Source of the DNA: a virus | Virus record (IMG/VR): IMGVR_UViG_3300036781_000418 | Location: 219,296-283,295 of that record | DNA: 64,000 nucleotides | Direction: 5' to 3' (one strand) | Part shown: positions 1-64,000 of the stretch, piece by piece | Numbering within the stretch: the first letter of the stretch is position 1 | Layout: each line of letters begins with the position of its first letter | The notes under the pieces: model-generated | What the model was told of the DNA's origin: nothing | The model's input: the letters and a program-made list of their open reading frames with translations, nothing else | Database searches by the model: none | Translations under genes and position numbers: made by a program

Positions 1-4
1 AGCC

Positions 5-334
5 ATGAAGGTTGCACAGTTGTTCGAAGAGCTGAAAGCCTACACAGGTGGTCGGCTTTCAAAGACTCTCGAGAATGCAATGTTGGAGTTCTGCGATGCG
101 TTTGACATCGACAGCTTCTCGGTCTCAACTGAGAAGTTTCATCAGCCGCATCCAACTAAAGGTTGGAGCGATACGGTAAACGTGAAGAACTTCTTCATCA
201 ACATGGGGACTGAAAAGAACGCGACGCTGTTGAAACGGTACTTGAAGGACAAGGGCTTTGGAGTCGAAGATCGATACCGCCCTGAACATGTCGTCAATAC
301 TTGGAACGTTCCAAAGAAGTTCAAGTCAAAGTAA
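5..334 (+). CDS. hypothetical protein (109 aa)
   Basis: ORF track; same strand as neighbours; no recognisable motif. Confidence 0.45.
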   Translation: MKVAQLFEELKAYTGGRLSKTLENAMLEFCDAFDIDSFSVSTEKFHQPHPTKGWSDTVNVKNFFINMGTEKNATLLKRYLKDKGFGVEDRYRPEHVVNTWNVPKKFKSK

Positions 335-443
335 CACGCGTCGTGACCCTACATCGGTCTTCTAAGCCGATGACGAAAAAGAGTAGGATGGACGTCCACG
401 GGTTCGATTCCTGCACGCCGCTCCATAACACAGAGGACCGATC

Positions 444-806
444 ATGATTTTGCTTGAGTACCCCGACAACAAGAGCGCCCGCCAACACCTTACCTTGGGT
501 AAGGACTACGCGGTCGTTCGAGAGCTTGGCAACGGTCTCGTGATCGAGGCCGACAACTCAACTCCTGAGTCGCCCAACTTTCACACGCTGTTGGCTTCAC
601 GCTTCAAGGAAGTCGGTGTTGTGGTAAACCGTGACTGCACGAAAGCGAAGCCGATGCCGTTGGAGCTTGGACCGAGAGCGGTCGAGCTCAACATCATCTG
701 GGACCATGATGACATTGAAGACCTAGCTCCCGACCTTGACTCACGTTACGCCCACTTCAAGTGTGGTTCATGTGGGCACGATTGGTGGGCGGATTTAGGC
801 GATTAA
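444..806 (+). CDS. hypothetical protein (120 aa)
   Basis: ORF track; ends 4 nt before tRNA array. Confidence 0.45.
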   Translation: MILLEYPDNKSARQHLTLGKDYAVVRELGNGLVIEADNSTPESPNFHTLLASRFKEVGVVVNRDCTKAKPMPLELGPRAVELNIIWDHDDIEDLAPDLDSRYAHFKCGSCGHDWWADLGD

Positions 807-809
807 CTT

Positions 810-897
810 GGAGATGTGGCAGAGTGGCCTATCGCACAACCTTGGAAAGGTTGAGGACTTTATCGTCCCATGGGTTCGAATCCCATCATCTCCTCCA
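810..897 (+). tRNA. tRNA-Ser (GGA), class II
   Basis: 7-bp acceptor ggagatg/catctcc, anticodon loop TTGGAAA, long variable arm, T-arm GGTTCGAATCC, encoded CCA. Confidence 0.8.
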
Positions 898-904
898 GAC
901 AGAA

Positions 905-981
905 GCAGGGTAGCTCAGCCAGGTAGAGCGCTGGTCTCATAAGCCAGAGGTCGTGGGTTCAAATCCCTCCCGTTGCAACCA
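905..981 (+). tRNA. tRNA-Met (CAT); acceptor stem imperfect
   Basis: D-arm tagctcagccaggtagagc, anticodon loop CTCATAA, T-loop TTCAAAT, 3' CCA; acceptor pairing has mismatches. Confidence 0.6.
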
Positions 982-1062
982 ACACGTGGACCCTTGTTCA
1001 CGGTACAGCGACCGTAGCGTCGCAGTAGAATTGACTCATCAACAACGCATTGGACCGATGCT

Positions 1063-1374
1063 ATGCAACACAAGATGAACCAACTGATGCGTGTCAGCAA
1101 GACACTTGGTTTCACTGAGTTCGCGTTTCCACTCGAACTCACGTACGGTCCAGCCTACGACGGCTACTGGATTGATCGAGTTGGACGTCTCTTTTCCACC
1201 AAGCGTGGTGAAGTTACGCCGCTGATCGCCAAGTGCACGGCCTTCGTCAAGGGCAACAGCTACGGCCTCATCATCCGTGGTAAGAACAAGTCGGTCTCTG
1301 GAACCGAACTGCTCCATGAACTGCGCAGCTCGCCCGAATGGCCGGTGCTGCTCGAACAATGGGGCAACATGTAA
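1063..1374 (+). CDS. hypothetical protein (103 aa) between tRNA genes
   Basis: ORF track; only sizeable ORF in the 982-1380 spacer. Confidence 0.4.
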   Translation: MQHKMNQLMRVSKTLGFTEFAFPLELTYGPAYDGYWIDRVGRLFSTKRGEVTPLIAKCTAFVKGNSYGLIIRGKNKSVSGTELLHELRSSPEWPVLLEQWGNM

Positions 1375-1380
1375 GATCAT

Positions 1381-1466
1381 GCGCATGTGGTGTAATTGGT
1401 AGCCACACTTCTCTCAAAAGGAAGCGTCCGTAGGGCGTGTCGGTTCGAGTCCGACCATGCGCACCA
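1381..1466 (+). tRNA. tRNA-Leu (CAA), class II
   Basis: perfect acceptor gcgcatg/catgcgc, loop CTCAAAA, long variable arm, CCA. Confidence 0.8.
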
Positions 1467-1712
1467 GGTGAGACCCCCGAAGTGACTAGGACGCGAGGCG
1501 GTCATCGAGTAGAGGCGGCCACGGAATCGTGGCGGTAAGTAGTGAACACAACCTCCTCTACCGACCAGTGAGGTGACTGGATGAGAAAGCAGGGTTAAAC
1601 GCACTGATGAGCTGGTGAGAGTCCAGCGAAACGGGAAGGTGAACAGCCGATCGAGCGCTAGGTCGCGGCTCTCGACGCAGTATCCTTTCCGTATGCGTAA
1701 ATAGAAACATAT

Positions 1713-1798
1713 GCTGGAGTAGCCAAGTGGTTGACGGCAACTGCCTTGTAAGCAGTCGGAGTTATCCCGCGCAGGTTCGAATCCTGTCTCCAGCTCCA
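1713..1798 (+). tRNA. class II tRNA; anticodon loop CTTGTAA reads TGT (Tyr-like scaffold, identity ambiguous)
   Basis: acceptor gctggag/ctccagc, anticodon stem actgc/gcagt, 16-nt variable arm, T-arm, CCA. Confidence 0.65.
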
Positions 1799-2041
1799 AG
1801 AAGTTCCAGGTGACTACGTGTAGGGGGTCTGGCCCAGTGCACACAGAAAATGCGTAGGATATTGGCCGTGAGAACCATGGTTTATGAGGCATGAGAAAAA
1901 GATTTGTCGGGACTGTGCCTCCGGAAACGACATGACCTGCACGAGAATAAGAGCAATGGTAAGCTTTGCAGGGTGCCACAAATATTTGTCAACGCGGAAG
2001 CAGTTGACCGGGGCTCTGTGTTTCATCCCCAACCTATCAAT

Positions 2042-2120
2042 GTCGAAGTGGGAGAGTGGATTACTTCCGACAGGCTGCAACCCTGTAGACGCATCGGTTC
2101 GATTCCGGCCTTCGACTCCA
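2042..2120 (+). tRNA. tRNA-Cys (GCA)
   Basis: acceptor gtcgaag/cttcgac, loop CTGCAAC, T-loop TTCGATT, CCA. Confidence 0.7.
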
Positions 2121-2233
2121 AACGGGACCCTACGTAAGGGTAAAACGTCTGACCTGACGGGGAAACGCTTGAAGGGGCGCCTGACGGTGGGAGAAACAGA
2201 CGACGAAACTGTAGGTCCTTCGGTTTCAACAAT

Positions 2234-2319
2234 GCGACTGTGGCGTAATTGGTAGCCGCGCAACGCTCAGAACGTTGTGGTCCTAGACCGTGGAGGTTCG
2301 AGTCCTCTCAGTCGCACCA
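2234..2319 (+). tRNA. tRNA-Leu (CAG), class II
   Basis: acceptor gcgactg/cagtcgc, loop CTCAGAA, long variable arm, CCA. Confidence 0.8.
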
Positions 2320-2328
2320 TTGATCAAT

Positions 2329-2416
2329 AGCGGGGTAGAGCGTAGTTTGGTAGCGTGTTGGGCTCATAACCCAGCGTCGTAAGACCCCGGAGGTTCGAGT
2401 CCTCCTCCCGCAACCA
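2329..2416 (+). tRNA. tRNA with CAT anticodon and a structured (GTAA-capped) variable arm; Met/Ile(lysidine)-like
   Basis: loop CTCATAA in stem ttggg/cccag, variable arm gtc-gtaa-gac, T-arm ggagg-TTCGAGT-cctcc, CCA; D-stem non-canonical. Confidence 0.55.
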
Positions 2417-2467
2417 CAACAATGGTCCAATAGTGTAGTAGCACGATCAACAAAAGCACATCATCAT

Positions 2468-2630
2468 GGCGGTAGCCAAGCCTAGGAGAGCGCATCTCCC
2501 ACTGATGAAGGAGCAGGTGGAGAATCGGGACTCCTGCGTTGGATCACCAGAATTAAGCAACCGATAGATAACGGTTATCAGAAAGTAGCGTCGAAAGACT
2601 TGTGGGTTCGAGTCCCACCTGAGAGTCACC
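2468..2630 (+). ncRNA. about 160-nt structured RNA ending in a canonical tRNA T-arm (interrupted tRNA or tRNA-like element)
   Basis: several internal hairpins (gcagg..cctgc, aaccg..cggtt) and 3' gtggg-TTCGAGT-cccac; no ORF support. Confidence 0.35.
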
Positions 2631-2743
2631 TAAGACGTGATGGTTTGTACTCAGTGGCGGAATTGGTAAACGCACAACTCCGGCCGCAAGGCCATCTCCG
2701 TGTCGCTCCTTTGTTGCTTTTCATAAACTAGAGGAACTTTCCC

Positions 2744-3190
2744 ATGTCAACCAAGTATGAACTCCACGTCACCACGTGGGAGTGTGATGCTGATCATCAC
2801 TTGACCAAGATTCTCGAGAATCTTAGCCGTGACGACGTTACCGCGTTCGTTGAACTGGCCAAGAAGTTCGCCTCAACACACGCCACACCACCGGGCGTCG
2901 GCAACCACAGTGTGGCCGACGACGTGCTCGTTGAGGCGGTCCAGTCGGTGCTGACAAAGTACCCAGACGCTTACTATCTTCAGCTGCTCTTTGAACAAGA
3001 CGCACCTAAAGATTACCAAGGTGACATCAGCCTTGCTGACTTTTACTGGCAGGCCCTATGCGAGTCGCTGTTGGACTATCCAGTGATCGAGCCGTACCAA
3101 GACGAGTACCACTTTTGCCGCGTCTACTGCGTCCACAAGGTCTATGAAGTCCCAGTCGCGAAGGTCGACGTCACGGAGTGTTTCCAATGA
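2744..3190 (+). CDS. hypothetical protein (148 aa)
   Basis: ORF track; RBS-like gaggaa 9 nt upstream of ATG. Confidence 0.55.
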   Translation: MSTKYELHVTTWECDADHHLTKILENLSRDDVTAFVELAKKFASTHATPPGVGNHSVADDVLVEAVQSVLTKYPDAYYLQLLFEQDAPKDYQGDISLADFYWQALCESLLDYPVIEPYQDEYHFCRVYCVHKVYEVPVAKVDVTECFQ

Positions 3191-3459
3191 GACCGCTGAA
3201 CGCACGCCAGATCGGCGAGCTTGAAGCCCGTGAGTTTCTCGGCGACGAAACGTGGAAGCGTTGGAAGATCGCGTATGACGAAGCCATGGGCTACCGCAAG
3301 ACGCTGAAAGGCAAACCGACGGAGGAGCAGCTGCTGACCCTCCAGAACAACGCAATGGACATCGAGTTCTACGGCTCCGTGCTGTTCCACTCGGCGACCC
3401 TTGCAAACCGAAACATGTGCGGCTGCACTCGATGCGGCCAAGCACGACAGAACAAGTAA
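3187..3459 (+). CDS. hypothetical protein (~90 aa), C-terminal Cys cluster
   Basis: ATGA overlap with upstream stop; CGCTRCG motif. Confidence 0.45.
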   Translation: MRPLNARQIGELEAREFLGDETWKRWKIAYDEAMGYRKTLKGKPTEEQLLTLQNNAMDIEFYGSVLFHSATLANRNMCGCTRCGQARQNK

Positions 3460-3494
3460 ACCGCTCGTTGTTGATTATCCCTTCCACCCTTAGG

Positions 3495-3561
3495 GACCTT
3501 AGTGTAACTGGTAGCATTCCGGATTGATACTCCGGGGGATGGGTTCGAATCCCTGGTCAAA
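3495..3561 (+). tRNA. degenerate tRNA-Ile(GAT)-like pseudogene
   Basis: anticodon arm ccgga-TTGATAC-tccgg and TTCGAAT T-loop present; acceptor and T stems do not pair. Confidence 0.3.
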
Positions 3562-3715
3562 CTCGACGACACTTCTTTGTTTACTTCTCAAAAACGCCGG
3601 CCTTCACGGGTCGGACCTTCGCCGAACGTGGTAGGCGTATCGCTGGCTAAATCGATTATGCGGGCGTAGCTAAGTAAAGACAACTCTTTCTAGTTATCGG
3701 ACTAAACTGGACCAT

Positions 3716-3805
3716 GGAGATATGGCTGAGAGGCTTAAGGCGACGGTTTGCTAAATCGTAGGCCCTTCACCGGGCCCGTGGGTTCGAATCCCACTATCTC
3801 CTCCA
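3716..3805 (+). tRNA. tRNA-Ser (GCT), class II
   Basis: acceptor ggagata/tatctcc, loop TTGCTAA, long variable arm, CCA. Confidence 0.8.
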
Positions 3806-3985
3806 AACACGATGTCACGTCAGATTTTGAGAACTCCGAGGGCCGCACCTCGATAACTTGCGGTCGGTGGTCACGCCATCGTGAATAACGCGTGACGGGT
3901 TCGGCTCTACCCCAGTTAGCAAATGAGCAGGCACGGCAGGAGTCTTTAACGCATCGTTGGACGGAGGTCCATCATGTCCGCTTAT

Positions 3986-4072
3986 GGGGAGTTGGTAGCG
4001 TGGCGCTTAACCGGTTTCGAAAGCCGGCCGCCCTCTTACGGGGGCAGGGTTCGATTCCCTAACTCCCCTCCA
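3986..4072 (+). tRNA. tRNA-Ser (CGA), class II
   Basis: perfect acceptor ggggagt/actcccc, loop TTCGAAA, long variable arm, CCA. Confidence 0.75.
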
Positions 4073-4085
4073 ACTTTACACCATC

Positions 4086-4385
4086 ATGAAACTTCGCTAC
4101 GTTCTTCAGGCACTCAGGGACCAGCTCCCTATTCGCCGCTTCCTACGCAACTTTCTCGTGACGAGAAACGCGTGGGGCCTGTTCCACATCAACTCACACG
4201 TCGCACAGCGCTCAGGTAAGCCTAAGGTCGGCTACCCAACGAAGGCGTCGGCGATTCGAGCTGGTGAGAATATGGGGAAGAAGACGGGCTACCACTACAG
4301 CCCGTACAAGTGCTGCCACTGCGCCGACTTTCACATCGGTCGGAACCGCGACTCCATCGCAGCCCGACCTGAACAACGACCTTAG
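4086..4385 (+). CDS. hypothetical basic protein (99 aa), Cys/His motif CCHCADFH
   Basis: ORF track. Confidence 0.45.
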   Translation: MKLRYVLQALRDQLPIRRFLRNFLVTRNAWGLFHINSHVAQRSGKPKVGYPTKASAIRAGENMGKKTGYHYSPYKCCHCADFHIGRNRDSIAARPEQRP

Positions 4386-5503
4386 ACGGCCGTTGGTGTG
4401 CTTGGCGCGGCCAAGGTGGTCATAGCCGCCGAGATCTGCGTCGAACCGACGAAGCCGGTGTTGATGTACTGGAACGTCGCGCCAGCCACACCCTTAACGG
4501 CGAAGCCAGTGCTGCCGTTCGAGTAGATCGTCGAAGCCAGCGACGCGAAGGTGCCGCCGTTGGCGACCACCGCAACGTCCGCGTTCAGCGAATCGTTCGT
4601 CACGTACATGCCTTCCACGACCAACGTGCCACCCAGCACCGAGACGGCACCAGTTGCGTTGTTGGCTTCAAGGCCGCCGTTCGACAGGTAGATCTTGCCA
4701 GACCGCATGATGATGGCGGGTGAAGCACCGCACTCGGACACGAAGTTGCGAGCGTAGCCCGACACGTTCAGCAGGTCGACGGCCGCGGTGGAACCGCTGG
4801 CGACCTTGATGTCGACATTGACCCAGTGCATTGGCGAGGCCGTGACCGAGGTGCCGTTCACGAGGATGGCGCGCTGGCCGGCGTTCTGCATGGCGATCTT
4901 GACGTTGCGCAGTTCGAGCAGTCCAGCATTGACGCCGGTCATGGTGATAGCATCACCAGCACTTGGGTTGACCATCACGTCGCACAAGCCAAGGATCGTG
5001 TTGAACTCGTTGCCGTTCAGCGTGGTCGACGGGTTGTAGGTGACGGAGCCGTTGATCGTGGTGCCAGCACCGGTGGAACCACCGAAGCCGACGATCACGG
5101 TGCGAGGGCGTGACACGCTCACGGCACCTGAGTAGACGCCTGGAAATACGAGGATGGTTGCCAAGGCACCGTCGGCCACGACCGTCAGCGCGTTGTCATG
5201 TGCCTTCTGGATAGTCAGGAACGGCTTGGAGATCGAACCGTCACCAGTCGTGTCGTTGCCGGTCTTGGAGACGAAGATGGCGGGCGTGAACGGTGCGATC
5301 GTCGTTGGCGCGCTGCCGCCACCTTCTTCGAACTCGATCCAGGCGGTGCCGTCCCAGGTGTAGTAGGTACCAGGCGCAACGCCTTCATCCGTAATGAGGA
5401 TGATGTTGCCAGGCTTGATGTCGTTTGGGTAGGTCGCGGCGAAGGAGTCGGCGCGAGCACGGGTCATCGTCTGTGGACCCTTACCAATAGCACGATAGGT
5501 CAT
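4382..5503 (-). CDS. tailspike/depolymerase-like protein with pectate-lyase-type beta-helix
   Basis: minus ORF; start moved to the MTYRAIGKG ATG with AAGGA RBS; Gly/Asn/Thr/Val-rich repeats and the SKPFLTIQKA pattern typical of the pectin-lyase fold. Confidence 0.55.
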   Translation of the reverse strand: MTYRAIGKGPQTMTRARADSFAATYPNDIKPGNIILITDEGVAPGTYYTWDGTAWIEFEEGGGSAPTTIAPFTPAIFVSKTGNDTTGDGSISKPFLTIQKAHDNALTVVADGALATILVFPGVYSGAVSVSRPRTVIVGFGGSTGAGTTINGSVTYNPSTTLNGNEFNTILGLCDVMVNPSAGDAITMTGVNAGLLELRNVKIAMQNAGQRAILVNGTSVTASPMHWVNVDIKVASGSTAAVDLLNVSGYARNFVSECGASPAIIMRSGKIYLSNGGLEANNATGAVSVLGGTLVVEGMYVTNDSLNADVAVVANGGTFASLASTIYSNGSTGFAVKGVAGATFQYINTGFVGSTQISAAMTTLAAPSTPTAV

Positions 5504-5611
5504 AGTGTTCCTTGTCAGGTAGTCATCCTGGTATTTAGCAAACCAACACACCAGGTTGTTCAACGTGAACCCACCCACGTACAATAGAGCAACCACCACC
5601 CAAGGAACGCT

Positions 5612-6289
5612 ATGCTGCTCGCGGCCCTAGCCCTCTCAACCACGATCTCGACCTGTTCCTGGAACAACCCAGGTGCCGATCCGTACATGGGTCGTTTTGA
5701 GGACGCGATCGACCGCTACGAGTTCATCGACGAAGACGTGCGGGCCAGGCTGAAGGCCAAGGTTGCGGCACATGAGTACGACGACATGGTGGAGATCAAG
5801 CGTGACGAGATCCACGGACGGCAGGAGTACTCCAACGAGCTCTCCAACATGAACTTCGGCAAGGGTCGGGTCTGCGTGACGGTGGACCGGTCTGGTTGGA
5901 AGCCGGAGCACGTTGAACGTGGCCTGGTGTTCTGTGTCGACGGCACCTGCATCTTGATTCCCACGGTTTGCCGTAACGTGACCGTAATAACTCGGCTTCA
6001 ACGGCTGACGGGTGGCGCCTCAGCTGGGCCGCTTGAAGGCCAGACGTTCGGTCTCGGTCCAGCTCCAGTGTCGCCACCCACCTCGCTACCGGTCGATGAC
6101 GTCACGTACGGCCTCTCGGCGACACCGGTGGGGCCGAGTACGTTTAGTTCGCCACCGATGTTGTACCAACCAATCGTCGTTCCACCGTTGCCGCCACTCA
6201 CCGCGATCCCCGTCGTGCCCGAGCCGTCCAGCCTGTGGCTGATGCTCGTCGGGCTGGCCATGATCGCGGTTCGAAAGCTCCGTCGGTAA
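5612..6289 (+). CDS. PEP-CTERM sorting-signal protein (putative exosortase substrate)
   Basis: N-terminal signal-like segment; C-terminus VPEPSSLWLMLVGLAMIAVRKLRR matches PEP + TM + Arg-rich. Confidence 0.65.
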   Translation: MLLAALALSTTISTCSWNNPGADPYMGRFEDAIDRYEFIDEDVRARLKAKVAAHEYDDMVEIKRDEIHGRQEYSNELSNMNFGKGRVCVTVDRSGWKPEHVERGLVFCVDGTCILIPTVCRNVTVITRLQRLTGGASAGPLEGQTFGLGPAPVSPPTSLPVDDVTYGLSATPVGPSTFSSPPMLYQPIVVPPLPPLTAIPVVPEPSSLWLMLVGLAMIAVRKLRR

Positions 6290-6591
6290 TGGCCACCTAC
6301 GACTCCAAGGCTGAGTGCCCGCTCTGTCGTCGTCCGCTCGGTGACGACAAGATTGAGTGGCACCACCTGACACCAAAGTCCAAGGGTGGTGAGACCACCT
6401 ACCCACTCCACGCGATCTGTCACCGCAAGATCCACGCCACCTTCAACAACGACGAGCTTGCCGCGACGTACAACACGTTCGGTGCGCTGCGGTCCCATTC
6501 AGCAATAGACTCGTTCGTGAAGTGGGTTCGCAAGAAGGACGGCACGTTCTATGATCGGTCAGCTCCAGCCAAACGAAAGAAACGAAAATGA
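6289..6591 (+). CDS. HNH endonuclease
   Basis: C-x2-C ... EWHHLTPKSKGG ... HAICHRKIH; ATG overlaps upstream TAA. Confidence 0.7.
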   Translation: MATYDSKAECPLCRRPLGDDKIEWHHLTPKSKGGETTYPLHAICHRKIHATFNNDELAATYNTFGALRSHSAIDSFVKWVRKKDGTFYDRSAPAKRKKRK

Positions 6592-6890
6592 GCGACAAAA
6601 ACCAGCTTGAGCCAGACGACCTTGCGATCGTGATCAAGAGCCTTACTGGCAAGTCCATCGGCAAGATAGTCACCTGCCTCCACAAGAACCCCATGGGGCC
6701 TGACCCCGTGTTCGGTGACGTGTGGCTGGTCCAGTCCTCACACGCCGACCTCATGGTCTTCGTGGACGGCACGACCTCGAACCAAGCCCACATGCCGCAG
6801 GACTGGCTGAAGAAGATTCCCAAAGACCCCATCCCGGACGATGAAGACGTCCTTGAACTTAACCCTACTAAGGAACTGGAGAACGTATGA
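6588..6890 (+). CDS. hypothetical protein (100 aa)
   Basis: ORF track; ATGA overlap. Confidence 0.5.
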   Translation: MSDKNQLEPDDLAIVIKSLTGKSIGKIVTCLHKNPMGPDPVFGDVWLVQSSHADLMVFVDGTTSNQAHMPQDWLKKIPKDPIPDDEDVLELNPTKELENV

Positions 6891-7192
6891 TCGACCAAAC
6901 AGTGATCACGTACTACGCTATCGTCATGACGCTCAACGTCCTCAACATTGTGTTTTGGATTTGGTACGATCGTACCACGGGTGGACTGACCGACGGCGAG
7001 TTCACAATCGGCACGTTGCTGTTGTGTATCGCGTTCTTTGCACTTGGTTGGGTGCCTATCTTGGGCTTGATCATCGTGATCATGACAACCTTTGCGGCCA
7101 TCGGAACGGCGTATGACGAAAACCTCTTGCGCTTCAAGGACTTTATCCACATGCCCATCGTGCGTAAGCGAGAACCGAAGAACCCAGATTGA
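6887..7192 (+). CDS. small membrane protein (2-3 TM)
   Basis: ORF track; hydrophobic segments; ATGA overlap. Confidence 0.5.
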   Translation: MIDQTVITYYAIVMTLNVLNIVFWIWYDRTTGGLTDGEFTIGTLLLCIAFFALGWVPILGLIIVIMTTFAAIGTAYDENLLRFKDFIHMPIVRKREPKNPD

Positions 7193-7303
7193 GGTTCATG
7201 AGTAGAACCCAAGGGCTTACTATGGTCAGGCGTCGACGCTAAATAGGCAGTCGATCAAGAAGATCGACGCTTTGATCTAACTTTACCTTTTTGGAGATAT
7301 TTT

Positions 7304-8383
7304 ATGAAGATGCATCTGATTTTCTTGAACGACCACTCTGGCTCAATGCAGGGTATCACGCGCTACGCGATGGCTGACTACAACTCAGTCACCAAGGCCG
7401 CTGCCGACGCCGCAGCCGCCCACAACATCCCCTCGACCTTCACGACAATTTCCTTCGGCAAGTACAACGGTGGCCGCTTTGCAGGGCGTGGCTACGCACC
7501 GATGCTGGAATCCCAGTTCGTGCCGTCTGACATCGCCAAGGCCATGACGAGCTGGCCAGCCGACGGCGGCACCCCGCTGTGGGAGGCCTTGATCCTTGCG
7601 ATCAACACCGCCATGTCGGCGCCGGACTACGCCGACCCTGAAACCACCTTCAACGTCGTGCTGACGACCGACGGCCAAGCGACCGACGATTACGAGTACG
7701 GCGGCGCAGCCCAGAAGCTGATGAAGGAGTGCATCGCCACCGACCGCTGGACCTTCGTGTTCCGCGTTCCGCGTGGTGGTGCTCGTTCGATCATCCAGAA
7801 GGGTGTGGACGAAGGCAACGTGATCGAGTGGGAACAGTCCGCAAAGGGTGTCGCCGATTCGACGGCCGCCACGTCGCGTGGTATGCAGGACATGTACCTT
7901 GGTCGCACGCAAGGTGTCCGTTCGACGAAGACCTTCTACTCGAGCCTGAAGGACGTCACCTCCGCCGACGTCAAGGCCGTGCTGACGGACATCTCAAAGG
8001 AAGTCCAACTCTGGCCGGTGTCAGCACCGGAAGCTGGCACGCAGATCCGCACGTTCGTCGAGTCCCGTCTTAACGATGGCAAAGGTGGCAAGCTGCTCAA
8101 GGGTGGTGCGTTCTACCAGCTGGTGAAGACCGAGACGAAGATCCAGGACTACAAGCTCATCGCCATCCGCGACAAGACGTCCGCCTCGATCTACTGCGGT
8201 GCCGCAGCCCGTGACATGCTCGGCCTGCCGAAGTACGGTGACGTTCGCGTTGCGCCGCAGGACCACGGCAACTTCGACGTGTTCATCCAGTCAACCAGCG
8301 TGAACCGCAAGGTCGATGCTGGCACCCAGATCATGTACTGGCCTGGTGTCGGTGTTGCGTACAAGGAGGGCGCCTCAGCCTAA
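7304..8383 (+). CDS. von Willebrand factor A (vWA) domain protein
   Basis: MIDAS-like LIFLNDHSGSM, TPLWEAL, LTTDGQATDD. Confidence 0.65.
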   Translation: MKMHLIFLNDHSGSMQGITRYAMADYNSVTKAAADAAAAHNIPSTFTTISFGKYNGGRFAGRGYAPMLESQFVPSDIAKAMTSWPADGGTPLWEALILAINTAMSAPDYADPETTFNVVLTTDGQATDDYEYGGAAQKLMKECIATDRWTFVFRVPRGGARSIIQKGVDEGNVIEWEQSAKGVADSTAATSRGMQDMYLGRTQGVRSTKTFYSSLKDVTSADVKAVLTDISKEVQLWPVSAPEAGTQIRTFVESRLNDGKGGKLLKGGAFYQLVKTETKIQDYKLIAIRDKTSASIYCGAAARDMLGLPKYGDVRVAPQDHGNFDVFIQSTSVNRKVDAGTQIMYWPGVGVAYKEGASA

Positions 8384-8445
8384 ACTGCTGGGTTACCCCA
8401 ACCAAACAAAGGGGCCTTGTGCCCCTTCTTTCATTTGAGGACAAG

Positions 8446-8946
8446 ATGGCTGGATATCACGTTACCAACATTCCGCGCGGCGAGTACGGCGAGCTCTCAA
8501 AGATCCAAGAGGAGCTGCTTGAGGCGATCGACTCCGAACACCAGGGCGTCAAGCTCATGGTGGCTCAAGAGTTGTCGGACATCATCGGCGCGATTCAAGG
8601 CTACCTGGCCAAGCACATGCCCGACACCACGCTCACCGACCTGGTGCAGATGAGTGAGGTCACCCAGCGCGCCTTCAAGGCCGGGGGTCGCACACCGAAG
8701 CCTGAGACCGATGGCACGGGCAAGTATTCAGTGTCAGACTTGATGAGTCTTACACCAGGTGCTCGAACCAAGACGCCGTTCATCGACGGCCAAGTGATCA
8801 AGTCATCTTGGGTGCGGGCAAATCGTGAAGGCCACATTGAACTAGTCGTGTTGGAGTTGATGTCGGGCCTGCAGCTGGAACTGCTGGCGGCTGAACGCAA
8901 CGACCTGCAAACCATCGGCGTGATCTTTGGAAAGGACACCGTATGA
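8446..8946 (+). CDS. hypothetical protein
   Basis: ORF track; start set at the MAGYH ATG. Confidence 0.45.
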   Translation: MAGYHVTNIPRGEYGELSKIQEELLEAIDSEHQGVKLMVAQELSDIIGAIQGYLAKHMPDTTLTDLVQMSEVTQRAFKAGGRTPKPETDGTGKYSVSDLMSLTPGARTKTPFIDGQVIKSSWVRANREGHIELVVLELMSGLQLELLAAERNDLQTIGVIFGKDTV

Positions 8947-9167
8947 GTCACATCAGTCGGGATATTAAGGACTTCAACGACGCGCTCGATGACGAACTGA
9001 TAAACGCCCTTGACCGCGCCATTTTTGATGAACTCATGAATGAGCAGGATTTTCCTGACCGTGAGCTTGTCATGCGAGTGTGGGACGCAACCCTGGCCAA
9101 CGGCGTGCGCAACGTCTTTGACGGTCCACTGCTGTACAAAATTATCAAGTGCAAGGACGAAAAATGA
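8943..9167 (+). CDS. hypothetical protein (74 aa)
   Basis: ORF track; ATGA overlap. Confidence 0.45.
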   Translation: MSHISRDIKDFNDALDDELINALDRAIFDELMNEQDFPDRELVMRVWDATLANGVRNVFDGPLLYKIIKCKDEK

Positions 9168-9898
9168 ACACCATCGACTACTCCCTCCTGGCTGACGCCA
9201 CCAAGCACTACCGTGACATGGGCTACGCGGCGATTGAGGTGCCGTGGCGCGTCTCTGTCGAGGTCTTGAACATCACCAAGCCAGCGTACGTCACCAACAC
9301 GGACTACAAGATCGAGGGTACCAACAAGGCCCTGATCGCGTCGGGTGAACAGGGCTTCATGTACCTGATGAACAAGGGCCACCTTCCACCAGGCGGCTAC
9401 CAGACCATCACGCCCTGCTTCCGCAACGAGCAGTACGACGCGACACACTCCAAGCAGTTCATGAAGTTGGAGTTGATCGAAGTGGTGGCGGAGTGCCAGG
9501 CGATCGGCCAGCACCACGTGCGAGCGCTGTTGGACGTCGTACTGAACGCCATGAAGAAGCTGGCGCCGTCGGACTACCACCGTGAACGACTGATGGTCGT
9601 GCAGCAGTCGGAGTGGGACCCGTTGGCGGTGCCCGGCACGGTGCAGCTGGACATCGAGGCTGAGTTCAACGACAAGCGCGTCGAACTTGGTTCCTTCGGT
9701 GCACGTCGCGCCCACTTCGGTGCGTGGGTCTACGGCACCGGCCTCGCTGAACCTCGGTTCTCCAAGACCATGCAGGCCCTGAGCCAACAGCAGTACCTTG
9801 AGGCCACCGTAAATAGGAGCGATGAAACGAACGACACCCATGTACAAGCTGCTCCTCACCCTATTCTTGAGCGTCTCACTCGACGCGCAGGCACTTGA
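9164..9898 (+). CDS. class II aminoacyl-tRNA synthetase-like catalytic core (AsnA/EpmA-like)
   Basis: class IIb motif-2-like TITPCFRNE...H..QFMKLELIE and motif-3-like GTGLAEPRF; no anticodon-binding domain. Confidence 0.45.
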   Translation: MNTIDYSLLADATKHYRDMGYAAIEVPWRVSVEVLNITKPAYVTNTDYKIEGTNKALIASGEQGFMYLMNKGHLPPGGYQTITPCFRNEQYDATHSKQFMKLELIEVVAECQAIGQHHVRALLDVVLNAMKKLAPSDYHRERLMVVQQSEWDPLAVPGTVQLDIEAEFNDKRVELGSFGARRAHFGAWVYGTGLAEPRFSKTMQALSQQQYLEATVNRSDETNDTHVQAAPHPILERLTRRAGT

Positions 9899-10637
9899 CG
9901 CTCCACTGCCGCTGACGGCCTGCGTGGCGCTGACACCGTACGGTCTGCCCGTCACACAGAAGCAACGCACCACGAAGATCTGTCGCACGGGCTACGTGCT
10001 TGAGCACGACGACGTCCACCACGTTCCAGTGTGGGTGGCGTACTCGCTCACGCCCGACCAGGCAACGGGCTGCTACCCACGTGTGAGCCACTTCGTGCCT
10101 GAGCCTGGCCTGCCACCTGGTGCGTCCGCTCAGTTAAAGGATTACGCCAAGCACGGCTACGACATCGGCCACCAGGCCAACGACTCCGACATGCGCTGGT
10201 CAAAGCTGACCGAGGAAGAGTCCAACATCTTCGCCAACGCCGCGCCACAGTTGCCCGAGTTCAACCGCGGCATCTGGAAGAAGCTTGAGGACACTACCCG
10301 TGGTTGGGCCATCAGCCGTGGCCACAAGCTTAAGGTCTACATCGCGCCCGTCGTGAACGCCCAAGACAAGGCGATCGGCGTCGACCAAGTTATTGTGCCA
10401 CACGCCTTCGTGAAGGTGTTGGTTGACACCCAGACGAACGAGGTGCTGGCGTTCCTGTTCAAGCACGAGGGCTCGAAGGCCGACCTAAGCACGTTCGTGA
10501 CGAGCTTGGCTGAAGCGCAGCGTCAGAGCGGCGTCATCTTCCCAGTGCCGCCGAACGCGGTCCTATCCACCACCATTTGGCCGGTGACGTTGAAGTCGAA
10601 CCGCGCGGCCAAGTCCAACGTGTGCCTGTTGAAATGA
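9822..10637 (+). CDS. secreted non-specific DNA/RNA endonuclease (EndoG/NUC1/Serratia-nuclease family)
   Basis: signal peptide; GYDIGHQAND (DRGH-like) and NIFANAAPQ...FNRGIWKKLE. Confidence 0.65.
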   Translation: MKRTTPMYKLLLTLFLSVSLDAQALDAPLPLTACVALTPYGLPVTQKQRTTKICRTGYVLEHDDVHHVPVWVAYSLTPDQATGCYPRVSHFVPEPGLPPGASAQLKDYAKHGYDIGHQANDSDMRWSKLTEEESNIFANAAPQLPEFNRGIWKKLEDTTRGWAISRGHKLKVYIAPVVNAQDKAIGVDQVIVPHAFVKVLVDTQTNEVLAFLFKHEGSKADLSTFVTSLAEAQRQSGVIFPVPPNAVLSTTIWPVTLKSNRAAKSNVCLLK

Positions 10638-10828
10638 GCGGCTCTGTCTACGTCGTCATGGACCCTGGCAAGGATGGCATGCACTACCCTGACAAGATCG
10701 TCTCCATCCATGCCGACTTCACCAAGGCCTACGAGGAACGCAAGCTCCTTCAAGACCGTCGTGAGTATGAGGACACCTTCATGGAGTACGAGCCCTACTA
10801 CGTTCGTCACTGGCACCTATCATCATGA
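10634..10828 (+). CDS. hypothetical protein (64 aa)
   Basis: ATG overlaps upstream TGA. Confidence 0.4.
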   Translation: MSGSVYVVMDPGKDGMHYPDKIVSIHADFTKAYEERKLLQDRREYEDTFMEYEPYYVRHWHLSS

Positions 10829-11091
10829 TCAACATTCCGCCAATCTACCTTCCACTCATCAAGAACCTCGACCCTAAGACGTTAGCGGCTGAGCTCTGCT
10901 CGGTGCAGCCCATGACGCAGGAGACTGGTGACGCCCTCAAGTGCATCATCAAGACAGCGGCGGAAGTTGAAGCCGAGGAACCAGCACAAGGCGCCGAGCG
11001 CCACGTCTTCTGCAAAGGTTGGGAGATCTACTACGGCACTGAGTGGATCGACTACGATGTGTGGGCGAAGATCAAGCGGGCTGGGCTGTGA
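10825..11091 (+). CDS. hypothetical protein (88 aa)
   Basis: ORF track; ATGA overlap. Confidence 0.45.
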   Translation: MINIPPIYLPLIKNLDPKTLAAELCSVQPMTQETGDALKCIIKTAAEVEAEEPAQGAERHVFCKGWEIYYGTEWIDYDVWAKIKRAGL

Positions 11092-11324
11092 AGGAGGTCT
11101 TCGTCGATCCACCTAATCGCACGGTGGCAGGCGCCGACTACACTGAGACCAGCCTGGTCTACCGCCTGAGGAAGCGGGCCGAAATTCGTCGGCAAATTCC
11201 TACACGTAAGTCGGTGCAAGAAGGCACGCCCGACCGACTTGCGGATCTACTTGAAGAGGCCGCCACCGAACTAGAGAGGCTCTATGCTGACCTTCTATCC
11301 AAAAGACCTGCCGATCTGGGGTGA
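11043..11324 (+). CDS. hypothetical protein; start uncertain
   Basis: ORF track only. Confidence 0.3.
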   Translation: MDRLRCVGEDQAGWAVKEVFVDPPNRTVAGADYTETSLVYRLRKRAEIRRQIPTRKSVQEGTPDRLADLLEEAATELERLYADLLSKRPADLG

Positions 11325-11562
11325 TCGATTCTGCTTCACCAACGACATCACGCTCGTGACGAAGGAGAAGTATGACCACACCAGCTTTGATACTTACCGT
11401 GCATTCTTGACTTTCCTTGAAGAATGCGGTGTGACGTTCACTGACCCAAACAACAAGGTCGAACTCCGTTCGACACCTTACCCATATGAACGGTGGGGCG
11501 TTGATCCACATACGGTGGTTCAAGGCGACGTCATCTACGGTACAATTACTACTCGATCGTAA
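11284..11562 (+). CDS. hypothetical protein (92 aa)
   Basis: ORF track. Confidence 0.45.
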   Translation: MLTFYPKDLPIWGDRFCFTNDITLVTKEKYDHTSFDTYRAFLTFLEECGVTFTDPNNKVELRSTPYPYERWGVDPHTVVQGDVIYGTITTRS

Positions 11563-11646
11563 GGAGGAAGCTATGTCACAGCTAAACGCGGTTCCAACGG
11601 AATCCCACGACACTCTGTAAACGGAGTCTCACCCAAGTTCCGACGC

Positions 11647-11961
11647 ATGTCGGAACTCTACCGCTTCTTCGCAAGCGGCAAGTCGAGTAAGCTCGACTTC
11701 AGCGACGAGGCGCTCTTGTCGCTCTACAACCACGAGTCCTACGGCACCCCACTCAGCGAGCAGAACGGCTTCGCGGTGGGTAAGCAGTACCTGAACCTTC
11801 AGGTCACGATGTGGCGGGAGGACCTTCGCCGCGGTTGGCTCTTCAAGTCCGAGCTGTACGAAGACCCGAACCTGCCGCACTGGTGGTTGGACTCAGTTCT
11901 TCAACACACGTACACTGGTGCTACCTGGGCGCAGCTTCAGGCCGAGTGTCGCCGTATTTGA
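11647..11961 (+). CDS. hypothetical protein (104 aa)
   Basis: ORF track. Confidence 0.5.
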   Translation: MSELYRFFASGKSSKLDFSDEALLSLYNHESYGTPLSEQNGFAVGKQYLNLQVTMWREDLRRGWLFKSELYEDPNLPHWWLDSVLQHTYTGATWAQLQAECRRI

Positions 11962-12000
11962 GCGCGTAGCGTACAATGCGCTCATACACGAAGGACACAT

Positions 12001-12228
12001 ATGAGCGCACGCAACGACCTGGGACTTATCGCTGGACTCTTGACGGTTGAACTGGACGTCAAGACACGGCAGTTCACTGAAATCACGGCGATGGAAACGA
12101 TCAACGTCGAGGAGGCGAAGATCAAGGAGTCCATCCTTATGTTCATCCAAGCTGATCTCGTCCGACTGCACAAGATCCACACGGAGGCGGTCATGGCCGT
12201 CGCTCGCTGTGAGAAGGAACCGGCGTGA
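12001..12228 (+). CDS. hypothetical protein (75 aa)
   Basis: ORF track. Confidence 0.45.
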   Translation: MSARNDLGLIAGLLTVELDVKTRQFTEITAMETINVEEAKIKESILMFIQADLVRLHKIHTEAVMAVARCEKEPA

Positions 12229-12752
12229 CCCACCTACCACTGCATCCTGACGATCTGACACCGCTCTGGGAGATGGTGCGGCCATGGGCCCAACGTCGCT
12301 TCGCTAAAAGTCAGATTACGCCGGACGAAGGCGTGATTCGCATGGACGTCAACGACTTCGACATCACCGTCAAGAACCGACGCACCTGGTCGTTCTACAT
12401 GCAACTCACCGGTTTTGGTACGGCCAACGGTGAGGTGACCTACGGCTCGGCCAACATCGACGTGATTTTCTCCCCGCCCGACCACTACGACGTCATCGAG
12501 TTCCGGGCCTCAATTCACCAAGGACAGTTCACGGGCGTGCGGCTCGGTCCAAACTTCTTGGGCCTCGGCAACAAGCACCCGGTCACCAGCATCCGCAACG
12601 AAACCATCTTGCAGGAAGTCGCCGCCATGTTGAAGGGACACTCTACCATCACCCGCACCCGCTTGGCTGACTTCAAGCCGATCGCGCCGCCTCCAATCGC
12701 CCCGCCGCCAGCTACACCGCTCTTGCGCCGTCTGTTTTGGTGGTGGCGCTGA
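12225..12752 (+). CDS. hypothetical protein (175 aa)
   Basis: ORF track; ATGA overlap. Confidence 0.5.
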   Translation: MTHLPLHPDDLTPLWEMVRPWAQRRFAKSQITPDEGVIRMDVNDFDITVKNRRTWSFYMQLTGFGTANGEVTYGSANIDVIFSPPDHYDVIEFRASIHQGQFTGVRLGPNFLGLGNKHPVTSIRNETILQEVAAMLKGHSTITRTRLADFKPIAPPPIAPPPATPLLRRLFWWWR

Positions 12753-13171
12753 TGGGCATGATCCGAATTTACCAGGGCAAGAGCAAGCCGAAGCCGAAGA
12801 AACCCGGCTGGGAGCAGGAGAAGCAGCAACACGACGAGTGGCTGGCCAAGGTAAACTCCATGACCCTTGGCGTGACGAAGCCGAAGAAATGGACCAAGGA
12901 GAAGATCGACCCGGTCGTGAAGAAGCCCGTCGTGAACAAGACAAGGTTAACGAAGGCCGGAAAAAGTGTGATGACGCCTGGCGACACGAGCACGAAACCC
13001 GTGCTGCGGCCGGAAATTCTCTACAGAGACGATCCGGAAATGTTGGCTCGAGAACTCAAAGCCCGGGAACGCCAGTTCAACGTCGCGCCCGCGTACAACA
13101 AGGGCGGTGATCAGTACGTGTCTGAGGAGGAGCTGGTGAAGCTCTTATCCGGCAACAAACGCCGGTCATAA
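12737..13171 (+). CDS. Lys-rich hypothetical protein (144 aa)
   Basis: ORF track. Confidence 0.5.
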   Translation: MVVALMGMIRIYQGKSKPKPKKPGWEQEKQQHDEWLAKVNSMTLGVTKPKKWTKEKIDPVVKKPVVNKTRLTKAGKSVMTPGDTSTKPVLRPEILYRDDPEMLARELKARERQFNVAPAYNKGGDQYVSEEELVKLLSGNKRRS

Positions 13172-13220
13172 CGTGTAACGGCCGGCAGACCTGACATTAA
13201 AGTGTAACGCGGGGGAACTT

Positions 13221-13250
13221 TTGGCCAGAGTGTTAAAAAGTGTTTAGAAT
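13221..13250 (+). promoter_or_regulatory. sigma70-like promoter (TTGGCC-N18-TAGAAT) for the PEP-CTERM gene
   Basis: hexamers with 18-nt spacer, 60 nt before ATG 13311; upstream GTGTAAC repeats at 13173 and 13202. Confidence 0.4.
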
Positions 13251-13310
13251 GACCATGTTCGCACCAAGCGAACGATCGATCGCTCAACTTGTGTCATAAG
13301 GACTTTCAAC

Positions 13311-14144
13311 ATGAAAAAACTCCTGCTTTCTGTACTGGTGGTCGCGGCGTCGTTCGCCGTCCACGCAGATCCGGTCCCGGATCCTGGCATGCTCACCTTG
13401 ACCGGCTATCAGAACGGCTCCGCGCCGATCGGTACCGTGACGGTGAATCCGCCCGGCTTGTTCAACAACCAAAGCGAACTGGTCGCGGTCAGCGGCCTCA
13501 AGGGTTCGTTCGACGATGGCTTTGGTGCTGTCAGTCTCAACGCGCTGTTCTGCGTCGAGCTGTTCGCTCCCACGGGCAACATCGGTCAATCCCTGGCCTA
13601 CACGCAGAACACGCCGGGTCTCGGCGCCTACAGCATGGGTTTCACGGCGCTGCAGTCCTCGCGCCTGAACAACCTGTTCGCCAAGGAATTCGCGACCTAC
13701 GGCGTCGTTGGTGGAACTACGGCCACGCAGTCGGCCGCCACGCAGCTCTCCATCTGGGAGATCCTGTACGGCGGTGATGCTGGCTTCGGTGATCTGACGG
13801 GCAACCTGCTGGAAACCCTGGGTGTGGCCGACACGAACGGCTTCTGGTCGACCGACCTGGCCGGTGCACGCACCACGGCTGAAGGCCTGCTGGCTGGCAT
13901 CGACTCGTACGACTCCTCGGGCTTCAACGTCTCGCTGACGTCGTACAACAACGGCCTGTCGAAGCCCGGCTACCAGGACTTCATCTCGGTGGACGTCAGT
14001 CTCGGTTCGCAATGCGGTCTGAACCCGCTGGGTTGCGATCCGACCACGGTGCCGGAACCTGACTCGCTCGCTCTCACCGGTGTCGGTCTGATGGGTCTCG
14101 GCTTCGTCGCTCGCCGTCGCAAGGCCAAGCAGCTGCAAAGCTGA
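13311..14144 (+). CDS. secreted PEP-CTERM protein (signal peptide + C-terminal PEP-CTERM anchor)
   Basis: MKKLLLSVLVVAASFAVHA signal; C-terminus VPEPDSLALTGVGLMGLGFVARRRKAKQ. Confidence 0.7.
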   Translation: MKKLLLSVLVVAASFAVHADPVPDPGMLTLTGYQNGSAPIGTVTVNPPGLFNNQSELVAVSGLKGSFDDGFGAVSLNALFCVELFAPTGNIGQSLAYTQNTPGLGAYSMGFTALQSSRLNNLFAKEFATYGVVGGTTATQSAATQLSIWEILYGGDAGFGDLTGNLLETLGVADTNGFWSTDLAGARTTAEGLLAGIDSYDSSGFNVSLTSYNNGLSKPGYQDFISVDVSLGSQCGLNPLGCDPTTVPEPDSLALTGVGLMGLGFVARRRKAKQLQS

Positions 14145-14168
14145 TCAGCCACAAGCTGATTCCTGAGC

Positions 14169-14197
14169 AAAGCCCCTGGTAACCCCAGGGGCTTTTT
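14169..14197 (+). terminator. rho-independent terminator
   Basis: gcccctgg-taac-ccaggggc followed by TTTTT. Confidence 0.7.
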
Positions 14198-14292
14198 GAC
14201 GTTCGTAACTCTGTAAAGTTCCAGCAGTCCGGTCAGGGCTGCCACGCGGACCCTCTAAATAATGCATCGCAACCGCATTACTAGGAGAAACC

Positions 14293-15180
14293 ATGTCCGC
14301 AATTCTCACCAAGCTCGTCGCATGGCTGAAGTCCATCTTCGCGTCCGCCGAAGTTCAAGTCAAGCAGGAAGTCACGACCATCGAGGCCGTGGCCAAGCAG
14401 AAGATTCAGGCCGCTGAACAGACCGTCGTGACCACCTTCGAGCAGAAGCTCCAAGGCTGGATTCCAGACGCGATCGACACGCGCGACCAGGTGTTCACGC
14501 TGTCCGCCCCACTGCCACCGTCCGTCGACCTGCGCTCCCAACTCAAGCCAGTCGACAACCAAGGTGCGCTCAACTCGTGCGTCTCCCACGCCGTCACGTC
14601 CGCACTTGAAACCGTGCTGAAGGTCTCCGACCTCTCGCGTCTCTTCACGTACTACAACGCACGTTCGCTTGAAGGCCGCACGGGCATGGACGCTGGCTGC
14701 GCGATTCGAAACGCCGTCAAGGGCGCCGTCACCTACGGCATCGCACCTGAAACCGACTGGCCGTACGTCACCACGCAGGTTCTGGTCGCCCCACCAACGA
14801 AGTCTTACACCGACGGTACCCCGTTGAAGGCACGCATCGGCTACGCCCAAGTCACGACCTTGACCGCGCTGAAGACCGCCCTCGCCACGGGTCTGCCAGT
14901 CGTCTTCGGCTTCACGGTCCCTGACGTCTTCGCCAGCGCCGTTCAGTCCGTCGGCACCGCCTACACGGGCGTCCTGCCGTACCCAACTGCCGCAAACAAG
15001 TTCATCGGTGCGCACGCGGTCCTGGCCGTCGGCTACGATGACCCGTCGGGCATGGTGATCGTGCGTAACTCGTTCGGTCCTGCATGGGGCAAGTCCGGTT
15101 ACTTCATGATGCCGTATGCATGGTTCGCCAACATGACCGGCCTGGTGTCAGACGCATGGGTGCTGAGCCCTAAGGCCTAA
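14293..15180 (+). CDS. papain-like cysteine peptidase (C1 family)
   Basis: QGALNSCVSHA (Cys site), HAVLAVGYDD (His site), NSFGPAWGKSGYF. Confidence 0.65.
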   Translation: MSAILTKLVAWLKSIFASAEVQVKQEVTTIEAVAKQKIQAAEQTVVTTFEQKLQGWIPDAIDTRDQVFTLSAPLPPSVDLRSQLKPVDNQGALNSCVSHAVTSALETVLKVSDLSRLFTYYNARSLEGRTGMDAGCAIRNAVKGAVTYGIAPETDWPYVTTQVLVAPPTKSYTDGTPLKARIGYAQVTTLTALKTALATGLPVVFGFTVPDVFASAVQSVGTAYTGVLPYPTAANKFIGAHAVLAVGYDDPSGMVIVRNSFGPAWGKSGYFMMPYAWFANMTGLVSDAWVLSPKA

Positions 15181-15525
15181 CACACGTCCGTACGACTCTA
15201 CGAGGCGACGCCGGTTCACTCCGGTCGTCGCCTTTGTTGTACCTACTGTCGAACTACGGCGTGTGCACCGGCGTCGCCTCGTGTCGCCGCCAACTGAACC
15301 CGCACTATCTGTCAGCTAATGCCTCTACGAGCGAGTGCTGAAGGTAAATACGCCGAACTCTGGAGCACCTCATGAACATCGTCCTTCGTCTGAACGACCT
15401 TTACCTCTCACTCGTCATGACGAACACGTTGGAGCAGTTCACGAACTGCCTGATGCTCGTCGTGTTCTGCACCCTGACCTGATACGAAGGTTGTTCACGG
15501 CCGGTGAGGCCGTTAGAATGGTGGC

Positions 15526-16053
15526 ATGAGCTCGAAACGTCCACCACCAAAGAACCCGTTCCCGATCCAAACCAACACGTTTGGAAAGGCGCCCGCGGCC
15601 ATCTACCTCTGTCACCTGCTGAACGAGGCGAAGGACGTGAACATGCTGCGTCGAATCTCCGCCTTGTTCCAAGCGCAGCGCACCCTCCTCAAAGAGGTCG
15701 TGGCCGCCCACAAGGACTACGACGTGCTGTCAACCAAGTCCTTAGGCGCCCTGCTCACGATGATGGCCAACAACATCCGAGATCAGGTGGGCCAAGGCAT
15801 CCGTAAGGACGCACCCTTCTTCGCCGACCTCGTCGTCAACATCCTCGACGGTGACATCAAGACGTGGCGCAACCGCCAAGCTGAAGCCAAGAAGCGCTTC
15901 GTCAAGCTCCAGCGGACCGCCGCCCCAGGCACGGTCTTCGAGCAAAACTGGTGTCCAGCCGACGAGGTGGAGGGCGAGAAGACCGTCGAGCTGCTCAGGG
16001 AGCGGTCGAAGAAGTACCTCGAGCGCAAGGGCAAGAAGGACACGTTGTACTGA
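15526..16053 (+). CDS. hypothetical protein (175 aa)
   Basis: ORF track. Confidence 0.5.
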   Translation: MSSKRPPPKNPFPIQTNTFGKAPAAIYLCHLLNEAKDVNMLRRISALFQAQRTLLKEVVAAHKDYDVLSTKSLGALLTMMANNIRDQVGQGIRKDAPFFADLVVNILDGDIKTWRNRQAEAKKRFVKLQRTAAPGTVFEQNWCPADEVEGEKTVELLRERSKKYLERKGKKDTLY

Positions 16054-16259
16054 CATGACGATCTTCAAACTTATCGGTACATGGGTCTTGGCTGCCAAGG
16101 ACGCTCGTGTTGAGCGTGTTAGGTTTAAGTTGTTCCTGGCACAAGCCAGACTCCGTAGCATGCAGCAAAATTCCCGCAGCTTCACGTCCTCAGAGTTCGT
16201 CGAGCAAGACGTTCGCGTGGCCAGACTGCAGTACAGCCTACAACGATTGGAGCGGCGCC

Positions 16260-16751
16260 ATGAAGCCAGTTAAGTTCTTCGCCGTGCTGGCCATGTGCTG
16301 TTGGCTCAACGCCTGGTTTCTCGAGCCTGGCGTCTACAACTTCTACGCGATGGTCACGTTGCCTGGCACGTTCCTCCATGAGTCCGCCCACTACCTGATG
16401 GCAGCCATGTTGGACGGTCACCCTGGCAACTTCAACCTCATTCCATCTGGTGACATTCTTGGCTCGGTAACCTTCTACCCAAACTGGTACAACCCAGCGC
16501 CGGTCAGCTGGGCGCCGCTCCTGCTGATGCCGTTCACCGCCTTCTTCGCGGCCATGGCGGCCCGCGCCCAGCTGCTGATGCTGCCAGTCTGGGGCTACGT
16601 CTCAGCGTGCTCATGGGCGGCCAGCACGCCGTCACCACAAGACTACCACAACGCGCTGGTGATGCCGACCAGCTTTCCGTTTGGCGTCATCATCTTGGCG
16701 GCCGTCACGTGGGCCGTCTACAAGATCACTCGCCGTATGGTGTTCACATGA
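16260..16751 (+). CDS. polytopic membrane protein with HExxH motif (putative membrane metalloprotease)
   Basis: start at the MKPVKFF ATG; LHESAHYLMA; about 5 hydrophobic segments. Confidence 0.45.
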   Translation: MKPVKFFAVLAMCCWLNAWFLEPGVYNFYAMVTLPGTFLHESAHYLMAAMLDGHPGNFNLIPSGDILGSVTFYPNWYNPAPVSWAPLLLMPFTAFFAAMAARAQLLMLPVWGYVSACSWAASTPSPQDYHNALVMPTSFPFGVIILAAVTWAVYKITRRMVFT

Positions 16752-17080
16752 GCGTAAATACGGACGAGCCGAAGCTCTGGGAGATCCTAGTTCCGACGGT
16801 GCGACGTGCTGACGGCAAACCCATCCGCACTCGCTTCCACCGGGTCTGGGACAATAAGGTTCGTGAAATCAGCGGTGGTCTCACGATTCTTACCCCAGCG
16901 AAAGGCCAGTGGGTAGCTCCTGATGGGGAGCTGTTTGTTGAACGCATGATCCCAGTAAGGATACTTGCAACACGGTCCCAGATTGAGGAGATCGTTGATC
17001 ACACGCTAGGTTACTATGACCAACTCGCGGTACTCTGTTACTGCGTCAGCAGTGAGGTGATCTTAAAGCACAGGAGTTGA
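16748..17080 (+). CDS. hypothetical protein (110 aa)
   Basis: ATGA overlap; start at MSVNTDE. Confidence 0.45.
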   Translation: MSVNTDEPKLWEILVPTVRRADGKPIRTRFHRVWDNKVREISGGLTILTPAKGQWVAPDGELFVERMIPVRILATRSQIEEIVDHTLGYYDQLAVLCYCVSSEVILKHRS

Positions 17081-17084
17081 AACT

Positions 17085-17471
17085 ATGACGACCATTCTTC
17101 GATGGCCGCCGACCTCGGTAACGCACCATGAAGTCTACAAGGACCAGTTCACCTGGGTCAGCGAAGACGAACGCGACAAGCTGATCGCCGAAGTTCAACG
17201 GATCGCGGCCGACTACATCGTCTTGGCTCCTCGTTCGGCTAACTTGATCCACAGCTTCGCCACCATGGCGGAGACTGCTGGCTACCACTTGTCCATGGGC
17301 ATGGACATTCGCAACCACTACTTGCTCTACCACACGAGCCCGCTGACGAAGCGGTGGCGCGATAACCCCTACTCGCACGACATCCGCTTCGGTATCGACT
17401 TTTCACCTGACCACCCAGACGCGATCTCAACTCTGATCTTGAAGGAAGTATGGATTCAACTTCATCCGTAA
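17085..17471 (+). CDS. hypothetical protein (128 aa)
   Basis: ORF track. Confidence 0.5.
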   Translation: MTTILRWPPTSVTHHEVYKDQFTWVSEDERDKLIAEVQRIAADYIVLAPRSANLIHSFATMAETAGYHLSMGMDIRNHYLLYHTSPLTKRWRDNPYSHDIRFGIDFSPDHPDAISTLILKEVWIQLHP

Positions 17472-18070
17472 AGGTGCTGTTCCTCGACGTGGACGGCGTG
17501 CTGAACACATCGACCAGCTGCCTGCTGAAGTGCGGCATGTACCTGTCGACGTGCGCCCAGCGTGACGCGTGGTGGGAGCTGTTTCACCTGGTCGGTCATG
17601 ATGACCAGGTGCCGTACGGTCCGACCTACAGTGTCAACTCGATCGACCCAATGGCCGTCGGGCTGGTGAACCGCTTGTTGGACAAGGAACCGACCCTGCG
17701 GATCGTATTCTCCAGCTCGCACCGTTCGTTCTTTGCGGCCTCAACCTACGAGTACCCGTGCGAGTTCGCCTCGCCGATTCACTTGGAGCGGCTGACGACG
17801 TACCTCACGTCGCTTGGTATCAAGATTCAGGGTCGGTTGATCGGCATCACACCGCGCCTGCACACTCGCCGTGGTCTGGAGATCAACACCTGGCTGCAGG
17901 CCTACGACGGTCCGGAGATCACGCACCACGCGGCGGTCGACGACGAGGCGGCTATCTACCCGTACGAGACGACGCTGATCCGAACCGACGCGAAGTTCGG
18001 CCTGACGGCGGACAAGTACTTCGAGCTCTGCAACGCGCTGGGCATCCACGAATCACCGATCATCTACTGA
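17450..18070 (+). CDS. HAD-superfamily phosphatase (Pnk-phosphatase/nucleotidase-like)
   Basis: motif I VLFLDVDGVLNT. Confidence 0.55.
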   Translation: MDSTSSVKVLFLDVDGVLNTSTSCLLKCGMYLSTCAQRDAWWELFHLVGHDDQVPYGPTYSVNSIDPMAVGLVNRLLDKEPTLRIVFSSSHRSFFAASTYEYPCEFASPIHLERLTTYLTSLGIKIQGRLIGITPRLHTRRGLEINTWLQAYDGPEITHHAAVDDEAAIYPYETTLIRTDAKFGLTADKYFELCNALGIHESPIIY

Positions 18071-18222
18071 CCATGGCTGGAACAAACGACGTCACGGGCG
18101 ACAAGCTCATCAACAAGCGAAACTCAGACGCGTACCGCGACAACTGGGACGCGATCTTCGGCAAGAAGGAAGTTCCACCGCCGAAAGAAGAAGAGCCGAC
18201 TGATGAGCCGGCTCCTGAATAA

Positions 18223-18298
18223 CTGTCCGTAGCTCAATTGGATAGAGCCACGCCCTCCTAAGGCGTAGATCCCAGTTCGAATCTGGGCGGATGGACCA
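18223..18298 (+). tRNA. tRNA-Arg (CCT)
   Basis: acceptor ctgtccg/cggatgg, D-arm tagctcaattggatagagc, loop CTCCTAA, T-arm, CCA. Confidence 0.8.
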
Positions 18299-19372
18299 TC
18301 AGTCCTCGAACTGATCCATGTAATCCAACCAACGACGACGTGAACGATCCAAGTAGCGGAGCAGCGTTTGACGCGTGTTCTGCACGAAGAACGTTGGGTT
18401 GGCACGCACCATCGACAGAACCTTCGTGATGTCATGGACGTCAGTAGGGTCAGCGTAGATTGGGTACGACCAGTCGATCTCAGCCGAGGTGACGAGTGGC
18501 CGACCGACGAAGGTCGCGTCCGCGGCCACGATGTTGAACGTCTCGCTGAACGAGACCTGCATCAGAATGTCGATGCCCGCCATCGTCGTCAGGAAGTCCT
18601 CGTGGCTCTGCCACTCGTGAGTCACCAACGTGAACTGGTCCGACGGCAGGACCGCGAACAGGTCATGGATGTTCTTGAACGGCGGTGCGCCACCCTGGTC
18701 GATCCGCGTGTTGACGTGGAAGCGCAGCTTTTGTCCAGTCTGCTTCACCAGCCTGATCGCGGCCATGGCCTGCTGCAGGTGGTTCTTCATTGGGCGCATG
18801 GCGCCGAAGCAGGCGATGTCAAGCGTGTCCTGCTGTGTGTAGTTGTGCGGGTGGCTTGGCAGCGGTTCAAAGTTCGTTGGGTAGTAGTTCATGAGCAGCG
18901 GAAGCAGCTCGTCGAGCTCATCGTCCGTGTAGCCCATCAACGACGCGCACAGCTTGATGTCCTCACGGATGCGTTCGGAGTTGCACGCAACCGTAACACC
19001 AGCCGCGAGGTACCCGAAGATGCGCTCCATCGCTGGACCTTCGGTCGCGATGAACGGCACGTCACTGTGAACCCGCACAACCCACTTACGACCAGCGTGG
19101 CGTGGAAGCGCCATCAGCTCGGTGAACTTCGATGGGAGCACCCAGATGCCTTCAATGAAGACAACCTTCGGGTTGTACGCTACGACCGTCGCGTCAATGG
19201 TGTTACCGTCGATCGTGATGACCACGTCGCTGGTGACCTCTTCCGCGTTTAGCATGTCACTCACGAACTTAGCGGAGTTGTACATCCCGGTTGCGATTTG
19301 ATTTGAACCCGAGTATGAGGGATCAGAAAGATAATCTGCTCGGCGCTTAAGGAGGAAGAGTGCGGTGGTCAT
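18299..19372 (-). CDS. hypothetical protein (357 aa), lone minus-strand gene
   Basis: long minus ORF with protein-like composition; stop abuts tRNA-Arg 3' end; no diagnostic motif. Confidence 0.5.
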   Translation of the reverse strand: MTTALFLLKRRADYLSDPSYSGSNQIATGMYNSAKFVSDMLNAEEVTSDVVITIDGNTIDATVVAYNPKVVFIEGIWVLPSKFTELMALPRHAGRKWVVRVHSDVPFIATEGPAMERIFGYLAAGVTVACNSERIREDIKLCASLMGYTDDELDELLPLLMNYYPTNFEPLPSHPHNYTQQDTLDIACFGAMRPMKNHLQQAMAAIRLVKQTGQKLRFHVNTRIDQGGAPPFKNIHDLFAVLPSDQFTLVTHEWQSHEDFLTTMAGIDILMQVSFSETFNIVAADATFVGRPLVTSAEIDWSYPIYADPTDVHDITKVLSMVRANPTFFVQNTRQTLLRYLDRSRRRWLDYMDQFED

Positions 19373-19465
19373 GAACTTTGCTGCTGTTGGTCCTTCTATT
19401 TATCGAAGTGCGCCGTAAAACGGTGCTACAATGACCTTCCCTTCTCAACTTTACGGAGCACCATC

Positions 19466-20389
19466 GTGGAGCTTTTCGGAATCATGTTTAACGGCTTGGC
19501 CATGCTGTGCTTGGTGGTCATCAGCCTCTTCATCTTCGCGGGGATCTGGCTTGATCGTCGCGGAACATGGTGGGCATGGAAATGGGCGGGTACGGCCGCA
19601 CTGTTCGCCTACGTCTACTACATCAGCAACCTCCCGTACAACTTCGACGCCGTCCTTGGTGTGTTGACCTCCGCCGCCTTCTGGAAACCAGTCGGTACGT
19701 TCATCGGCGTCGGGCTGCTGTACACCGTCGTTGAGTTCCTCGCTGGCAACTACCGCATGGCCCGCAAGATCGCCGCGCTGTGGCAGTCCTTCCTCTCGAG
19801 CCGTCTGTCGTTGCGGTTGCCTGGTCAGCAACACTCGTCCACTGACCTGTCGTTCCTGCAGTTCGCCGACCCGTCGTACGCCGCCAAGGCCGCCGCGGTC
19901 GACGCTGACCTTGCCACGACCAAGTCGCTGATCGCGAAGTTGGGCAAGCAAGTCTACGTACCGCTCGCCGAACTGGGTGGTGAGAACGCGCAAGCCAGCG
20001 AAGAGTTGGCCGGCCTCATCACCAAGTACGGTTGGAACTACAGCTACGTGGGCCGCCTTGATGAGGGTCACTACGTTGGTGACTACAACGACCAGCTCAA
20101 GGAACGCCTGGGCGACTTCGTCGGCAGCGTGCGCTTCTACGCGGACTACATCGACTTGAACATCGTGACGTCCTCCGCGCCACCGACCCTCGAACCGTCC
20201 GTGAACAAGCTGCGCCTCGGCAAGTCCATCTGCGCCTGGGCCCTGCTGTGGCCGTTCTACGCGATCCACCTGCTGCTGGGTGACCTGCTGCAACACGTCG
20301 CCGACGCCCTCGCCTCCCTGTTCGCCAAGTTCGGCAGCCGCTTCGTGAAGCTCGCCTTCGCCGGCGTCTTCGACATGAAGACCAGCTGA
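19466..20389 (+). CDS. membrane protein (307 aa)
   Basis: ORF track; N-terminal TM helices. Confidence 0.5.
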   Translation: MELFGIMFNGLAMLCLVVISLFIFAGIWLDRRGTWWAWKWAGTAALFAYVYYISNLPYNFDAVLGVLTSAAFWKPVGTFIGVGLLYTVVEFLAGNYRMARKIAALWQSFLSSRLSLRLPGQQHSSTDLSFLQFADPSYAAKAAAVDADLATTKSLIAKLGKQVYVPLAELGGENAQASEELAGLITKYGWNYSYVGRLDEGHYVGDYNDQLKERLGDFVGSVRFYADYIDLNIVTSSAPPTLEPSVNKLRLGKSICAWALLWPFYAIHLLLGDLLQHVADALASLFAKFGSRFVKLAFAGVFDMKTS

Positions 20390-20407
20390 TCACCAACGCT
20401 GTAACCT

Positions 20408-20434
20408 AAATAGGGAGGCGTTGCCTCCCTATTT
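20408..20434 (+). promoter_or_regulatory. conserved hairpin AAATAGGGAGGC-loop-GCCTCCCTATTT containing the TAAATAG box, 5 nt before ATG
   Basis: 12-bp perfect stem; second copy at 33591-33617. Confidence 0.5.
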
Positions 20435-20439
20435 CCATT

Positions 20440-21507
20440 ATGACCGCTCTCAAAACCTTCGAGCCAAACACCCTTGGTCGTGACATTGTCCTTGGTGACA
20501 TGCACGGCAAGCTTGGGCTCGTGCAGAAGGTGCTGACCCACCTGAACTACGATCCACAAGTTGACCGTCTCTTCTCGGTTGGTGACCTTGTTGACCGTGG
20601 CGAGGACAACCTCGGCTGCCTACGACTCCTGCGTCAGGGCCTGAACGCCGTACAGTCCAACCATGGCGAGTTCATGTCCCACGCCTACTTCGGTCCGAAC
20701 GACTCGACGTTGGCGATGAACTGGCCCAGCAACGGCGGCATGTGGGCGATCGACCAATGGGTTGAGTGGCACGACTTTCTGCACACCAACAAGCACATGA
20801 GTCAAGAGGCGGCCGAGTTGGCCGAACTTGCTGAGCTCCAACGTGAGCTGCCCGTGCTGATCACCATCAACCACCGCAACGGCAAGAAGTACCACATCGT
20901 CCACGCGGAGTTGCCGTACCTTCGGATGTACGAGCCGATCACGGACCGTCAGCTGTCTGACCCTGCCAAGGTACAGTTCATGTCGGATCGAAAGTATGAC
21001 CGGTACAACCTTGAGCGCTGCTTCCTTTGGCTGCGTGACATGTTCGGCTCGTTCCATGAGGCGGACATGTCGAACGAAGCCGTCTTTAAGCGGCGAGTTG
21101 CGGGAATGGCCCACCACTCGCACATCAACATGCGTGAAATCTTCACGGACCAGCTGAGCCACGTAATCTCAGGCCACACGCCAGTACACCGCCCGTTCAC
21201 CATGGTGGGCCAGACGAACATCGACACGGGCTCCTATAAGGAGTTTAAGTACAAGTGGGCCGGTGTCACCGCGTTGGTCCTAGACGACTGGACCTTCTGG
21301 AAGGCTCGATCCGAAGGTGTCGAGCAGGTTCAGCCGATGACTATGACCTTTGAGGACTTTGAAAGCTATGGACAGAACAATGACGTTCAAGTGCTCCCCG
21401 GAACAGGAGGAGTACATCATGGATCACCTACAACGGGGGACGAAGGACGTCCTGATCCATCACTCGGAACGGACGTGGATTGCGAACCACGTACACAAGA
21501 AGGTTGA
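20440..21507 (+). CDS. Ser/Thr protein phosphatase (PPP/lambda-phosphatase-like)
   Basis: GDMHG, GDLVDRGEDN, SNHGEF motifs. Confidence 0.7.
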   Translation: MTALKTFEPNTLGRDIVLGDMHGKLGLVQKVLTHLNYDPQVDRLFSVGDLVDRGEDNLGCLRLLRQGLNAVQSNHGEFMSHAYFGPNDSTLAMNWPSNGGMWAIDQWVEWHDFLHTNKHMSQEAAELAELAELQRELPVLITINHRNGKKYHIVHAELPYLRMYEPITDRQLSDPAKVQFMSDRKYDRYNLERCFLWLRDMFGSFHEADMSNEAVFKRRVAGMAHHSHINMREIFTDQLSHVISGHTPVHRPFTMVGQTNIDTGSYKEFKYKWAGVTALVLDDWTFWKARSEGVEQVQPMTMTFEDFESYGQNNDVQVLPGTGGVHHGSPTTGDEGRPDPSLGTDVDCEPRTQEG

Positions 21508-21604
21508 AGGTGCCTGTTCCATCAAGGGCGCTGACCTTGACATCACCACGGGAGCATGGACCGTAACCGTTCATACACCCGATAATACTCGCGCCGAACT
21601 GTAG
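21350..21604 (+). CDS. hypothetical protein; start uncertain (overlaps phosphatase 3' end)
   Basis: ORF track only. Confidence 0.3.
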   Translation: MRTLKAMDRTMTFKCSPEQEEYIMDHLQRGTKDVLIHHSERTWIANHVHKKVEGACSIKGADLDITTGAWTVTVHTPDNTRAEL

Positions 21605-21626
21605 GCCGTCGACTTAAAATGGTGAC

Positions 21627-21773
21627 ATGAAACTTGTAGTCAAACAACCGAAGCAGCGCAATAAGCGGCTTCACGAGGTGTTGGGACGATGCAAGAGCGG
21701 TAAGATGAAGGATCGTCGACGGCTCGCTAAGAACCAGGACGATCGCAACTGGAAGAAGTATGACTGCGAATGA
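21627..21773 (+). CDS. small basic protein (48 aa)
   Basis: ATG 5 nt after the TTAAAATGG box; not in >=60 aa track. Confidence 0.3.
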   Translation: MKLVVKQPKQRNKRLHEVLGRCKSGKMKDRRRLAKNQDDRNWKKYDCE

Positions 21774-22242
21774 CCTAGACGATTTGGACGTGCTGATCAC
21801 ACGGGCATTGCTCAACGAGCGCATCAACGTCTTCGGTGAAGATGCCGGTGGTCGCAACTACTACCAACCCTTCTTCTCGACGGTGGCCTTGGTTGACACC
21901 ATCTTTGGCGCAAAACGGTTTGAGCGCTCTTTTCAAGTGTCCACCATCGTCACCTACGCCATTGAGTTCCTGCTGGTGACGTCAACGATCGGTGAACTCT
22001 ACGATTCATTGGGCATGCGTCGTGAAGAGCAAGGCATGGACGAGCCAGTCGTCGACACCGTGAACAAGCTGAACAACGCCAAGTTGATCGGCGACCGCAA
22101 CCTCGAGCTTGGCCTGCGCGCCGCCTTCCAAGGTGTCGGTATTCCGGACGTTGCCTGGACGCTGCCGAACAAAACCATCAAGGGTGCTGACGGCAACGAA
22201 CGCACCCAGATCATCTTCTTCCTCGACAAAATTCCGATGTAG
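21760..22242 (+). CDS. hypothetical protein (160 aa)
   Basis: ORF track. Confidence 0.5.
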   Translation: MTANDLDDLDVLITRALLNERINVFGEDAGGRNYYQPFFSTVALVDTIFGAKRFERSFQVSTIVTYAIEFLLVTSTIGELYDSLGMRREEQGMDEPVVDTVNKLNNAKLIGDRNLELGLRAAFQGVGIPDVAWTLPNKTIKGADGNERTQIIFFLDKIPM

Positions 22243-22250
22243 GTGACCCT

Positions 22251-22427
22251 ATGCGCTGGCGCTGGTTTATTCGACTCCTTGAATATCTGCACCTTCGGTG
22301 CCGTCATGAAGACGTGTTCATCGAGACGATCCATGAACAGAGCCTGCGCGGTGGCTACGCCCATTGGTCCAACGTCTTCAAGTGCCAGAAGTGCGGCCGA
22401 TTCAGCACTCACGAACTCGACCTTTAG
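22251..22427 (+). CDS. small zinc-ribbon-like protein (58 aa)
   Basis: CQKCGRF motif; fills the gap before cca. Confidence 0.35.
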   Translation: MRWRWFIRLLEYLHLRCRHEDVFIETIHEQSLRGGYAHWSNVFKCQKCGRFSTHELDL

Positions 22428-22436
22428 GAGAACCAC

Positions 22437-23540
22437 ATGGAACGATACCTGGTCGGCGGTGCAGTCCGCGACGCGCTGATGAACGTGACACCAAAAGACC
22501 GTGACTGGGTCCTTGTCGGCGCTACGCAGCAGGACATTGACGACATGGTCAAGGAAGGGTACCAGTGGGTTGGTGCCGACTTCCCCGTGCTGATCCACCC
22601 AAAAACGAAAGAGGAGCACGCCCTCGCCCGAGTCGAACGTAAAGTCGGCCATGGCTACAACGGCTTTGAGGTGGACACGGAGGGCGTCACCCTCGAGCAG
22701 GACCTGGCACGTCGCGACCTGACCATCAACGCGATGGCTTGGGACACGAGCCCATCGATGGTGTACGAAGACGACATCATCGACCCGTACGGCGGTCGCA
22801 ATGACATCAAGCACAAGATCATCCGTCACACGACGATGGCCTTCGTTGAAGATCCGCTCCGAGCCCTGCGTGTCGCGCGCTTCGCCGCCCGCCTCAGCTT
22901 CAGCGTCCACCCCACCACACACGACCTCATCAAGCACATGGGAACGTCCGGTGAACTGGAACACCTGACCGACGAACGTGTCTGGGCCGAGGTGAAGAAG
23001 GGCCTAAGCGGTCCGCACCCCACCGTCTTCATGTACCAGCTCTACAACCTCGGCATCATCAAGCACTGCGCAGTACTGCGTGAGGTCTTTCCATGGACCT
23101 ACGAGTTCGTCGCCTACGGCGTGACGAAGTACCTGCGCATGGTCAAGGAGGAAGATCGCTTCGAACTGGGCCTGGCCTGCATGATGGCGTGTGGTGACGT
23201 TGAAAAGATCAAGGCCATTCCGTCCAGGACGAAGAAGGTCTACAACAACATCGGCTACCTGAACGAGATCCATGACTGGTCAAACGTGGCGGCCGACAAG
23301 TTGGTGACGGTCATCACGAAGATCGGCGGCCTACGTGAAGGCACGATGTTTGACGACATCGTCACCTGCCTCCAGCTGACGAAGCCAACGCAGATCGAGA
23401 TCATCGACATCTTGACGGCCAGCCGCATGGTGATGCAGCAAGTTCGAGCCGACCAGTTCCCAGACCTTGAAGGCCAAGCGCTCGGGGCCGCGATGATCCA
23501 AGAACGTGCGAAGCGCGTTGCTGAGCTGTTGTTACAATAA
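22437..23540 (+). CDS. cca: tRNA nucleotidyltransferase (CCA-adding enzyme, class II)
   Basis: [11 protein letters not shown] (GGxVRD), [26 protein letters not shown]. Confidence 0.8.
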
Positions 23541-23567
23541 CAACATCGACCACCTACAAGGAAAGCA

Positions 23568-23816
23568 ATGTCCCGCAACAGCAAAGGTTACCGCACCGTC
23601 GCTCGCCGCAAGGCCAACACACTGGCCCGTAAGAACGGCAACCCAGGACCGGCAAAGACGATGCCGCAGCACGGCAAGCGCTGGACCTACCGCCACAACC
23701 CCGAAGTCGCGAAGCGCGTCGCGGAAATGATCAAGGCGACGGCGGTCGCCGATCGCCAAGCCAAGACCTCCGGCAAGGCGCTCCTCGCCAAGGCCGGTGG
23801 CGCATCGAAGGAGTAA
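23568..23816 (+). CDS. basic hypothetical protein (82 aa)
   Basis: ORF track. Confidence 0.5.
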   Translation: MSRNSKGYRTVARRKANTLARKNGNPGPAKTMPQHGKRWTYRHNPEVAKRVAEMIKATAVADRQAKTSGKALLAKAGGASKE

Positions 23817-23819
23817 TCC

Positions 23820-24320
23820 ATGGAAGCCAAGGTCATCGACTCGAAGACGCTTCGACGTCTTGTGTACTACTACGGGCCATGGCACGAGTACCGTGACACG
23901 GTGTGGAGCGACGAAGAGCACACGTGGGTCGCAACGGGCACCAAGTACACTCGTGACACCGACATCTGCGACCTCTTCGGCGCGATCTGCAAGGCCTTGC
24001 TGAACATCAGCATGTTGATGCTCATGCTTTCCGTCGCGGCCTTCGTACTCGGTGACCTTGGTGCTTGGGTTCTGGCTGCCGTTCAAGCACACCACTGGAT
24101 CGAAGTAGGTCCAGGCTTCGTGGTGGTCTCTGTCATGTTGGCGATGATCGCGTTTCTTGCCGTCATCATGGGCATCTACTACGGCGGCAACTGGCTGATT
24201 AAGAAGATTGACGAACGTCGTGGCCGTAAGGCCGTGGCGTCAGGTGTCAACTACATGACGATCGGCGACGCCTGGAAAGCATGGCGCGAGAAGTACTGCT
24301 TCAAGTTGGAGATCCGCTGA
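23820..24320 (+). CDS. membrane protein (166 aa)
   Basis: ORF track; TM helices. Confidence 0.5.
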   Translation: MEAKVIDSKTLRRLVYYYGPWHEYRDTVWSDEEHTWVATGTKYTRDTDICDLFGAICKALLNISMLMLMLSVAAFVLGDLGAWVLAAVQAHHWIEVGPGFVVVSVMLAMIAFLAVIMGIYYGGNWLIKKIDERRGRKAVASGVNYMTIGDAWKAWREKYCFKLEIR

Positions 24321-24709
24321 TGTTCGCCGTCCTCACCCTGTTGACGCTGCTGCAGCTCAAGCACTTCATCATCGACTTTCCAATGCAGGGTCCGTTCCAG
24401 TACTTGAACAAGGGAACGTACGGTCACCCAGGCGGCCTGCTCCACGCGCTCAACCACGGCATCGGCACCCTGTTGGCGCTGTGCGGTCTCAGTCTCTTCG
24501 GAGTTCACGTCGCGCTGGTGACGGTGGTGTGGTTGTTCCTGTTCGACATGGTGATTCACTACCACATCGACTGGGCCAAGATGAGCCTCAACAAGAAGCT
24601 TGGCTGGGGACCGACGACGCATGAAGAGTTCTGGTGGCTCCTTGGTCTTGACCAGCTCCTCCACCAACTGACCTACCTCCTGATCGTTTACCTGGCACTT
24701 GCACCATGA
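24320..24709 (+). CDS. membrane protein (129 aa)
   Basis: ATGA overlap; TM helices. Confidence 0.5.
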   Translation: MFAVLTLLTLLQLKHFIIDFPMQGPFQYLNKGTYGHPGGLLHALNHGIGTLLALCGLSLFGVHVALVTVVWLFLFDMVIHYHIDWAKMSLNKKLGWGPTTHEEFWWLLGLDQLLHQLTYLLIVYLALAP

Positions 24710-25209
24710 GCATTCCAAAGAAGTGTGACTTGAACTTCTTCATCGACTCGGACGGCGTCGTCGCTGACTTCGTCACGACGAAGCTGAAGTTGGGCATGAC
24801 GTCTGAACAGTTCAAGCACGAGCCCGGCGCCTACACGTACCTTGGCTTCATGCCCGGCGCTGAAGACGCACTGACACGGTTGAAGATGTACGACGACGCG
24901 AACATCGCCCGTGTTTGGATCGCCACCAAGACACCGGCTGGCGCACCGTACGCATACTCCGAGAAGGCGCTCTGGTACCGTTGGAACGCGCCATGGCTTG
25001 AGGACCGCGTGATTCTCATCCATGACAAGTCGCTGCTTGGTACGGAGAACGACGTGCTCGTCGACGACCGCGCCCACAAGGGCGGTTGTGAGCACTTCCG
25101 CGGCACGTTCATCAACTTCGGTTCGGATCAGTACCCCAACTGGTCAGTGGTTCTCCAGAAGCTGGAGGACATCATCATTCAACGTCAACAGGCAAAGGAT
25201 CAACCATGA
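24706..25209 (+). CDS. 5'(3')-deoxyribonucleotidase-like HAD hydrolase
   Basis: motif FFIDSDGVVADF (DxDGVxADF). Confidence 0.55.
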   Translation: MSIPKKCDLNFFIDSDGVVADFVTTKLKLGMTSEQFKHEPGAYTYLGFMPGAEDALTRLKMYDDANIARVWIATKTPAGAPYAYSEKALWYRWNAPWLEDRVILIHDKSLLGTENDVLVDDRAHKGGCEHFRGTFINFGSDQYPNWSVVLQKLEDIIIQRQQAKDQP

Positions 25210-25478
25210 GTGCTGAACATGAACGTGTCGTCGCGATCAACGAAGCGGTCGACAACCTCGTCAACTACCTGCAATCGTTGCCCAAGGAACAGTACGCCAA
25301 GGCGATGGTGCTCCAGAACCGCATCTGGGCGGCCATGAACGAAGCCGGTGACGATCCGCAACAGCGCCTCGTCCACTTCATGAAGGTCTTCGCTCAGGTG
25401 ACCGCCGAGCAGGCCAACCTGATGGTCGCGGCCGTCTGCAAGTACGTGGGCGACGAAGTTCCGAAAGCGCCGACTTGA
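25206..25478 (+). CDS. hypothetical protein (90 aa)
   Basis: ORF track; ATGA overlap. Confidence 0.5.
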   Translation: MSAEHERVVAINEAVDNLVNYLQSLPKEQYAKAMVLQNRIWAAMNEAGDDPQQRLVHFMKVFAQVTAEQANLMVAAVCKYVGDEVPKAPT

Positions 25479-25684
25479 CGTCCATTCTCCGCAAGATCGC
25501 GGTCGACCTCCTACACGGTCGACTTCCGCCTTCAGCTTCGGTGGAGTTGAAGGAGGAGCGTCTCAAGCTCTGTGAGGGCTGCGACAACTTCAAACCACTG
25601 GCTCGTCAGTGTGGTCTTTGCGGATGTTTCATGGACATCAAGGCCAAGCTCCTCGAAGCCACCTGTCCAATTGACCTATGGTGA
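25475..25684 (+). CDS. Cys-rich small protein (69 aa)
   Basis: CEGCDNF...CGLCGC. Confidence 0.45.
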   Translation: MTSILRKIAVDLLHGRLPPSASVELKEERLKLCEGCDNFKPLARQCGLCGCFMDIKAKLLEATCPIDLW

Positions 25685-25688
25685 CCCT

Positions 25689-26489
25689 ATGCACGTAAAC
25701 ATGAACACCCCTACCGCCGTGGAAACTCGTTCCGGCCTCTTCATCGACTTGGCTGATCCAGACCCAGCCACCATCCTGACGACCGATATCTTCTGGGCCC
25801 TGTCGCGCCAGCCACGCTTCGGTGGCGCCTCTACCTGCGAGGAGATCTACACGGTCGCCCAGCACTCCGTGCTTGCGGCCCACCTGGTCTACAACCTGCT
25901 CTTCAGCGGCTCCATCTTGGAGGACGCTCCGGTTTACCCCAGTGGTGGTAATACCGTGACCGGCGAGCTGTGGATGCGCTTCCGTCAGTTCGTAATGTAC
26001 AAGGTTGGCGAAGGTCGGGCCGATCACGTTGAGACCATCAAGACGATGGAGCTGTTCACGGCCCTGACTCAGGGCGCCCATGAACCCAAGCTGCGCGTCG
26101 TCTTGGAAGGCCTCCGCCACGACTGGGCCGAAGGTTACCTGATCGACTTGCCCACGCCGGTCAAGCGCTACCAAGGAGTTCGTGCCGCCTACGAGGAGCT
26201 CGAGCAGAAGGTCATGGGCGCGATCAACGCGCGCTACGACCTTGATGTCATCACCCCACACCTGCCGATCATGGACATCATGGTCAAGTGGGCCGACGAC
26301 CAGGCCTTGGCGATCGAGGCCGCGCAGTTCATTCCATCAGGTGGCATCGGCTGGATGGTGTGGTCGAAGCCCCTGCCGCCTGACTTGACCGTGGAGATGG
26401 AGGTCTGGGACGGAGTATGGGACCAGGTTGAAGCTCGCCGCCAGCTGACCGAGCTCAACGGACACCTGATGCGTCAGTACCACGCGTAA
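25689..26489 (+). CDS. hypothetical protein, possible HD-domain hydrolase (YfbR-like)
   Basis: start at MHVNMNT; weak YTVAQHS...H pattern. Confidence 0.45.
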   Translation: MHVNMNTPTAVETRSGLFIDLADPDPATILTTDIFWALSRQPRFGGASTCEEIYTVAQHSVLAAHLVYNLLFSGSILEDAPVYPSGGNTVTGELWMRFRQFVMYKVGEGRADHVETIKTMELFTALTQGAHEPKLRVVLEGLRHDWAEGYLIDLPTPVKRYQGVRAAYEELEQKVMGAINARYDLDVITPHLPIMDIMVKWADDQALAIEAAQFIPSGGIGWMVWSKPLPPDLTVEMEVWDGVWDQVEARRQLTELNGHLMRQYHA

Positions 26490-26647
26490 CCTGACCGACC
26501 TCAACTGACGGCCTCCTCGTGAGGCCGTCATCGTCTGCACCGTACGGCGACACGAGGCGACGACAGGGCCTTCCGAAGCACGGCGACGTAGAGACATACA
26601 CGGCACGTGCCTGTAAATAGCTGATCACCACCGGTACCTTTGAGCAC

Positions 26648-27403
26648 ATGTACAAGAACCTATCCGATCTTCTCAAGGAAGACTTCGACGACACCGTCCA
26701 CAAGGCCTTCGGGACCGTCAACTCCGCCTTCTCTGACGTCTACGGCCGGTTCAAGCGTAAGCAGGACGAAGCTGAGGCCATGGACGCCAAGTCAAAGGCC
26801 GCCGCGGACGCTGAGCAGAAGAAGAACGACAAGGTCAACGCGACCATCTCCGCGGCCGAAGGCGACCAGCACCTGAAGGCCATCATGTACGGTGACCTGT
26901 TCGGTGCACAGACAATGTACGACGAGCATGGTGACTTTGAAGACCCGGCCTGGCACAGCCTGTCGGCCGAGAAGGTGCAGGACCTGCAGAAACTGGCGAA
27001 GAACTTCAAGGCTGACATGACGACCCTCAAGAAACAACTGACCCAGCGCATGGCTAAATCAGACCAGATTAAGGCGTACGAGCGCAGTGAAGTCGCTGGT
27101 TGGATGAACGACCGCACGGTCAACCGAGGCATCCTTAGCCTCCTACAAAACCCAGTCATCAGCGGCATCTTCGCCAACCTCCTTACAAGTCGAAACGTTG
27201 AGACGGCCGTTGATAAAATCTACAACAACTTCGTCGCTGGCATCGTCAAACAAAACAAGCGTGTTAGCTCAAAGATGTCCTCACCGCTATCTGACGAACG
27301 ACTGGTGCGTTTTCAAGGCGCGTTGGTGAATCAAGTTGAGAGCCGTGCCAACCTGTTTGTGGATGCGCTTGAGAAACTTGAGCACGAAACCATCCGTGAG
27401 TAA
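26648..27403 (+). CDS. hypothetical protein (251 aa)
   Basis: ORF track; TAAATAG box 18 nt upstream. Confidence 0.55.
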   Translation: MYKNLSDLLKEDFDDTVHKAFGTVNSAFSDVYGRFKRKQDEAEAMDAKSKAAADAEQKKNDKVNATISAAEGDQHLKAIMYGDLFGAQTMYDEHGDFEDPAWHSLSAEKVQDLQKLAKNFKADMTTLKKQLTQRMAKSDQIKAYERSEVAGWMNDRTVNRGILSLLQNPVISGIFANLLTSRNVETAVDKIYNNFVAGIVKQNKRVSSKMSSPLSDERLVRFQGALVNQVESRANLFVDALEKLEHETIRE

Positions 27404-27432
27404 ATAAGAGTACACCACTTGGAGTCCATCCG

Positions 27433-27753
27433 ATGAAATATGAGAACCTACAGACCCTAGCCGCACTGTTCAAGCCACGCTTGGAAGAGTCCGGGGCTGG
27501 CAAGTCGAACGTTGAGCGATCACTAGGTTCCGTAAATGACGCCCTGGCCATGCTGCATCGACTGCTGAAGCCAGGCGGTCAACTCCAAGACGACCTGAAG
27601 CGTGGTCAGTTCATGCACCTTGACAAGGCCGAAGACGAGCACGGTGAGAACGTCACGCAGCGCCTGGCCTCGATTACCAGCACCTACATCAAGGAAGTTG
27701 AACGCCTGACGACGGAGCTGGAGCTCATGGTTCACTCCAAACCTGACACCTGA
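27433..27753 (+). CDS. hypothetical protein (106 aa)
   Basis: ORF track. Confidence 0.5.
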   Translation: MKYENLQTLAALFKPRLEESGAGKSNVERSLGSVNDALAMLHRLLKPGGQLQDDLKRGQFMHLDKAEDEHGENVTQRLASITSTYIKEVERLTTELELMVHSKPDT

Positions 27754-27807
27754 TCCTCAGTTTCATTGTCTTCGATCTGCCTCATCAGGTACGTCTCAAC
27801 GTAGAAT

Positions 27808-28428
27808 GTGCCTAATGAGGCAGCATCGTTTGGAGAACCTGTGACTAAGATTCTGTACGTGTACGAACATGAGTTGGAGCTTGACGTTGGATTTGAGCTC
27901 CTGAAGCTGGAGCGGTTGGAACGCTACGCGTTCGTCGGTCAGCGCTGTGGATCCCCATCTGGCCGCGCCCTGTTCGCCAGCCTGCGAGACGAGCCGGCGA
28001 TCCGCTGTTTCAACTGCGGCCTGAAGGCCAGCGTTTGGATCGTGGACCGCTCCGCGAACGAGCAGTACCCTAACCGACAGCAGGGCGTCATAAATCGTCG
28101 GATGAACCTCTTCGGCCGGAACGCTGAAGGCGAGCTGGTGATGATGACCCAGGACCACATCATCCCAGTATCCAAGGGTGGTTTCACGGTCCTCGAGAAC
28201 TTGCGTCCCGCGTGTGAGCGCTGTAACTCACGACGTGGGAACACGATGAACGCGAACGATCTAAAATTCATGAAGCAGCACCCACACCTGCACCTTCATG
28301 GTAAGGTCAAGAAAGGCAAGAAGCGGCATGCGCCAAGACATGAACAAGCTCCTGACGGAACGGGAGCGCCAACACTCGCACGCGAAGTACCGTGCAATCC
28401 GTCACACGAAGTACAACTCGCTGCTTAA
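27808..28428 (+). CDS. HNH endonuclease
   Basis: QDHIIPVSKGG...N...CERCNSRRGN; GTG start per track. Confidence 0.6.
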   Translation: MPNEAASFGEPVTKILYVYEHELELDVGFELLKLERLERYAFVGQRCGSPSGRALFASLRDEPAIRCFNCGLKASVWIVDRSANEQYPNRQQGVINRRMNLFGRNAEGELVMMTQDHIIPVSKGGFTVLENLRPACERCNSRRGNTMNANDLKFMKQHPHLHLHGKVKKGKKRHAPRHEQAPDGTGAPTLAREVPCNPSHEVQLAA

Positions 28429-29323
28429 CGACGGCGAAGTTGGCGGGAAGCAGGGCGTCACCAAGCCCCACAAGCAGCGCTACGACCAGAAGTCCTTCAA
28501 CGAGAACCTCAACCCACTGTTGGGGTACCTCCACCGCAGCGTGGGTCGGCCTTGGGACAAGGTCTACTCCGAGATCTGCGAGGCCTTTGACACACGCAAG
28601 GTCATCAACCGCCACATCCTCGTGCACCTCGCCGACTTCGTCATCCTTGACGCGGTGATGAGGGACGGGGTCGTGTCCAAGCTTGACACGGGCTACACTG
28701 GCAAGCGTGAGAAGGACTACGAAGCGCGGTGGCGGCCGCTGTCTGAATGGACCGAGTCGCAGTCCTACCCGCTCTACTACAAGCACCCCATCGACGGCCT
28801 GTTGAAGATCCAAAAGGGTCCGTCGTACCGTCAAGTTCGGAAGCAGCGCGATCAAGCCCGTGAAGCTGAACATGCCAAGGTCTACCGTCGCATCGCGCCG
28901 TTGGTTGAGGCGATCAACCACAACGGCATTTGGTACCGCTGCGAGTGGGAGCCCTACCCAGAACCAACCGTCATCTACGTCTGCCCGCCGCTGAGAACTC
29001 CTGAGATGTACGGCGTCGCCTCTTGGAGCGACCTCTCTGACGAAACCAAGCGCAAGCACGGCCAAGCGGTGAACCGCTACGACTACAAGCCTGGCCACAT
29101 CCCTGGTTACGAGCTGTGCAAGGTGATCGAGAACATCAGCCGAGTCGAACGTTTCTCAAAGGAAGTGCTTGGTTCAACCGTGCGGCGCGGCGCCGACGGT
29201 AACAAGCCCAAGCTGGCAAAGTTCTACCTGCGTGACGTCACCCAGTGTTCACACAACCAGCTGCGTGACTACGGCCTGGTGAACACCCACGTCGCCAAAC
29301 AGCGCTCGCGCCGCGGTCGCTAA
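28328..29323 (+). CDS. hypothetical protein; start uncertain, overlaps HNH 3' end by ~100 nt
   Basis: ORF track. Confidence 0.45.
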   Translation: MRQDMNKLLTERERQHSHAKYRAIRHTKYNSLLNDGEVGGKQGVTKPHKQRYDQKSFNENLNPLLGYLHRSVGRPWDKVYSEICEAFDTRKVINRHILVHLADFVILDAVMRDGVVSKLDTGYTGKREKDYEARWRPLSEWTESQSYPLYYKHPIDGLLKIQKGPSYRQVRKQRDQAREAEHAKVYRRIAPLVEAINHNGIWYRCEWEPYPEPTVIYVCPPLRTPEMYGVASWSDLSDETKRKHGQAVNRYDYKPGHIPGYELCKVIENISRVERFSKEVLGSTVRRGADGNKPKLAKFYLRDVTQCSHNQLRDYGLVNTHVAKQRSRRGR

Positions 29324-29404
29324 ATACACCGTGCCACCCTGGCACGTCTAAACGGAGTCTTAATTTGGGCTCTTACTCCGTGAGCCGTTTCAATAGGAGA
29401 TACC

Positions 29405-30232
29405 ATGATGTATCAACAAAAGCTTGTCGTTTCCGTGAAGGCGAATGGCAAGGTCCTGCGGGAGCAGGGCGACAACGTCTTCGTGCCGTTCGGTTCGGAG
29501 TACAGCCTCTTCATCAAGAACTTGAACACCGTGCGCGCGTCGGTTAGCATCAGCATCGACGGCGAAGACGCCACCAGCGGCTACTCACTGATCGTCGGTC
29601 CCAACGAGTCGTTGGAGGTTGAGCGCTTCATCAAGGACGGCAACCTTCAGGCTGGCCAGCGCTTCAAGTTCATCGAGCGCACGAACAAGGTTGAGCAGCA
29701 CCGCGGTGTCGGCTCCGAGGATGGTCTGATCCGTGTGGAGTACCAGTTCGAAAAGCCGTACGTTCCGCCAGCCTACACGATCACCAGCACCTACTTCAAC
29801 AACCCACCACCAACGTACTACACGTGCGCTCGTGGGCGAATCGGCAGTGTGCAACCTAGTGCACAGGACTATGTAAAGGACTATTCAAAGGGTCTCGACA
29901 ACGTCTTCCTGAACAGCACGTTCTGCAGCACTACCGGCGCCGCGACGTTCGACAGCGGTGAGGTCGCTCAAGCGCAGAATGTGGCCTTGAACGACGTGGG
30001 TATCACGGTCGGCGGCTCGGTCTCGCAGCAGCTGTTTCACCAGGTGCTCGACTTCCAGAAGGAGGCGGCGAAGCACGTGATCGTCATGCACATGCGTGGT
30101 CAGGTTGGTGAGACGGTGATCAAGACTCCAGTCACCGTGAAGCACAAGGTTGAATGCCCAACCTGCGGAACTAAGAACAAGTCGTTCACGAAGTTCTGCG
30201 GCGAGTGCGGCACAGGTTTGTCAATGGTGTGA
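29405..30232 (+). CDS. hypothetical protein with C-terminal zinc ribbon
   Basis: CPTCGTKNKSFTKFCGECG. Confidence 0.55.
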   Translation: MMYQQKLVVSVKANGKVLREQGDNVFVPFGSEYSLFIKNLNTVRASVSISIDGEDATSGYSLIVGPNESLEVERFIKDGNLQAGQRFKFIERTNKVEQHRGVGSEDGLIRVEYQFEKPYVPPAYTITSTYFNNPPPTYYTCARGRIGSVQPSAQDYVKDYSKGLDNVFLNSTFCSTTGAATFDSGEVAQAQNVALNDVGITVGGSVSQQLFHQVLDFQKEAAKHVIVMHMRGQVGETVIKTPVTVKHKVECPTCGTKNKSFTKFCGECGTGLSMV

Positions 30233-30280
30233 CCCAACTCTAGTTGATCCCCTCGCTCGTGGTGTCGTTAAAATGGCACC

Positions 30281-30694
30281 ATGAAGATCTACCTCAACCG
30301 CAAGTTCACTGAGAACCTCAACACGTTCGGCAACGGTATCCTCATGGGGATCGTCGAGTCGCCGACGATCCTGTGGGCCATCGTTCGATGGCCCTTTCGG
30401 CTTGTCAAGAACATCTGCCTTACCATCTTCGAGTACGGTGGCGCTGAGGTTGGGTTGACGGTGCTCTTGATTGGAACAATTGTTGGGATTATAACCATCC
30501 TCATTGGTGTCCTCACCATGGCAACAAACGGGGCTGACGCCACGCCATCAGAGATCCGCGAGGCTCGAGCGGTCAGCGCCTGCACCGACCAGGCTATCAA
30601 GGACGCTGGCGTCAAGAACGGTGACGTTCCACTGATCCACCTGCAGGTTAAGAACATCGTCAAGGTCTGCGCGACGAAGGAGGCCCTCAAGTGA
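30281..30694 (+). CDS. membrane protein, paralog A of a tandem triplet
   Basis: TM segments plus conserved C-terminal Cys pair and ...ALK end. Confidence 0.5.
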   Translation: MKIYLNRKFTENLNTFGNGILMGIVESPTILWAIVRWPFRLVKNICLTIFEYGGAEVGLTVLLIGTIVGIITILIGVLTMATNGADATPSEIREARAVSACTDQAIKDAGVKNGDVPLIHLQVKNIVKVCATKEALK

Positions 30695-31116
30695 GCTTTA
30701 ACCCAACCTACCACCTGTGGCGGCGACGAGTAACCTCCGTCAAGTCCATCGTCTACGACCTCCTCCTGTTGGTCTGCTGGCCGATCCTGCTGCCGTACCG
30801 CGCAATGCGCTGGTTCTTTCGCCAAGATGGTGCTGACATCTTCGGTATACTCTTCTTAGGGTTCATTGGTAGCGTGATCACACTGTTCATCGGCGCGCTG
30901 GTCATGGAGGGAATCAGCGGGCGACCAGCTACACGCGAAGAGATTCAGGAGACGCGTGGAATCAGCTACTGCACGGCCAAGTACGTCAAGGACATGGCCA
31001 CCTCGAACAAGGACGTTCCAGTCACACTCAAGCAGCTGCACACGGCCAAGCGTGAATGCGCCGAGATGTACGAGCGGCTGGCCGCTCAAAAGGAACAAGC
31101 GGAGGCCCTCAAATGA
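30691..31116 (+). CDS. membrane protein, paralog B (GTG start)
   Basis: same architecture; overlapping stop/start. Confidence 0.5.
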   Translation: MSFNPTYHLWRRRVTSVKSIVYDLLLLVCWPILLPYRAMRWFFRQDGADIFGILFLGFIGSVITLFIGALVMEGISGRPATREEIQETRGISYCTAKYVKDMATSNKDVPVTLKQLHTAKRECAEMYERLAAQKEQAEALK

Positions 31117-31520
31117 GCGCACTAGCAAGCTTTCGGATGTGGAAGCGTCGGGCCGATGACGTCGCCGGCCTCCTGCTCTTCTTGGGTTTCACGGTCATAA
31201 AGTGGCCGCTCAAGGCGCTTGGCTTCTGCTGGGACTTGGTGTGCTACATGTTCGACAGTGCGTTCATTGTCGTGCTGCTACCGATGTCGGTGATTGGGCT
31301 GCTGTTCCTTGGCAACATGGTAGACAGCCACAACAACCAGCCAGTCTCGCCTGAGGTGCTCGCTGCCGAACGGGCTGGTTCCACCTGCATGGCCACCAAC
31401 CTGCGCGAGCAGCTGGCAGCCAACAAGAACAAACCCATTACCAAGCGACAACTCAACACGGTCCGAGAGACCTGCCAGCCCATCATCGACAGCGAGCGCC
31501 AGGCCGCCGCCCTCAAGTAA
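31113..31520 (+). CDS. membrane protein, paralog C
   Basis: ATGA overlap; ends ...AAALK. Confidence 0.5.
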   Translation: MSALASFRMWKRRADDVAGLLLFLGFTVIKWPLKALGFCWDLVCYMFDSAFIVVLLPMSVIGLLFLGNMVDSHNNQPVSPEVLAAERAGSTCMATNLREQLAANKNKPITKRQLNTVRETCQPIIDSERQAAALK

Positions 31521-31541
31521 TTCAACCACCACAGGACCCAC

Positions 31542-31766
31542 ATGTACCTGCACACGATCGACGAACCCCGCTCCAAGGCCTTCTTCCGCGGTCGCCTGAC
31601 CAAGGTGGAGGAGATCCAGATTCGTGCCGCCTCGGAGGCCGGGTTGGAGAGCATGATCGACACCCACTTCTCGGCGGACCGCATCACCATCGAGACCCTC
31701 AAGGAGGTCAAGGCCGACCTCCACGCCGAACTCGCCGCCTTCACCCAGACCAACTGGTGGAAGTGA
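31542..31766 (+). CDS. hypothetical protein (74 aa)
   Basis: ORF track. Confidence 0.45.
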   Translation: MYLHTIDEPRSKAFFRGRLTKVEEIQIRAASEAGLESMIDTHFSADRITIETLKEVKADLHAELAAFTQTNWWK

Positions 31767-32650
31767 TGTCCGAGGACTCAATCCCATTGGAGTTTAGCAA
31801 AATGTCAACTGAACAAAAATCATCCGCCGTCATCGTGATCATCGGCGTCGTGGCGGTCCTTGGGGCCGTCGCCACCTTCCTCGTCTGGCTCTTGCTCATG
31901 ACCACCCTTACGGTGGAACCGGGCCATGAGCAGGTCATCGTGGACAAACCCTACTTCTTCGGCCATGAGGGCGTCCGCACTGAACCGCTGAAGGACGGCC
32001 GCATCACGGTGTGGCGCACCACCACGTCCTACGACGTGAACATGACGCCACAGTCCACCCACGTCGTCTTCGATGACTTCAGCTCGCACGACAACATCCT
32101 GTTGGACTTCGAGACGACGATCCAGTTCCGCTACACGAACTCAGTGACGCTCATCTCCAAGTTCGGCGAGGAGTGGTTCGCGAACAACGTGGGTCGTCAG
32201 TACGGCGCCATCGTCCGAGAAGCCGTGAAACGCCGCACGATGTCGGACATGATGTCGGACGTCGACACCGCCACGCAGTTGGACGCTGAGGTCACGCTCG
32301 CCTTGGAGAAGCACGTCAAGGACAACGGCCTGCCCGTTCAAATCCTCGGCGTCTCCCTTGGCCGTGCCAAGCCGAACCCCAACGTCCTGGCGCAGATGAA
32401 CGAGACGGCGGCCCAGCAGCAACGCCAGAAGACCTTGGTCGCCGCGACGGCCGCTGAAGGTCAACGTGAGCTGGAGCAGGTGGCCAAGGCGAAGGCGGAC
32501 AACGCGTACCGCAACGCCATGAACTTGACCCCTGAGATGTTCATCCAGCTCGAGAAGATCAAGCGCTACTCGGACGCTTGCCAGAAACCCGGCAACGTGT
32601 GCGTGGTGGACGCGACGGGCAACACCAACGTGAACGTCGGCGTGAAGTAA
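31757..32650 (+). CDS. SPFH/band-7 (HflK/C-prohibitin-like) membrane protein
   Basis: N-terminal TM then TVEPGHEQVIVDKPYFFG and coiled-coil QQQRQKTLVAATAAEGQRELEQ. Confidence 0.6.
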   Translation: MEVMSEDSIPLEFSKMSTEQKSSAVIVIIGVVAVLGAVATFLVWLLLMTTLTVEPGHEQVIVDKPYFFGHEGVRTEPLKDGRITVWRTTTSYDVNMTPQSTHVVFDDFSSHDNILLDFETTIQFRYTNSVTLISKFGEEWFANNVGRQYGAIVREAVKRRTMSDMMSDVDTATQLDAEVTLALEKHVKDNGLPVQILGVSLGRAKPNPNVLAQMNETAAQQQRQKTLVAATAAEGQRELEQVAKAKADNAYRNAMNLTPEMFIQLEKIKRYSDACQKPGNVCVVDATGNTNVNVGVK

Positions 32651-32737
32651 ATAGAGCAGCCTAGGTCCCACACGTCAAAAGCACGTCACGACCTAGGTGT
32701 TACTATTTTGCATTCAACTTTCACTTTTGGAGAACCC

Positions 32738-33568
32738 ATGATCAAATCTATCCACACCCTCAAGAACCTCCTCGTGTCCCGCACGATTGAAGTCCGAACC
32801 AAGGCTCGCGTCGCCAAGATCGCCGCCATTCAAGTCGAGCTCCCTCACCTGCTCATCGACATCTCCTCCGCCAAAGCCTCTCCGTACGACACGTCTAAGG
32901 TTGCCGCCGACATGCTCGAGCTGGCCCTTGACCTGCTGCTGACGAACACGGCCTACGACCTCGATGTGATGGTGTCCAACCTTACGACCAAGCTGTCCGC
33001 CACGCTACCGAACATCGTGCCCAACGCGGCCGCGGCCGCCGTCGACATCAAGGATATCCTGAAATCTAGCGGTGCCGGTGCCACGGCCAAGGCCAAGCTT
33101 ATCGCGGACCTTGCGCAGAAGAAGATCGACGCCGCAATGACCGCCTGGCCGTTCGCCAAGCCCACCGTACCAGCTGACACGGTGGACACAACTCGGGCCG
33201 CGAAGAACGCCATGAAGGACGCCATCTTCAACGGCCTTCGGACCAACAGCTCCACCCCGGTTGCACCAACGCTGTCGACGGTGAAGGGCGTACCACCGCG
33301 CAAGGTGAACGGCAAGCCGGCCGTTTGGGCCAACGTCCGCAAAGGCGCTGGTATCACGACTGGCAAGCGTCGCATTACAGGAATGGCAACTGACTACAGT
33401 GGCTTCACGCAGGTGGGCATCGGCAAGGACGCCGCGTGCGGCTGGAAGGTGAAGACCGGCGTGACGGAAGCTCCGTTCCTGACCTTCATCATCGGTAGCG
33501 AGAACGGCGTCAAGGTCTCCTTCGACGAAGCACTCACCTACTGGAACCTCTCGCTCAACGCGAAGTAA
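32738..33568 (+). CDS. hypothetical protein (276 aa)
   Basis: start at MIKSIH; TAAATAG box upstream. Confidence 0.5.
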   Translation: MIKSIHTLKNLLVSRTIEVRTKARVAKIAAIQVELPHLLIDISSAKASPYDTSKVAADMLELALDLLLTNTAYDLDVMVSNLTTKLSATLPNIVPNAAAAAVDIKDILKSSGAGATAKAKLIADLAQKKIDAAMTAWPFAKPTVPADTVDTTRAAKNAMKDAIFNGLRTNSSTPVAPTLSTVKGVPPRKVNGKPAVWANVRKGAGITTGKRRITGMATDYSGFTQVGIGKDAACGWKVKTGVTEAPFLTFIIGSENGVKVSFDEALTYWNLSLNAK

Positions 33569-33590
33569 GCGTCTTTCGGCCGGGTTACGT

Positions 33591-33617
33591 AAATAGGGAC
33601 TGACTAAGTCCCTATTT
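33591..33617 (+). promoter_or_regulatory. conserved hairpin AAATAGGGAC-loop-GTCCCTATTT containing the TAAATAG box, 4 nt before ATG
   Basis: 10-bp stem; paralog of the 20408-20434 element. Confidence 0.5.
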
Positions 33618-33621
33618 TGGT

Positions 33622-33834
33622 ATGCGCAAGACCACTGAACTCGACGAAGACATTACCTCCGGCATCTCACCTTCGAAGCCAGCTTACCCAACGGGGCGCT
33701 TTGACCCTGAAGCCTGGCGGAACGGCAAGGGCCCTAAGAAGGACGACGCTGAGGAAGACAAGGGCAAGACCAAGAAGGTCTTGCCGAAGCGCCGCTCCTT
33801 TAGGGCCTACGTTGACGAGCAAAAGCGCTCGTAA
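33622..33834 (+). CDS. basic hypothetical protein (70 aa)
   Basis: ORF track. Confidence 0.45.
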   Translation: MRKTTELDEDITSGISPSKPAYPTGRFDPEAWRNGKGPKKDDAEEDKGKTKKVLPKRRSFRAYVDEQKRS

Positions 33835-34346
33835 ATCTAGATCAACGCTAAATAGACTACGTGCTTCCCAGTCCTGAATAAGGTTAGCACACCTTCGATA
33901 GTTGAGCTACAATACACCTATCGACGCTGCAACAACATTGGCAATCAAATGAACTTCACTCGCTCCATCAACAAACACAATCGATTCTGGCAACGCCAGG
34001 ATACGACCATGTTTGTGCGCGAGCAGAAGCATGAGATTGATAATAGCACCTCCCCAGGACGGAGGATCAGTACCGAGTAAGATACTCGAACTGTTCGAAT
34101 CTAAACCTGGGGAGCTATGAAAGTAGCTCCCCAGGTCCGTTTTAAGACCGCCTTTGCTTCATTTGGCGGGATATAAATCAAAGACTGCTAAGAAACGACC
34201 GAGTACTCTTCAGGTCGCCGAGCACGGAAAGGGAATGTTGGTAATGAGATCTTGCGTGTGCAAGATCTCATTCTTAGTCACACACGGTGTCGTGCCTAGT
34301 AGCAGGTCCTGCGTAGTAGGTTGTGAGTGTGACTAAGAATGAGAAT

Positions 34347-34421
34347 GGGAGTATGGCGTAGTCGGAAACGTACTTGGCTCTTACCCATGTGTCCACGGTT
34401 CGAATCCGTGTGCTCCCACCA
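34347..34421 (+). tRNA. tRNA-Lys (CTT)
   Basis: acceptor gggagta/tgctccc, loop CTCTTAC, T-loop TTCGAAT, CCA. Confidence 0.7.
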
Positions 34422-34429
34422 TCCAACAT

Positions 34430-34504
34430 GCCTCCGTCGTCTAGTGGCTAGGACATTGCACTTTCACTGCAAGAAAGACGGATCGAAACCGTTCGGAGGC
34501 ACCA
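34430..34504 (+). tRNA. tRNA-Glu (TTC)
   Basis: acceptor gcctccg/cggaggc, loop CTTTCAC, CCA. Confidence 0.75.
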
Positions 34505-34548
34505 ACACTAAGGACGATGAAAGTCGCCCTTCTAAGTAGAATGAGCGT

Positions 34549-34776
34549 ATGAAGCTTCCATCTACACACCAAATCGGCGACAACGTCAACTACACCCTCA
34601 AGCAAGAGGGACCTTGCCGCCTTATCGTACCAGCCATCGTACGACGTGTCATCTTTACTGAAAGCAAGGTGATTTACGACCTTACTACAAAAGATAACGT
34701 CGTTCAAGAAGTTGATTCAGTTTGGATCAGCTCAGCGGAGATGGAGCAAGACAGTTCCCCAGTAGCACAGTGGTAG
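34549..34776 (+). CDS. hypothetical protein (75 aa)
   Basis: ORF track; 3' end overlaps tRNA-Asn by ~20 nt. Confidence 0.4.
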   Translation: MKLPSTHQIGDNVNYTLKQEGPCRLIVPAIVRRVIFTESKVIYDLTTKDNVVQEVDSVWISSAEMEQDSSPVAQW

Positions 34777-34831
34777 TTGCGCCTGACTGTTAATCAGGAT
34801 GTCGGTGGTTCGAGCCCATCCTGGGGAGCCA
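34756..34831 (+). tRNA. tRNA-Asn (GTT)
   Basis: acceptor tccccag/ctgggga, loop CTGTTAA, CCA. Confidence 0.75.
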
Positions 34832-34842
34832 ACAAGATTTAT

Positions 34843-34918
34843 GGGTCCGTAGCTCAGTGGTAGAGCGTCTGCCTGAAGAGCAGAGCGTCGTCGGTTCGAA
34901 TCCGACCGTGACCCACCA
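34843..34918 (+). tRNA. tRNA-Phe (GAA)
   Basis: D-arm tagctcagtggtagagc, loop CTGAAGA, T-loop TTCGAAT, CCA; one bulge in acceptor. Confidence 0.65.
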
Positions 34919-34919
34919 T

Positions 34920-34995
34920 GTGTCTCAAGCCAATCAGGTGATGGCGTCGGTCTGAAGAACCGAACAGTCCGGTTCAATTCCGGAGGGACACACCA
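34920..34995 (+). tRNA. tRNA-Phe (GAA), second divergent copy
   Basis: acceptor gtgtctc/gggacac, loop CTGAAGA, T-loop TTCAATT, CCA. Confidence 0.65.
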
Positions 34996-35004
34996 ATCCA
35001 ACAT

Positions 35005-35078
35005 GGAGCGTTGATATATGGGTATTATGCTTGACTGTCTATCAGGCCAAACGGGTTCGAGTCCCGTACGCTCCGCCA
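35005..35078 (+). tRNA. tRNA-Asp (GTC)
   Basis: acceptor ggagcgt/acgctcc, loop CTGTCTA, CCA. Confidence 0.75.
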
Positions 35079-35087
35079 ACTTACAAT

Positions 35088-35179
35088 TCCCTTGTACTCT
35101 AATGGTAAGAGACCTGGCTGTTAACCAGACGTAGTCCGTCTAGAACGGTATGGAGGTTCGAGTCCTTCCGAGGGAGCCA
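35088..35179 (+). tRNA. class II (long-arm) tRNA with anticodon loop CTGTTAA (reads GTT; Tyr-like scaffold)
   Basis: 92 nt; acceptor tcccttg/cgaggga; variable-arm hairpin ccgt-ctaga-acgg; T-arm; CCA. Confidence 0.6.
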
Positions 35180-35183
35180 ACAT

Positions 35184-35258
35184 GGTGCTGAAGCTGAATG
35201 GTTACGCAGCGGTCTCATAAGCCGTGTGTCGTGGGTTCGATTCCCACCTGCACCACCA
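35184..35258 (+). tRNA. tRNA-Met/Ile (CAT)
   Basis: loop CTCATAA, T-arm gtggg-TTCGATT-cccac, CCA. Confidence 0.65.
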
Positions 35259-35369
35259 GCATTTTAGACGCGCAACATCCTTGAGAATAATGGGTTGCTC
35301 CACCAAGGTAGAGGCAGGGGTTGCATACAAAAGCGTTGAAGGAACGACCGATAGGCCTTCACCAACAGT

Positions 35370-35443
35370 TGGGGTGTAGTGTAATGGAAGCACAACAGGC
35401 TTTGACCCTGTTAGCGTGGGATCGATACCCGCCGCCCCTGCCA
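35370..35443 (+). tRNA. tRNA-Gln (TTG)
   Basis: stem acagg/cctgt, loop CTTTGAC, CCA. Confidence 0.7.
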
Positions 35444-35472
35444 GATAAATATGAGGATCAACGAAAGCATCA

Positions 35473-35931
35473 ATGAACCTCACAAAACTTACCCAACTCA
35501 ATGAGTCGACTGACGCTGACCTACTTTCCAAGCTGGACAATGTGTGTAAGCTCTCCATTCAGATGGAGTTGAAGCCGATTAAGTTCGCCAAGAACACCTC
35601 CAATGAGGACAAAGCCGAGGCCACAAAGCTCGCCATTGATCACTACAAGTCACGACTGGACAACTTTTGGTTTGATTCCAGGGCGCTTACGTCAGGCGTA
35701 AACGGCATCAAGGCCTACATGGAAGAATGCTCAAAGCATGGATTTAAGTACGACGCTGCGGCTTGTGAAAAGTTGATCGGAGAGATGACGCATGCGAAGT
35801 TAGTTGGCGACCTTGCTTCAACCATCACCACGCACATTGCCCTTGCCGCCCAAGGCCGTACGAACCGCACTTGGGATTCAGATCAGCAAACTGCGGCGAT
35901 CCTTCTGATGAAGGTCGTCGGTATCAAATAA
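35473..35931 (+). CDS. hypothetical acidic protein, member of the MK[LI]xx[LI]xE[ST] N-terminus family
   Basis: paralog of 38620-39063 (N- and C-termini align). Confidence 0.5.
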   Translation: MNLTKLTQLNESTDADLLSKLDNVCKLSIQMELKPIKFAKNTSNEDKAEATKLAIDHYKSRLDNFWFDSRALTSGVNGIKAYMEECSKHGFKYDAAACEKLIGEMTHAKLVGDLASTITTHIALAAQGRTNRTWDSDQQTAAILLMKVVGIK

Positions 35932-35936
35932 ACAAA

Positions 35937-36007
35937 CTCACCGCCAAAGGAATGGTCCGAACGCTACGAACGTTTGGCAGGAGGTTCGAGTCCTCTCGGT
36001 GGGTCCA
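35937..36007 (+). tRNA. tRNA-Arg (ACG)-like with reduced D-arm
   Basis: acceptor ctcaccg/cggtggg, anticodon stem gaacg/cgttt with loop CTACGAA, T-arm, CCA; only 71 nt. Confidence 0.45.
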
Positions 36008-36015
36008 CCAACAAT

Positions 36016-36090
36016 GGCGTTCGTAGTGTAATGGTAGCACCAGAGACTGTGAATCTTTTAGTGCGGGTTCGAACCCCGTCGATCGCCCCA
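36016..36090 (+). tRNA. tRNA-His (GTG) with encoded G-1
   Basis: extra 5' G pairing with discriminator C, loop CTGTGAA, CCA. Confidence 0.8.
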
Positions 36091-36096
36091 ATTAAC

Positions 36097-36170
36097 GCGT
36101 TCGTGGTGTAATGACTGCATAACCGGCCGAAAGCTGGCAGGGCCTGGGTAGAGACCAGGCGAACGCACCA
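36097..36170 (+). tRNA. tRNA-like element / degenerate tRNA-His duplicate
   Basis: identical acceptor gcgttcg/cgaacgc and CCA, similar D-arm; anticodon and T regions replaced by non-canonical hairpins. Confidence 0.35.
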
Positions 36171-36242
36171 AAATTGACAACCGCTTTGGTTGACGGTTAT
36201 CTCATTTCCAGAATCCCCCGTCACCTGTTCTTTGTTGTCTAT

Positions 36243-36317
36243 GGCTGCCTAGCTCAGTGGTAGAGCAATGTCTTGATAAGGCATAGGTCGTTGGTCCGAT
36301 TCCAACGGTAGCCACCA
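36243..36317 (+). tRNA. tRNA-Ile (GAT)
   Basis: D-arm tagctcagtggtagagc, loop TTGATAA, T-loop TCCGATT, CCA. Confidence 0.75.
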
Positions 36318-36321
36318 AATT

Positions 36322-36395
36322 GCCTCTGTAATTCAATGGCAGAATACCGTGCTGATAACGCGGCTACGCAGGTTCGATTCCTGACGGAGGCACCA
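36322..36395 (+). tRNA. tRNA with GAT anticodon (second Ile-like, divergent)
   Basis: acceptor gcctctg/cggaggc, stem ccgtg/cgcgg, loop CTGATAA, CCA. Confidence 0.65.
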
Positions 36396-36406
36396 GCTAA
36401 ATAGTC

Positions 36407-36676
36407 ATGTACTCAATGGAGATCTACATGGCTGATACGACCACAACCCCTGCAACTGACCTTTCCACCGCGGTTGACTCCGCCGCCGTTCAGGCGATCG
36501 TGGACAAGAAGTTCTGGCAGTCGAAGACTTTTTGGGCCAACGTCATTCTCGCTGGAGCGATCCTCTTGCAGATGAAGACAGGCTTCTTGATCAGCCCAGA
36601 CCTACAAGGTCTCGCGATCACTGGTATCAACCTCGTGCTGCGTAAGTTCACGAGCGGAGCCGTCACGCTCTGGTAA
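36407..36676 (+). CDS. small membrane protein (89 aa)
   Basis: ORF track; TAAATAG box 13 nt upstream. Confidence 0.45.
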   Translation: MYSMEIYMADTTTTPATDLSTAVDSAAVQAIVDKKFWQSKTFWANVILAGAILLQMKTGFLISPDLQGLAITGINLVLRKFTSGAVTLW

Positions 36677-36684
36677 CAAACTGA

Positions 36685-36758
36685 TGGGACGTGGTGTAGT
36701 GGTAACATGTGGGGATCTGACCCCCTCGCCCTAGGTTCGATTCCTAGCGTCCTTGCCA
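36685..36758 (+). tRNA. tRNA-Gln (CTG)
   Basis: stem gggg/cccc, loop ATCTGAC, T-arm ctagg-TTCGATT-cctag, CCA. Confidence 0.65.
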
Positions 36759-36834
36759 AACAATGGGACCAATTCGGTCACTTGATTTTCGTTCCTTAAG
36801 AACCGTAAGTCATCGTTATCGTCCCGCCAACAAT

Positions 36835-36907
36835 GGAGCCTAAGCCTGATTGGTGAGGGTGCAGTATGATTGCTGTTAAGATGGAGTTCGAATCTCTATG
36901 GGCTCCC
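36835..36907 (+). tRNA. tRNA-like gene with irregular (6- or 8-nt) anticodon loop, no encoded CCA
   Basis: acceptor ggagcct/gggctcc, T-loop TTCGAAT; anticodon region gcagtatgattgctgt cannot form a 5-bp stem with a 7-nt loop. Confidence 0.4.
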
Positions 36908-37374
36908 CTAATCTGAAAGTGACTCTTGAGCCGGCTGGTAAGCGTGGCTTGAAGTTTCTGATCTACGCGGTAGTTAACGGACGTAAGCGTGAAGTTGGAT
37001 ACCTCAACTCCGCCGTCACTCGGAACATCACGAAGCATGAAGTACTCGCGGCTCACGATGACTACAAGCTCGTCAAGCGCATCTTCAAGCAGGTTCCGGA
37101 CGAGTACACGTTCAACTACTACTGGCTGCAGAAGCTCTTCGTCTACGAGGAGTACAGTGGTCTTGGTATTGGTTCAGCGGCCCTGCAAGTTTGGTTTACC
37201 AAGCTGCGATCGATCGCGATGGTGGCCTTGGAAGCCTATCCAATTGGGTACCGAACGAAGGTGGAGCTTGAACGGTTCTACCTCAAGAACAACTTCGTCG
37301 TGTTTCATCGACTGCGTCCAGCAGGAGAGCGACAACGGCGAGCAACGATGGCCATGACGTTCGTCAAGGCCTAA
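36898..37374 (+). CDS. GNAT-family N-acetyltransferase
   Basis: motif VYEEYSGLGIGSAAL; start may be the downstream GTG at 36919. Confidence 0.5.
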   Translation: MGSPNLKVTLEPAGKRGLKFLIYAVVNGRKREVGYLNSAVTRNITKHEVLAAHDDYKLVKRIFKQVPDEYTFNYYWLQKLFVYEEYSGLGIGSAALQVWFTKLRSIAMVALEAYPIGYRTKVELERFYLKNNFVVFHRLRPAGERQRRATMAMTFVKA

Positions 37375-37381
37375 CGAATAT

Positions 37382-37457
37382 GGGTGATTGGTGTAGTTGG
37401 CAGCATAGCGGTCTCCAAAACCGTTGGTCATGGGTTCGAGTCCCTGGTCGCCCGCCA
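37382..37457 (+). tRNA. tRNA-Trp (CCA)
   Basis: acceptor gggtgat/gtcgccc, loop CTCCAAA, CCA. Confidence 0.8.
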
Positions 37458-37514
37458 TATAGCTTTGAGTAAGCTTGCTAAATAGGAAGCAACAATTCCA
37501 TTTAGGAGTCTCTC

Positions 37515-37751
37515 ATGGCACTTCGCAACGTAACGGGCCCAGCCCTGCACAGCTTCACGACTGACGAGCTTACCGCGATCGTCGGCAACTACGGCCCATC
37601 GGGCACCATTGACGACGGCGCAATCGCTCCTGGTGCAATGGTTTGGAACACGGATGAGTCCGCAGTTTGGGTCTTTGACGGCACGACGTTCAGCGCCGTA
37701 GCCGCCGCTCCAGCTCCAGCTCCTTCGCCTGCACCGGCTCCATCGCCGTAA
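37515..37751 (+). CDS. small protein (78 aa) with C-terminal (A/S)P repeat
   Basis: ORF track; TAAATAG box upstream; APAPAPSPAPAPSP tail. Confidence 0.45.
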   Translation: MALRNVTGPALHSFTTDELTAIVGNYGPSGTIDDGAIAPGAMVWNTDESAVWVFDGTTFSAVAAAPAPAPSPAPAPSP

Positions 37752-37774
37752 TTCAGTCGTAGGCTGAAAACAAA

Positions 37775-37807
37775 GAAGGGGAACCGAGTGATCGGTTCCC
37801 CTTACTT
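37775..37807 (+). terminator. rho-independent terminator
   Basis: ggggaaccga-gtga-tcggttcccc followed by T-rich run. Confidence 0.65.
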
Positions 37808-38086
37808 ACTTCGCGGTGACCCTTGGTGGTACCCTACTTTCTGGAGCAGCCAGGAAAGCGGAAAGGTCGGCTGAGGTTCCACACAACTGAAAGGAATCGT
37901 TTACCGGTGACCAAAGTTCCGGCAAAACACGACACCTCAGCTGGCCGTGTTCCTATTTGCTTCTCTAAGCAAGTACATTTTACGCAGCGACGTCTTCGGA
38001 TAACACTGCACATTTCAGGTTTAAGAAAGGATGCATCATGATGATCAGCTCGACGCTTGATGCGTCTGGTAAACACACCTCCTAAT

Positions 38087-38160
38087 GGGGGTGTAGCTCA
38101 AGGGTAGAGCAGGTGGCTTTTAACCACCCGGCGAGGGTTCGATCCCCTCCACCCCTACCA
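38087..38160 (+). tRNA. tRNA-Lys (TTT)
   Basis: stem ggtgg/ccacc, loop CTTTTAA, T-loop TTCGATC, CCA. Confidence 0.8.
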
Positions 38161-38194
38161 AATCACGTAAATAGCTGACCATATTGGAGTCCCC

Positions 38195-38623
38195 ATGAAG
38201 CTCAGCACCATTTCCGAACTCATCGCCATCAACGAAGCGGCGCTTAAGATCAGCGATACCGGTTGGTACGTAATCGATCCGACCGTGCACGACGGCGATA
38301 ACCCGCACTACAAGAAGGCCGCTGGCCCGTACAGGACGCGTGAAGAGGCGAAGGAGTACGCCACTGGCAAGGACCAAGTTAAGTTCGGTCACATGGTCAA
38401 CAACGGCTTCATTGAGGTCGATGAACATGGCACCTCGAACGAAGGCTACGTCGCCGTTTCACAGGCGCTGGTCTACGTGAAGAAGGCGATTGGCGCCCTT
38501 GCTGAAAGCGAGAACGAAGTGAAGGAGCACCTTGAGATGCTTGGCTTTGACATCTCCTTCGACAACCTGCTTCAACAGCTGAACGACCTTGAGGAACACC
38601 TTAAGGACGCGTCGACAAAATGA
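38195..38623 (+). CDS. hypothetical acidic protein, MKLxxIxE N-terminus family member
   Basis: N-terminus MKLSTISELIAINEA; TAAATAG box upstream. Confidence 0.5.
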   Translation: MKLSTISELIAINEAALKISDTGWYVIDPTVHDGDNPHYKKAAGPYRTREEAKEYATGKDQVKFGHMVNNGFIEVDEHGTSNEGYVAVSQALVYVKKAIGALAESENEVKEHLEMLGFDISFDNLLQQLNDLEEHLKDASTK

Positions 38624-39063
38624 AACTGATTCAGCTGAATGAAAACCTTGACGAGGCGAAAATTGACGCCTTCATCAAGGCCTACAACGGCATTGAAGCG
38701 CCACTCGCTAAGAAGCTCAAGCCGAAAGGATCGCCTGAGATGATCAAGGCGGCCTTTGACCTTGCATTTGATCATCATCAACGAGATGAAGTTCTGGACT
38801 TTGATGACGCGGCGATGACACGTGGCATCAAGGGCATCGAAGCCGCCCTCAACGCGGCCAAGGAGTACAAGACGTCAATTGACGTCGCCGCTTGCACCAA
38901 GGCCTCCATGGAGCTGAGTCAGCTCCGAAACTTTGGCAAGCTGGCCACTGACGTCGGCAACGCCATGTTCGTCGCTTTGCAGGGACTGAACAACGAACAT
39001 TGGTCTAAGGATGATCAAGCCCAAGCCCTACTCGCCTGTAAGTCGGTAGGCATCAGTAAATAA
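38620..39063 (+). CDS. hypothetical protein, MKLxxLxE family, paralog of 35473-35931
   Basis: N-terminus MKLIQLNENLD; ATGA overlap. Confidence 0.55.
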   Translation: MKLIQLNENLDEAKIDAFIKAYNGIEAPLAKKLKPKGSPEMIKAAFDLAFDHHQRDEVLDFDDAAMTRGIKGIEAALNAAKEYKTSIDVAACTKASMELSQLRNFGKLATDVGNAMFVALQGLNNEHWSKDDQAQALLACKSVGISK

Positions 39064-39064
39064 T

Positions 39065-39140
39065 GCATCGTTGACCTGAGAGGTTAAGGACCCTCCTTAC
39101 AAGTGGGAATATGCTGGTTCGAGTCCAGCACGATGCACCA
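39065..39140 (+). tRNA. tRNA-Val (TAC)
   Basis: acceptor gcatcgt/acgatgc, loop CTTACAA, T-loop TTCGAGT, CCA; one U-U mismatch in anticodon stem. Confidence 0.65.
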
Positions 39141-39147
39141 TATAATA

Positions 39148-39223
39148 GCTCTGGAAGTGTTACAAGGTGGCATGACAGTTTCGTAATCTGTAGGACGCGG
39201 TTCGAGGCCGCGCCGGAGCACCA
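39148..39223 (+). tRNA. tRNA-Thr (CGT)
   Basis: acceptor gctctgg/ccggagc, loop TTCGTAA with a U-U at the stem closing pair, T-arm cgcgg-TTCGAGG-ccgcg, CCA. Confidence 0.6.
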
Positions 39224-39284
39224 AAATTCCCGGGAGGACGCGCAAGCGTCCTCCTATTTTCGCATCAACAACTGGAGAAAATCC

Positions 39285-39671
39285 ATGAACGCCGACTTCC
39301 ATTCTCGCTTTATCACCAACACGGACGACACAGGCCGTTTCATCGTGAGCTCACAGCGGACGGGTATTCGGTACTACGTGGAACCGGTCGTGACGGAGCA
39401 CACCCCTGAGTGGGGCTCCATCGATCCAGCCACCGGCAACCTTACCCACAAGAAGGGTGACGGCAAGTACCGTGGCGGTGTCTCACCGTCTGAGTCCATC
39501 GTGAACGAGGATGCGGTCAAGGTTGGTGTCTTCGCGAAGGTGCACGACCTTGGACGAGGCGTGTCACCACACCAGGCGATTGACTACCTCGACGCACAGT
39601 ACCCAACCGTCAACCCAGCGTATGAGCTCACCGCTGAGTTTATCGGCTCCATCGTCAACCCAGCCTACTAA
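39285..39671 (+). CDS. hypothetical protein (128 aa)
   Basis: start at MNADFHS; the track's upstream extension overlaps tRNAs and is rejected. Confidence 0.5.
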   Translation: MNADFHSRFITNTDDTGRFIVSSQRTGIRYYVEPVVTEHTPEWGSIDPATGNLTHKKGDGKYRGGVSPSESIVNEDAVKVGVFAKVHDLGRGVSPHQAIDYLDAQYPTVNPAYELTAEFIGSIVNPAY

Positions 39672-39679
39672 GGATTATC

Positions 39680-39901
39680 ATGGCTACCCTCAAGGACCTC
39701 GTTGGTCCGGACAAGACCGTCCACTTTCAATTCTATCGTAAGGGTGCGCTCTACTATCGCACGTCAGACAACTTTGAATTCTTGGTGCCGATTGAGGACT
39801 GTGGTGACGCGGAATTTTTGGCAATGGACAAGGCTATGATGTTCATGCGGTACATTCGCAAACAGCTAGCCGTCAACGCTGAAGGCAGGGAGGCTGTATG
39901 A
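39680..39901 (+). CDS. hypothetical protein (73 aa)
   Basis: ORF track. Confidence 0.45.
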   Translation: MATLKDLVGPDKTVHFQFYRKGALYYRTSDNFEFLVPIEDCGDAEFLAMDKAMMFMRYIRKQLAVNAEGREAV

Positions 39902-40077
39902 ACGCCAAGAAGCTGGAAAAGAAGAAGCTCAAGCTCGCCGAGCGGATCAAGCAGCTGGAGGATGGGCTCGTCCTCTCCCTCCAGAAGAAGTCCTCCTCAG
40001 CAACCGAGATCGACATGCCTGGCACGATGCGCCAGATCCGAGAGCTGAAGGAAGAGCTGGACGAGCTAAATAGCTAA
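39898..40077 (+). CDS. small coiled-coil protein (59 aa)
   Basis: ATGA overlap; Lys/Glu/Leu heptads; below track cutoff. Confidence 0.35.
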   Translation: MNAKKLEKKKLKLAERIKQLEDGLVLSLQKKSSSATEIDMPGTMRQIRELKEELDELNS

Positions 40078-40080
40078 CCA

Positions 40081-40155
40081 ACAATTTACGCTGTCATAGT
40101 GCTAGTGGAAACACACGTCTTTGGTAAGGACGGATCGAAGGTTCGATTCCTTCTG
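40081..40155 (+). tRNA. tRNA-Thr (GGT)
   Basis: acceptor gctgtca/tggcagc, loop TTGGTAA, CCA. Confidence 0.8.
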
Positions 40156-40159
40156 GCAG

Positions 40160-40504
40160 CACCACTCTATGTTCGTCACCATCCATGAACTGCTGAACGC
40201 AATCCAAGTGAACGAGTCTCGCTACTCGGACATGGTGGAGCAATGGTGCTCAACGAACCTTGAGTCCTTTAAGACCGCCACGGACGCCTACCTTGCGCTT
40301 CGCAAGTACGTGGACGAGACGAGCGTCTTGAAGAACTACCTCACGGCCACCTTTAAGGGCAGTGAGGTCCGAATTCAGAGGTACCTCATCGACATCCTTT
40401 CACAGATGGCCAAGGAGAAGAACCTCAGCGGCTACGGTGAGGTTGACCTAACACAGGCCAACTACAACCACAGCGCGTCAGGAAGCGCGTCAGCTTCCAT
40501 GTAA
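40160..40504 (+). CDS. hypothetical protein (114 aa)
   Basis: start at MFVTIHE just after the tRNA. Confidence 0.5.
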   Translation, partial: HHSMFVTIHELLNAIQVNESRYSDMVEQWCSTNLESFKTATDAYLALRKYVDETSVLKNYLTATFKGSEVRIQRYLIDILSQMAKEKNLSGYGEVDLTQANYNHSASGSASASM

Positions 40505-40511
40505 GGTCAAT

Positions 40512-40592
40512 TGACAGGTGGTGTAATCCGGATGGCAACACACTTGGGCCCAACTTAAGGAGATGCTGGTTCGACCCCAGCCCTGTCAGCCA
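40512..40592 (+). tRNA. tRNA-like gene with atypical anticodon loop GCCCAAC (CCA with C33?) and oversized D-loop
   Basis: perfect acceptor tgacagg/cctgtca, T-arm gctgg-TTCGACC-ccagc, CCA. Confidence 0.4.
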
Positions 40593-40688
40593 AATGCAAC
40601 TACTCATCCTCATTATCCTGGCGCCGCTCTGGTTGCCGATCGCGATCATTGGAGCCCCACTGTGGCTCCTCCTCATGGTAATCCTTTC

Positions 40689-41084
40689 ATGGAAGCGCTG
40701 AACCACAAGCAGGTTATCGTCCTGCGTAAGGACCTCAACATGCGTAAGGGCAAGCTGGTTGCACAGGGCGCGCACGCCTCAATGGCGGCGATCCTTAGCC
40801 AGGGCCAGGCCACCGACGTTGGTGACACCTTCACCATTCAGCTGGACGATCGCATGAAGGACTGGCTCCTAGGCTCCTTCAAGAAGATCACAGTCTCAGT
40901 AAACTCGGAGGAGGAGCTGCTGTCCCTGTACGAGCGAGCTAAAGGTTCAGGTCTGATCTGCTCACTGATCCTTGACTCTGGCCTGACCGAATTTGGTGGT
41001 CGCCCCACCTACACCGCGGTCGCCGTCGGTCCGGACGTAGCTGCGAAGGTCGACGTGCTCACCGGTGACCTTCCGCTGCTGTAG
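40689..41084 (+). CDS. peptidyl-tRNA hydrolase, PTH2 family
   Basis: VLRKDLNMRKGKLVAQGAHAS matches the PTH2 active-site region. Confidence 0.65.
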   Translation: MEALNHKQVIVLRKDLNMRKGKLVAQGAHASMAAILSQGQATDVGDTFTIQLDDRMKDWLLGSFKKITVSVNSEEELLSLYERAKGSGLICSLILDSGLTEFGGRPTYTAVAVGPDVAAKVDVLTGDLPLL

Positions 41085-41167
41085 GCGTAGCACCTTACAC
41101 CGTCGCCGAACGGTGTGCACTCGGTCAACCTCTACTCACGGTCCAACACCAACGTCCCGCTAACTTA

Positions 41168-41207
41168 AAATGGCAGCAACGCTTCGGCTTGCTGCCATTT
41201 TTGTTTT
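41168..41207 (+). terminator. rho-independent terminator
   Basis: atggcagcaa-cgcttcggc-ttgctgccat followed by TTTTGTTTT. Confidence 0.7.
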
Positions 41208-41220
41208 CTTGAGACCATAA

Positions 41221-41394
41221 TGGACCGCTCAAAATCTTACTACCGACTTAAACTGCGTCGAGATGAACTGTGGTGGCGTAACTCCGAGCCTCTGAACCTG
41301 CAGTGCGCCAATGATCGACTCTGGAGAAAGTTGAAGCTCAAGCCATTTTTCTTCGACTACAACGAGAAGACTGGGCCAGCATGAGCATCGCATA
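41221..41394 (+). CDS. small basic protein (57 aa)
   Basis: below track cutoff; low support. Confidence 0.25.
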
Positions 41395-41485
41395 ACATTG
41401 AAGCTTTAAGTCCGTCTCAGGTTCAGCAGGATCCGTGCAGATGCGCGTGTTATGATGTTCTGATCGGACATAACCCGGACCAGAT

Positions 41486-42004
41486 ATGATCACCAACGAA
41501 CAACAGGCAATCCGGCAGTGGTTGTCAAAACCCGCTCCGTACAGCGGCGGTTGCGGCTGTGTTGGTCCACAACGGATGAAGTATCCCGGACCTGTGTACG
41601 GAGTTGGAGGCCCCGTCCATGACGAGTACACTCTCAAGGTACTCGTGCCCAAGAGCCTCACCCGTGCCCAAGCCATCCGCGCCACCCTGCGCTGCAAACA
41701 AGCTATGGCCCTCAGCATGGAGGAAGCTAAGCAGCTGATGTCGCACGAACCGATATCTCGAAAATCCGAGTATCCGTTGTTCAGCCACACCGACCTTAAC
41801 GCCATGAAGGAGCTAGGTGTCGAGGTCGCCGAAGGACGGGCCGTTGATCCAAACTATGGCTACAAGCCCGTGTGTCCGTGTGCCATGGCGTACGTTGAGG
41901 AGGTCAACGGCTTCTTCTACATGATCATTGAACATCGTAGCCCAGATGGCATCACGCACACGGCCAAGAACCTTGGTCCAGTTGGCGGGCCCTACTACAA
42001 ATGA
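41486..42004 (+). CDS. hypothetical protein (172 aa)
   Basis: plus-strand ORF preferred over antisense 41338-41805. Confidence 0.45.
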   Translation: MITNEQQAIRQWLSKPAPYSGGCGCVGPQRMKYPGPVYGVGGPVHDEYTLKVLVPKSLTRAQAIRATLRCKQAMALSMEEAKQLMSHEPISRKSEYPLFSHTDLNAMKELGVEVAEGRAVDPNYGYKPVCPCAMAYVEEVNGFFYMIIEHRSPDGITHTAKNLGPVGGPYYK

Positions 42005-42336
42005 AGTTCGCCGAATTCATCATTCAGCCTCGACCACTGGGGTCAGCTGAGCTGGAGTTGAAGGCGGCGATCGAGGCGGATCCACGACTGGTGGTCACGA
42101 AGCTGCAGGTTCGGCGGCAGTACAAGACGGATCCGTTGTTTGTGCGTCGCCGCCTTCGTTACTACATGACTCGTACCCTACTGCTGGTGTACGAGTTCAT
42201 CTGTCCGTGTGGTGAAATTCAACGGGAGGTGAAGTCCCTGCCGTTCAACTGGCGTCACCCTGACACCTTGTCCGTGCTCTGCGCTAAGCTCAGTGCGAAC
42301 ACCTACCAACATCTTAAAGATGAAGGACTCGTATGA
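42001..42336 (+). CDS. hypothetical protein (111 aa)
   Basis: ATGA overlap. Confidence 0.5.
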   Translation: MKFAEFIIQPRPLGSAELELKAAIEADPRLVVTKLQVRRQYKTDPLFVRRRLRYYMTRTLLLVYEFICPCGEIQREVKSLPFNWRHPDTLSVLCAKLSANTYQHLKDEGLV

Positions 42337-42575
42337 AGCATGATGATGCACCCCATAAACGATGGGAACCGAAGCCGGCCTACTTGTCCGGTCGGTTCCA
42401 TCGTCCCCCACGTGGCCTGATCACCAAGGCGCGTCATGGTGAAGACGGCGTGCCGTTCGACGCCCAGTTCTACTATGACAACCAGTGGTACCACGTCGAG
42501 GGCAAAACGAGAATCAAGCTCGTCGACGACCCTCGCGATCTTCAATGGCTCCAAACCCCTAACCAAGGAACCTGA
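42333..42575 (+). CDS. hypothetical protein (80 aa)
   Basis: ATGA overlap. Confidence 0.45.
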   Translation: MKHDDAPHKRWEPKPAYLSGRFHRPPRGLITKARHGEDGVPFDAQFYYDNQWYHVEGKTRIKLVDDPRDLQWLQTPNQGT

Positions 42576-42576
42576 C

Positions 42577-42819
42577 ATGAACGTCAACGCCCACTGTGAA
42601 CTGACCAAGGTGCTCTCCGAGATCATCCTTGAAGCCCACACCGCCTGCACCGACGCAGCCTCCACGTACGCCCACTTTGAAAAGGTGCAAGCCAACCCCG
42701 CCACCCGTATCGAAGGTCTCGAGATGTCCGAGGTCAAGACCTTTGCCGCCATCCTTGACTATGACGCGATCCGCGCCGACACCAAGGCGCTGTCCGACCT
42801 GATCATCACGGCGGGCTGA
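42577..42819 (+). CDS. hypothetical protein (80 aa)
   Basis: start at MNVNAHC. Confidence 0.45.
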   Translation: MNVNAHCELTKVLSEIILEAHTACTDAASTYAHFEKVQANPATRIEGLEMSEVKTFAAILDYDAIRADTKALSDLIITAG

Positions 42820-43116
42820 TTGATGCCGCACTTCACCACCTTGATCTTTGGCACGGGCAACGTTGAAGCGAACCGAGAACTTGATCGGCTTCGGGCACTG
42901 GATTGCTGGGTGTCGGGTGAAGTGCAGCCGACCAGCAATCGCCCACATGTGCATGTAGGCGTGTCGGCACAGGTGGAGCTGCCAGCCCATGGCTACTTCG
43001 TTGATGCCACCTTAACCTACCACGAGTTGGAGCTACGCGCCCAGGTCTTTCCAAATGGACAGATCATGAGCGTGCTGGTTCCAGTTGGTGCGACTGTATG
43101 CGGATATGGATCCTAA
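42820..43116 (+). CDS. hypothetical protein (98 aa)
   Basis: ORF track. Confidence 0.45.
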   Translation: MMPHFTTLIFGTGNVEANRELDRLRALDCWVSGEVQPTSNRPHVHVGVSAQVELPAHGYFVDATLTYHELELRAQVFPNGQIMSVLVPVGATVCGYGS

Positions 43117-44164
43117 GCTGCTAACGCGTGACGACTTCCGAGAGGGGGTCTTTAAACGCGACAACTACAAGTGCATCTTCTGCGGTAAATCCGCAGCTGA
43201 AACGCCTGAGGGCAAGCTCGACGCCCACCACATCCTTGAGCGTCGGCTTTGGCCGGACGGCGGTTATTATCTGGAGAACGGCGCGACCGTCTGTGAGGAG
43301 CACCACCTTGAATGCGAACGAACTATCAAGAGCGTGGAGGAAGTTAGAGCTCAATGCGGTGTATCCAAGATCTGGGTGCCACCGCACCTATACCCCGATC
43401 ATCTCTATGACAAGTGGGGAAATCCAGTCCTTGATGACGGCCGTCGCGGCCGTGGGGAACTCTATCACGATGAGTCTGTTCAAAAGGCTCTCGGAGCTGG
43501 AGGCGTCCTCGACCTCTTCACGTGGTATGTCAAGTACGAGCGGACGTTCCATCTCCCATGGAGTCCAGGACTCCATGACGACGACAAGGCCTTAAAGGAC
43601 TGCTCACAGTTCGAGGGTCAGCGCGTTATCGTGTCCTACAAAGCGGACGGCGAGAACACGACGGGTTACCATGACGGTCATATTCACGCACGGTCGATCG
43701 ACTCCCGTGGTGGTGAGGACCGAGCATGGGTGAAGAAGTTCCTGATTGAACAGGTGTGCTTCAACCTACCTGAAGGCTGGCGGATCTGCGGTGAAAACCT
43801 GTGGGCCGAGCACTCCATCCACTACGACGACCTGAAGTCGTACTTTTACGGGTTTAGTATCTGGAACGAGCGCAACACGTGCTTGTCCTGGGACGAAACG
43901 GTGGAGTGGTTCGAGCTGCTTAGCGTGACTCCGGTCGACGTCCTGTATGACGGTGTATGGGACGAAGCGCTGATCCGGAAAATGGCCTCGCAGGTTGACA
44001 CGGTAAAACACGAAGGTCTTGTGATAAGATTGGCTCGGAGCTTCACGTACGGTGACTTCCGGAAAAGTGTCGCGAAGTACGTCCGTGAAGGGCATGTGCA
44101 GACCACCAAGCACTGGCGTACGGGACGCGCGTTTGTTCCCAACGAACTGGAGCGAAAGCCATGA
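43085..44164 (+). CDS. HNH endonuclease fused to RNA ligase (Rnl2/RnlB-like nucleotidyltransferase)
   Basis: N-terminus CIFCGK...DAHHILERRLW...C..HH; C-terminus motif I SYKADGEN, motif IV HEGLVIRL, motif V-like RKSVAKYVRE. Confidence 0.6.
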   Translation: MVRLYADMDPKLLTRDDFREGVFKRDNYKCIFCGKSAAETPEGKLDAHHILERRLWPDGGYYLENGATVCEEHHLECERTIKSVEEVRAQCGVSKIWVPPHLYPDHLYDKWGNPVLDDGRRGRGELYHDESVQKALGAGGVLDLFTWYVKYERTFHLPWSPGLHDDDKALKDCSQFEGQRVIVSYKADGENTTGYHDGHIHARSIDSRGGEDRAWVKKFLIEQVCFNLPEGWRICGENLWAEHSIHYDDLKSYFYGFSIWNERNTCLSWDETVEWFELLSVTPVDVLYDGVWDEALIRKMASQVDTVKHEGLVIRLARSFTYGDFRKSVAKYVREGHVQTTKHWRTGRAFVPNELERKP

Positions 44165-44508
44165 AGCAGAAGTTTGGACCGTTGTTAGACTGCCTACGAC
44201 GAGCACGGGCGCGTGGCGTGCAGGTGTTCATCCACGAAGACAACAACTTGACCTGCGTCAAGGGCGATAAGTCACGGCACGTTGAGCACCAACGCTTCAA
44301 CCACGCCTGGCTGAACACGGAGTTTCCGATTCGACCCGCGCTGTCGACTGAAGAGCTTGCCCATCGTCGCGCCCTCCTGATCGAGTGGGACCACTCCTTC
44401 GCCTACCGCACGTCGGAGCAGCGCTACGTCCCGACTGAACGGAAACCATTCTTCACACAGGCGTTTCCGTGGGTCGCCGTGATGCCCGAACTGTTCGAGG
44501 TCTACTGA
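44161..44508 (+). CDS. hypothetical protein (115 aa)
   Basis: ATGA overlap. Confidence 0.5.
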   Translation: MKQKFGPLLDCLRRARARGVQVFIHEDNNLTCVKGDKSRHVEHQRFNHAWLNTEFPIRPALSTEELAHRRALLIEWDHSFAYRTSEQRYVPTERKPFFTQAFPWVAVMPELFEVY

Positions 44509-44509
44509 C

Positions 44510-44695
44510 ATGAAGATGCTCATCAACGCAGTCCTGTCAGGACTGGCTGGCTTCGTGATCGGCGCGGTGGGCGGGTGCTACTTTCAAGGTGACGCCTCGC
44601 CGTCTTGCTGGGCGCTCTTGATCGTAGGCTTTGCGCTGCCGTACGCGTCCGACTGGCTGGACCTTGATCACCTCACCGACGGTTTCAACTACTGA
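44510..44695 (+). CDS. small membrane protein (61 aa)
   Basis: ORF track. Confidence 0.4.
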   Translation: MKMLINAVLSGLAGFVIGAVGGCYFQGDASPSCWALLIVGFALPYASDWLDLDHLTDGFNY

Positions 44696-44697
44696 CC

Positions 44698-44946
44698 ATG
44701 CGCAAGGACGACTCCCTCGCGAAGATTGCGATGACGAATAAGGTCCTGCGGCGCCTGCTTGACATGATGTTCGAGTGTGAGCCGCCTCATGACAAGAAGA
44801 AACCCAAGACCACTGAGCGAATCTGGTGGGAGGCCGAGTACGAGGAGGTCCGGTGGCTGTTCATCGACCTCCACAACCGATCGATTGAGTTCAACGTCCA
44901 ACAACTGAAGAGGAAGCGTGATGCGCAATCAAAAACGAGCGCGTGA
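44698..44946 (+). CDS. hypothetical protein (82 aa)
   Basis: ORF track. Confidence 0.45.
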   Translation: MRKDDSLAKIAMTNKVLRRLLDMMFECEPPHDKKKPKTTERIWWEAEYEEVRWLFIDLHNRSIEFNVQQLKRKRDAQSKTSA

Positions 44947-45469
44947 CTTCGCTAAGATCCACCATGAAGATCCATCTGGCTTCTGGAAGTTGGTGGCCAC
45001 TGGCAAGGAACTGCCTGAGGTTGGACAGCAGATCCTTTACGTGGTGGACATCCGTGGTCATAAGGATGAGCTCATGCACAACTTGCTGGCGAAGATAGCG
45101 GACGGTGATCCCTACCACGTCATCAACAAGGCCGTCAAGGATGGTCGCATGCGGCATGACAAGTTCGCCACCATGATGGCCAGCGTCTTTGAGCTTCCAG
45201 TTGATCCAGCCAAAGCCAACTCTCATGTCGGCATTGTAGACCATGTAGAGTATGACGCCACCCTGCAGGAGTGGTACATCGGCGTCCGACACCGCATCAC
45301 CGAATGCATCATCTACTGGTCGCCAATTCCTCGCCCACCAAACACGTACACCCCGCGCGATGAAGACGTTGAGGACCTGCACATGTTTGAGAGCGCGCGC
45401 AGTCGCGAGGTATACATCCGTGACCGTCTTGAATCACGTCGTCTGAGGAGACTGCCGTGTACCGATTAA
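44918..45469 (+). CDS. hypothetical protein (183 aa)
   Basis: ORF track. Confidence 0.5.
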   Translation: MMRNQKRARDFAKIHHEDPSGFWKLVATGKELPEVGQQILYVVDIRGHKDELMHNLLAKIADGDPYHVINKAVKDGRMRHDKFATMMASVFELPVDPAKANSHVGIVDHVEYDATLQEWYIGVRHRITECIIYWSPIPRPPNTYTPRDEDVEDLHMFESARSREVYIRDRLESRRLRRLPCTD

Positions 45470-45762
45470 GGGGCCGCGTTCGCTGGCGGATGAAGGTTGA
45501 CACTCACCTGCCGCCGTTCATCTACAAAGGTGTCAAGGTTCAACTTACCCGAATCAGGGGCAGCCGCTGGTCAGAGTGGGTACTGACCCCCATCAAGCCG
45601 TCTCACAAACGAATGTTGGAGAAGTGGTCACGCGGTAGCCGATCAACCGATGTCCGATGTCCAACTTCCTTCAGCAGCCTCAAATGGACCTATAAGATGG
45701 CTCTTGAGGAGGTTGGAATTTTTACCGCACCTTACCTTAACTGGCGATGGAACATCGCGTAA
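45457..45762 (+). CDS. hypothetical protein (101 aa)
   Basis: ORF track. Confidence 0.45.
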   Translation: MYRLRGRVRWRMKVDTHLPPFIYKGVKVQLTRIRGSRWSEWVLTPIKPSHKRMLEKWSRGSRSTDVRCPTSFSSLKWTYKMALEEVGIFTAPYLNWRWNIA

Positions 45763-45775
45763 CTGGAGACCCACG

Positions 45776-46792
45776 ATGAAAGTTGTCCTTAACCCAAACC
45801 TCGTTGAAGTGCCGGCACTTCAACGCAATCCACGCTACAAGTCCTATCGCGATGACATGAACGCCTTCATGCCGTACATGACGGAGCGGCTTCTTGGCTG
45901 GAAAGGTTTTAAGACTACGCTCAAGGACTACGTCAGCATGACGCCGCGCGAGGGTCGTGATCGTTTGACCATGGGTTTCATGGGCACGTTGGCTGACTGC
46001 TACTCGCGCCACCGCAAGTTCCGCCTGTCACCGACTGACATGTGGTTTGTAGCCATGTCCGAAACGGCCAAGCTCGTCAACGCCCAACCTGAAGTGTACC
46101 GCCACTTGTTCACGGACTCCGACCAAAAGAAGGAGATCACGGTGATGACGGGCGACCCGGCGCAAATTGGCATCAGCGCCCTCATCCAGCAGTTGGTTGG
46201 CCTGCTGCCTAAGCAGGATGGCTACGACACCCTTGAGTTGATGGTGCCTGAGCTGTCCACCTCCAACAGTCGTTCCAGCATCGCCGTGGCGGCCTGCTTC
46301 TGCGACATGGTTCAGTCGTACTACAGCTACTCCACGATGATGTGCGGTCTGCCGGAGCTTGACGTGGCCGGCGTGGTGGAAGACTGGACCATGCTGACTC
46401 GGAACACTGAGGCCCTTGGCGAGATGTTCGGTAGCACGCCAGCTGGGGTGTACATGGTTCAGCTCAACTGGTTGTTCTCAGCCATCGCCGCGCAGTTCAT
46501 GCTGCCTGAACCTAACGTTGACTTCTGGAAGGACATCTTCCGCACGAAGAACGTCGGCTCAGGCGGTGAGCTTGAGATCAACGGTTGGATCGCACAGCTT
46601 TATCCACTTGACAAGCGTGGCAAGAAGCTTGAAAACTTTGAGATCGCGGTGGGCGGCGTTCCGTACAAGAACCTCGAGACCCAGCGTGAATTCACCGCCT
46701 ACTACGGCGCCTTCTCCGAGCTGATCGACGCCGACGGTTTCGTCTACCTCGACTACGACTACTTCGTCATTGAACGCAACCCCAAGGAGTGA
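45776..46792 (+). CDS. hypothetical protein (338 aa)
   Basis: start at MKVVLNPN. Confidence 0.5.
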   Translation: MKVVLNPNLVEVPALQRNPRYKSYRDDMNAFMPYMTERLLGWKGFKTTLKDYVSMTPREGRDRLTMGFMGTLADCYSRHRKFRLSPTDMWFVAMSETAKLVNAQPEVYRHLFTDSDQKKEITVMTGDPAQIGISALIQQLVGLLPKQDGYDTLELMVPELSTSNSRSSIAVAACFCDMVQSYYSYSTMMCGLPELDVAGVVEDWTMLTRNTEALGEMFGSTPAGVYMVQLNWLFSAIAAQFMLPEPNVDFWKDIFRTKNVGSGGELEINGWIAQLYPLDKRGKKLENFEIAVGGVPYKNLETQREFTAYYGAFSELIDADGFVYLDYDYFVIERNPKE

Positions 46793-46795
46793 ACC

Positions 46796-47215
46796 ATGTT
46801 GATCAAGGATAGGATGCCTAAGTTGGTCGAGCTCGATAAAGTGTGTCTTGAGTCTCGCGCCGCGATGGTCAAGCCGCTGATTAAGGTCAACAACAAGCTT
46901 TGGACCATTCAGCCAGTGGATCTCAGAAACGAGGTCTTTACCTGGGATCCAAAGCGACTGCAGCAGGTAGATGACGTAGAGCTGGTCACGTCCATCTCTA
47001 CCTATCACCACTGCGGCCACCCCGCGCTGTTTAAACCGTCCATCAGTGAGGTGCTGTGTCAGCTTCCAGAGGACTTCGCCAAGCAAGGCATCTGTTGGTT
47101 TGTAACCGAGACTGAAGACGTCCAAATTTGTGCGGACGGCGAAGGTCACAAAACAACCACCCACCTGTACCGATACAAGGCGGACGACGTCGGCAGCGTC
47201 GCCAACTGGGGCTGA
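46796..47215 (+). CDS. hypothetical protein (139 aa)
   Basis: ORF track. Confidence 0.5.
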   Translation: MLIKDRMPKLVELDKVCLESRAAMVKPLIKVNNKLWTIQPVDLRNEVFTWDPKRLQQVDDVELVTSISTYHHCGHPALFKPSISEVLCQLPEDFAKQGICWFVTETEDVQICADGEGHKTTTHLYRYKADDVGSVANWG

Positions 47216-47216
47216 G

Positions 47217-47759
47217 ATGAAACCGTACCATCACCTTCAAGGCTTCATGCACCGCTGGTTGGTGTACAAGCTTGGGCGCTTGATGGTGCGCGTCCATCAC
47301 TTTCTCGACGTGGATCGGACACCCTTCCACCACACCCACCCGTTCCACTACATCTCGATCGTCTACTGGGGTGGGTACACCGAGGAGGTAGTAGACGAAC
47401 GTGGCATCGTGTGGACGAAGTCATGGCGGGCGCCGGCCATCATCGTTCGTCGGCAGGAAGTTCCACACCGCATCATCAGCCTGCGTGGAGGTTGCTGCCG
47501 TACGCTGATCTTCACATGGTACACTGGTCGCACATGGCACCTACGCCGCATTCCCAACTTTACGCCTGAAGGTTACTTCAACTGCAAGGATGGAATGTAC
47601 ATGTTCAGTGACGGATTTCGTAAACGGTTCAACGGTCGCTGGTACAAGCTTTATCCAACGATCAACGAGGCGCGGGACACCCTGGTCTTGTCGATCCACC
47701 AGAACATAAACGCTGGTGAACCAACAAATCACTTCAGCGCGCGCCGCGCCTCACTATAA
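47217..47759 (+). CDS. hypothetical His-rich protein (180 aa)
   Basis: start at MKPYHH. Confidence 0.5.
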   Translation: MKPYHHLQGFMHRWLVYKLGRLMVRVHHFLDVDRTPFHHTHPFHYISIVYWGGYTEEVVDERGIVWTKSWRAPAIIVRRQEVPHRIISLRGGCCRTLIFTWYTGRTWHLRRIPNFTPEGYFNCKDGMYMFSDGFRKRFNGRWYKLYPTINEARDTLVLSIHQNINAGEPTNHFSARRASL

Positions 47760-47766
47760 TTGGCGT

Positions 47767-48165
47767 ATGAGACAACCAATCATTCATCCAGGCGACGCTG
47801 ACGCGTCGTTTGAGGACCATGAATTCGTGATTCGCTTCGCAGACGGCCGCTGGCACGCTGGCGACGGGCGAGCCGTCGACAAGCTACGCGAGGCCATCGT
47901 CTACGAGACCTCTACTGAGCTCAACGTGGACCTTGCACGCCTAAGACGCGCCAAGCCTTACCAGGGTCCGTGCGACTGTGGCTGCATGGACATGGTGGCT
48001 ACCACCTCCTTCGGCATGCTGAACTTCCTGAAGCGCCGTATGGAGGGTGCCGGTGTGTCGGACACCGTGGGTCAAGGCTACGCCCGTGATATCGGATTCA
48101 TCCTGGAGCGTGAACGTCGGATGCTCCTCAACCTGCCAACCAACCGCCTCAAGGACAAATCATGA
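47767..48165 (+). CDS. hypothetical protein (132 aa)
   Basis: start at MRQPIIH. Confidence 0.45.
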   Translation: MRQPIIHPGDADASFEDHEFVIRFADGRWHAGDGRAVDKLREAIVYETSTELNVDLARLRRAKPYQGPCDCGCMDMVATTSFGMLNFLKRRMEGAGVSDTVGQGYARDIGFILERERRMLLNLPTNRLKDKS

Positions 48166-48332
48166 CACCGCCCTTCATCATCGTCGCGTTGATCGTCGCC
48201 GCCCTAGCGCTGCTGGTCATTGGCCCAATCGTTGCGATCGGCCTGCTGCTCAAGCTGGTCTTCTCAAAAGCCGGGCTCTTCCTCTTGTTCGTGGGTGTGC
48301 TGTCCTACTACTCCTTCAGAGATCGCAAATGA
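48162..48332 (+). CDS. small hydrophobic membrane protein (56 aa)
   Basis: ATGA overlap; 2 TM; below track cutoff. Confidence 0.35.
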   Translation: MTPPFIIVALIVAALALLVIGPIVAIGLLLKLVFSKAGLFLLFVGVLSYYSFRDRK

Positions 48333-48562
48333 ACACCCGTTCGGAAGGTAAGCGCTACATCCTGCATGTCGCTGGCCGTGGGTTCTATCGAGGCGTCACT
48401 GGTTCGAGTCCAGTGTACTCTTACACCAAGAACGTCGGTGAGGCGAAGCGCTACGTCACCCTTACCGAGTTGGGCGCGATCTCAGTGGCCCTCGAAGCCT
48501 ACGTTGGTCTAGGCACTGTGACGCCTCGCCAAATCAAGATCACCGTGGAGCTCCTCCCATGA
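48329..48562 (+). CDS. hypothetical protein (77 aa)
   Basis: ATGA overlap. Confidence 0.45.
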   Translation: MNTRSEGKRYILHVAGRGFYRGVTGSSPVYSYTKNVGEAKRYVTLTELGAISVALEAYVGLGTVTPRQIKITVELLP

Positions 48563-48933
48563 TTGAGTACCTGTGGTATGTCCTGAGGCTGAACTTCAGA
48601 TTTGGAGGTCCAGCTTCCGTCGGTGCAGTCATGCAGATGGAAGGCTACACTGACTGCGATATCCATGAAATTGAGCGGCACGTCGCCCATGAAGAGGCGC
48701 TTAAGCTCTGGAACCTGCTTGGTGAAGCGCCTCGGTCGCATATTGCGTCAGGTTTTGTACGTGACGTCTTTGGTTGGGCGGCCGGCGGAAAGCTGCCGGC
48801 GAGAACGGCCCTCCTCTACGCACAGCACTCCGTGAACACCAACGAGACCAGCTGCTGGGTGCGGTGGGCTATGGAGGAGATCATGAGCCTGGTTGAAGGC
48901 TATGACCTGGAGAACTATTCCGGCCGGAATTGA
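48559..48933 (+). CDS. hypothetical protein (124 aa)
   Basis: ORF track. Confidence 0.5.
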   Translation: MIEYLWYVLRLNFRFGGPASVGAVMQMEGYTDCDIHEIERHVAHEEALKLWNLLGEAPRSHIASGFVRDVFGWAAGGKLPARTALLYAQHSVNTNETSCWVRWAMEEIMSLVEGYDLENYSGRN

Positions 48934-48949
48934 TCCTGCACCAGGAAAT

Positions 48950-49015
48950 ATGTTACACAGTCCTGGGGCCGTTACACCTTCGGATATGTACATTTCGTCA
49001 GACAGGTCTATAATT
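48950..49015 (+). promoter_or_regulatory. promoter module copy A: GTTACA-N13-GTTACA, TGTACA, N16, TATAAT
   Basis: same architecture and spacing as copies at 51262 and 55931; 68 nt before ATG 49083. Confidence 0.5.
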
Positions 49016-49082
49016 CGCTCAACGCCACAGAACGTGTGCGCCGGAACCGAGCCACCTCTCGGATACTTGCTGAGGAAAACGA

Positions 49083-49679
49083 ATGAACACAGCTCAAAGC
49101 GCCGGCAGCACCGGCGGAACTCCTTCGACGGCCACGAATCCGGCTGACACCTCCACCACGACCTCCACGGAACCCGGCACCACCACGGTGAATCCGGCTA
49201 CGACGCCAGCTGGTACGCCGGACAACACCACCCCGCCGGCCCCGAAGGCCACGGTCAAGGTGAAGGCCGCCGCCAAGTCGACCAAGGTCAAGGCTGACGG
49301 CAAGAAGGAAGCTCCGAAGAAGGAGGCCAAGCCGAAGGCTGAGCCCAAGGCCAAACCCGTCAAAGAAGCCAAGCCGCCGAAGGAGCCCAAGGCTCCGCGC
49401 GTTCCGACCGAGCGCAAGCCGGCCAAGGACGCCATGGCCCTCCGCACGCGCTTCTCCTTCGGTGACGCGTTCCTCCGCGTCGCTGAAGAAGGCAAGCACC
49501 ACGACATGGGCAAGCTGGCCGCGTTCGGCGCTGCCTGCGGCCTGGGTACCTTCGAGGAACTCTCGAAGCGTGAGCACCAAAACCTGAGCGACGCGATCAT
49601 GGGCCACATCAAGCTCGGCGACCGCAAAGACTTCCCGAAGAACTTCAAGCTCGACGAAGGCAAGATCGCCGGTATCTGA
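49083..49679 (+). CDS. histone-H1-like AKP/KPK-repeat protein with C-terminal 'SFG...HHD..KL(S/A)AF' domain
   Basis: T/P-rich N-terminus, Lys/Ala/Pro repeats, C-terminal domain paralogous to 51378 and 56071 gene products. Confidence 0.6.
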   Translation: MNTAQSAGSTGGTPSTATNPADTSTTTSTEPGTTTVNPATTPAGTPDNTTPPAPKATVKVKAAAKSTKVKADGKKEAPKKEAKPKAEPKAKPVKEAKPPKEPKAPRVPTERKPAKDAMALRTRFSFGDAFLRVAEEGKHHDMGKLAAFGAACGLGTFEELSKREHQNLSDAIMGHIKLGDRKDFPKNFKLDEGKIAGI

Positions 49680-49696
49680 TCGGCCACGCCATCCAC

Positions 49697-49726
49697 AAGG
49701 GGACCGTAAGGTCCCCTTTCCGTTTT
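49697..49726 (+). terminator. rho-independent terminator
   Basis: ggggacc-gtaa-ggtcccc followed by TTTCCGTTTT. Confidence 0.65.
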
Positions 49727-49737
49727 CAGGAGAACTC

Positions 49738-50118
49738 ATGAAGCCTCTGTTCCCATTTGACCTGTCCACATACGACTGCGACATGCTGCTCAGCGACAAC
49801 CCTGAGCACGCCGAGGCCTTCCGAAAGCTCACGGTATATCGCACCGTTAACCGTCATGAAGTCACCGCCACGGTCACCGAGGACGCAAAGGTCAAGATCA
49901 ACGCGTGGGCGTCCAGCGACAGCGGCTTCATGCAGCAGGCCGGTACGTACTGGACGAAGATCATTCAGCTGTCTCAACTCCAGGTCCGGCAATACGTCAT
50001 GAAGGAGGTGCAGCGCCGGGCGATTGAGGAGATTATGGAGGAGGATCGCCAGGAACAGCTTCAACGGGTGGCCGCCAGAGCCAAGTCGATCGCTGCTAAG
50101 CTTGGTGTGTCGAAGTAG
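49738..50118 (+). CDS. hypothetical protein (126 aa)
   Basis: ORF track. Confidence 0.5.
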   Translation: MKPLFPFDLSTYDCDMLLSDNPEHAEAFRKLTVYRTVNRHEVTATVTEDAKVKINAWASSDSGFMQQAGTYWTKIIQLSQLQVRQYVMKEVQRRAIEEIMEEDRQEQLQRVAARAKSIAAKLGVSK

Positions 50119-50137
50119 TACCGACCCGGCGACACGA

Positions 50138-50166
50138 GGGAGGCTGAGGGCCTCCCTTCTTCGTTT
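50138..50166 (+). terminator. rho-independent terminator followed by a TAAATAG box
   Basis: gggaggc-tgagg-gcctccc then TTCTTCGTTT then gTAAATAG. Confidence 0.6.
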
Positions 50167-50197
50167 GTAAATAGTGCATTCACTTGAGCTCCTACGA

Positions 50198-51259
50198 ATG
50201 CGCCTGACCACCCTACTAGAGTCCCGAAAGGTCCGTGACTACCGTCATCCTCACGCTAACATGGCACGAGAAAAGTACTTCGGAGATGACAAGGGTCCGG
50301 AGTACATCGACCCGAAGGACGGCTTTCACTTTGAGACGAACTCCTACGGCGAGCTTGTCCTGTCAAGCACGAACAACCACAACTACTCCGCCATCGTGTC
50401 CATGGATCCGGAGGAGGTGGCCAAGCTGCGCAAGCCAGGTCAAGGTCAAGGTCTACCTCGCGCCCTTGCGGATCGAATCAAGCAGGGCGGCAACGAGACG
50501 TGGAACGAGTTCGGCGGCAAGGTCACCTACGCCGACAAGACGATTCGCTGCACCATCCAGCACATCCACAACAACAGGAAGCGGACCCGCATCGCCGAGG
50601 ACATTCACGTAATCAAGACCGCGTTGTCGCAGCTGAAAAAGTACGGCGTCACCGACGACTTCAAGCTGACTGCGATTCAAAGCCCGTTCAAGAATATGAC
50701 GGTGGGTGAAGTGCTCGGTATGCCGGACAGCAACTTCGTCTACAACATGGCCAACGCCACCACGGCCGCCATGCGCAAGCACATCAAGAACGTCAACAAG
50801 AACGGCAAATCTCGAGTTGTTAAGGACATGGACTCCTTCACCGAGCTGGCGAACAAGACGGACCTTGATTGGCCTGATCGCTACTGGCACGCGCAGGACA
50901 TCACCACCAACTCCTACTGGTTTGGCGGCAAGATGGAGTCGCTCCACGGAGACGAGGACGGTGAAATTCTGTCGCTGAAGGACCACGCCAAGCTCTTCTC
51001 CAAGCTCCTGCTCCGCCACATCGCGAAGCTGCAGGACGAAGGCATCGACGTGGTGTTCCCACCGGACGGCACGCGTCGCATGCAGCAGGCCATGCACCCA
51101 GACTGGGTATCACTTACGGGTGAGGATCTGAAGGAGCGCAAGACGGAGAAGCTTGAGCAGATGAAGGAGGACATGACGAAGTTCTTCAACGGAATCGAGG
51201 ACGATGCCAAGAAGATCGAGCTGAACCTGCTCTTGACCTACTTGGGGATCACGATCTAG
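50198..51259 (+). CDS. hypothetical protein (~353 aa); start uncertain
   Basis: ORF track (GTG at 50174) or the ATG at 50198. Confidence 0.5.
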   Translation: MRLTTLLESRKVRDYRHPHANMAREKYFGDDKGPEYIDPKDGFHFETNSYGELVLSSTNNHNYSAIVSMDPEEVAKLRKPGQGQGLPRALADRIKQGGNETWNEFGGKVTYADKTIRCTIQHIHNNRKRTRIAEDIHVIKTALSQLKKYGVTDDFKLTAIQSPFKNMTVGEVLGMPDSNFVYNMANATTAAMRKHIKNVNKNGKSRVVKDMDSFTELANKTDLDWPDRYWHAQDITTNSYWFGGKMESLHGDEDGEILSLKDHAKLFSKLLLRHIAKLQDEGIDVVFPPDGTRRMQQAMHPDWVSLTGEDLKERKTEKLEQMKEDMTKFFNGIEDDAKKIELNLLLTYLGITI

Positions 51260-51261
51260 AA

Positions 51262-51324
51262 CGTTACAACTTCGGGATAACGTTACACTTTAGCAGTGTA
51301 CAAATCCCCAGGTCATGCTAGAAT
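51262..51324 (+). promoter_or_regulatory. promoter module copy B: GTTACA-N13-GTTACA, TGTACA, N16, TAGAAT, then conserved leader
   Basis: leader tcaactcatgcaaacaagcaat shared with copy C. Confidence 0.5.
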
Positions 51325-51377
51325 TCAACTCATGCAAACAAGCAATCCCGCTAGTTGCAGAACCTGGAGAATACATC

Positions 51378-51692
51378 ATGACCTCGACTTCCAAGACCGC
51401 ACGAACCGCCGCTACCCGTGACCTGGCCGCCCATCGCATCGCGATGAACAGCCGCGGTCGCATGTCCTTCGGCCGCACGTTCCTCGACACCCTCAAGGCT
51501 GGCAACTCCCACCACGACGCCGCCAAGCTGTCCGCCTTCTTGGTCGCCAACGGCGCCGAGACCGCGAAGTCCATCAAGGCGAAAGCCAAGTCCGGCGAGC
51601 TGACGCTGGAATCCTTGAGCAAGGCCGCTACGACCCTGATCAAGAAGACACCGGAAGACCAACTGGTGATGAAGTTCAACCTGAACGACTAA
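51378..51692 (+). CDS. small 'SFG...HHD' family protein (104 aa)
   Basis: AAHRIAMNSRGRMSFGRTFL...HHDAAKLSAF; paralog of 56071-56358. Confidence 0.55.
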   Translation: MTSTSKTARTAATRDLAAHRIAMNSRGRMSFGRTFLDTLKAGNSHHDAAKLSAFLVANGAETAKSIKAKAKSGELTLESLSKAATTLIKKTPEDQLVMKFNLND

Positions 51693-51745
51693 ACCTCAGC
51701 CACCTACGCCCACATCGCTGGGCGTAGGACCTTTCTGGAGACATC

Positions 51746-51952
51746 ATGACTGTGACGAATGTCCTCCGCGAGTTGCTTGCCGTTCGCGAGTTACGCGCCG
51801 AGTATATGCGCCAAAAGCAGCGACGCGCTGTGAAGTTCCGCCGCGACCTTGCCCAAGTTGCTGAGGCTGATCGTCTGAAAGCCGAGCTGGACGTTCGAGA
51901 GCCGGCCGCCTGGAAGATGGCCGAGGACGTCCTTCGAATCCAAGGAGATTAA
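51746..51952 (+). CDS. hypothetical protein (68 aa)
   Basis: ORF track. Confidence 0.45.
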   Translation: MTVTNVLRELLAVRELRAEYMRQKQRRAVKFRRDLAQVAEADRLKAELDVREPAAWKMAEDVLRIQGD

Positions 51953-51953
51953 C

Positions 51954-52133
51954 ATGATCAACCATGACTACGACGCAGTCAGCCTTCAAGCTGACGTTTG
52001 GAAGGCCGTGGCTCGCAGTCAGCTGCAACGTCCGGACTTTAACAGCCGTGGCGCAGCCATTGCGTTCGCCAAGGCGGTGTTCGAGGGTAAGCGTAAGGCC
52101 GAACCGGCCGTTGAGGAGATCAAGCATGACTGA
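51954..52133 (+). CDS. small protein (59 aa)
   Basis: below track cutoff; overlaps next start. Confidence 0.3.
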   Translation: MINHDYDAVSLQADVWKAVARSQLQRPDFNSRGAAIAFAKAVFEGKRKAEPAVEEIKHD

Positions 52134-52812
52134 AGACCGCATCATCGACAAGATCAAGAAGTGCCTGGAGCTGGCCAAGGACGATCGTGCTAACCCATCC
52201 GAGGCCGCCAACGCCCTGCGTCAGGCCCAAGCCCTGATGAAGAAGCACAACGTCACCTTGGGTCACATCGACCGGTCGGCCATCGGCACGGTGAACGTCA
52301 CGGCCTGCAGTGTCTCGCGCCCGAAGCGCTGGGAGCTGGACCTGATGCACCTGATGGGTCGTGCCTTTGGCTGTAAGGTCACCTGGATCTCGGGTCGGTC
52401 TGGTACGCGCTTCGGTCGGTTTAACCTGATCGGCGTGAAGTCTCAGCTGGAGATCGCCCACTACACGGCCGAGGTCATGCAGCGGAAGCTCTACAAGGCC
52501 CGCGCCAACTACGTGTCCACGTTGCCGCTCTGGATGACACGCGGTGAGAAGACCCAGGCGGCCGACGGTTTCTGCATCGGTTGGGTCGAGGCAGTCCAGA
52601 AGACGGTCCACGACTTTGAGCAGGACGGCAAGGTTAAACTGTTGCTCGAGACGATCGTCAAGGAAGCAACTGGTGATCGTCAGGCGAACATCCATGATCG
52701 TGAAGTGGCGGACGAGGACATGATGGCGGGCTACCGTGTCGGCAAGACCGAGTCGATCCACCGCCCCATGAAGGACCGTGACCCCCAACTTCAGATTGGA
52801 CACGACTCATGA
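52126..52812 (+). CDS. hypothetical protein with DUF2786-like N-terminus
   Basis: IIDKIKKCLELAKDDRANPSEAANALRQAQALMKKH pattern; remainder unknown. Confidence 0.45.
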   Translation: MTEDRIIDKIKKCLELAKDDRANPSEAANALRQAQALMKKHNVTLGHIDRSAIGTVNVTACSVSRPKRWELDLMHLMGRAFGCKVTWISGRSGTRFGRFNLIGVKSQLEIAHYTAEVMQRKLYKARANYVSTLPLWMTRGEKTQAADGFCIGWVEAVQKTVHDFEQDGKVKLLLETIVKEATGDRQANIHDREVADEDMMAGYRVGKTESIHRPMKDRDPQLQIGHDS

Positions 52813-52991
52813 AGAACATTCCCAACATCACGTACCTGATGCGCTGCATCCGGTGTGATCACGAGCAGAAGGTAACCTCAGCCGCGGCCCATGAGGACGA
52901 CAAGGGCGAGCAGAGCTTCTACTTTGGTTCTCGATACGACTTCTGTGACCTGTGCGACGGTCACATGGTCGTCATCAAGCAGCTCGATTAA
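52809..52991 (+). CDS. small zinc-ribbon protein (60 aa)
   Basis: CIRCDHE...CDLCDGH. Confidence 0.45.
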   Translation: MKNIPNITYLMRCIRCDHEQKVTSAAAHEDDKGEQSFYFGSRYDFCDLCDGHMVVIKQLD

Positions 52992-53010
52992 CCACCTCGA
53001 AACCACCGAC

Positions 53011-53037
53011 AGGGCCTTAGGGCCCTTTGTTCGTTTC
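53011..53037 (+). terminator. rho-independent terminator followed by a TAAATAG box
   Basis: agggcc-ttag-ggccct then TTGTTCGTTTC then ttaaatag. Confidence 0.6.
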
Positions 53038-53068
53038 TTAAATAGAGGATCACAATGTGGATCCTCGA

Positions 53069-53548
53069 ATGAAGCTTGCCACCCTCCATGAAAGCGGCAC
53101 CCTAGATACCAAGGACGTCTCGACGCTCGTCCAGTTCCTGACTGATGTATGCGAAAATCATAAGTTCAGTCACTGGCAGCCGTTTCTCGGTTTGGTAAAG
53201 GACTATGGGCACTACGACGCCGCGTCAGTTGAGGCCATGTACATGGGAATGTACATGGACGGCACTATTGGAATAGGAAGCCTAGATCAGGTTGTCAAGA
53301 ATCTAAATCAGCTGAACAATGAGTTTACTCGGAACCTTGACCACGTGATGGGCAAGGAAGCCAAGGAGCTTATCAGCCGAGGCATGATCAACCGCTTCGA
53401 TCAACTAGGTGAGACAATAAAGCTTGCCAACGCCTTTCACACCCTGATTCAGTGGGCTGACGACGACAAAGATGAATTTGATTCAGACGAACGGGCAATC
53501 TACGACAAGCTAATCACGCACCTTGAAAACAAGGCCCAGACGGTCTAA
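53069..53548 (+). CDS. acidic helical protein, MKLATLxES family member 1
   Basis: start at MKLATLHESG (track start 53057 is upstream in frame). Confidence 0.5.
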   Translation: MKLATLHESGTLDTKDVSTLVQFLTDVCENHKFSHWQPFLGLVKDYGHYDAASVEAMYMGMYMDGTIGIGSLDQVVKNLNQLNNEFTRNLDHVMGKEAKELISRGMINRFDQLGETIKLANAFHTLIQWADDDKDEFDSDERAIYDKLITHLENKAQTV

Positions 53549-53572
53549 ATACCAGATCACACGGATTCCCAA

Positions 53573-54052
53573 ATGAAGCTAGCAACCCTACGAGAAAGCC
53601 TAACTGGCAAGGCCCTCATCGATCACATCGAGCTCGCCGCGACCGAGGTCTTCGGCGAGGAGAACTCCCAGTGGGCGCCAGGCATCAACACCAAAGTAGA
53701 GGTCCTTGAACAAGGTCTCAAGTGGGCCGTTCACGAATGGAACGATTCAGGTGGTCACCATGATTTTGGATTTAGCCTTAACAGTCGAGCTGTCAAGCTT
53801 GGCCAGGCCGCCTCTTCTCTGCAGCTAAGCCCTGCACCGAATCCGGCTAAGCTTGAGGTGCTTGAGGAATTTGACCGAAAGGTCAATGAACTTGTCGATG
53901 TTTACTCTCAGCTGGATGCAGTTTCCACCGCCGCCGAGATGTTCTTCGACATCGTTCATGACATGAACCAGGTCATCGAAGATGACGAGGATAAGTACAA
54001 AACAAAGGTCGCGATGAACACCATGAAGCTCATGGGCGCGGAGGTCTTCTAA
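53573..54052 (+). CDS. acidic helical protein, MKLATLxES family member 2
   Basis: N-terminus MKLATLRESLTGK. Confidence 0.55.
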   Translation: MKLATLRESLTGKALIDHIELAATEVFGEENSQWAPGINTKVEVLEQGLKWAVHEWNDSGGHHDFGFSLNSRAVKLGQAASSLQLSPAPNPAKLEVLEEFDRKVNELVDVYSQLDAVSTAAEMFFDIVHDMNQVIEDDEDKYKTKVAMNTMKLMGAEVF

Positions 54053-54831
54053 TGAACCTAGAACAACTACTCGAAGGCGACGACGCAACCGAGAGCACAC
54101 CAGTCGCGCTCTTCAAAGAACTACGTGCGCTCGTTGCGAAGTTTGAGGCGCCACTTACCGTCGCTGCGCGAAAAACTAGAACCGGAACGGTCATCGTGTT
54201 TAAGCCGTCGAATAAGTCAGACGCCAACAATATCCTGTCGAACGAAGACCTGATCATGCTGTTCAGCAAACAGCTCAAGAAGGTCTTGGCTGAGAAGATC
54301 CACGCTGGTCAGAAGTTCGTGCTCTTTCAGCTCCAACTCTCCGACGCGCAGGCAGCCCATTGGTTCAAGCAGTTCAACAAGGAAGACACACTTGACGAGC
54401 TGGACGCCTTCACAAAGGACGGCCGACTACCAAAGATCTACGTTCAGCGTGGGGCGGACGACCTTGGTGAAATGACGATCGACTTGACGATTGGGTATAA
54501 GACGCCTAGCGCGAAACGAGCCAAGAGCTTTCAAACCAGTTTTAGCTTTTCAGCGCCCACCGACACGATCAACGCCATCGTCAAGATCGCCAACCGCGAT
54601 GGACGCTATCTCCAACTACATTATCCATCCGTGGTGTTCAACGAGCTGGTCAAGTTGCTGGTGTCACTTGGCGCGCCAATCGACAAGGTCATCACCGACC
54701 TTGATCAACAGTTTCCTAGCGCGAGCATGCACGTGATCGCGTACCAGTCGCTTAAGCGAGCTCGCAACGTCCCTGGACCAAGGATTGGAGAGCTGATGTT
54801 GAAGCTCGCCAACGAATCGACTAAGGCCTAA
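54052..54831 (+). CDS. hypothetical protein (259 aa), N-terminus MNLEQLLEG
   Basis: ORF track; ATGA overlap. Confidence 0.5.
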   Translation: MNLEQLLEGDDATESTPVALFKELRALVAKFEAPLTVAARKTRTGTVIVFKPSNKSDANNILSNEDLIMLFSKQLKKVLAEKIHAGQKFVLFQLQLSDAQAAHWFKQFNKEDTLDELDAFTKDGRLPKIYVQRGADDLGEMTIDLTIGYKTPSAKRAKSFQTSFSFSAPTDTINAIVKIANRDGRYLQLHYPSVVFNELVKLLVSLGAPIDKVITDLDQQFPSASMHVIAYQSLKRARNVPGPRIGELMLKLANESTKA

Positions 54832-54832
54832 C

Positions 54833-55357
54833 GTGAAACTTTCAAACCTTACCGAGTCAAGTGGTGGCAAGCCAATGGTTGATTCGCTAGTAAAGCTTGC
54901 CAATGAGGTGCACAGCACGACCAACGCGCAACGAGTGAGAAGCGCAATGGACGGCTTGTCAGACGAAAGCGTACAGCACGCCCTTGAACAAGCCGTCAAG
55001 CTGTCGCAGAAGTACGGCTCAGACGGTGCCTACAACTTGTTCTCAAATCCACTTGACAACTACGACAAAATTAGGTTGGACATCGACAAGCTTCATGTGG
55101 GAAGTGAGGATTCTCACGGTGACAGGGTGCAGGTGCTTGATCCAAAGCTGCTGGTTAAGTTGAAGGCCGTCTCAGAGAGCTTCATCTCCGTAATTGAGGA
55201 GCTGCACGATGGGGCGAACCTCATCAAACAGCTCCTTAAGCTGTTTGACTTCTTTGAGCACTATCATCGAAACATCGAAACGCGTGATCATGAAGATGCG
55301 GACGTTCACAAGGCGTTGATCAAGGCCATTTTTAAAAAGCTAGGATTGGATCTATGA
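54833..55357 (+). CDS. acidic helical protein, family member 3 (GTG start)
   Basis: N-terminus (M)KLSNLTESSGGK. Confidence 0.5.
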   Translation: MKLSNLTESSGGKPMVDSLVKLANEVHSTTNAQRVRSAMDGLSDESVQHALEQAVKLSQKYGSDGAYNLFSNPLDNYDKIRLDIDKLHVGSEDSHGDRVQVLDPKLLVKLKAVSESFISVIEELHDGANLIKQLLKLFDFFEHYHRNIETRDHEDADVHKALIKAIFKKLGLDL

Positions 55358-55421
55358 AGAAGGGTTTCCTATTTGAAGCTGGTCCGGTGTCGGCGAAGAA
55401 GTTTGGATTGGAGTTTACGGA

Positions 55422-55928
55422 ATGAAGATCGCGCAGATCAACGAAACGGTTACCCCTGAACGTGCACTTGAAGTGCTGATCAAGGTTCTCAACGAGATCA
55501 TCAATGATAAATCCACGCCACAACCTATGTCCAGTAACCGCTTGGACAAGATGAGCAAGCTATCGCATTCAGCGCAGGAGTGGGGGGCGGCCGCGGCGGT
55601 GGAAAGTTGGAACAAAAACGGCGGCGTCATGCCGTCCATCAACCTTGTCGACGTTAAGCAATTTCACCGGCCGCTAGGCCAGTTGGAAGACGCAAAGTTT
55701 CACGGTTGGCTTGGGCCCAAGCACGGTGAAGAGGCGATAAAGCAGATGCAGGCAATTATAGCAGAATACAGTGAACTGTCTGAAAGACTACAGGCGTTTG
55801 AACTCGCCACAAGCATACTGGCGATCCTTCAAGGTGAAGCTGATGATTCCCGCTCCAACAAGTACACAATCAGTCTAGCCAAAGGCGCCTTCCGTGCGCT
55901 AAATCTAAAGGTGAACGGCACAAGCTAA
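55422..55928 (+). CDS. acidic helical protein, family member 4
   Basis: N-terminus MKIAQINETVTPE. Confidence 0.5.
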   Translation: MKIAQINETVTPERALEVLIKVLNEIINDKSTPQPMSSNRLDKMSKLSHSAQEWGAAAAVESWNKNGGVMPSINLVDVKQFHRPLGQLEDAKFHGWLGPKHGEEAIKQMQAIIAEYSELSERLQAFELATSILAILQGEADDSRSNKYTISLAKGAFRALNLKVNGTS

Positions 55929-55930
55929 TC

Positions 55931-55993
55931 CGTTACAGTTCCCTGGACTTGTTACACTCTAATGATGTACAAGTCCTGGATTGGGTATAGAAT
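55931..55993 (+). promoter_or_regulatory. promoter module copy C: GTTACA-N12-GTTACA, TGTACA, N16, TAGAAT, then conserved leader
   Basis: leader tcaactcatgcaatcaagcaat. Confidence 0.5.
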
Positions 55994-56070
55994 TCAACTC
56001 ATGCAATCAAGCAATAAATCAAAAGCTTGAAAGCAAGTTGAACCCTTACCAAACTTTCTAGGAGCCTACC

Positions 56071-56358
56071 ATGTCGAAGCAAGCCAACCAAATCGCCGCC
56101 CACCGTGTTGCCATGAACGGCCGTGGTCGTATGTCCTTCGGTCGTACCTTCCTCGCCACGCTGCGTGAAGGTAAGAACCACCACGACGCCGGCAAGCTGT
56201 CCGCCTTCATCGTCGCCGCTGGTGTCGCCACGGCCAAGCAGCTGAAGTCGCTCGCTGCCAAGGGCCAGGTTACCCTGGAAACGCTGAACGACGTCGCTCA
56301 TGGCATCGTTACCCTGCTGCCCGCCGATCAACTGCCGGTCCGCACGAACCTGCAATGA
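56071..56358 (+). CDS. small 'SFG...HHD' family protein (95 aa)
   Basis: AAHRVAMNGRGRMSFGRTFL...HHDAGKLSAF. Confidence 0.55.
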   Translation: MSKQANQIAAHRVAMNGRGRMSFGRTFLATLREGKNHHDAGKLSAFIVAAGVATAKQLKSLAAKGQVTLETLNDVAHGIVTLLPADQLPVRTNLQ

Positions 56359-56523
56359 GACAACTCGTCAAAAAGCTTCTGATCGCGTTCATCACCTTTA
56401 CCATGGAAATGGTCCATGGTGATGAACGCTACAGATGCAAACAGGCCCTTGGTCAGAAGCTCTACCTCAAGAAGAGGATGATCCGACGGAGACGCGGCAA
56501 ACACTACGTCTAGGAGAGCAGTT

Positions 56524-57435
56524 TTGAGCTTTTTCAAAAATAAACCCAAAAAGGTAACCGCTGGCCAGCACCAGTCAGTCATGCGCCGCGTGATGCCAAA
56601 GGTTCCACGGCTGACATCTACTGACTACGATCGGCCACAAGAACAAAGTTTGGTGTATACCACTGAACTTGTCAGCGCCGCTTTCGCAAGGCGCTATTGG
56701 TCTAACGACTCATATTCCAAGATCGCCGATGATCTTGGAATATCAATTGAGGAAGCCAAAAAAGCGGTGTCAAAGAAACACAAAGACGCCAAGGTGTATA
56801 AAAGCTGGTGTGATGTTATTCCACCACTTGAGTATAAGACAACAGTGGTTCGTGTTCGACCTGTGAAGGTTGAAGATAAGGCCACAGTGCAGCTGCGGCG
56901 AGAGGCTGACGAAGATGCAGAGGCCGCCTTAGTAGATGGTGAAATTTTGAGGATAATCAAGCGCGATTTAGTTCGCCTTGAAAAGAATCCGCACATGGCT
57001 GAAAAATTTCCACTTGAGTTGATTGCCACAACCTATGAGGTAAGCTTGGCTGTGGTGCAATCAATCGATCGATCTCGTGCCATTTTTCCAATCTTTGGGG
57101 ATGCGCCATCAAAGCTGTCAGCTGAAATTTTAGTGGCGCTTAAGATGCACCATCCAGTCAGTGCGCAGAGAGCCATCGACGAAGCACGGGCAAAGCTGCT
57201 GCCCCATCAGCGAGCAATAATCTCTGAACTGGATAGATGGTATCACGGGGTCAGATACCTTGTCATGACCAACCTTACCTACAACGATACATGGCATGAT
57301 TACGAGCACACAAAGATCACTCATGGTGGTCATACGGTGCTGTTGTTTAAGACTGGCGCCGCTCGACTGCATGCCGCCGCTTTTCTACAAGCGCAAGATC
57401 TGACAGTTAATACCTTAACTGGTTTTGTAGAGTAG
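56524..57435 (+). CDS. hypothetical protein (303 aa)
   Basis: ORF track. Confidence 0.5.
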   Translation: MSFFKNKPKKVTAGQHQSVMRRVMPKVPRLTSTDYDRPQEQSLVYTTELVSAAFARRYWSNDSYSKIADDLGISIEEAKKAVSKKHKDAKVYKSWCDVIPPLEYKTTVVRVRPVKVEDKATVQLRREADEDAEAALVDGEILRIIKRDLVRLEKNPHMAEKFPLELIATTYEVSLAVVQSIDRSRAIFPIFGDAPSKLSAEILVALKMHHPVSAQRAIDEARAKLLPHQRAIISELDRWYHGVRYLVMTNLTYNDTWHDYEHTKITHGGHTVLLFKTGAARLHAAAFLQAQDLTVNTLTGFVE

Positions 57436-57441
57436 ATAGAG

Positions 57442-57702
57442 TCATTTCGAGGAGCAGCCTTGGATGTACATCGTGGCTCCAGGCTGCCCCAGTTTGGCCG
57501 TCATGCCGCCGTTTGAGTTGATCAGGTACACGGTGCCGTCGTAGCAGAACTCCTTGATCCTCAGCTCGGTACCAGCTGAGTTAGCGGCTTGTGGAATCGA
57601 CACGGTGACGGTCGGCGCGCTTGCAGTAGAGGACTCTCCACAGCCGCACACCAGGAGGAGCGCGGCCAGCACGGCGTATTTTCTAGCTGTCATGATGTTC
57701 AT
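57442..57702 (-). CDS. small secreted/lipoprotein-like protein
   Basis: minus ORF; AVLAALLLVCGCGESS signal with Cys; start uncertain. Confidence 0.4.
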   Translation of the reverse strand: MNIMTARKYAVLAALLLVCGCGESSTASAPTVTVSIPQAANSAGTELRIKEFCYDGTVYLINSNGGMTAKLGQPGATMYIQGCSSK

Positions 57703-57839
57703 CCTGTTCTCGTTTCCATTTGAGGTACGGCTCGTACGGCTCCGACCCCCACTCAACCCCATCGCTCCACATGGCGTAGATCACGTTGACCAGCAGGCCA
57801 ACGAGGACTGCCAGACCTAGAGCGATGCAGTACCACATG

Positions 57840-58448
57840 TCAGCGCTTCAGGATTGACCTGAGGACCGTTGAGATGTTCAGGGCGTCGTCCGCGCCGTTG
57901 TGGTGGCGGCCTTGGAACGGCGTGTTCAGGTACTTCAGCGCACCGTCCAACCCCATCTCGCGCCGTAGGTTGTTCTTCAGGGCGAAGAGTGTTTTGACGT
58001 TGAAGTGCGTGCGAGCTCGAGTGAAGGGGCTCTCCTCATACTCGTAGTAGTACGTGAGGTTGTGGTCACGTTCTCCGGTACCAAGAACCCAACGGTCGTA
58101 CTCGCCGTACGAGGCCCAGACGGTCTGGTTGTCCATCTTGAACTCCTTCTGCACAAAGTGCAGGGCCTCTTCGATGTCTTGTCCAGAGTCCACGTCGGCC
58201 TGCGTCCAACCCGTTAGCTGGGTGCAGAACGCCGACACTTTACCGAAGCGCGGCTTCACAAGGACTGAGAGGTTCTGCACCACGCCACCCGACTTTACGT
58301 CGTACAGGGCGCAACCAAGTTCAATGATCTCCTTCTGGAGACCTGGTGGGCCAGTTGGATCAAGCTCACCCGGCTTGACTGGGTCGTTCTTGTCCCAGCA
58401 AAGGGCTTCAACGTCAACTATGAGTATTGTTTTGGCGGCGTCAGGCAT
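57840..58448 (-). CDS. 3'-5' exonuclease, DEDDh (DnaQ-like) family
   Basis: AAGGAG RBS; ILIVDVEALCW (exo I), HNGADDALN (exo III). Confidence 0.65.
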   Translation of the reverse strand: MPDAAKTILIVDVEALCWDKNDPVKPGELDPTGPPGLQKEIIELGCALYDVKSGGVVQNLSVLVKPRFGKVSAFCTQLTGWTQADVDSGQDIEEALHFVQKEFKMDNQTVWASYGEYDRWVLGTGERDHNLTYYYEYEESPFTRARTHFNVKTLFALKNNLRREMGLDGALKYLNTPFQGRHHNGADDALNISTVLRSILKR

Positions 58449-58566
58449 AGTGCTCCTTGAATAGGTTTGACCCAATTATACAGGGCGGAGCACGCTTAGT
58501 GAACCCAAGAATCTTGGTTGAACTTGGGTCTCCGTGATACGATAATCGTGTACTTTTGGAGACCAC

Positions 58567-58785
58567 ATGCGCTCTTTCGCCGCCTTCCTTCCCTGCTGGT
58601 TCCTCTTCCTCCTTGGCACGATTCCCGGCCTACTTGCGGATCACTGTAGATCCGACTACTGGAGTGACTTTTGGTTCAACATCTTCAACGACTGCATGCT
58701 CGGGTCTGTGAGCTGGCAGGCCTGGACGGAGATCACCGACAGCCAGTTCTGGCCATGGGAGCTCTTTGAAGATAAGGACGGCTAG
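58567..58785 (+). CDS. hypothetical protein (72 aa)
   Basis: ORF track. Confidence 0.4.
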   Translation: MRSFAAFLPCWFLFLLGTIPGLLADHCRSDYWSDFWFNIFNDCMLGSVSWQAWTEITDSQFWPWELFEDKDG

Positions 58786-58934
58786 GCGACACGAGGCGAC
58801 GCCGGCTGCATTCAACCGATTCAGGCACAGAGCACAACACCCGAGGGACCAGCTGGTCCCTCGGGTCGTTTCGTGTCGCCGTCAACTGAACCCGCACTAT
58901 CTGCCAGCTAATGCCTCTACGAGCGAGCGCTGTG

Positions 58935-61781
58935 TCACTTCGCCTCAAGGACCGCGACGCGAGCGCGCAGCTCCTGAACTTCCTTGACGAGCAACGGAAC
59001 GAGCTTTGAGAAGTCAACACCCCATGCGTCCGTCTGTGCATCGTCGCCACCGACCTTGACGGCGTCTGGAACAACCTCGAACAGCTCTTGTGCGATGAAG
59101 CCAAGTTGAACATGTGTCGGGTCCGTCTTGAAGTTGAACGACCGAACTTGGATGGCGTCGATGGCGGTGGACTGGCTTACGGCAGGAACGATGTTCTCCT
59201 TCAACCGCTGGTCCGAGGATACGTTGTACAGCACGCCCGTGGTGCCGTTCTGGGTGACACCGCCGATCAAGCCGCCGTTGTAGTAGTACGACGTGTAGCT
59301 TGAACCAGTGGAGGTGCCAGACGTGTGGCCAGTGTAGATGTTCGCAGCACCGGCTCCGGTGATCACGTTCCCGCCGACGTTAGTTGCGATCTGCGATGTG
59401 TCAGTGTACCCAACCAACAGATTACCTGAACCGTCAAGAGTCATCGACTGCGTGAAGGTAATCGCGGTTCCTGCAGTTGGAGTACCGACCGATGAGTACC
59501 ATTGATGGTTCCCTGTGCTTGGTGAGAACTCGTTCAGCCCAGCTTTTGCGGTGAAGCGTGCAATCCAGTTCGCGCCGTTGAAATAGCTGTTGTAGGCGGT
59601 GCCAACGTTCGTAGTACCTGAGTCATAGTGTGCCAAGTACGAGCCGAACTGCATGGCTTTCATGGTGCCCCATGCATCTGGAATGACGTTCAAGCCAAGA
59701 ATACCGTTCGCATCCAACGCCATGGAGGATGTCAAGGTCGCCGCATTCCCGGCGGTGCCTGCTGGGGCCGACTGCCATTGGAACGAACCATTTGACACCG
59801 TGAAGGCAGCGCCACCGGTGGAACCAGCATACGTGTACTGTGATCCAGTGTAGAATAGGTTCTCAATCAAGCGAATTGAATCTCCACGGGCCCAGAGTGA
59901 ACCAGTAGTTCCACTCGTACCGCCAGCACCCGCCGAAGAAAGTTGGATGACCTTTGCCCCTGACTCCCAAGCGCTCGGCGTAACGCCCTGTCCTACGTTG
60001 CCGTTGTTATCAAGGCGAACGCGCTCGGTACCAGTTGGTCCACCAGTGTATAGAGAAAGGAATGCACCTGCACCGATAGACACGCGAGATTCGGTGGTTG
60101 AGCGCAGGTACAAACCAGTCAGGTTTGCTGGGGTGCTGGTGTCACCGATCACCACCGGCGCGGACGCAGCTCCGGCATGAGACACCAACAGGCCGCTAGC
60201 ACCGGTGATGAAGCCAGTTGCCGAAGCACCGATACCAAGTGCCCCACTTAGCAGGCTCTGGTTTGTACCTGACTGGTTGATGAAGTAGTTGCCAGTGAAC
60301 GCAAGGTTGTCGGCGATGGTGGCGTTGTTCGTGCCAACCGTCTGATCAAGCGCATACAGCCCGATCGCACGGGTGATCGTCGAGCCCGCGCCCTTGATGA
60401 TCGCCTGTGATGCGTATCCAGCAACGTACGGCACCGTGAACGCGGAGGCCGCGGTAGCTGGAACTGAGTTTACGCCGATGGCGGCGACCGTCGCCGTGGC
60501 GGTGATCGCCAACGCTGAGTTCACGCCAGTCTGTGACGTACTAGCCAACGGACCAGAGGTGCCAACCGTCAGGGCCGCGGACGAAACGTACGAGCTGGCG
60601 CCGAGCCCGGTTGGCTTGCTGGTGTTCAAGCCGTTTCCATCGTACGTGAACGAGCCAGACGATGTCAGCGCCTTTGAACCACCAGTGTACATCACGCAGT
60701 TCGCCGATAGGTTCGACATCGTAAGGTTGCCGGCCAAGGTGATGCTGCCGCCGATGAACGACGCCACGTTACTCTGTTGGTTGATGAACCATGAGCCAGT
60801 AAAGTTGGTCGTGTCCGCGAGCGTGGCGTTGTTCGTGCCCGCCGTTTGGGTTGGTGCAAGGATACCAACGGTGTTCGTAATCGTCGAGCCTGCACCCTTG
60901 ATGATCGGCGCGCTGTTGAAGTTCGAGACATACGGTGCCGTAAACGTCGCGGCTGAAGTTGACGTTGCTGAGGAGACACCAACCACGGCGACCGTCGCGG
61001 CGGACGTAGCCGTCAACGAAGTCAGCTGGCCAATTTGGGTCGTCGTCGACAGTGGGTTGGTGTTGGCGATGGAGACGGCTGAGTTGGCGGCCGTTGAACC
61101 GGCCAGACCCAACAAGCTGCCACTGGTGATCAGCTGACTGGTGCCCACCTGCAGTCCGTTGACTGGAAGGTTGAGCGTACCCGTCATGGTGTCACCGGTC
61201 TTCTGTACGAAGCCAGTACCCAGCGCACCCGTGATGTCGGAGCTTGTCACCGCGGTGGTACCGGTGACAAGGCCCTTGCCGTTGACCGTCACCTTCAAGA
61301 AGGAACCGGTGCCGCTGTCCGTTTGGTTAGCAAGCGACGAGATGATGTTGACGTTCTGGGAACCGTCGAAGGTGGTCGAGCCGGTGACAGCGCCTGAGAT
61401 GACGATGTTCCGACCAGTCTCAAGCAAGGTCGCCTTGGAGGCGGTGCCGATGAAGTTGGAAGCCGTCACCGTGCCGGTTGAGCTGACGTTGCCGCCTGCG
61501 ACGACGAGCTGACCAACGCCGACGTTCAGACCGTTGGATGGCAGGTTCAAGGTGCCAGTCATGGTATCACCGGACTTCAACACGAACAAGCCGTCGGCGT
61601 CGGTGCTCAGTCGAGCCCAGTCACCGTTCAGGTAGCAGTACATGCCCTTGATTGACAGGTCCGAATCTGAACGGTAGAACAGCTCGCCTTCATCTGGATC
61701 CGATGGAAAGCTAGCACCGGACGCAATGGACGCGTTGGCGATCACCGATCCTTCTTGGATCTGTACACCGTGAAACTTCAT
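58935..61781 (-). CDS. tail fibre protein with C-terminal intramolecular-chaperone (peptidase S74) domain
   Basis: 948 aa, Gly/Thr/Ser/Ala-rich repeats; C-terminus SDQRLKENIVPA...GFIAQELFEVVPDAV. Confidence 0.75.
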   Translation of the reverse strand: MKFHGVQIQEGSVIANASIASGASFPSDPDEGELFYRSDSDLSIKGMYCYLNGDWARLSTDADGLFVLKSGDTMTGTLNLPSNGLNVGVGQLVVAGGNVSSTGTVTASNFIGTASKATLLETGRNIVISGAVTGSTTFDGSQNVNIISSLANQTDSGTGSFLKVTVNGKGLVTGTTAVTSSDITGALGTGFVQKTGDTMTGTLNLPVNGLQVGTSQLITSGSLLGLAGSTAANSAVSIANTNPLSTTTQIGQLTSLTATSAATVAVVGVSSATSTSAATFTAPYVSNFNSAPIIKGAGSTITNTVGILAPTQTAGTNNATLADTTNFTGSWFINQQSNVASFIGGSITLAGNLTMSNLSANCVMYTGGSKALTSSGSFTYDGNGLNTSKPTGLGASSYVSSAALTVGTSGPLASTSQTGVNSALAITATATVAAIGVNSVPATAASAFTVPYVAGYASQAIIKGAGSTITRAIGLYALDQTVGTNNATIADNLAFTGNYFINQSGTNQSLLSGALGIGASATGFITGASGLLVSHAGAASAPVVIGDTSTPANLTGLYLRSTTESRVSIGAGAFLSLYTGGPTGTERVRLDNNGNVGQGVTPSAWESGAKVIQLSSAGAGGTSGTTGSLWARGDSIRLIENLFYTGSQYTYAGSTGGAAFTVSNGSFQWQSAPAGTAGNAATLTSSMALDANGILGLNVIPDAWGTMKAMQFGSYLAHYDSGTTNVGTAYNSYFNGANWIARFTAKAGLNEFSPSTGNHQWYSSVGTPTAGTAITFTQSMTLDGSGNLLVGYTDTSQIATNVGGNVITGAGAANIYTGHTSGTSTGSSYTSYYYNGGLIGGVTQNGTTGVLYNVSSDQRLKENIVPAVSQSTAIDAIQVRSFNFKTDPTHVQLGFIAQELFEVVPDAVKVGGDDAQTDAWGVDFSKLVPLLVKEVQELRARVAVLEAK

Positions 61782-61828
61782 CCCATATCTCCTTGTAGAT
61801 ATGGGTATTTAGGTCCTGGTGTCCCGGT

Positions 61829-62641
61829 TTACCGAACCATGAGCATGACCTGGTTCGTGCCGCCCATGTTCGAGTCAAGGCTGGAACCACCCTGCACGTA
61901 GACGTTTCCAGAGAGCGAGGCACCGTTGCAGAACGCACCTGGGTACCATGCTGGACTAGACACGTTACAGTACGTTGTGGTCATGCCAGTCGCGTTGATT
62001 CCGTAACCACCGACGCTTGGGGTGCAGCAGTCGCGCATGAAGTAGTTGTCGTCAGCCGTCGCGGTAATTGGGAAGCCAAGGTTCGTCTGCATACCAGGAA
62101 AGATTGAACCACCACCGTAGACGCTGGTGTCCTGCTTAAGCACCGCCACGCCCGTGTACGTCTGGGTCGTGTCGCTGTTGAACAGCTGCCCGGCTCCACC
62201 AACGAAGCTGACCATGTAGATGTACGGACCCCAAGAGAAGTCGTCGTTCCGAGCTTGGTTGCCGTACATGTACTGGTAGAAGTTCAAGCCGTTCTGCCAG
62301 AGGCCGTAGATTCCAAGTTGGTAGCAGTTGTTCATGACCGCCAGGGAGCCGATCGCCGGCCCACGCCAGCCCCATGTTCCAGCGGTGGCTAGGGTCGCGC
62401 CTGGGTTGGTGCGAGCGACCAACATCCAACCACCGCCGTCCGTCGTCATGTCGCAGTAGACCTGCACCGCCGAGCCAGCGGGCGGCTTGATCCAGTAGGC
62501 ACCACTTCCAGATGTTGGAAACTGTCGCTTAATCTGCAGGGCTGACGCCCCGGCGTTTACGGCCGTTGAGCCGTCACGCGTTCCAGCTCCACCAACGGTG
62601 ATGTACCCCGCACCAAGGTGCATCGTCTGCTGCATCGTCAT
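61829..62641 (-). CDS. fibrinogen-related-domain (FReD) protein in the tail-fibre module
   Basis: YWIKPPAGSAVQVYCDMTTDGGGWMLVAR matches the fibrinogen C-terminal domain signature. Confidence 0.65.
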   Translation of the reverse strand: MTMQQTMHLGAGYITVGGAGTRDGSTAVNAGASALQIKRQFPTSGSGAYWIKPPAGSAVQVYCDMTTDGGGWMLVARTNPGATLATAGTWGWRGPAIGSLAVMNNCYQLGIYGLWQNGLNFYQYMYGNQARNDDFSWGPYIYMVSFVGGAGQLFNSDTTQTYTGVAVLKQDTSVYGGGSIFPGMQTNLGFPITATADDNYFMRDCCTPSVGGYGINATGMTTTYCNVSSPAWYPGAFCNGASLSGNVYVQGGSSLDSNMGGTNQVMLMVR

Positions 62642-64000
62642 GTCACGTTCCCGTTGATGACACAGGTAGCCGTGTCAATAAACCAAATGGTGGCAAACCC
62701 AAACGGTAGCAGCGTGCGGTTGCCCGTGGCGGTCGTCCCACCAAGGCGTAGTGTCACTCCAGCGTCTTGAATAAGGGTGACCGCCGAGTTGGAGTTGTTG
62801 AAGACGGAGAACGTGGCCCCCGCGGTGCTTGTGCCTACTGTCTGACTGGTTGTAATCACCCAGCACGCACCACGTACAAACCCAGAGGCAACTGGTGGAA
62901 TGTTACGCCAACCAAGCTCTTGGGTGTTGGTCTGGTCGAAGATGCCGTTTTGATTGATCAACATCCGCTCAGTGTAGACCGCCGTCTGGGAGTTGTAGCT
63001 ACCAAACGAGATCGACGTAGGTGACGCACCAGCCGACCCAGCGAAGAGGTTCAACTGAAAGGAGGAGCCTGTACCCATGTCAACTCCGAAGCCGTGCTGC
63101 GCGTTGCCTGGGTTGTCGTACATAAGGGCGCGGACGCCAGTCGTAGTGCCAAGTGAAAGGGCCGCGCTTGGTGACTGCGTGCTGATGCCCAGCTTCGAGT
63201 TGACCGCCACGACTCCAGTGTTCAAAATCGTGATGGCACCGTTTGCCGGCTCCGTATTACCGTTGCCGCCAAGTTCAAGCGTGTTTCCAGGCTTGCCAGT
63301 GAACCAGTACGCCACACCTGAACCGGCGTTCGCCTGCAGAACCATGTTGGCGCTGACTGACGCGGCCCCACGCAGCTGCAGTGGAACGTTGTCAGTCGCC
63401 TGAATCAACAGGTCGCCCGTCATCGTGTCACCAGTCTTCAACACGTTCAGTGAGGCTGCACCGACCACCGAGCCGACGAAGCCTGGGGCCGTGACGTTAC
63501 CGGAGAAGGTGGCTGCCCCAGATGCTCGGTTGACGGCCAGCGCCGTGCTAAGCACGACACCGGTATCGGAGTAGCGAATCAGGCTGAAGTCTGAGCCAAC
63601 GTTCAACCCAGACTCAGCGGTGTTCGTCTTCTGAATCGTCCAACGGTTTGAGTTGGACGTCTGCAAGTTGACGCCGCCCGTCTGTGTCGCAGCCGAGGAG
63701 TTGATGTTGATGACGGGGTTCGCCTTCGTCATCGTCATGTCGCCGCCCAGACCGATCAAGCCGGTGGCGCGTCCAATGGCGAACGGCGTATCAATCAAGA
63801 CGCCGTTGTCGGCGTAGCGTGAGATCAAGAAGGTTGAACCAGCGTTGCCACCCGTCTCGGTGTCGTTGTTCTTACCCACCTGCCAACGCAGCAGACCAGT
63901 TGAAAAGTACTGGGTCAGCGACTGCTTGCCCGAAGCGGCGCTTAGCCGTAGGAACGCGTCCGTAGATGAGCCAATCAACATGTAGCTGCCTGACGACGTG
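62638..64000 (-). CDS. tail fibre protein, 5'-truncated by the window edge
   Basis: minus ORF running off the window end; Gly/Thr/Asn/Ser-rich fibre-like repeats; ATGA overlap with the FReD gene. Confidence 0.6.
   Translation of the reverse strand, partial: TSSGSYMLIGSSTDAFLRLSAASGKQSLTQYFSTGLLRWQVGKNNDTETGGNAGSTFLISRYADNGVLIDTPFAIGRATGLIGLGGDMTMTKANPVININSSAATQTGGVNLQTSNSNRWTIQKTNTAESGLNVGSDFSLIRYSDTGVVLSTALAVNRASGAATFSGNVTAPGFVGSVVGAASLNVLKTGDTMTGDLLIQATDNVPLQLRGAASVSANMVLQANAGSGVAYWFTGKPGNTLELGGNGNTEPANGAITILNTGVVAVNSKLGISTQSPSAALSLGTTTGVRALMYDNPGNAQHGFGVDMGTGSSFQLNLFAGSAGASPTSISFGSYNSQTAVYTERMLINQNGIFDQTNTQELGWRNIPPVASGFVRGACWVITTSQTVGTSTAGATFSVFNNSNSAVTLIQDAGVTLRLGGTTATGNRTLLPFGFATIWFIDTATCVINGNVT

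Follow-up and report, generated by a model that had tools for sequence, protein, structure and literature searches.

TAAATA boxes resembling T4-type late promoters head genes in a GC-rich metagenomic jumbo phage

The hexamer TAAATA recurs ahead of genes along a 64,000-nt stretch (the window) of an uncultured metagenomic jumbo phage genome of 342,591 bp (~343 kb), and we regard it as most probably the -10-region promoter element of a T4-type 'late' system, which can be written as S-TAAATA-G and would be read by a phage sigma factor of the gp55 type. The initial annotation had likened the box to T4 late promoters and suggested a gp55-like sigma for it; this reading is supported by the placement of the copies, the lack of a -35 element, the lineage of the phage, and the presence of both sigma and box in its relatives.

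The heptamer TAAATAG occurs 15 times in the window, once on the minus strand (at 19402) and 14 times on the plus strand, which bears out the initial count of at least 14 exact copies; in 100 dinucleotide shuffles the mean was 1.33 and the highest count 5, none reaching 15. Its true core is TAAATA (22 copies on the plus strand, three on the minus), the most over-represented 6-mer of the window at ~36-fold, where an order-2 Markov model expects ~0.6 per strand. One-mismatch variants of the core are at background, the exception being TAAATC (11 against 2.5 expected). Enrichment over an intergenic background, on which the initial annotation had made its motif depend, holds: the 12.1 kb of intergenic DNA (GC 51.8%) contains 20 TAAATA, where Markov models of order 1-2 predict 1.3-1.5 (about 1.4) and the highest count in 300 simulations was 6, and 13 TAAATAG against 0.3-0.4. 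The repeat is thus a real signal. Some entries of the first list of copies needed revision: two exact copies were misplaced (26624 is 26614, and 36388 is 36398), the variant copies exist but at positions shifted by 0-6 nt (14256, 15345, 16755, 27401, 29321 and 53546), and 35446 (TAAATAT), 39057 (TAAATAA) and the minus-strand copies at 5537, 19402 and 61811 were missing.

Every one of the 25 window copies points in the direction of the genes around it, the three minus-strand copies preceding minus-strand genes, and the same is true of 7/7 copies in an 8.6 kb extension of the same genome, which overlaps the window by 5,095 nt with 0 mismatches. The box lies 21-31 nt before a start codon in 17/25 copies and 2-17 nt before a tRNA in three others; the spacing of 5-70 nt first given for start codons and tRNAs was correct but too loose. 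No -35-like element is conserved within 45 nt on either side, only S at -1 and G at +7; C or G precedes the box in 22/25 copies, as had been noted, and G follows it in 15/25. In the extension, a divergent junction, where promoters must exist, holds back-to-back boxes on both strands, at 65524 (minus) and 65554 (plus). Only 9-12 nt separate the boxes at 50168 and 53039 from the terminators ahead of them, leaving no space for any other promoter; these two are the only copies directly behind a clear terminator, so that the earlier 'often just after a terminator' was an overstatement.

Other copies fit less well. The one at 16755 is probably a chance occurrence, falling in codons 3-5 of a probable gene, and the one at 39057 is of doubtful function, being too near its tRNA-Val for a T4-like start site. 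At three sites in the window, and four more in the extension and relatives, a terminator-like hairpin directly follows the box, which counts against the promoter reading because a start site ahead of the stem would mean aborted transcripts. Most window boxes stand before tRNAs and small accessory genes, not virion genes, which we counted against a late role; in T4 such genes would belong to the early or middle class. The copies and associated structures are listed below.

TAAATA boxes, terminators and hairpins in the window (distances run from the box to the feature named)
Feature	Position	Strand	Context
TAAATAG box	1698..1704	+	tRNA-Thr (1713) 9 nt downstream
TAAATA(C) box	5532..5537	-	28 nt before ATG 5503 of tail-like protein gene 4382-5503 (minus strand); this placement argues that GTG 5599 is not the start of that gene
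TAAATAG box	7240..7246	+	ATG 7304 58 nt on; hairpin 7250-7268 directly after
TAAATAG box	9810..9816	+	24 nt before ATG 9840 (alternative ATG 9822) of nuclease-like gene
TAAATA(A) box	14256..14261	+	ATG 14293 31 nt on; Shine-Dalgarno AGGAG in between
TAAATA(C) box	15345..15350	+	ATG 15372 21 nt on
TAAATA(C), probable chance copy	16755..16760	+	codons 3-5 of probable CDS 16747-17080
TAAATA(G) box	19397..19402	-	24 nt before ATG 19372 of minus-strand gene 18299-19372; divergent intergenic region
TAAATAG box	20407..20413	+	27 nt before ATG 20440 (phosphatase)
Perfect hairpin AAATAGGGAGGC-GTT-GCCTCCCTATTT	at 20407	+	box forms the 5' flank
TAAATAG box	26614..26620	+	ATG 26648 28 nt on
TAAATA(A) box	27401..27406	+	over stop of 26648-27403; ATG 27433 26 nt on
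TAAATA(C) box	29321..29326	+	over stop of 28298-29323; ATG 29405 78 nt on
Hairpin	29330-29346	+	follows box 29321
TAAATAG box	32648..32654	+	over stop of 31757-32650; hairpin in leader; TTG 32708 54 nt on, ATG 32738 84 nt on
TAAATAG box	33590..33596	+	ATG 33622 26 nt on
Hairpin AAATAGGGACT-GACTA-AGTCCCTATTT	at 33590	+	box forms the 5' flank
TAAATAG box	33849..33855	+	heads ~490-nt stretch without convincing ORF, then tRNA cluster 34347-35443
TAAATA(T) box	35446..35451	+	tRNA-Gln ends 2 nt before; ATG 35473 21 nt on
TAAATAG box	36398..36404	+	tRNA-Ile 2 nt before; in-frame ATG (GGAG before it) 24 nt on; ORF-opening ATG at 36407
TAAATAG box	37479..37485	+	tRNA-Trp 21 nt before; ATG 37515 30 nt on, Shine-Dalgarno AGGAG
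TAAATAG box	38168..38174	+	tRNA-Lys 7 nt before; ATG 38195 21 nt on
TAAATA(A), doubtful function	39057..39062	+	over stop of 38620-39063; tRNA-Val 2 nt on
TAAATAG box	40067..40073	+	last codons of 39898-40077; tRNA-Thr (40090) 17 nt on; heads ~10 kb gene run without boxes, up to terminator 50136-50158
Intrinsic terminator	50136..50158	+	10-bp stem and T-run; ends 9 nt before box 50168
TAAATAG box	50168..50174	+	right behind terminator; ATG 50198 24 nt on
Intrinsic terminator	53011..53026	+	ends 12 nt before box 53039
TAAATAG box	53039..53045	+	right behind terminator; ATG 53069 24 nt on
TAAATA(C) box	53546..53551	+	over stop of 53057-53548; ATG 53573 21 nt on
TAAATA(C) box	61806..61811	-	ATG 61781 24 nt on, start of 948-aa tail-fibre gene with Peptidase_S74 chaperone domain

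Among cultured phages, the jumbo phage RsoM2USA is the nearest to the window phage, which belongs to the T4-related RsoM2USA/XacN1 clade, whose members have phage sigma factors and no RNA polymerase of their own (PMC8504454, PMC7824862, PMC6102473); it thereby falls within the T4-related 'group 2' jumbo phages, described in the same terms (PMC7824862). The RsoM2USA and XacN1 papers themselves mention neither promoters nor sigma factors. The box is conserved before orthologous structural genes in relatives. The sheath, baseplate, portal and neck operons of RsoM2USA have it at their head, and in that phage an ORF follows at 15-35 nt for 39% of boxes, against 13% for letter permutations of the hexamer. 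In five diverged genomes of GC 41-57%, an orthologous baseplate gene (~1,180 aa) has the box 24-34 nt upstream of its ATG, amid differing flanks. Local counts in the relatives L012 and L088 are 8 and 9, against means of 0.1 and 1.3 for the other letter permutations, and divergent junctions with one box per strand recur in RsoM2USA (ORF375/376), L012 and L009.

A candidate reader is encoded by the relatives as well. RsoM2USA ORF369 matches the PHROG 'late sigma transcription factor' (E 1e-31) and directly precedes gp47- and gp46-like genes, in the T4 gene order 55-47-46; a gp55 homologue adjoins such genes in many metagenomic relatives too. The profile of this sigma family hits T4 gp55 with 97% probability (E 5e-11), and with T4 gp55 as query phmmer recovers this sigma in five relatives at E 1e-7 to 1e-8 and in a sixth (L018) at E 2e-4. 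Two relatives of ~330-375 kb appear to carry both the gp55-like sigma and the orthologue of the window's RNA ligase; a gp55 gene of the parent genome is absent among the matches listed in the sigma homologue searches. Of the partners that the initial annotation had named beside gp55, a gp33 homologue was found neither by phmmer nor in 10 RsoM2USA proteins scanned, and a gp45-like clamp gives only a match at E 3e-7 in RsoM2USA. The sigma gene of the relatives is never preceded by the box, having a sigma-70-type -10 element instead.

T4 late promoters (TATAAATA) are bare -10-region boxes with no -35 element, and their reading by gp55 also involves gp33 and the sliding clamp gp45 (PMC2988020). 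Like them, the window boxes are bare, A/T-rich, at the -10 position, contain TAAATA without a -35 element and occur on either strand; their density is near that of T4 (25 in 64 kb, against ~50 sites in 169 kb), they precede virion genes, tail-fibre genes included, and the gp55 homologue of the relatives keeps its T4 neighbours. Unlike in T4, the octamer's first two bases, TA, are replaced by N-S, a G is preferred after the box, the surrounding genome is GC-rich, tRNA and accessory genes lie behind many of the boxes, and gp33 was not found in the searches described above. The late promoter of Aeromonas phage Aeh1, a conventional T4-like phage of ~230 kb unlike the one studied here, has (A/G)C at -13/-12 in place of TA (PMC2988020), so that its consensus as reviewed shares with the window boxes both the TAAATA core and a non-TA, C-containing dinucleotide just upstream; gp55-type recognition evidently tolerates loss of the upstream TA. 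Among the Rak2-like jumbo phages, which share with the window phage one broad group of T4-related jumbo phages without their own RNA polymerase, an ATAAATA motif has been predicted before structural genes of CBB (35 sites) and GAP32, with CBB_244 as the gp55-like sigma of CBB (PMC5259590). The core motif is shared, its reading is an in-silico one in both cases, and RsoM2USA boxes also prefer A at -1 (38/66), whereas the window lineage (RsoM2USA/XacN1 clade, GC 57%) favours S at -1 and G at +7.

The box might be a promoter with another reader, either a second phage sigma or activator, or host sigma-70 taking TAAATA as a degenerate -10 element. CBB and some related jumbo phages do encode an RpoD-like sigma besides the gp55-like one (PMC5259590), TAAATA matches TATAAT at 3/6 positions, and the link between sigma and box in this lineage is one that we infer. 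We nevertheless think such a reader unlikely, since the boxes have neither a -35 element nor a TGn extension and end in A where sigma-70 -10 elements have a near-invariant T. Over window positions 1-40 kb there is no enrichment of generic sigma-70-like sites, and the three clear sigma-70-type elements of the window look very different (TGTACA-N16-TAGAAT). The core is moreover that of known and predicted gp55-type promoters (PMC2988020, PMC5259590), and it is found together with gp55-like genes across GC 41-57%.

Action in RNA, whether as a site where an endoribonuclease processes the transcript or as a leader element that lies ahead of the ribosome-binding site and enhances translation, would suit the strand specificity, the fixed 21-31 nt to start codons, the AU-rich island that the box makes within a GC-rich transcript, and its frequent position in the gap from the 3' end of a tRNA to the following ORF, the expected place for precursor processing. 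It is very improbable given the divergent junctions with one box per strand, where there is no upstream transcript to act on, the boxes close behind terminators, those before untranslated tRNAs, and an exact six-base invariance that differs from known RNase E-type sites. We give least credence to the box as the A-rich flank of bidirectional intrinsic terminators or a by-product of AT-rich intergenic composition. At 20407 and 33590, and likewise at 69125 (extension) and L088:1555, it does pair perfectly with a downstream CTATTT, extending a GC-rich hairpin, but only ~4/32 copies are so structured and the mean folding energy around boxes equals background. Intergenic DNA has few copies of the reverse complement TATTTA (2 against 20), the boxes are spaced relative to start codons rather than gene ends, and composition is answered by the enrichment within intergenic DNA.

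If the box is a gp55-type promoter, a phage lacking its own RNA polymerase would make a small gp55-family sigma, from a gene itself read from an ordinary sigma-70-type promoter, and this sigma would bring the core RNA polymerase of the host to TAAATA boxes that lack a -35 element. The start of transcription would lie ~6 nt past the box, giving leaders of ~15-25 nt that contain a ribosome-binding site or, ahead of tRNAs, precursors with a short 5' leader. On both strands, boxes would stand at the front of transcription units, in some cases immediately after an intrinsic terminator; expression would presumably be late and might be coupled to the sliding clamp. Where a box is embedded in a terminator hairpin's 5' flank, transcripts arriving from upstream would end at the hairpin, while those begun at the box would lack the 5' arm and may read on. 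Since ATAAATA was already predicted in CBB and GAP32, and (A/G)C-TAAATA is the form in Aeh1, the kind of signal is one already known; the window would thus present a known type of promoter signal in a new, GC-rich lineage.

Fifteen copies of TAAATAG lie in the window, 14 on the plus strand and one on the minus strand, against a mean of 1.33 and a maximum of 5 in dinucleotide-preserving shuffles, which bears out the over-representation proposed in the initial annotation. In an unbiased k-mer count its core, TAAATA, is the most over-represented 6-mer of the window (~36-fold over the order-2 Markov expectation), with 25 exact copies (22 plus, 3 minus) where ~1.2 are expected. Among its one-mismatch variants, 17 of 18 are at background and the sole raised one, TAAATC, is so only mildly (11 vs 2.5 expected). 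The box is likewise enriched over the intergenic background (12.1 kb at 51.8% GC, from a rough gene map plus tRNAs), the comparison on which the initial annotation had staked the motif: there are 20 intergenic copies of TAAATA vs 1.3-1.5 expected (simulation maximum 6, n = 300), 13 of TAAATAG vs 0.3-0.4, and just 2 of the reverse complement of TAAATA. Two TAAATAG sites as first listed were ten off (26624 is 26614, 36388 is 36398) and variant positions were up to 6 nt off; the remaining TAAATAG sites stand. Apart from ribosome-binding sites, no other short motif emerged when the gaps between genes were searched de novo by k-mer.

Aligned from -45 to +50, the 25 sites share the hexamer, a C or G before it (22/25), a G after it (15/25) and nothing else. 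None of the positions from -45 to -2 carries as much as 0.5 bit of information, and no -35-like element is conserved upstream. Every box is co-oriented with the local genes (25/25 in the window and 7/7 in the extension, 8.6 kb of the same genome past the window's right end), and for each of the window's three minus-strand boxes the ATG of a gene on that strand follows 24-28 nt downstream. A start codon is found 21-31 nt downstream of 17 of the 25, and a GGAG-type ribosome-binding site usually intervenes; three precede a tRNA, at 2, 9 and 17 nt, and in four the leader is longer, at 58-84 nt or, into a tRNA cluster, ~490 nt. One copy, inside a probable gene, is the one expected by chance. Because of the box at 5537, the minus-strand tail-like gene downstream of it probably starts at ATG 5503, not GTG 5599.

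The extension comes from a Logan contig (L001) that overlaps the window's last 5,095 nt with 0 mismatches and adds 8,641 nt, in which there are seven further boxes. Two of these stand back-to-back where the tail-fibre operon and the plus-strand block after it diverge, each 22-24 nt before its own ATG. The initial annotation had described the boxes as often lying just after a terminator; this holds for two, and not for the others. Two more each flank a perfect GC-rich hairpin on its 5' side, with CTATTT flanking it on the 3' side, and a third is similar. Fusions of a box to a terminator-like hairpin take the form TAAATAGGG-stem-loop-stem-CCCTATT(T), and in the two that lie in the window the box's AAATAG is paired with a CTATTT downstream; they may be combined 'stop incoming, start new' modules. 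Short modules in the order box, small ORF(s), tRNA also recur, with their boxes 2-21 nt past the 3' end of the preceding tRNA.

Coordinates of boxes and associated features. Positions are window positions, continued into the extension (contig L001); L088 is a contig of a relative.
Feature	Position	Strand	Remark
Box	5537	-	
Box	7240		hairpin similar to those at 20407 and 33590
Box	16755		inside codons 3-5 of gene 16747-17080
Box	19402	-	TAAATAG
Box	20407		5' flank of hairpin
Box	33590		5' flank of hairpin
Box	50168		starts 9-12 nt behind strong intrinsic terminator
Box	53039		starts 9-12 nt behind strong intrinsic terminator
Box	61811	-	precedes tail-fibre gene
Box (extension)	65524	-	precedes tail-fibre gene; divergent junction
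Box (extension)	65554	+	divergent junction
Box-hairpin fusion	20408-20434		
Box-hairpin fusion	33591-33617		
Box-hairpin fusion (extension)	69125 (= L001:3517)	-	
Box-hairpin fusion (relative)	L088:1555		
Box-ORF-tRNA modules (35446-39223)	35446-36090; 36398-36758; 37479-38160; 38168-39223		
Sigma-70-type element	48971-49014	+	upstream of gene at 49083
Sigma-70-type element	51282-51346	+	upstream of genes at 51315/51378
Sigma-70-type element	55951-56015	+	upstream of gene at 56071
tRNA-like sequence, Rfam only	3495-3559		31.5 bits; not called by ARAGORN
tRNA-like sequence, Rfam only	35184-35255		53.5 bits; not called by ARAGORN
tRNA-Ser(cga)	3986-4072		ARAGORN call without Rfam confirmation
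Tail-like gene	4382-5599	-	
111-aa gene	16747-17080		likely start ATG 16747, in an ATGA overlap with the preceding stop
RNA ligase	43085-44164		
Release-factor-like gene (extension)	L001:4676-5350 (~67292-67966)		
Release-factor-like gene (relative)	L088:20419-20526		

By PHROG and Pfam searches of ~60 proteins, the window is for the most part given over to accessory and tRNA genes, with tail fibres in a minus-strand block at its right end. It holds 27-29 tRNA genes, several of them called by ARAGORN at more than 85 nt, and also codes an HNH-RNA ligase, a CCA-adding enzyme, phosphatases and many ORFs of no known function. In the ligase an N-terminal HNH-endonuclease-like segment (residues ~16-80) is fused to an Rnl2-type ligase domain, a fusion noted for jumbo phages (PMC7824862). 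This ligase is 100% identical to a protein on a 342,591 bp JGI contig, and dozens of relatives at 70-81% are encoded on 330-375 kb contigs; the closest cultured relative is the Ralstonia jumbo phage RsoM2USA (62% ligase identity, 343.8 kb, GC 41%), followed by Caulobacter, Salicola and Xanthomonas jumbo phages. Megablast of 20 kb of the window against the 50,697 phage records of INPHARED gave no close DNA-level phage, and a 359-aa window protein found no relatives in IMG/VR, where an exact 50-mer from the window's end also had no match. The clade lies within the T4-related 'group 2' jumbo phages, which have sigma factors and an orthologue of gp33 but no RNA polymerase (PMC7824862). Release-factor-like genes (PCRF/RF-1 domains) are phage-encoded in the extension and in a relative; the former is apparently split into 35-aa and 184-aa ORFs and could be a programmed frameshift or recoding site.

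The GenBank entries of RsoM2USA all read 'hypothetical protein', and functions were taken from Table 2 of the RsoM2USA paper; promoters and sigma factors go unmentioned both there and in the XacN1 paper. RsoM2USA ORF369 (247 aa) matches the PHROG 'late sigma transcription factor' (E 1e-31) and lies directly upstream of gp47-like (SbcD) and gp46-like genes, the T4 order 55-47-46; in Atu_ph07 a gp55-like sigma adjoins the gp46/47 endonuclease genes (PMC6102473). Metagenomes yielded at least 255 ORF369-type homologues at E < 1e-10 with one query and at least 524 at E < 1e-20 with another. A profile of 31 metagenomic homologues matched T4 gp55 at 97% probability (E 5e-11), and phmmer with T4 gp55 picked out the sigmas of six relatives, five at E 1e-7 to 1e-8 and the sixth (L018) at E 2e-4. 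To judge by contigs of equal length (329,909 and 375,534 bp), two relatives appear to carry both the gp55-like sigma and an orthologue of the window's RNA ligase. In the window itself, none of gp55, gp33 and gp45 was found among the ~60 proteins searched with PHROG and Pfam. The parent contig presumably encodes a gp55-like sigma, as its family does; its sigma was absent among the best 120 matches listed in two protein searches with the relatives' sigma, and the 342,591 bp contig was not among the 600 matches listed for a gp55-family alignment against metagenomes.

The initial annotation had suggested looking for gp55, gp33 and gp45 homologues elsewhere; beyond the window, those of gp55 were found in relatives, gp45 has a candidate, and gp33 gave no match. 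T4 gp33 and gp45 had no phmmer match in 227 of the 344 kb of RsoM2USA. RsoM2USA ORF450, which adjoins the DNA polymerase and matches the PHROG 'DNA polymerase processivity factor' (E 3e-7), is a candidate gp45-like clamp. No gp33 was seen among 10 RsoM2USA proteins scanned; Iyer et al. reported that group 2 jumbo phages have orthologues of gp33 (PMC7824862), and the CBB paper found none (PMC5259590). Many members of an alignment of relatives' gp55-like proteins (A1) end in SLL(T/E)F, LLDFE or DLLVFD, resembling the clamp-binding tail SLDFLY of T4 gp55; those of two GC-rich relatives, L012 and L091, end otherwise (…DDTAFR…).

The box is conserved together with the sigma. In RsoM2USA an ATG-ORF begins 15-35 nt past 39% of the 147 TAAATA copies, vs 13% for 14 other letter permutations, and the functional-looking boxes favour A at -1, giving ATAAATA. 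Among the operons that (A)TAAATA heads there are those for tail sheath, baseplate wedge, baseplate hub, portal and neck, with several more besides, and some of these boxes come just behind a terminator. In GC-rich relatives the box is conspicuous, as in the window: relative to the mean of other permutations of the same letters, L012 (GC 56.8%, with the sigma) has 8 boxes vs 0.1 and L088 (RNA ligase 80% identical) 9 vs 1.3. A box lies 24-34 nt before the ATG of an orthologous ~1,180-aa baseplate gene in five genomes whose surrounding intergenic sequence is unrelated, and one is present in nine loci at the gene divergent from the sigma gene. The sigma gene itself is without a TAAATA box in all relatives examined (L011, L014, L091, L009, L008, L007), and upstream of it is a sigma-70-type -10, often TG-extended (TACAAT, TATAGT or TATAAT; e.g. 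TTGACC...gtgTTACAAT), as a cascade from host sigma to phage sigma predicts.

Recognition of the box by another sigma, or by host sigma-70, is less probable, as there is no -35 element at the boxes and the hexamer ends in A where the sigma-70 -10 (TATAAT-like) ends in T. Generic sigma-70 sites show no enrichment in window positions 1-40 kb, and with the missing upstream conservation and the wrong last base this led us to reject a sigma-70 (-35/-10) promoter, in which a TTGACA-like -35 lies 16-18 nt before the -10. Three clear sigma-70-type elements of the window also look different from the boxes. They read GTTACAc-N9-10-TGTACA-N16-TA(G/T)AAT, and the second and third are followed by a near-identical TCAACTCATGCAAnCAAGCAAT leader; they are probably a second promoter class (host-sigma, early?) with a shared operator or leader.

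A role of the box at the RNA level, as a processing or translation signal, fits poorly with boxes that adjoin terminators, that serve tRNAs or that lie at divergent junctions, and the back-to-back pair strongly disfavours it because promoters have to be present at a divergent junction. Around the boxes the mean folding energy is no different from background, so the motif holds no RNA structure, and a conserved structure was rejected on this ground. The hairpin-embedded boxes recall a terminator flank; such hairpins occur at only ~4 of 32 copies, which, with the background folding energy, makes this reading improbable, and with the intergenic enrichment rejects it as the whole account.

The best explanation is that the box is a T4-type promoter. 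The proposal of a T4-late-promoter-like box served by a gp55-like sigma is supported by the bare conserved box with no -35, its co-orientation, its place at virion genes and the relatives' sigma. T4 late promoters have an 8-bp TATAAATA box and no -35, at ~50 sites on either strand (PMC2988020). Conservation in the window is limited to the 6-base core, with N-S at T4 positions -13/-12, a departure like that of Aeh1, which has (A/G)C there (PMC2988020). In the jumbo phages CBB (35 sites) and GAP32, ATAAATA has been predicted before structural genes, and a gp55-like sigma accompanies it (PMC5259590); the core is the same as in these and T4, and the window's flanks, S before and G after, are lineage-specific. 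The PA5oct transcriptome paper reported only sigma-70-like TATAATA/TTGAC promoters.

Host core polymerase with a phage gp55-like sigma would recognise the bare -10-region box and, by analogy with T4 (PMC2988020), start transcription ~6 nt downstream, giving leaders of 15-25 nt. In a T4-type system the starts would be expected about one helical turn from where the box begins, late in infection and coupled to replication. At hairpin-embedded boxes the start would fall inside the 5' arm of the stem, so that box-started transcripts would be unable to form the terminator at which upstream transcripts would stop. The many boxes before tRNAs and accessory genes are mildly unusual, and suggest that the 'late' sigma drives far more than virion genes and that phage tRNA clusters are under a phage sigma. 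We advance tentatively, leaning slightly against it, a wider reading in which the gp55-type box is not only a late or virion signal and acts as the dominant genome-wide phage promoter, driving tRNAs, the RNA ligase and CCA-adding enzyme of RNA repair, and many small accessory genes, arranged as short [box]-ORF-tRNA modules, with some boxes deliberately set in a terminator 5' arm so that one stretch of ~40 nt both halts transcription arriving from upstream and starts it anew. If true, tRNA supply and RNA repair would belong to a sigma-switched programme, unlike T4.

No new mechanism is revealed; the core is known and the motif is newly described in this clade. Recognition of TAAATA by gp55-type sigmas has probably been kept from T4 to jumbo phages at GC 41% to 57%. 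S-TAAATA-G with no -35, ~24 nt before the start codon, is a simple, high-confidence promoter model for a large clade of jumbo phages (~340 kb, from soil and freshwater) that has hardly been studied and in which no transcription signals had been described, and it lets transcription units and true start codons be annotated.

Follow-up and report, generated by a model that had tools for sequence, protein, structure and literature searches.

We identified three tRNA genes with long, structured variable arms and the anticodons UGU, CAU and GUU in 64,000 nt of DNA from an uncultured tailed phage (hereafter the window, which covers part of one genome only; Table 1). These genes, t1, t2 and t3, probably encode working phage tRNAs that decode by their anticodons on long-armed bodies. 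On this reading, t1 would decode ACA as Thr, t2 would read the initiator AUG as fMet, and t3 would decode AAC and AAU as Asn. The marks at their acceptor ends would be read by ThrRS, by MetRS and the formyltransferase, and by AsnRS (or a non-discriminating AspRS together with GatCAB), respectively; we infer cognate charging and ribosomal use from these marks. Textbooks limit the long variable arm of bacterial tRNAs to Leu, Ser, Tyr and Sec.

Besides many small ORFs, the window encodes a tail fibre bearing an S74 chaperone domain, an RNA ligase and a CCA-adding enzyme; its tRNA genes lie in two arrays (~800–4100 and 34300–40200). ARAGORN reported 27 tRNAs at its default threshold. The Rfam tRNA model added a CAU tRNA at 35184–35255 and a weak match at 3495–3559, and ARAGORN with a relaxed threshold reported several degenerate or irregular tRNA-like sequences in the array. 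No Gly, Ala or Pro tRNA was found in the window, and no Tyr(GTA) tRNA was found there by ARAGORN at either threshold or by Rfam. The first-pass annotation, a reading of the letters alone, had pointed to the missing Tyr tRNA; this is true for the window and carries little weight, since a partial genome that also lacks Gly, Ala and Pro was searched. No aminoacyl-tRNA synthetase gene was found among the window ORFs scanned. The window does encode a PTH2 peptidyl-tRNA hydrolase, a CCA-adding enzyme, an RNA ligase, an RNA-repair HAD protein and a phosphoesterase, suggesting that this phage invests in tRNA upkeep. No close relatives of the window were found among phage isolates (megablast) or IMG/VR contigs (protein-seeded locus searches and exact-protein lookup), and the nearest relative recovered, locus L006, is distant (46–72% amino acid identity over two ORFs).

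The spacer in front of t1 holds a hammerhead-like element that scored 18.8 bits with Hammerhead_3, under the Rfam gathering score and hence without an Rfam call. Its predicted cut falls at 1693/1694, 19 nt 5' of t1.

Table 1. Long-armed tRNA genes and other features of the window discussed in the text
Feature	Position	Strand	Evidence and remarks
t1, long-armed tRNA-Thr(UGU), 86 nt	1713..1798	+	ARAGORN (tgt); Rfam 60.3 bits
t2, long-armed initiator-type tRNA(CAU), 88 nt	2329..2416	+	ARAGORN (cat); Rfam 35.3 bits
t3, long-armed tRNA-Asn(GUU), 92 nt	35088..35179	+	ARAGORN (gtt); Rfam 52.9 bits
Ordinary tRNA-Asn(GUU), 76 nt	34756..34831	+	ARAGORN; UCCC...GGGA-G acceptor end in common with t3
Ordinary tRNA-Thr(CGU)	39148..39223	+	ARAGORN
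Ordinary tRNA-Thr(GGU)	40090..40164	+	ARAGORN
Second CAU tRNA, class I length; elongator Met or Ile2 candidate	905..977	+	ARAGORN, Rfam
Third CAU tRNA, class I length	35184..35258	+	Rfam 53.5 bits; below ARAGORN default threshold
Peptidyl-tRNA hydrolase (PTH2), immediately 3' of the second tRNA array	40563..41084	+	E 8.6e-28
CCA-adding enzyme / poly(A) polymerase family protein	22437..23540	+	
RNA ligase	43085..44164	+	PF09414; phrog_24030
HAD domain of 'Swiss Army Knife' RNA-repair proteins	17450..18070	+	
Calcineurin-like phosphoesterase; possible RNA end-healing partner	20440..21507	+	
Hammerhead-ribozyme-like three-way junction, spacer just 5' of t1	1599..1698	+	Sequence reading; MFE fold is the junction

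Folds and anticodon register

ARAGORN called the three genes at exactly the coordinates first proposed for them, and the Rfam tRNA model, with a gathering score of 29, recognized each (Table 1). Their cloverleaf folds share a 7-bp acceptor stem with a 5-bp T stem (7/5), a 7-nt anticodon loop (CUUGUAA in t1, CUCAUAA in t2 and CUGUUAA in t3) and a CCA encoded in the gene. The variable regions of 14, 14 and 22 nt each form a hairpin: GGA-GUUA-UCC in t1, GUC-GUAA-GAC in t2, and CCGU-CUAGA-ACGG flanked by GUA/UAU in t3. The arms of t1 and t2 are 3-bp hairpins with 3–4 unpaired 3' bases, as in Leu and Tyr tRNAs, and are shorter than the Ser arms of the window. The D stem has 3 bp in t1, as it does in 22 of the 24 members of the long-armed Thr(UGU) family; it has four positions with an A11·G24 mismatch in t2, and is a regular 4-bp stem with a 7-nt loop in t3. 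The Levitt pair of t1 is G15:C48, with the last base of the variable arm serving as position 48. Of the three genes, all initially assigned class II architecture, t1 conforms to it in full, by its 3-bp D stem and covarying Levitt pair 15:48, and t3 in part, given its 4-bp D stem.

Homologues with the same layout were found for each window gene at 79–88% identity (80–88% for t1 and 79–87% for t3). A pattern built from the D arm and loop of t1 retrieved 84–86-nt Thr(UGU) genes in five viral contigs, and two more patterns required the anticodon and T loops to lie far apart. Long-armed tRNAs were found in 69 phage loci with the initiator-type pattern and in at least 119 loci with the CUGUUAA pattern, frequencies that are biased because the locus-finding patterns presuppose a canonical T loop. 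Among 24 aligned long Thr(UGU) genes, 97% of cells were paired (30–45% in slid controls) and 20 of 23 pairs showed compensatory change, an outcome that none of 500 shuffles equalled. All five anticodon-stem pairs covaried, and the Levitt pair 15:48 covaried as well (G:C in 19 genes, A:U in 4), indicating a properly folded core in this family. Pairing reached 95.7% in ten t3-like Asn genes, with compensatory change in 17 of 28 pairs, and 90–100% in the acceptor, anticodon and T helices of ten t2-like CAU genes. Variable-arm pairs covaried in the long Thr, Asn and CAU families alike, bearing out the early description of long structured arms. The anticodon loops were invariant across the families (YUUGUAA, CUGUUAA and CUCAUAA). 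Because the 5-bp anticodon stems covary, the register of the loop is fixed at 7 nt, and t1, t2 and t3 are well-formed tRNAs with the anticodons UGU, CAU and GUU.

These alignments also bear on the suggestion that the genes are Tyr tRNAs, read through a shifted or 8-nt loop or a wrong fold, that fill the missing Tyr slot. CTTGTAA and CTGTTAA are indeed one edit from CTGTAAA, the window has no Tyr(GTA), and some long-armed Asn genes elsewhere descend from Tyr tRNAs. Yet the covarying 5-bp stems leave invariant 7-nt loops, which removes the 8-nt loop, and compensatory changes in homologues exclude a mis-registered fold. Instead of GTA in an alternative standard 7-nt-loop fold, covariation places UGU, CAU and GUU at positions 34–36. 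The identity elements argue in the same direction. U35 and A73 are the Tyr determinants, and A73 is needed for Leu as well (PMC9976931). A73 is absent from t1, which has G35 and U73, and from t3, which has U36 and G73; t2 has A73 but also A35 in its CAU anticodon, so that the Tyr set (GUA, U35, A73) is incomplete in each. Moreover, genuine Tyr(GUA) tRNAs coexist with the same long-armed genes in other phages (two in locus L001 and one in phage Bas33). We consider a Tyr identity in any of these forms extremely improbable.

Identity marks and origin of the long-armed bodies

We compared the acceptor-end marks of 2,204 distinct tRNAs from the window and 197 phage loci. Thr identity is known to depend on acceptor pairs and the anticodon, with only a weak contribution of position 73, and Asn identity on the anticodon and G73; Ser identity relies on the arm, with G1-C72/G2-C71 conserved, and formylation requires a 1:72 mismatch and R11:Y24 (PMC9976931). 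The full bacterial Thr mark set is present in t1 (G1-C72, C2-G71, G35 and U36), whose discriminator is U73. In E. coli, the acceptor pairs of this set include G1-C72 and C2-G71. Across the long Thr(UGU) alignment, G1-C72 is kept in 23 of 24 genes and C2-G71 in all 24, with pairs 3–7 free to vary; 23 genes start with G1C2, and position 73 is U in 13, A in 9, G in 1 and C in 1. Short Thr tRNAs resemble them at this position (U in 76 and A in 24 of 104), whereas other classes do not resemble the long Thr(UGU) genes: A73 was found in 98 of 101 Leu and 66 of 68 Tyr tRNAs, and 97 of 120 Ser tRNAs start with GG. The t1 gene is the sole UGU isoacceptor in the window and completes the Thr codon box together with Thr(CGU) and Thr(GGU).

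The GUU anticodon of t3 is accompanied by U1-A72 and G73. U1-A72 is the mark read by GatCAB in the indirect Asn pathway. Among 109 long-armed Asn genes, G73 was present in 99 and U1-A72 in 77, compared with 49 and 34 of 53 short ones. The acceptor end of t2 combines an A1·A72 mismatch with G2-C71/C3-G70/G4-C69 and A73, and its anticodon stem has three G-C pairs, G29-31:C39-41 (GGGCUCAUAACCC), a motif that is invariant in the aligned homologues but was required by the search pattern. In ten long CAU genes, 1:72 was unpaired in seven and a weak U-A in three, and G2-C71, C3-G70 and G4-C69 were invariant. BLAST against phage isolates returned 75-nt tRNA-fMet/Met genes as the nearest matches to t2, which is one of three CAU genes in the window. 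In t2 and its closest homologues A11 faces G24, keeping purine 11 in a pair that is non-standard relative to the R11:Y24 of initiators.

Judged by these marks, the acceptor ends of the three genes are of Thr, Asn and initiator type and are without those of LeuRS and TyrRS (A73) or SerRS (G1-C72/G2-C71). A change in codon reading, one of the explanations offered by the first-pass annotation, finds no support in such ends, which are not those of Leu, Ser or Tyr tRNAs. Three details speak against cognate identity. Position 73 of t1 is U, as in the three Ser tRNAs of the window and unlike its other two Thr tRNAs, which have A73; about 9 of the 24 long Thr(UGU) genes pair A73 with a G1-C2 start, a combination that is also Leu-like; and t2 reaches only 35 bits and carries A11·G24 where initiators have R11:Y24.

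A rival reading is that the genes encode missense tRNAs. SerRS and LeuRS ignore the anticodon and recognize the body and discriminator of a tRNA, and by charging long-armed tRNAs they could place Ser or Leu at ACA, AAY and AUG codons, as deliberate or tolerated mistranslation. The long arm is the main Ser determinant (PMC9976931), and in E. coli allo-tRNAs that have G73 or U73 bring Ser to codons other than its own (PMC5389517). The nev-tRNAs, class II molecules with Gly or Ile anticodons (PMC3333845), are misacylated with Leu in vitro according to a later report (PMC4300185). In the window itself, U73 is common to t1 and the Ser tRNAs, and t3 combines G73 and a 22-nt arm with a Ser-like body. 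Against this, t1 and t3 have no G2-C71, A73 is missing from 15 of 24 long Thr genes, and U1-A72 prevails in the long Asn family (77/109). The short hairpins of t1 and t2, with their unpaired 3' bases, are Leu/Tyr-like rather than Ser-like, and all three genes have the 7/5 architecture and not the 8/4 or 9/3 of allo-tRNAs. In phage JLBYU40 the long-armed gene sits where closely related genomes have an ordinary Thr(UGU). Finally, the families persist in hundreds of lytic phages, which would pay a price for miscoding their own genes across the proteome. Missense decoding thus appears improbable for the three genes, although some serylation of t3 is conceivable given its G73, its Ser-length arm and a body 78% identical to a phage tRNA-Ser.

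We next consider where the bodies, defined as the sequence minus the acceptor stem, came from. Some long-armed Asn genes in other phage loci have bodies 77–84% identical to Leu, Ser or Tyr tRNAs: in one (L185) the body agrees at 84% with that of a Leu(CAA) gene, in another (L139) at 81% with that of a Ser(GCU) gene, and in a third (L088) the anticodon stem-loop equals that of a Tyr tRNA except for A36->U36. A fourth (L133) has the body of the Thr-long family, and all four carry an Asn-type acceptor end with G73. The best class II match of t3 is a Bacillus phage tRNA-Ser(UGA), with a body identity of 78%. When cores were compared with the arm removed and the anticodon masked, the neighbours of long Thr and Asn genes scattered over many isotypes; only the long CAU genes clearly grouped, with class I initiators. 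The comparison of bodies makes it clear that Leu, Ser or Tyr tRNAs gave rise to some of the long-armed Asn tRNAs of other phages, and we infer that long-armed Asn genes had several origins, in Leu-, Ser-, Tyr- and Thr-long bodies. The identity switch looks complete, with anticodon and acceptor marks changed together, since the acceptor stem and discriminator have also been remodelled to the Asn type. An identity switch, as the first-pass annotation had proposed, is thus retained as evolutionary history, for Asn in related loci, and does not look like a source of miscoding.

The genes might instead have a role outside translation, as regulatory RNAs or as decoys that absorb tRNA nucleases or toxins of the host, or they might be duplicates in decay. 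Irregular tRNA-like sequences do occur in the array, t3 duplicates the ordinary Asn(GUU) 250 nt upstream, and some allo-tRNAs appear inactive in translation (PMC5389517). However, all helices are kept by compensatory change across distant phages, and conservation covers the anticodon and T loops, G18G19, the Levitt pair, the encoded CCA and the identity marks. Nor does t1 have a UGU counterpart in the window, and a decoy would not need cognate acceptor marks. Such a role seems very improbable to us.

Spread among phages and a possible role of the arm

Members of each gene's family turn up in many tRNA arrays of unrelated phages and hardly ever in cellular genomes. The pattern of the t1 subfamily matched four contigs among 185,579 bacterial and archaeal species (one genome each), all of them MAG contigs. 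In loci picked via another tRNA, the long arm was present in 19 of 71 Thr(UGU) genes and in none of 56 Thr(CGU/GGU/AGU) genes (Fisher, 5e-6); its share among other class I tRNAs was 5.9%. Ile(UAU) was long-armed in 14 of 30 cases and Lys(UUU) in just 9 of 88 in the same sample. At least two long-armed types occurred together in 44 loci, and all three in four loci.

The t1 family also extends to phage isolates. Synechococcus phage BUCT-ZZ01 carries an unannotated 86-nt gene 88% identical to t1, and an 87-nt 'tRNA-Thr' (UGU) with a GGAGUAAUCC arm, present in ~95 T5-like Salmonella and Escherichia phages, matches t1. In T5 itself the Thr(UGU) gene is of class I and 75 nt long; the 87-nt Thr(UGU) of JLBYU40 occupies the syntenic slot, with flanks 87–90% identical. 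The published experiments with T5 tRNAs therefore do not bear on the arm. Bas33, the Escherichia phage HildyBeyeler (PMC11619597), encodes an 87-nt Thr(UGU), an 86-nt Asn(GUU) and a genuine Tyr(GUA), and is without Lys(UUU). Its long Asn gene has matches in 588 phage records, mostly annotated as tRNA-Asn of 83–86 nt. BLAST found no t2-type long-armed initiator among phage isolates, and for t3 it found only weak matches, to Bacillus phage tRNA-Ser genes.

The presence of the arm on tRNAs of hundreds of phages, together with the repeated origins of long-armed Asn genes, suggests that the arm itself is under selection. Tentatively, its likeliest benefit may be escape from host defence nucleases that cut tRNAs: the arm would alter the elbow and core of the tRNA such that nucleases targeting these isoacceptors would fail to bind or cleave it. 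PARIS AriB, which contacts the D loop, cleaves three tRNAs of E. coli, Lys(UUU), Thr(UGU) and Asn(GUU), and rescue from PARIS took T5 tRNA-Lys alone in Bas33 and both Lys and Thr in T7 (PMC12409363). Cells in which P2-OLD destroys tRNA-Thr(UGU) are rescued by Thr(UGU) genes of phages (PMC12445682). The rescue of Bas33 by tRNA-Lys alone fits, indirectly, with its own long-armed Thr and Asn tRNAs being functional and spared. The long Thr of Bas33 retains the UAAUCA and paired CNG motifs in its anticodon stem; with these nuclease motifs kept, any resistance would need to arise in another part of the molecule. The paired CNG motif is somewhat more frequent in long than in short genes, a weak trend (14/24 versus 20/52 for Thr, and 61/109 versus 20/53 for Asn).

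In its broadest form, phages would repeatedly re-house the identities that nucleases target (Thr-UGU, Asn-GUU, initiator Met and Ile-UAU) in Leu-, Ser- or Tyr-type bodies, with the arm as a general shield against PARIS AriB, OLD-type Toprim nucleases and VapC-like toxins while charging and decoding stay normal. We regard this generalization as rather unlikely. The case for nuclease escape is circumstantial, and the rarity of the arm on Lys(UUU), the main PARIS target (9/88), counts against it. If true, the general shield would make counter-defence a matter of tRNA structure, unlike the point mutations known from the anticodon stem-loop.

Relation to known tRNAs

The window genes are new members of families that already exist in public phage genomes, where they are annotated by anticodon. 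The Thr genes of T5-like phages (JLBYU40 and Bas33) and BUCT-ZZ01 are 80–88% identical to full-length t1 and share with it the 3-bp D stem, the loop, a GGAG-NNA-UCC arm hairpin and G1-C72/C2-G71. Bas33 also resembles the window in having long Thr(UGU) and long Asn(GUU) together, though the body of its Asn tRNA is different from that of t3, with a 3-bp D stem, G1-C72 and a 15-nt arm. Database records label the long-armed genes simply tRNA-Thr or tRNA-Asn. In a limited literature search we found no description or explanation of long variable arms on Thr, Asn or initiator tRNAs of phages; the papers on rescue by phage-encoded Thr and Asn tRNAs are silent about the variable arm, and no proposal that it acts in nuclease escape was found in the literature searched.

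Canonical bacterial class II tRNAs (Leu, Ser, Tyr and Sec) likewise have a long arm with a hairpin, and t1 has in addition their 3-bp D stem and use of the last arm base as position 48; the window genes differ in their Thr, Asn and fMet anticodons and acceptor marks. Allo-tRNAs (Mukai et al. 2017, PMC5389517) are similar in being bacterial or phage-associated, with a long arm, anticodons other than those of Leu, Ser and Tyr, and G73 or U73. They differ in their 8/4 or 9/3 branches, a long D stem with a tetraloop, and a Ser identity that is kept, with Ser inserted elsewhere, whereas the window genes have 7/5 branches, ordinary D arms and the acceptor ends of the anticodon's own amino acid. The nev-tRNAs (Hamashima et al. 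2012, PMC3333845) share class II structure and non-Leu/Ser anticodons, including a UAU type that recalls the phage Ile(UAU) genes, but are nematode and eukaryotic and are misacylated with Leu, by the report noted above. The window genes differ from them in their phage context and in a discriminator and first pairs that match the amino acid of the anticodon (U73 in t1, G73 in t3). For their part, nev-tRNAs keep A73 as a Leu mark. Nuclease-resistant phage tRNAs (T5 Lys, Thr and Asn against PARIS AriB, and Thr(UGU) against P2-OLD) involve the same isoacceptors, Thr UGU and Asn GUU, in phage arrays with RNA-repair genes nearby; they escape through altered bases in the D loop or the anticodon stem-loop of class I bodies.

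What distinguishes the window genes among non-canonical long-armed tRNAs appears to be that identity follows the anticodon. The known exceptions either are charged with the amino acid of the body, as are nev-tRNAs and the allo-tRNAs tested, or are presumed to be, and hence miscode. For annotation, the finding matters in that isotype callers and identity rules take Thr and Asn tRNAs to be class I, and long-armed phage tRNAs offer natural scaffolds for tRNA engineering. For phage biology, it is of note that anti-phage tRNA nucleases described in recent work target some of the same isoacceptors.

tRNA upkeep genes and other window proteins

Five window genes on the + strand make up a tRNA upkeep and repair set, comprising the first five entries of the table below. 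We also found a 359-aa protein (phrog_26613) that was without a Pfam or PDB match, with homologues at 33–46% identity adjoining tRNA arrays in three fetched phage loci (L006, L169 and L070). Two ORFs carry a C-terminal PEP-CTERM sorting motif, a hint that the host may be Gram-negative and possess an exosortase system.

Features of the window and of fetched phage loci
Feature	Locus	Position	Strand	Remark
RNA-repair HAD domain (HAD_SAK_2)	window	17450-18070	+	
Metallophosphoesterase	window	20440-21507	+	
CCA-adding enzyme	window	22437-23540	+	
Peptidyl-tRNA hydrolase PTH2	window	40563-41084	+	
RNA ligase	window	43085-44164	+	HNH-like stretch at N-terminus
phrog_26613 protein	window	7304-8383	+	function not assigned
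Non-specific DNA/RNA endonuclease	window	9822-10637	+	
HNH endonuclease	window	27808-28428	+	
RNase T-family exonuclease	window	57840-58475	-	
PEP-CTERM ORFs	window	5612-6289, 13311-14144	+	
Papain-like protease	window	14293-15180		same region as PEP-CTERM ORFs
SPFH/Band-7 protein	window	31757-32650		same region as PEP-CTERM ORFs
tRNA-Ser genes	window	810-897, 3716-3805, 3986-4072	+	
Degenerate or irregular tRNA-like sequences	window	337-422, 2531-2627, 3495-3559, 35940-36007, 36097-36170, 36836-36908, 40512-40592	+	inside arrays
Hammerhead-ribozyme core, complete (predicted)	window	1599-1698	+	sequence motif and MFE fold
Short tRNA-Leu genes	L009 (Synechococcus phage BUCT-ZZ01)	2608-2681, 3466-3543, 8529-8606		
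Short tRNA-Leu gene	L008	1035-1111		
Short tRNA-Leu genes	L202	1814-1890, 6776-6852		
Long-armed tRNA-Ile(UAU)	L001	582-674		other loci too
CUA-anticodon (amber-reading) tRNA	L009 (BUCT-ZZ01)	6601-6676		

Unusual tRNAs in the window and in other phage loci

All three tRNA-Ser genes of the window have U73 at the discriminator position, whereas G73 is usual in bacteria. One of them, Ser(CGA), has a T stem of 4 bp and a weak Rfam score of tRNA-Sec type (36 bits, below threshold), features reminiscent of the phage tRNA-Ser with 8/4 architecture described by Mukai et al. The arrays also hold irregular or degenerate tRNA-like sequences, detected solely by relaxed ARAGORN thresholds or weak Rfam matches, several of which have odd loops despite perfect acceptor stems and CCA ends. 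The one at 337-422 seems to combine a CUUCUAA loop with a long arm.

Among the pattern-selected loci, long variable arms were found in 14 of 30 tRNA-Ile(UAU) genes, common in the same phage arrays, and in 12 of 60 Cys(GCA) genes; the window has neither form. The reverse oddity occurs in phage tRNA-Leu, where genes of 74–78 nt have a 5–6-nt variable loop replacing the long arm. Of the 173 distinct Leu genes that the fetched loci contain, 72 are short. In BUCT-ZZ01, a long-armed Thr(UGU) gene is followed ~500 nt downstream by the CUA-anticodon tRNA.

A hammerhead-like element upstream of the long-armed tRNA-Thr(UGU) gene

The spacer separating tRNA-Leu(CAA) from the long-armed tRNA-Thr(UGU) gene contains a hammerhead-like core, with stem I formed by ACGCA/UGCGU, CUGAUGA at 1604-1610, stem II formed by GCUGG/CCAGC and followed by GAA, and a long stem III that starts with the A15.1-U16.1 pair and carries an insertion of ~40–45 nt. 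H17 is A, and cleavage is predicted between 1693 and 1694, 19 nt upstream of the tRNA gene. The MFE fold of the spacer region reproduces exactly the predicted hammerhead junction. The element scored low against Rfam Hammerhead_3 (18.8 bits), and chance alone would be expected to yield the bare motif about once. The hammerhead-like element may serve in processing the transcript of the tRNA array.

Follow-up and report, generated by a model that had tools for sequence, protein, structure and literature searches.

Hairpins embedding a TAAATA box as putative composite promoter/terminator junctions in an uncultivated giant phage

Two intergenic hairpins of an uncultivated giant phage (~342 kb) carry the sequence TAAATAG at the foot of their 5′ arms, just upstream of a start codon, which raises the question of whether such an element ends one transcription unit, starts the next or controls translation. 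The first-pass annotation had read them as a combined terminator/promoter or as a translational-control structure sequestering the promoter box and the ribosome-binding region. We analysed both hairpins within the window, that is, the whole 64,000-nt stretch of DNA, and compared them with related contigs (Table 1). Judged from the sequence, we lean, with slightly better than even confidence, towards composite promoter/terminator junctions between transcription units.

Table 1 Coordinates of boxes, hairpins and flanking genes in the window
Feature	Position	Strand	Details
Promoter-like box, junction 1	20407-20413	+	TAAATAG; core TAAATA 20407-20412; first T unpaired
Hairpin 1	20408-20434	+	12 perfect pairs; 5′ arm AAATAGGGAGGC 20408-20419; loop GTT 20420-20422; 3′ arm GCCTCCCTATTT 20423-20434
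Upstream gene, junction 1	19466-20389	+	307 aa; no family match
Downstream gene, junction 1	20440-21507	+	Metallophosphatase (Ser/Thr phosphatase-like), 355 aa; Pfam Metallophos E = 5e-7
Promoter-like box, junction 2	33590-33596	+	TAAATAG; kept in L172, L173 and L174
Hairpin 2	33591-33617	+	11 perfect pairs; 5′ arm AAATAGGGACT 33591-33601; loop GACTA 33602-33606; 3′ arm AGTCCCTATTT 33607-33617; tail TATTTTGGTA
Upstream gene, junction 2	32738-33568	+	276 aa; no family match
Downstream gene, junction 2	33622-33834	+	70 aa; 72-aa orthologue in L172
Weaker third box-in-hairpin	37478-37505	+	CTAAAT-A-GGAA gcaacaa TTCC-ATTTAG; −10.0 kcal/mol; z = −1.3, alone not significant
Box with directly adjoining hairpin	61782-61811	-	TAAATA 61811-61806; 9-bp hairpin CCCATATCT/AGATATGGG; z = −2.4
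Box with directly adjoining hairpin	53039-53066	+	TAAATAG; 7-bp hairpin GAGGATC/GATCCTC, ending 2 nt before ATG 53069
Non-overlapping layout (comparison case)	50137-50203	+	Terminator 50137-50157 with T-tract, TAAATAG 50168-50174, then hairpin
Box over stop codon of Band-7 gene, then hairpin	32648-32710	+	TAAATAG; CCTAGGTC...GACCTAGG 32660-32697; tail TGTTACTATTTTG
Box over a stop codon, then hairpin	29321-29345	+	TAAATA; GTGCCA/TGGCAC; in the relative another stem, GTCGCC/GGTGAC, at the same position

Structure and conservation of the two hairpins

The search pattern proposed in the first-pass annotation (TAGGGA[GC]-N3-7-[GC]TCCCTA) matched twice in the window against 0.00 matches expected from shuffles, and there were nine perfect hairpins with a stem of 11 bp or more, against none in each of 10 dinucleotide shuffles. 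Both hairpins proved to be as described, with perfect stems and the box in the 5′ arm, and had predicted energies of −18.3 kcal/mol (hairpin 1) and −15.0 kcal/mol (hairpin 2), each with an RNA fold z of −3.2. Hairpin 1 has GGGAGGC/GCCTCCC as its GC core, with TATTTCCATT after it. The described distance of 4-5 nt to the downstream ATG was confirmed, the spacers being CCATT (5 nt, ATG at 20440) and TGGT (4 nt, ATG at 33622), while the 20-50 nt given for the distance from the upstream stop was roughly right, the measured values being 18 nt (TGA 20387-20389) and 22 nt (TAA 33566-33568). The phosphatase assignment at junction 1 held, with homologues named serine/threonine protein phosphatase 1 in the sources; at junction 2 the "basic" protein has a pI of 9.6 here but 5.4 in its orthologue in the relative, so its charge is not conserved. 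No recognisable Shine-Dalgarno sequence precedes either downstream gene.

Both hairpins are kept in a relative in which the flanking proteins are about 50% (46-59%) identical, with diverged surrounding spacers and different loops. The orthologue of hairpin 1 (L049) has one extra C-G pair and ends 13 nt, rather than 5 nt, before the ATG. In the orthologue of hairpin 2 (L172), one A of the 5′ arm is replaced by G. The resulting G·U pair is a sign of structure in the RNA of the + strand, since pairing would be lost in DNA and on the opposite strand. Further copies, whose absence was to have counted against the proposal, were thus found in the relative, and a third copy lies ~5.1 kb past the window (L171; TAAATAGGGGC-gcttt-GCCCCTATT, then CCGTTTTCC), 17 nt after a stop codon.

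From their sequence, both hairpins look like terminators of this phage. In energy (−15 to −24 kcal/mol) and tail (6/10 T, UAUUU(U)) they fall within the range of the other terminators in the window, for example 39233 (GCGTCCTCC-TATTTTCGC), and their stems are likewise GC-rich. They share with bidirectional-type intrinsic (Rho-independent) terminators a GC-rich stem, a short loop, a U-rich 3′ tail, a complementary A-rich 5′ flank and a position just after a stop codon, but differ in a short, interrupted tail (UAUUU) and in an A-tract that doubles as the phage promoter consensus. A terminator scan called neither hairpin once the stem was extended through the A/T tract.

TAAATA as a candidate promoter box

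The box occurs far beyond these two sites. TAAATA was present in 25 copies in the window against ~4 (4.3) expected, and TAAATAG in 15 against 1.33, with 14 of the 15 on the + strand. All 25 copies of TAAATA are intergenic or at gene ends and oriented like the next gene or tRNA, typically with 27-37 nt from box start to ATG; by position, the box serves tRNA and accessory genes and a tail-fibre gene. Its usual fuller form is (C/G)TAAATA(G). Boxes also precede two isolated minus-strand genes, at 19402(-) and 5537(-), and cannot be terminator-associated signals there because no gene lies upstream on that strand. Sigma-70-type promoters were not enriched, and depletion of TAAATA inside genes was not significant.

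Conservation extends to the other boxes. All six within 26614-33849 are at orthologous positions in L172 with diverged flanks, L049 retains the 19402(-) box, and related high-GC contigs contain the motif in excess (observed versus expected: L183, 9 and 0.8; L189, 8 and 0.8; L191, 8 and 0.5; L175, 7 and 1.6). TAAATA therefore looks, on its distribution, like the promoter box of this phage, a single short −10-like element without a −35. The same architecture and the core TAAATA are found in the T4 late promoter (TATAAATA) and in late-like motifs of other large phages (for example, ATAAATA in giant phage CBB), but positions −13/−12 are C/G here rather than T/A as in T4, and a following G is preferred. 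One of the replaced bases is the adenine at −12, for which T4 gp55 has a pocket into which the base is flipped; the T4 analogy, and hence any start-site distance assumed from it, may not hold.

How box and hairpin may act together

In the composite reading, TAAATA, which resembles the core of the T4 late promoter, would be read as a promoter in DNA, while in RNA the same bases would form the foot of the hairpin, AAAUA pairing with the UAUUU tail beneath the GC-rich core. Only read-through transcripts from the upstream gene would hold both arms, and in these the hairpin and its U-rich tail would cause intrinsic termination; if the polymerase passes, the stem would cover the 12-20 nt just before the AUG, the ribosome's binding region. 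With T4-late-like spacing (last A at −6), box-initiated RNA would start at ~20418 and ~33601, at the top of the 5′ arm, whose GC part (5-8 nt) fits the distance from a T4-type −10-like element to the start site. Such RNA, lacking the 5′ arm, would form no hairpin, would not be terminated and would carry a short, open U-rich leader. The sequences themselves show the structures, their conservation and the promoter-like spread of the box; we infer where transcription starts, that it is terminated, that the start region is masked and which kind of polymerase or sigma factor reads the box.

Since promoters act in DNA, the earlier suggestion that the stem sequesters the promoter box is meaningless as far as promoter activity goes; what counts is that the box supplies the 5′ strand of a structure in RNA, one that would be missing from box-initiated transcripts. 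The terminator/promoter half of that proposal is favoured by the distribution of the box, the terminator-like stems and tails and the conservation in the relative. Its translational half is only partly supported: there is no Shine-Dalgarno sequence to sequester, the AUG lies outside the stem, and the 13-nt gap in the relative indicates poor conservation of any masking of the start region.

Comparable designs are known. T4 genes e, soc, 49 and I-TevI each have an inhibitory hairpin whose 5′ strand is encoded by DNA containing a late promoter (PMC3014915). As here, a short late-type box (TATAAATA in T4, TAAATA in this phage) sits in the 5′ strand just before the start codon, and RNA initiated upstream can fold the hairpin while RNA from the embedded promoter is without the 5′ strand (PMC3014915). 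The T4 helix, however, holds the Shine-Dalgarno sequence and/or the AUG, whereas the hairpins here contain neither, their 3′ arms end in a terminator-like U-rich tail, and the box is without the T4 "TA" prefix. The promoter-early stem-loop (PeSL) cassettes of the T4-type phages RB49, phi1, nt-1 and PST likewise combine a small intergenic promoter with a stem-loop terminator/attenuator, often over the −10 box and with the start codon at the 3′ end, and insulate neighbouring accessory genes (PMC2839356; PMC4122927); their overlap with the −10 box has been described together with tests of both terminator and promoter activity (PMC2839356). Unlike the single 6-7-nt late-like box here, PeSL promoters are sigma-70-type early promoters with −35, −10 and an AT-rich upstream region, and PeSLs are numerous, share ~100 bp of similarity and mediate recombination, whereas the ~75 kb of this genome that the analysis covered showed only 3-4 box-containing hairpins. 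These junctions illustrate well a design already known from T4-type phages, a promoter within a terminator stem, and do not amount to a new principle.

It is unlikely that the hairpins are plain intrinsic terminators whose A-tract reads TAAATA by chance, the box being unused and the downstream genes expressed through partial read-through. Paired A- and T-tracts do occur elsewhere (14169, AAAG.../...CTTT; 41167, AAAATGG.../...CCATTTT), unrelated AT-rich phage contigs commonly carry the same hairpin type, which there precedes long T-runs and has the form of an intrinsic terminator, and the third copy has a second, separate TAAATAG 39 nt downstream that could be the real promoter. Yet five of five hairpins retain the full box together with its unpaired first T and the C/G before it, indicating selection on the box and not on the stem alone, and the spacing from box start to ATG (33 and 32 nt) matches that of boxes without a hairpin. 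Moreover, the interval from the upstream stop to the ATG contains no further promoter-like element, and an A-interrupted U-tract would be a poor choice of terminator unless constrained by the box.

We give as little credence to a pure translational mask of the T4 gene e type, without termination, in which only box-initiated RNA is translated and the hairpin sets the timing of expression. The layout is that of the four T4 genes, the stems end close to the AUG, and hairpins at other boxes (61811-, 50168) contain a Shine-Dalgarno sequence or AUG. In addition, the 307-aa gene is preceded by a sigma-70-like extended −10 (TGcTACAAT, 19424-19432), with TATAAT at the matching position in L049, and this conserved element suggests that early genes give way to later ones at junction 1. 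Both focal stems, however, are free of those start signals, the distance to the ATG is not kept in the relative, the tails resemble the phage's terminator tails, and both genes at junction 2 are box-driven. The box before the upstream gene also means that such a junction is not always an early/late gene boundary.

Less probable still is a start directly after TAAATA, as in promoters of phage-encoded polymerases with conserved bases up to +1, the GC hairpin then being an mRNA-stabilising 5′ stem-loop or, with its U-tail, a promoter-proximal attenuator. Hairpins do begin at the base after the box at 53039, 61811-, 50168 and 35446, and at 4318 in L191; the next base after the box is G at 15 of the 25 boxes, and the box at 39057 lies only 2 nt before tRNA-Val. 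But at independent junctions pairing of the box with the tail adds five A-U pairs to the stem. These matter only in box-containing, that is, read-through RNA and would be purposeless if the box were untranscribed, and RNA initiated there would be terminated by its own hairpin and U-tract at +1 to +30. We consider it very improbable that the palindrome acts in DNA, either bound by a dimeric regulator as its operator (half-site AAATAGGGA) or, like the promoter of the phage N4 virion polymerase, read as an extruded hairpin. Conservation of the outer half-sites around a varying centre fits such a role, but half-site spacing is not fixed (total length 25-30 nt), and the centre, though variable, is self-complementary in every case. 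The G that replaces A in the relative breaks DNA symmetry while keeping RNA pairing, and 21 of the 25 boxes lie outside any hairpin.

Other boxes with hairpins

About seven of the 25 boxes are directly followed by a significant hairpin (z ≤ −2.2), some abutting or containing the ATG (61811-, 50168, 53039) and two conserved or covarying in the relative. The minus-strand hairpin at 61782-61811 runs up to the ATG of the tail-fibre gene (948 aa), part of whose AAGGAG it includes, and the hairpin of the 50168 box (GTGCATTC/GAATGCGC) contains the ATG at 50198. A separate terminator (53011-53026) precedes the 53039 box, and the weaker hairpin at 37478 is followed by GGAG and then the ATG at 37515. 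The stem at 32660-32697 is conserved in L172, one pair longer and with a different loop. It begins 7 nt after its box, so that T4-like spacing would leave this hairpin in box-initiated RNA.

Box-containing hairpins at two gene junctions

The first-pass annotation had described two hairpins just before an ATG, and both were found to exist as perfect stems, at site 1 between a 307-aa gene and the metallophosphatase gene and at site 2 between a 276-aa gene and a 70-aa gene; the search pattern it had proposed gave two matches in the window against zero expected. Nine hairpins in the window had stems of 11 bp or longer, compared with none in shuffles, and RNA folding in context gave z = -3.2 at both sites, with hairpin energies of -18.3 (site 1) and -15.0 kcal/mol (site 2). 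At each site TAAATAG supplies the first bases of the 5' arm, the hairpin starts shortly after the upstream gene (18 nt past its TGA at site 1, 22 nt past its TAA at site 2), and the downstream AUG is unpaired, 4-5 nt from the stem. With a third copy, which has a second TAAATAG 39 nt downstream, and a weaker example, box-containing hairpins number two strong and one weak in 64 kb plus one more nearby.

Positions and sequences of the box-containing hairpins in and near the window
Feature	Position	Strand	Sequence (5' arm-loop-3' arm)	Stem	Setting
Site 1	20407-20434	+	TAAATAGGGAGGC-GTT-GCCTCCCTATTT	12 bp, perfect	spacer CCATT, ATG 20440
Site 2	33590-33617	+	TAAATAGGGACT-GACTA-AGTCCCTATTT	11 bp, perfect	spacer TGGT, ATG 33622
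Third copy	~69,125, window-equivalent (locus L171)		TAAATAGGGGC-GCTTT-GCCCCTATT then CCGTTTTCC		17 nt past stop codon
Weaker box-containing hairpin	37478-37505 (window)

The hairpins at both junctions were kept in a relative phage (JGI 3300044475, loci L049 and L172, with identical stretches in L173 and L174) whose flanking proteins are 46-59% identical to those of the window. Site 1 of the relative reads TAAATAGGGAGGCC-GCTT-GGCCTCCCTATTT, with one C-G pair more, a new loop and the ATG 13 nt after the hairpin, while site 2 reads TAAATAGGGGCT-GATCA-AGTCCCTATTT-TGGT-ATG, with an altered loop and an A-to-G change that converts an A-U pair into G·U, a change that retains pairing only in plus-strand RNA. 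MAFFT alignment of five hairpins (sites 1 and 2, both orthologues and the third copy) showed an invariant outer stem and inner stems that were not consistently alignable, leaving no basis for a covariance model. A protein operator is disfavoured by the variable total length together with a centre that is always self-complementary. The unpaired first T of the box was kept in all five hairpins, indicating that the box itself is under selection, and five A-U pairs (AAAUA/UAUUU) recurred at independent junctions; these pairs matter only in RNA that contains the box, that is, in transcripts from upstream.

Homologues of the 307-aa gene upstream of hairpin 1 were detected only in the source genome and this relative. 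In more distant relatives (L175-L177 and L178-L191) the phosphatase gene sits directly after a different gene, and at loci L175 and L176 it lies directly 3' of its own upstream gene with neither spacer nor hairpin. Scanning IMG/VR for TAAATAGGGAS-N1-9-STCCCTATTT returned 47 matches, none from a relative and all unrelated, being either terminators of AT-rich phages or palindromes of very high GC content. The pattern AAATAGGGN{5,20}CCCTATTTAS proved too loose for a metagenome scan, giving at least 120 loci, of which all those listed were unrelated, with the source genome and the known relative absent among the matches listed. Many unrelated metagenome contigs of 65-71% GC (L070, L081, L088, L109, L153, L155, L161 and L167) carried the palindrome AAATAGGGAC(A/T)GTCCCTATTT, sometimes with partial copies close by, which is a separate element, perhaps an operator or a repeat, unconnected with this phage.

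TAAATA as a putative promoter box

TAAATA occurred 25 times in the window against 4.3 expected, and 15 of these 25 copies were TAAATAG, against 1.33 expected. All 25 were intergenic or lay over the last codons of a gene, and all 25 were oriented with the next gene or tRNA (examples at 1698, 7240, 14256, 26614, 38168, 50168, 53039, 61811-, 19402- and 5537-), with the start codon mostly 27-37 nt from the box start and a Shine-Dalgarno sequence between. Conservation in the flanks was limited to a preference for C/G before the box and G after it; the usual form is (C/G)TAAATA(G). Boxes stand ahead of the only two isolated minus-strand genes (19402- and 5537-), where that strand carries no gene upstream, and those at 50168 and 53039 come directly after classic terminators. 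A sigma-70 scan found no enrichment of sigma-70-type promoters in the region and no match at either junction. Together, the minus-strand boxes, the boxes after terminators and the lack of sigma-70 enrichment argue for a promoter over a terminator-linked or processing signal.

Of the boxes in window 26614-33849, the relative keeps all six in orthologous position, with diverged spacers, and also keeps the 19402(-) box. Distant relatives found via the phosphatase were enriched as well (7 copies vs 1.6 expected in L175, 9 vs 0.8 in L183, 8 vs 0.8 in L189 and 8 vs 0.5 in L191), and their boxes likewise precede a Shine-Dalgarno sequence and ATG. These sequence comparisons showed that TAAATA is a promoter-like box common to a group of uncultivated high-GC giant-phage contigs, and this element of 6-7 nt is the most useful by-product of the analysis. 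Within genes, TAAATA and TATTTA were not significantly depleted (1 and 0 copies against 1.0 and 1.4 expected by codon shuffling), and this test does not distinguish a role in DNA from a role in RNA.

The T4 late promoter TATAAATA is a single -10-like element with no -35, and its -12 adenine is bound by gp55. The core TAAATA is common to both systems, with nothing upstream conserved here; the two 5' positions are T/A in T4 but C/G in this phage, including the match to the gp55-bound -12 adenine, so the recognition factor may differ. A similar motif, ATAAATA, has been proposed in the giant phage CBB.

At 9810-9898 a TAAATAG lies with a possible ATG (9822) within the 3' end of a His-tRNA-synthetase-like ORF (9164-9898). 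The ORF from ATG 9822 encodes 271 aa with a Pfam Endonuclease_NS match in a Logan gene call, and either the two genes overlap by ~77 nt or one gene call is wrong.

Terminator-like hairpins, translation and the shared spacer

About a dozen intergenic hairpins in the window resemble intrinsic terminators, and the focal hairpins show traits of that class, namely a stable GC-rich stem-loop placed just past a stop codon on the coding strand. Their tails after the last G-C pair are TATTTCCATT and TATTTTGGTA, in which T makes up 6 of 10 bases, compared with 5-8 of 10 at other window terminators; that of terminator 39233 reads CC-TATTTTCGC. The tail Ts pair with the A-tract, leaving fewer than the five Ts in the 8 bases after the full stem that the terminator scan looks for, and the scan omits both focal hairpins because their T-run is counted within the stem. 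An A-rich 5' flank paired with a T-rich tail also occurs at several window terminators (14169, 41167 and 49697), and hairpins of the same sequence type, followed by long T-runs, are common across unrelated AT-rich phage contigs, where they take the form of an intrinsic terminator. In energy and tail composition, the focal hairpins appear to fit the window's set of putative terminators.

The earlier suggestion of a combined terminator/promoter was largely right, while its translational-control counterpart fared less well, as no Shine-Dalgarno core was present at -18 to -4 of either downstream gene and the AUG lies outside the stem. A 4-mer Shine-Dalgarno core is present for 60 of the 106 called genes and a 3-mer core for 79. 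The focal stems cover no more than the usual position of a Shine-Dalgarno sequence. Considering that the AUG is outside the stem and that its distance is not conserved (4-5 nt vs 13 nt in the relative), masking would be weaker than in T4 gene e, and translational masking at the focal sites is plausible.

The closest functional analogues are the T4 genes e, soc, 49 and I-TevI, in which the DNA for the 5' strand of a leader hairpin with inhibitory effect contains a late promoter, so that only late transcripts are translated (PMC3014915). A promoter-like box in the 5'-strand DNA is present here too, but the T4 helices hold the Shine-Dalgarno sequence and/or the start codon, which is not so at the focal sites. 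The closest structural analogue is the PeSL, a composite promoter/terminator cassette of T4-type phages whose stem-loop often overlaps the -10 box (PMC2839356, PMC4122927) and for which terminator and promoter activities were both assayed (PMC2839356). The stem-loop adjoining or overlapping a -10 box and the start codon at the 3' end are shared, whereas PeSLs have a sigma-70-like early promoter (-35, -10 and AT-rich upstream region) in place of a TAAATA without a conserved -35, carry a Shine-Dalgarno sequence that is absent at the focal sites, and occur as many similar copies flanking accessory genes as recombination points, in contrast to the low copy number here. The focal element would thus work like the T4 gene e-type and PeSL systems while strictly belonging to neither.

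T4 spacing, in which the last A of the box is -6 (derived from the flipped bases -12, -9 and -8 in TATAAATA), would put +1 at the top of each 5' arm, at 20418 (site 1) and 33601 (site 2). RNA initiated at the box would then contain the 3' arm alone, making the hairpin impossible, with no termination and a short, U-rich and unstructured leader, and structure would be confined to transcripts derived from upstream. Within a spacer of ~50-54 nt, one set of bases is predicted to work as a promoter at the DNA level and, once transcribed, to form the foot of a hairpin that terminates or masks. This overlapping layout spares space, since the focal spacers measure 50 and 53 nt and those with terminator and box side by side 77 and 79 nt (50118 to 50198 and 52991 to 53069). 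If true, the T4 principle of structure only in upstream-derived transcripts extends to a distant uncultivated phage group, leaving the current understanding of phage gene regulation unchanged.

A significant hairpin (z <= -2.2) directly follows ~7 of the 25 boxes. Those after boxes 61811-, 50168 and 53039 abut or contain the start codon or Shine-Dalgarno sequence, those at 32648 and 29321 are conserved or covarying in the relative, and similar cases of box plus hairpin were seen in the distant loci L191 and L183; the focal junctions fit this wider box-then-hairpin pattern. The 307-aa gene upstream of site 1 has a sigma-70-like extended -10 (TGcTACAAT, 19424-19432), which is TATAAT in the relative (L049, about 645-655), and may be transcribed by host polymerase, with the phosphatase gene box-driven. 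At site 1 this conserved -10 would be consistent with a border between early and later genes; site 2 lacks such a sign, and its upstream gene itself has a box (box-driven).

It is very unlikely, in our estimate, that the hairpin takes part in initiation itself, either with a start right after TAAATA, so that the GC stem and U-tail act as a promoter-proximal attenuator needing a phage antiterminator, or with the DNA extruded as a hairpin in which form the polymerase reads the promoter, as happens with the virion polymerase of phage N4. The attenuator version, if true, would amount to a regulated on/off switch built into the promoter, and either version to an unrecognised transcription mechanism in an uncultivated giant-phage clade.

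Source phage and neighbouring elements

The window has a GC content of 57% and 28 tRNA genes, carries nearly all its genes on the plus strand up to ~58.9 kb, and encodes accessory functions including a CCA-adding or poly(A)-polymerase-like enzyme, a metallophosphatase, a Band-7 protein, an RNA ligase and tail fibres. Proteins identical to those of the window are encoded by a JGI metagenome contig of 342,591 bp and by Logan contigs from SRR11833507, identifying the source as an uncultivated giant phage; the sequence read extended ~2.2 kb to the left of the window and ~8.6 kb to its right, making ~75 kb out of 342,591 bp. DNA and protein searches found no syntenic relative among deposited isolated phage genomes, in which the best single-gene matches linked the RNA ligase to Ralstonia phage RsoM2USA and giant Caulobacter phages, with neighbouring genes unmatched, and single-protein searches of IMG/VR with both upstream proteins found no relatives. 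The analysis yields a compact map of regulatory signals, open to test, for a giant phage so far seen only in metagenomes, and boxes and hairpins could help annotate transcription units in such genomes.

The sole close match in a bacterial genome scan was a 3.7-kb contig (L258, 46% GC) of the Nitrosomonas sp. Nm132 isolate assembly. No other bacterial assembly had a phosphatase homologue as close as the one on this contig (41% identity). The contig may be phage DNA, and it informs on neither the motif nor the host of the phage. At the gathering threshold, Rfam matched only tRNAs in the window, two of which (35184-35255 and 3495-3559, the latter barely above threshold at 31.5 bits vs 29) were absent from the ARAGORN list.

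A long non-coding stretch at 33,900-34,340, ahead of a tRNA cluster, may encode a small RNA or leader; it contains a match to a sigma-70-like promoter (33884-33913) along with two perfect hairpins of 13 bp, one at 34105-34136 with a CCGTTTT tail and the other at 34243-34272. The 12-bp hairpin AAGGGGAACCGA/TCGGTTCCCCTT at 37776-37803 has a good T-tail (CTTTGTTTTC) on the minus strand, while the neighbouring genes are all on the plus strand, and it may terminate antisense transcription.

On the minus strand of L171 (5350..4676, ~67,300 window-equivalent, ~3.3 kb past the right end) lies a release-factor-like gene (Pfam PCRF/RF-1) with an in-frame TGA (ggc TGA act acc cgc ctg GTG), called as ORFs of 35 aa and 184 aa in the same frame. 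The sequence is not the prfB +1 frameshift motif, and the TGA could reflect read-through, recoding or autoregulation.
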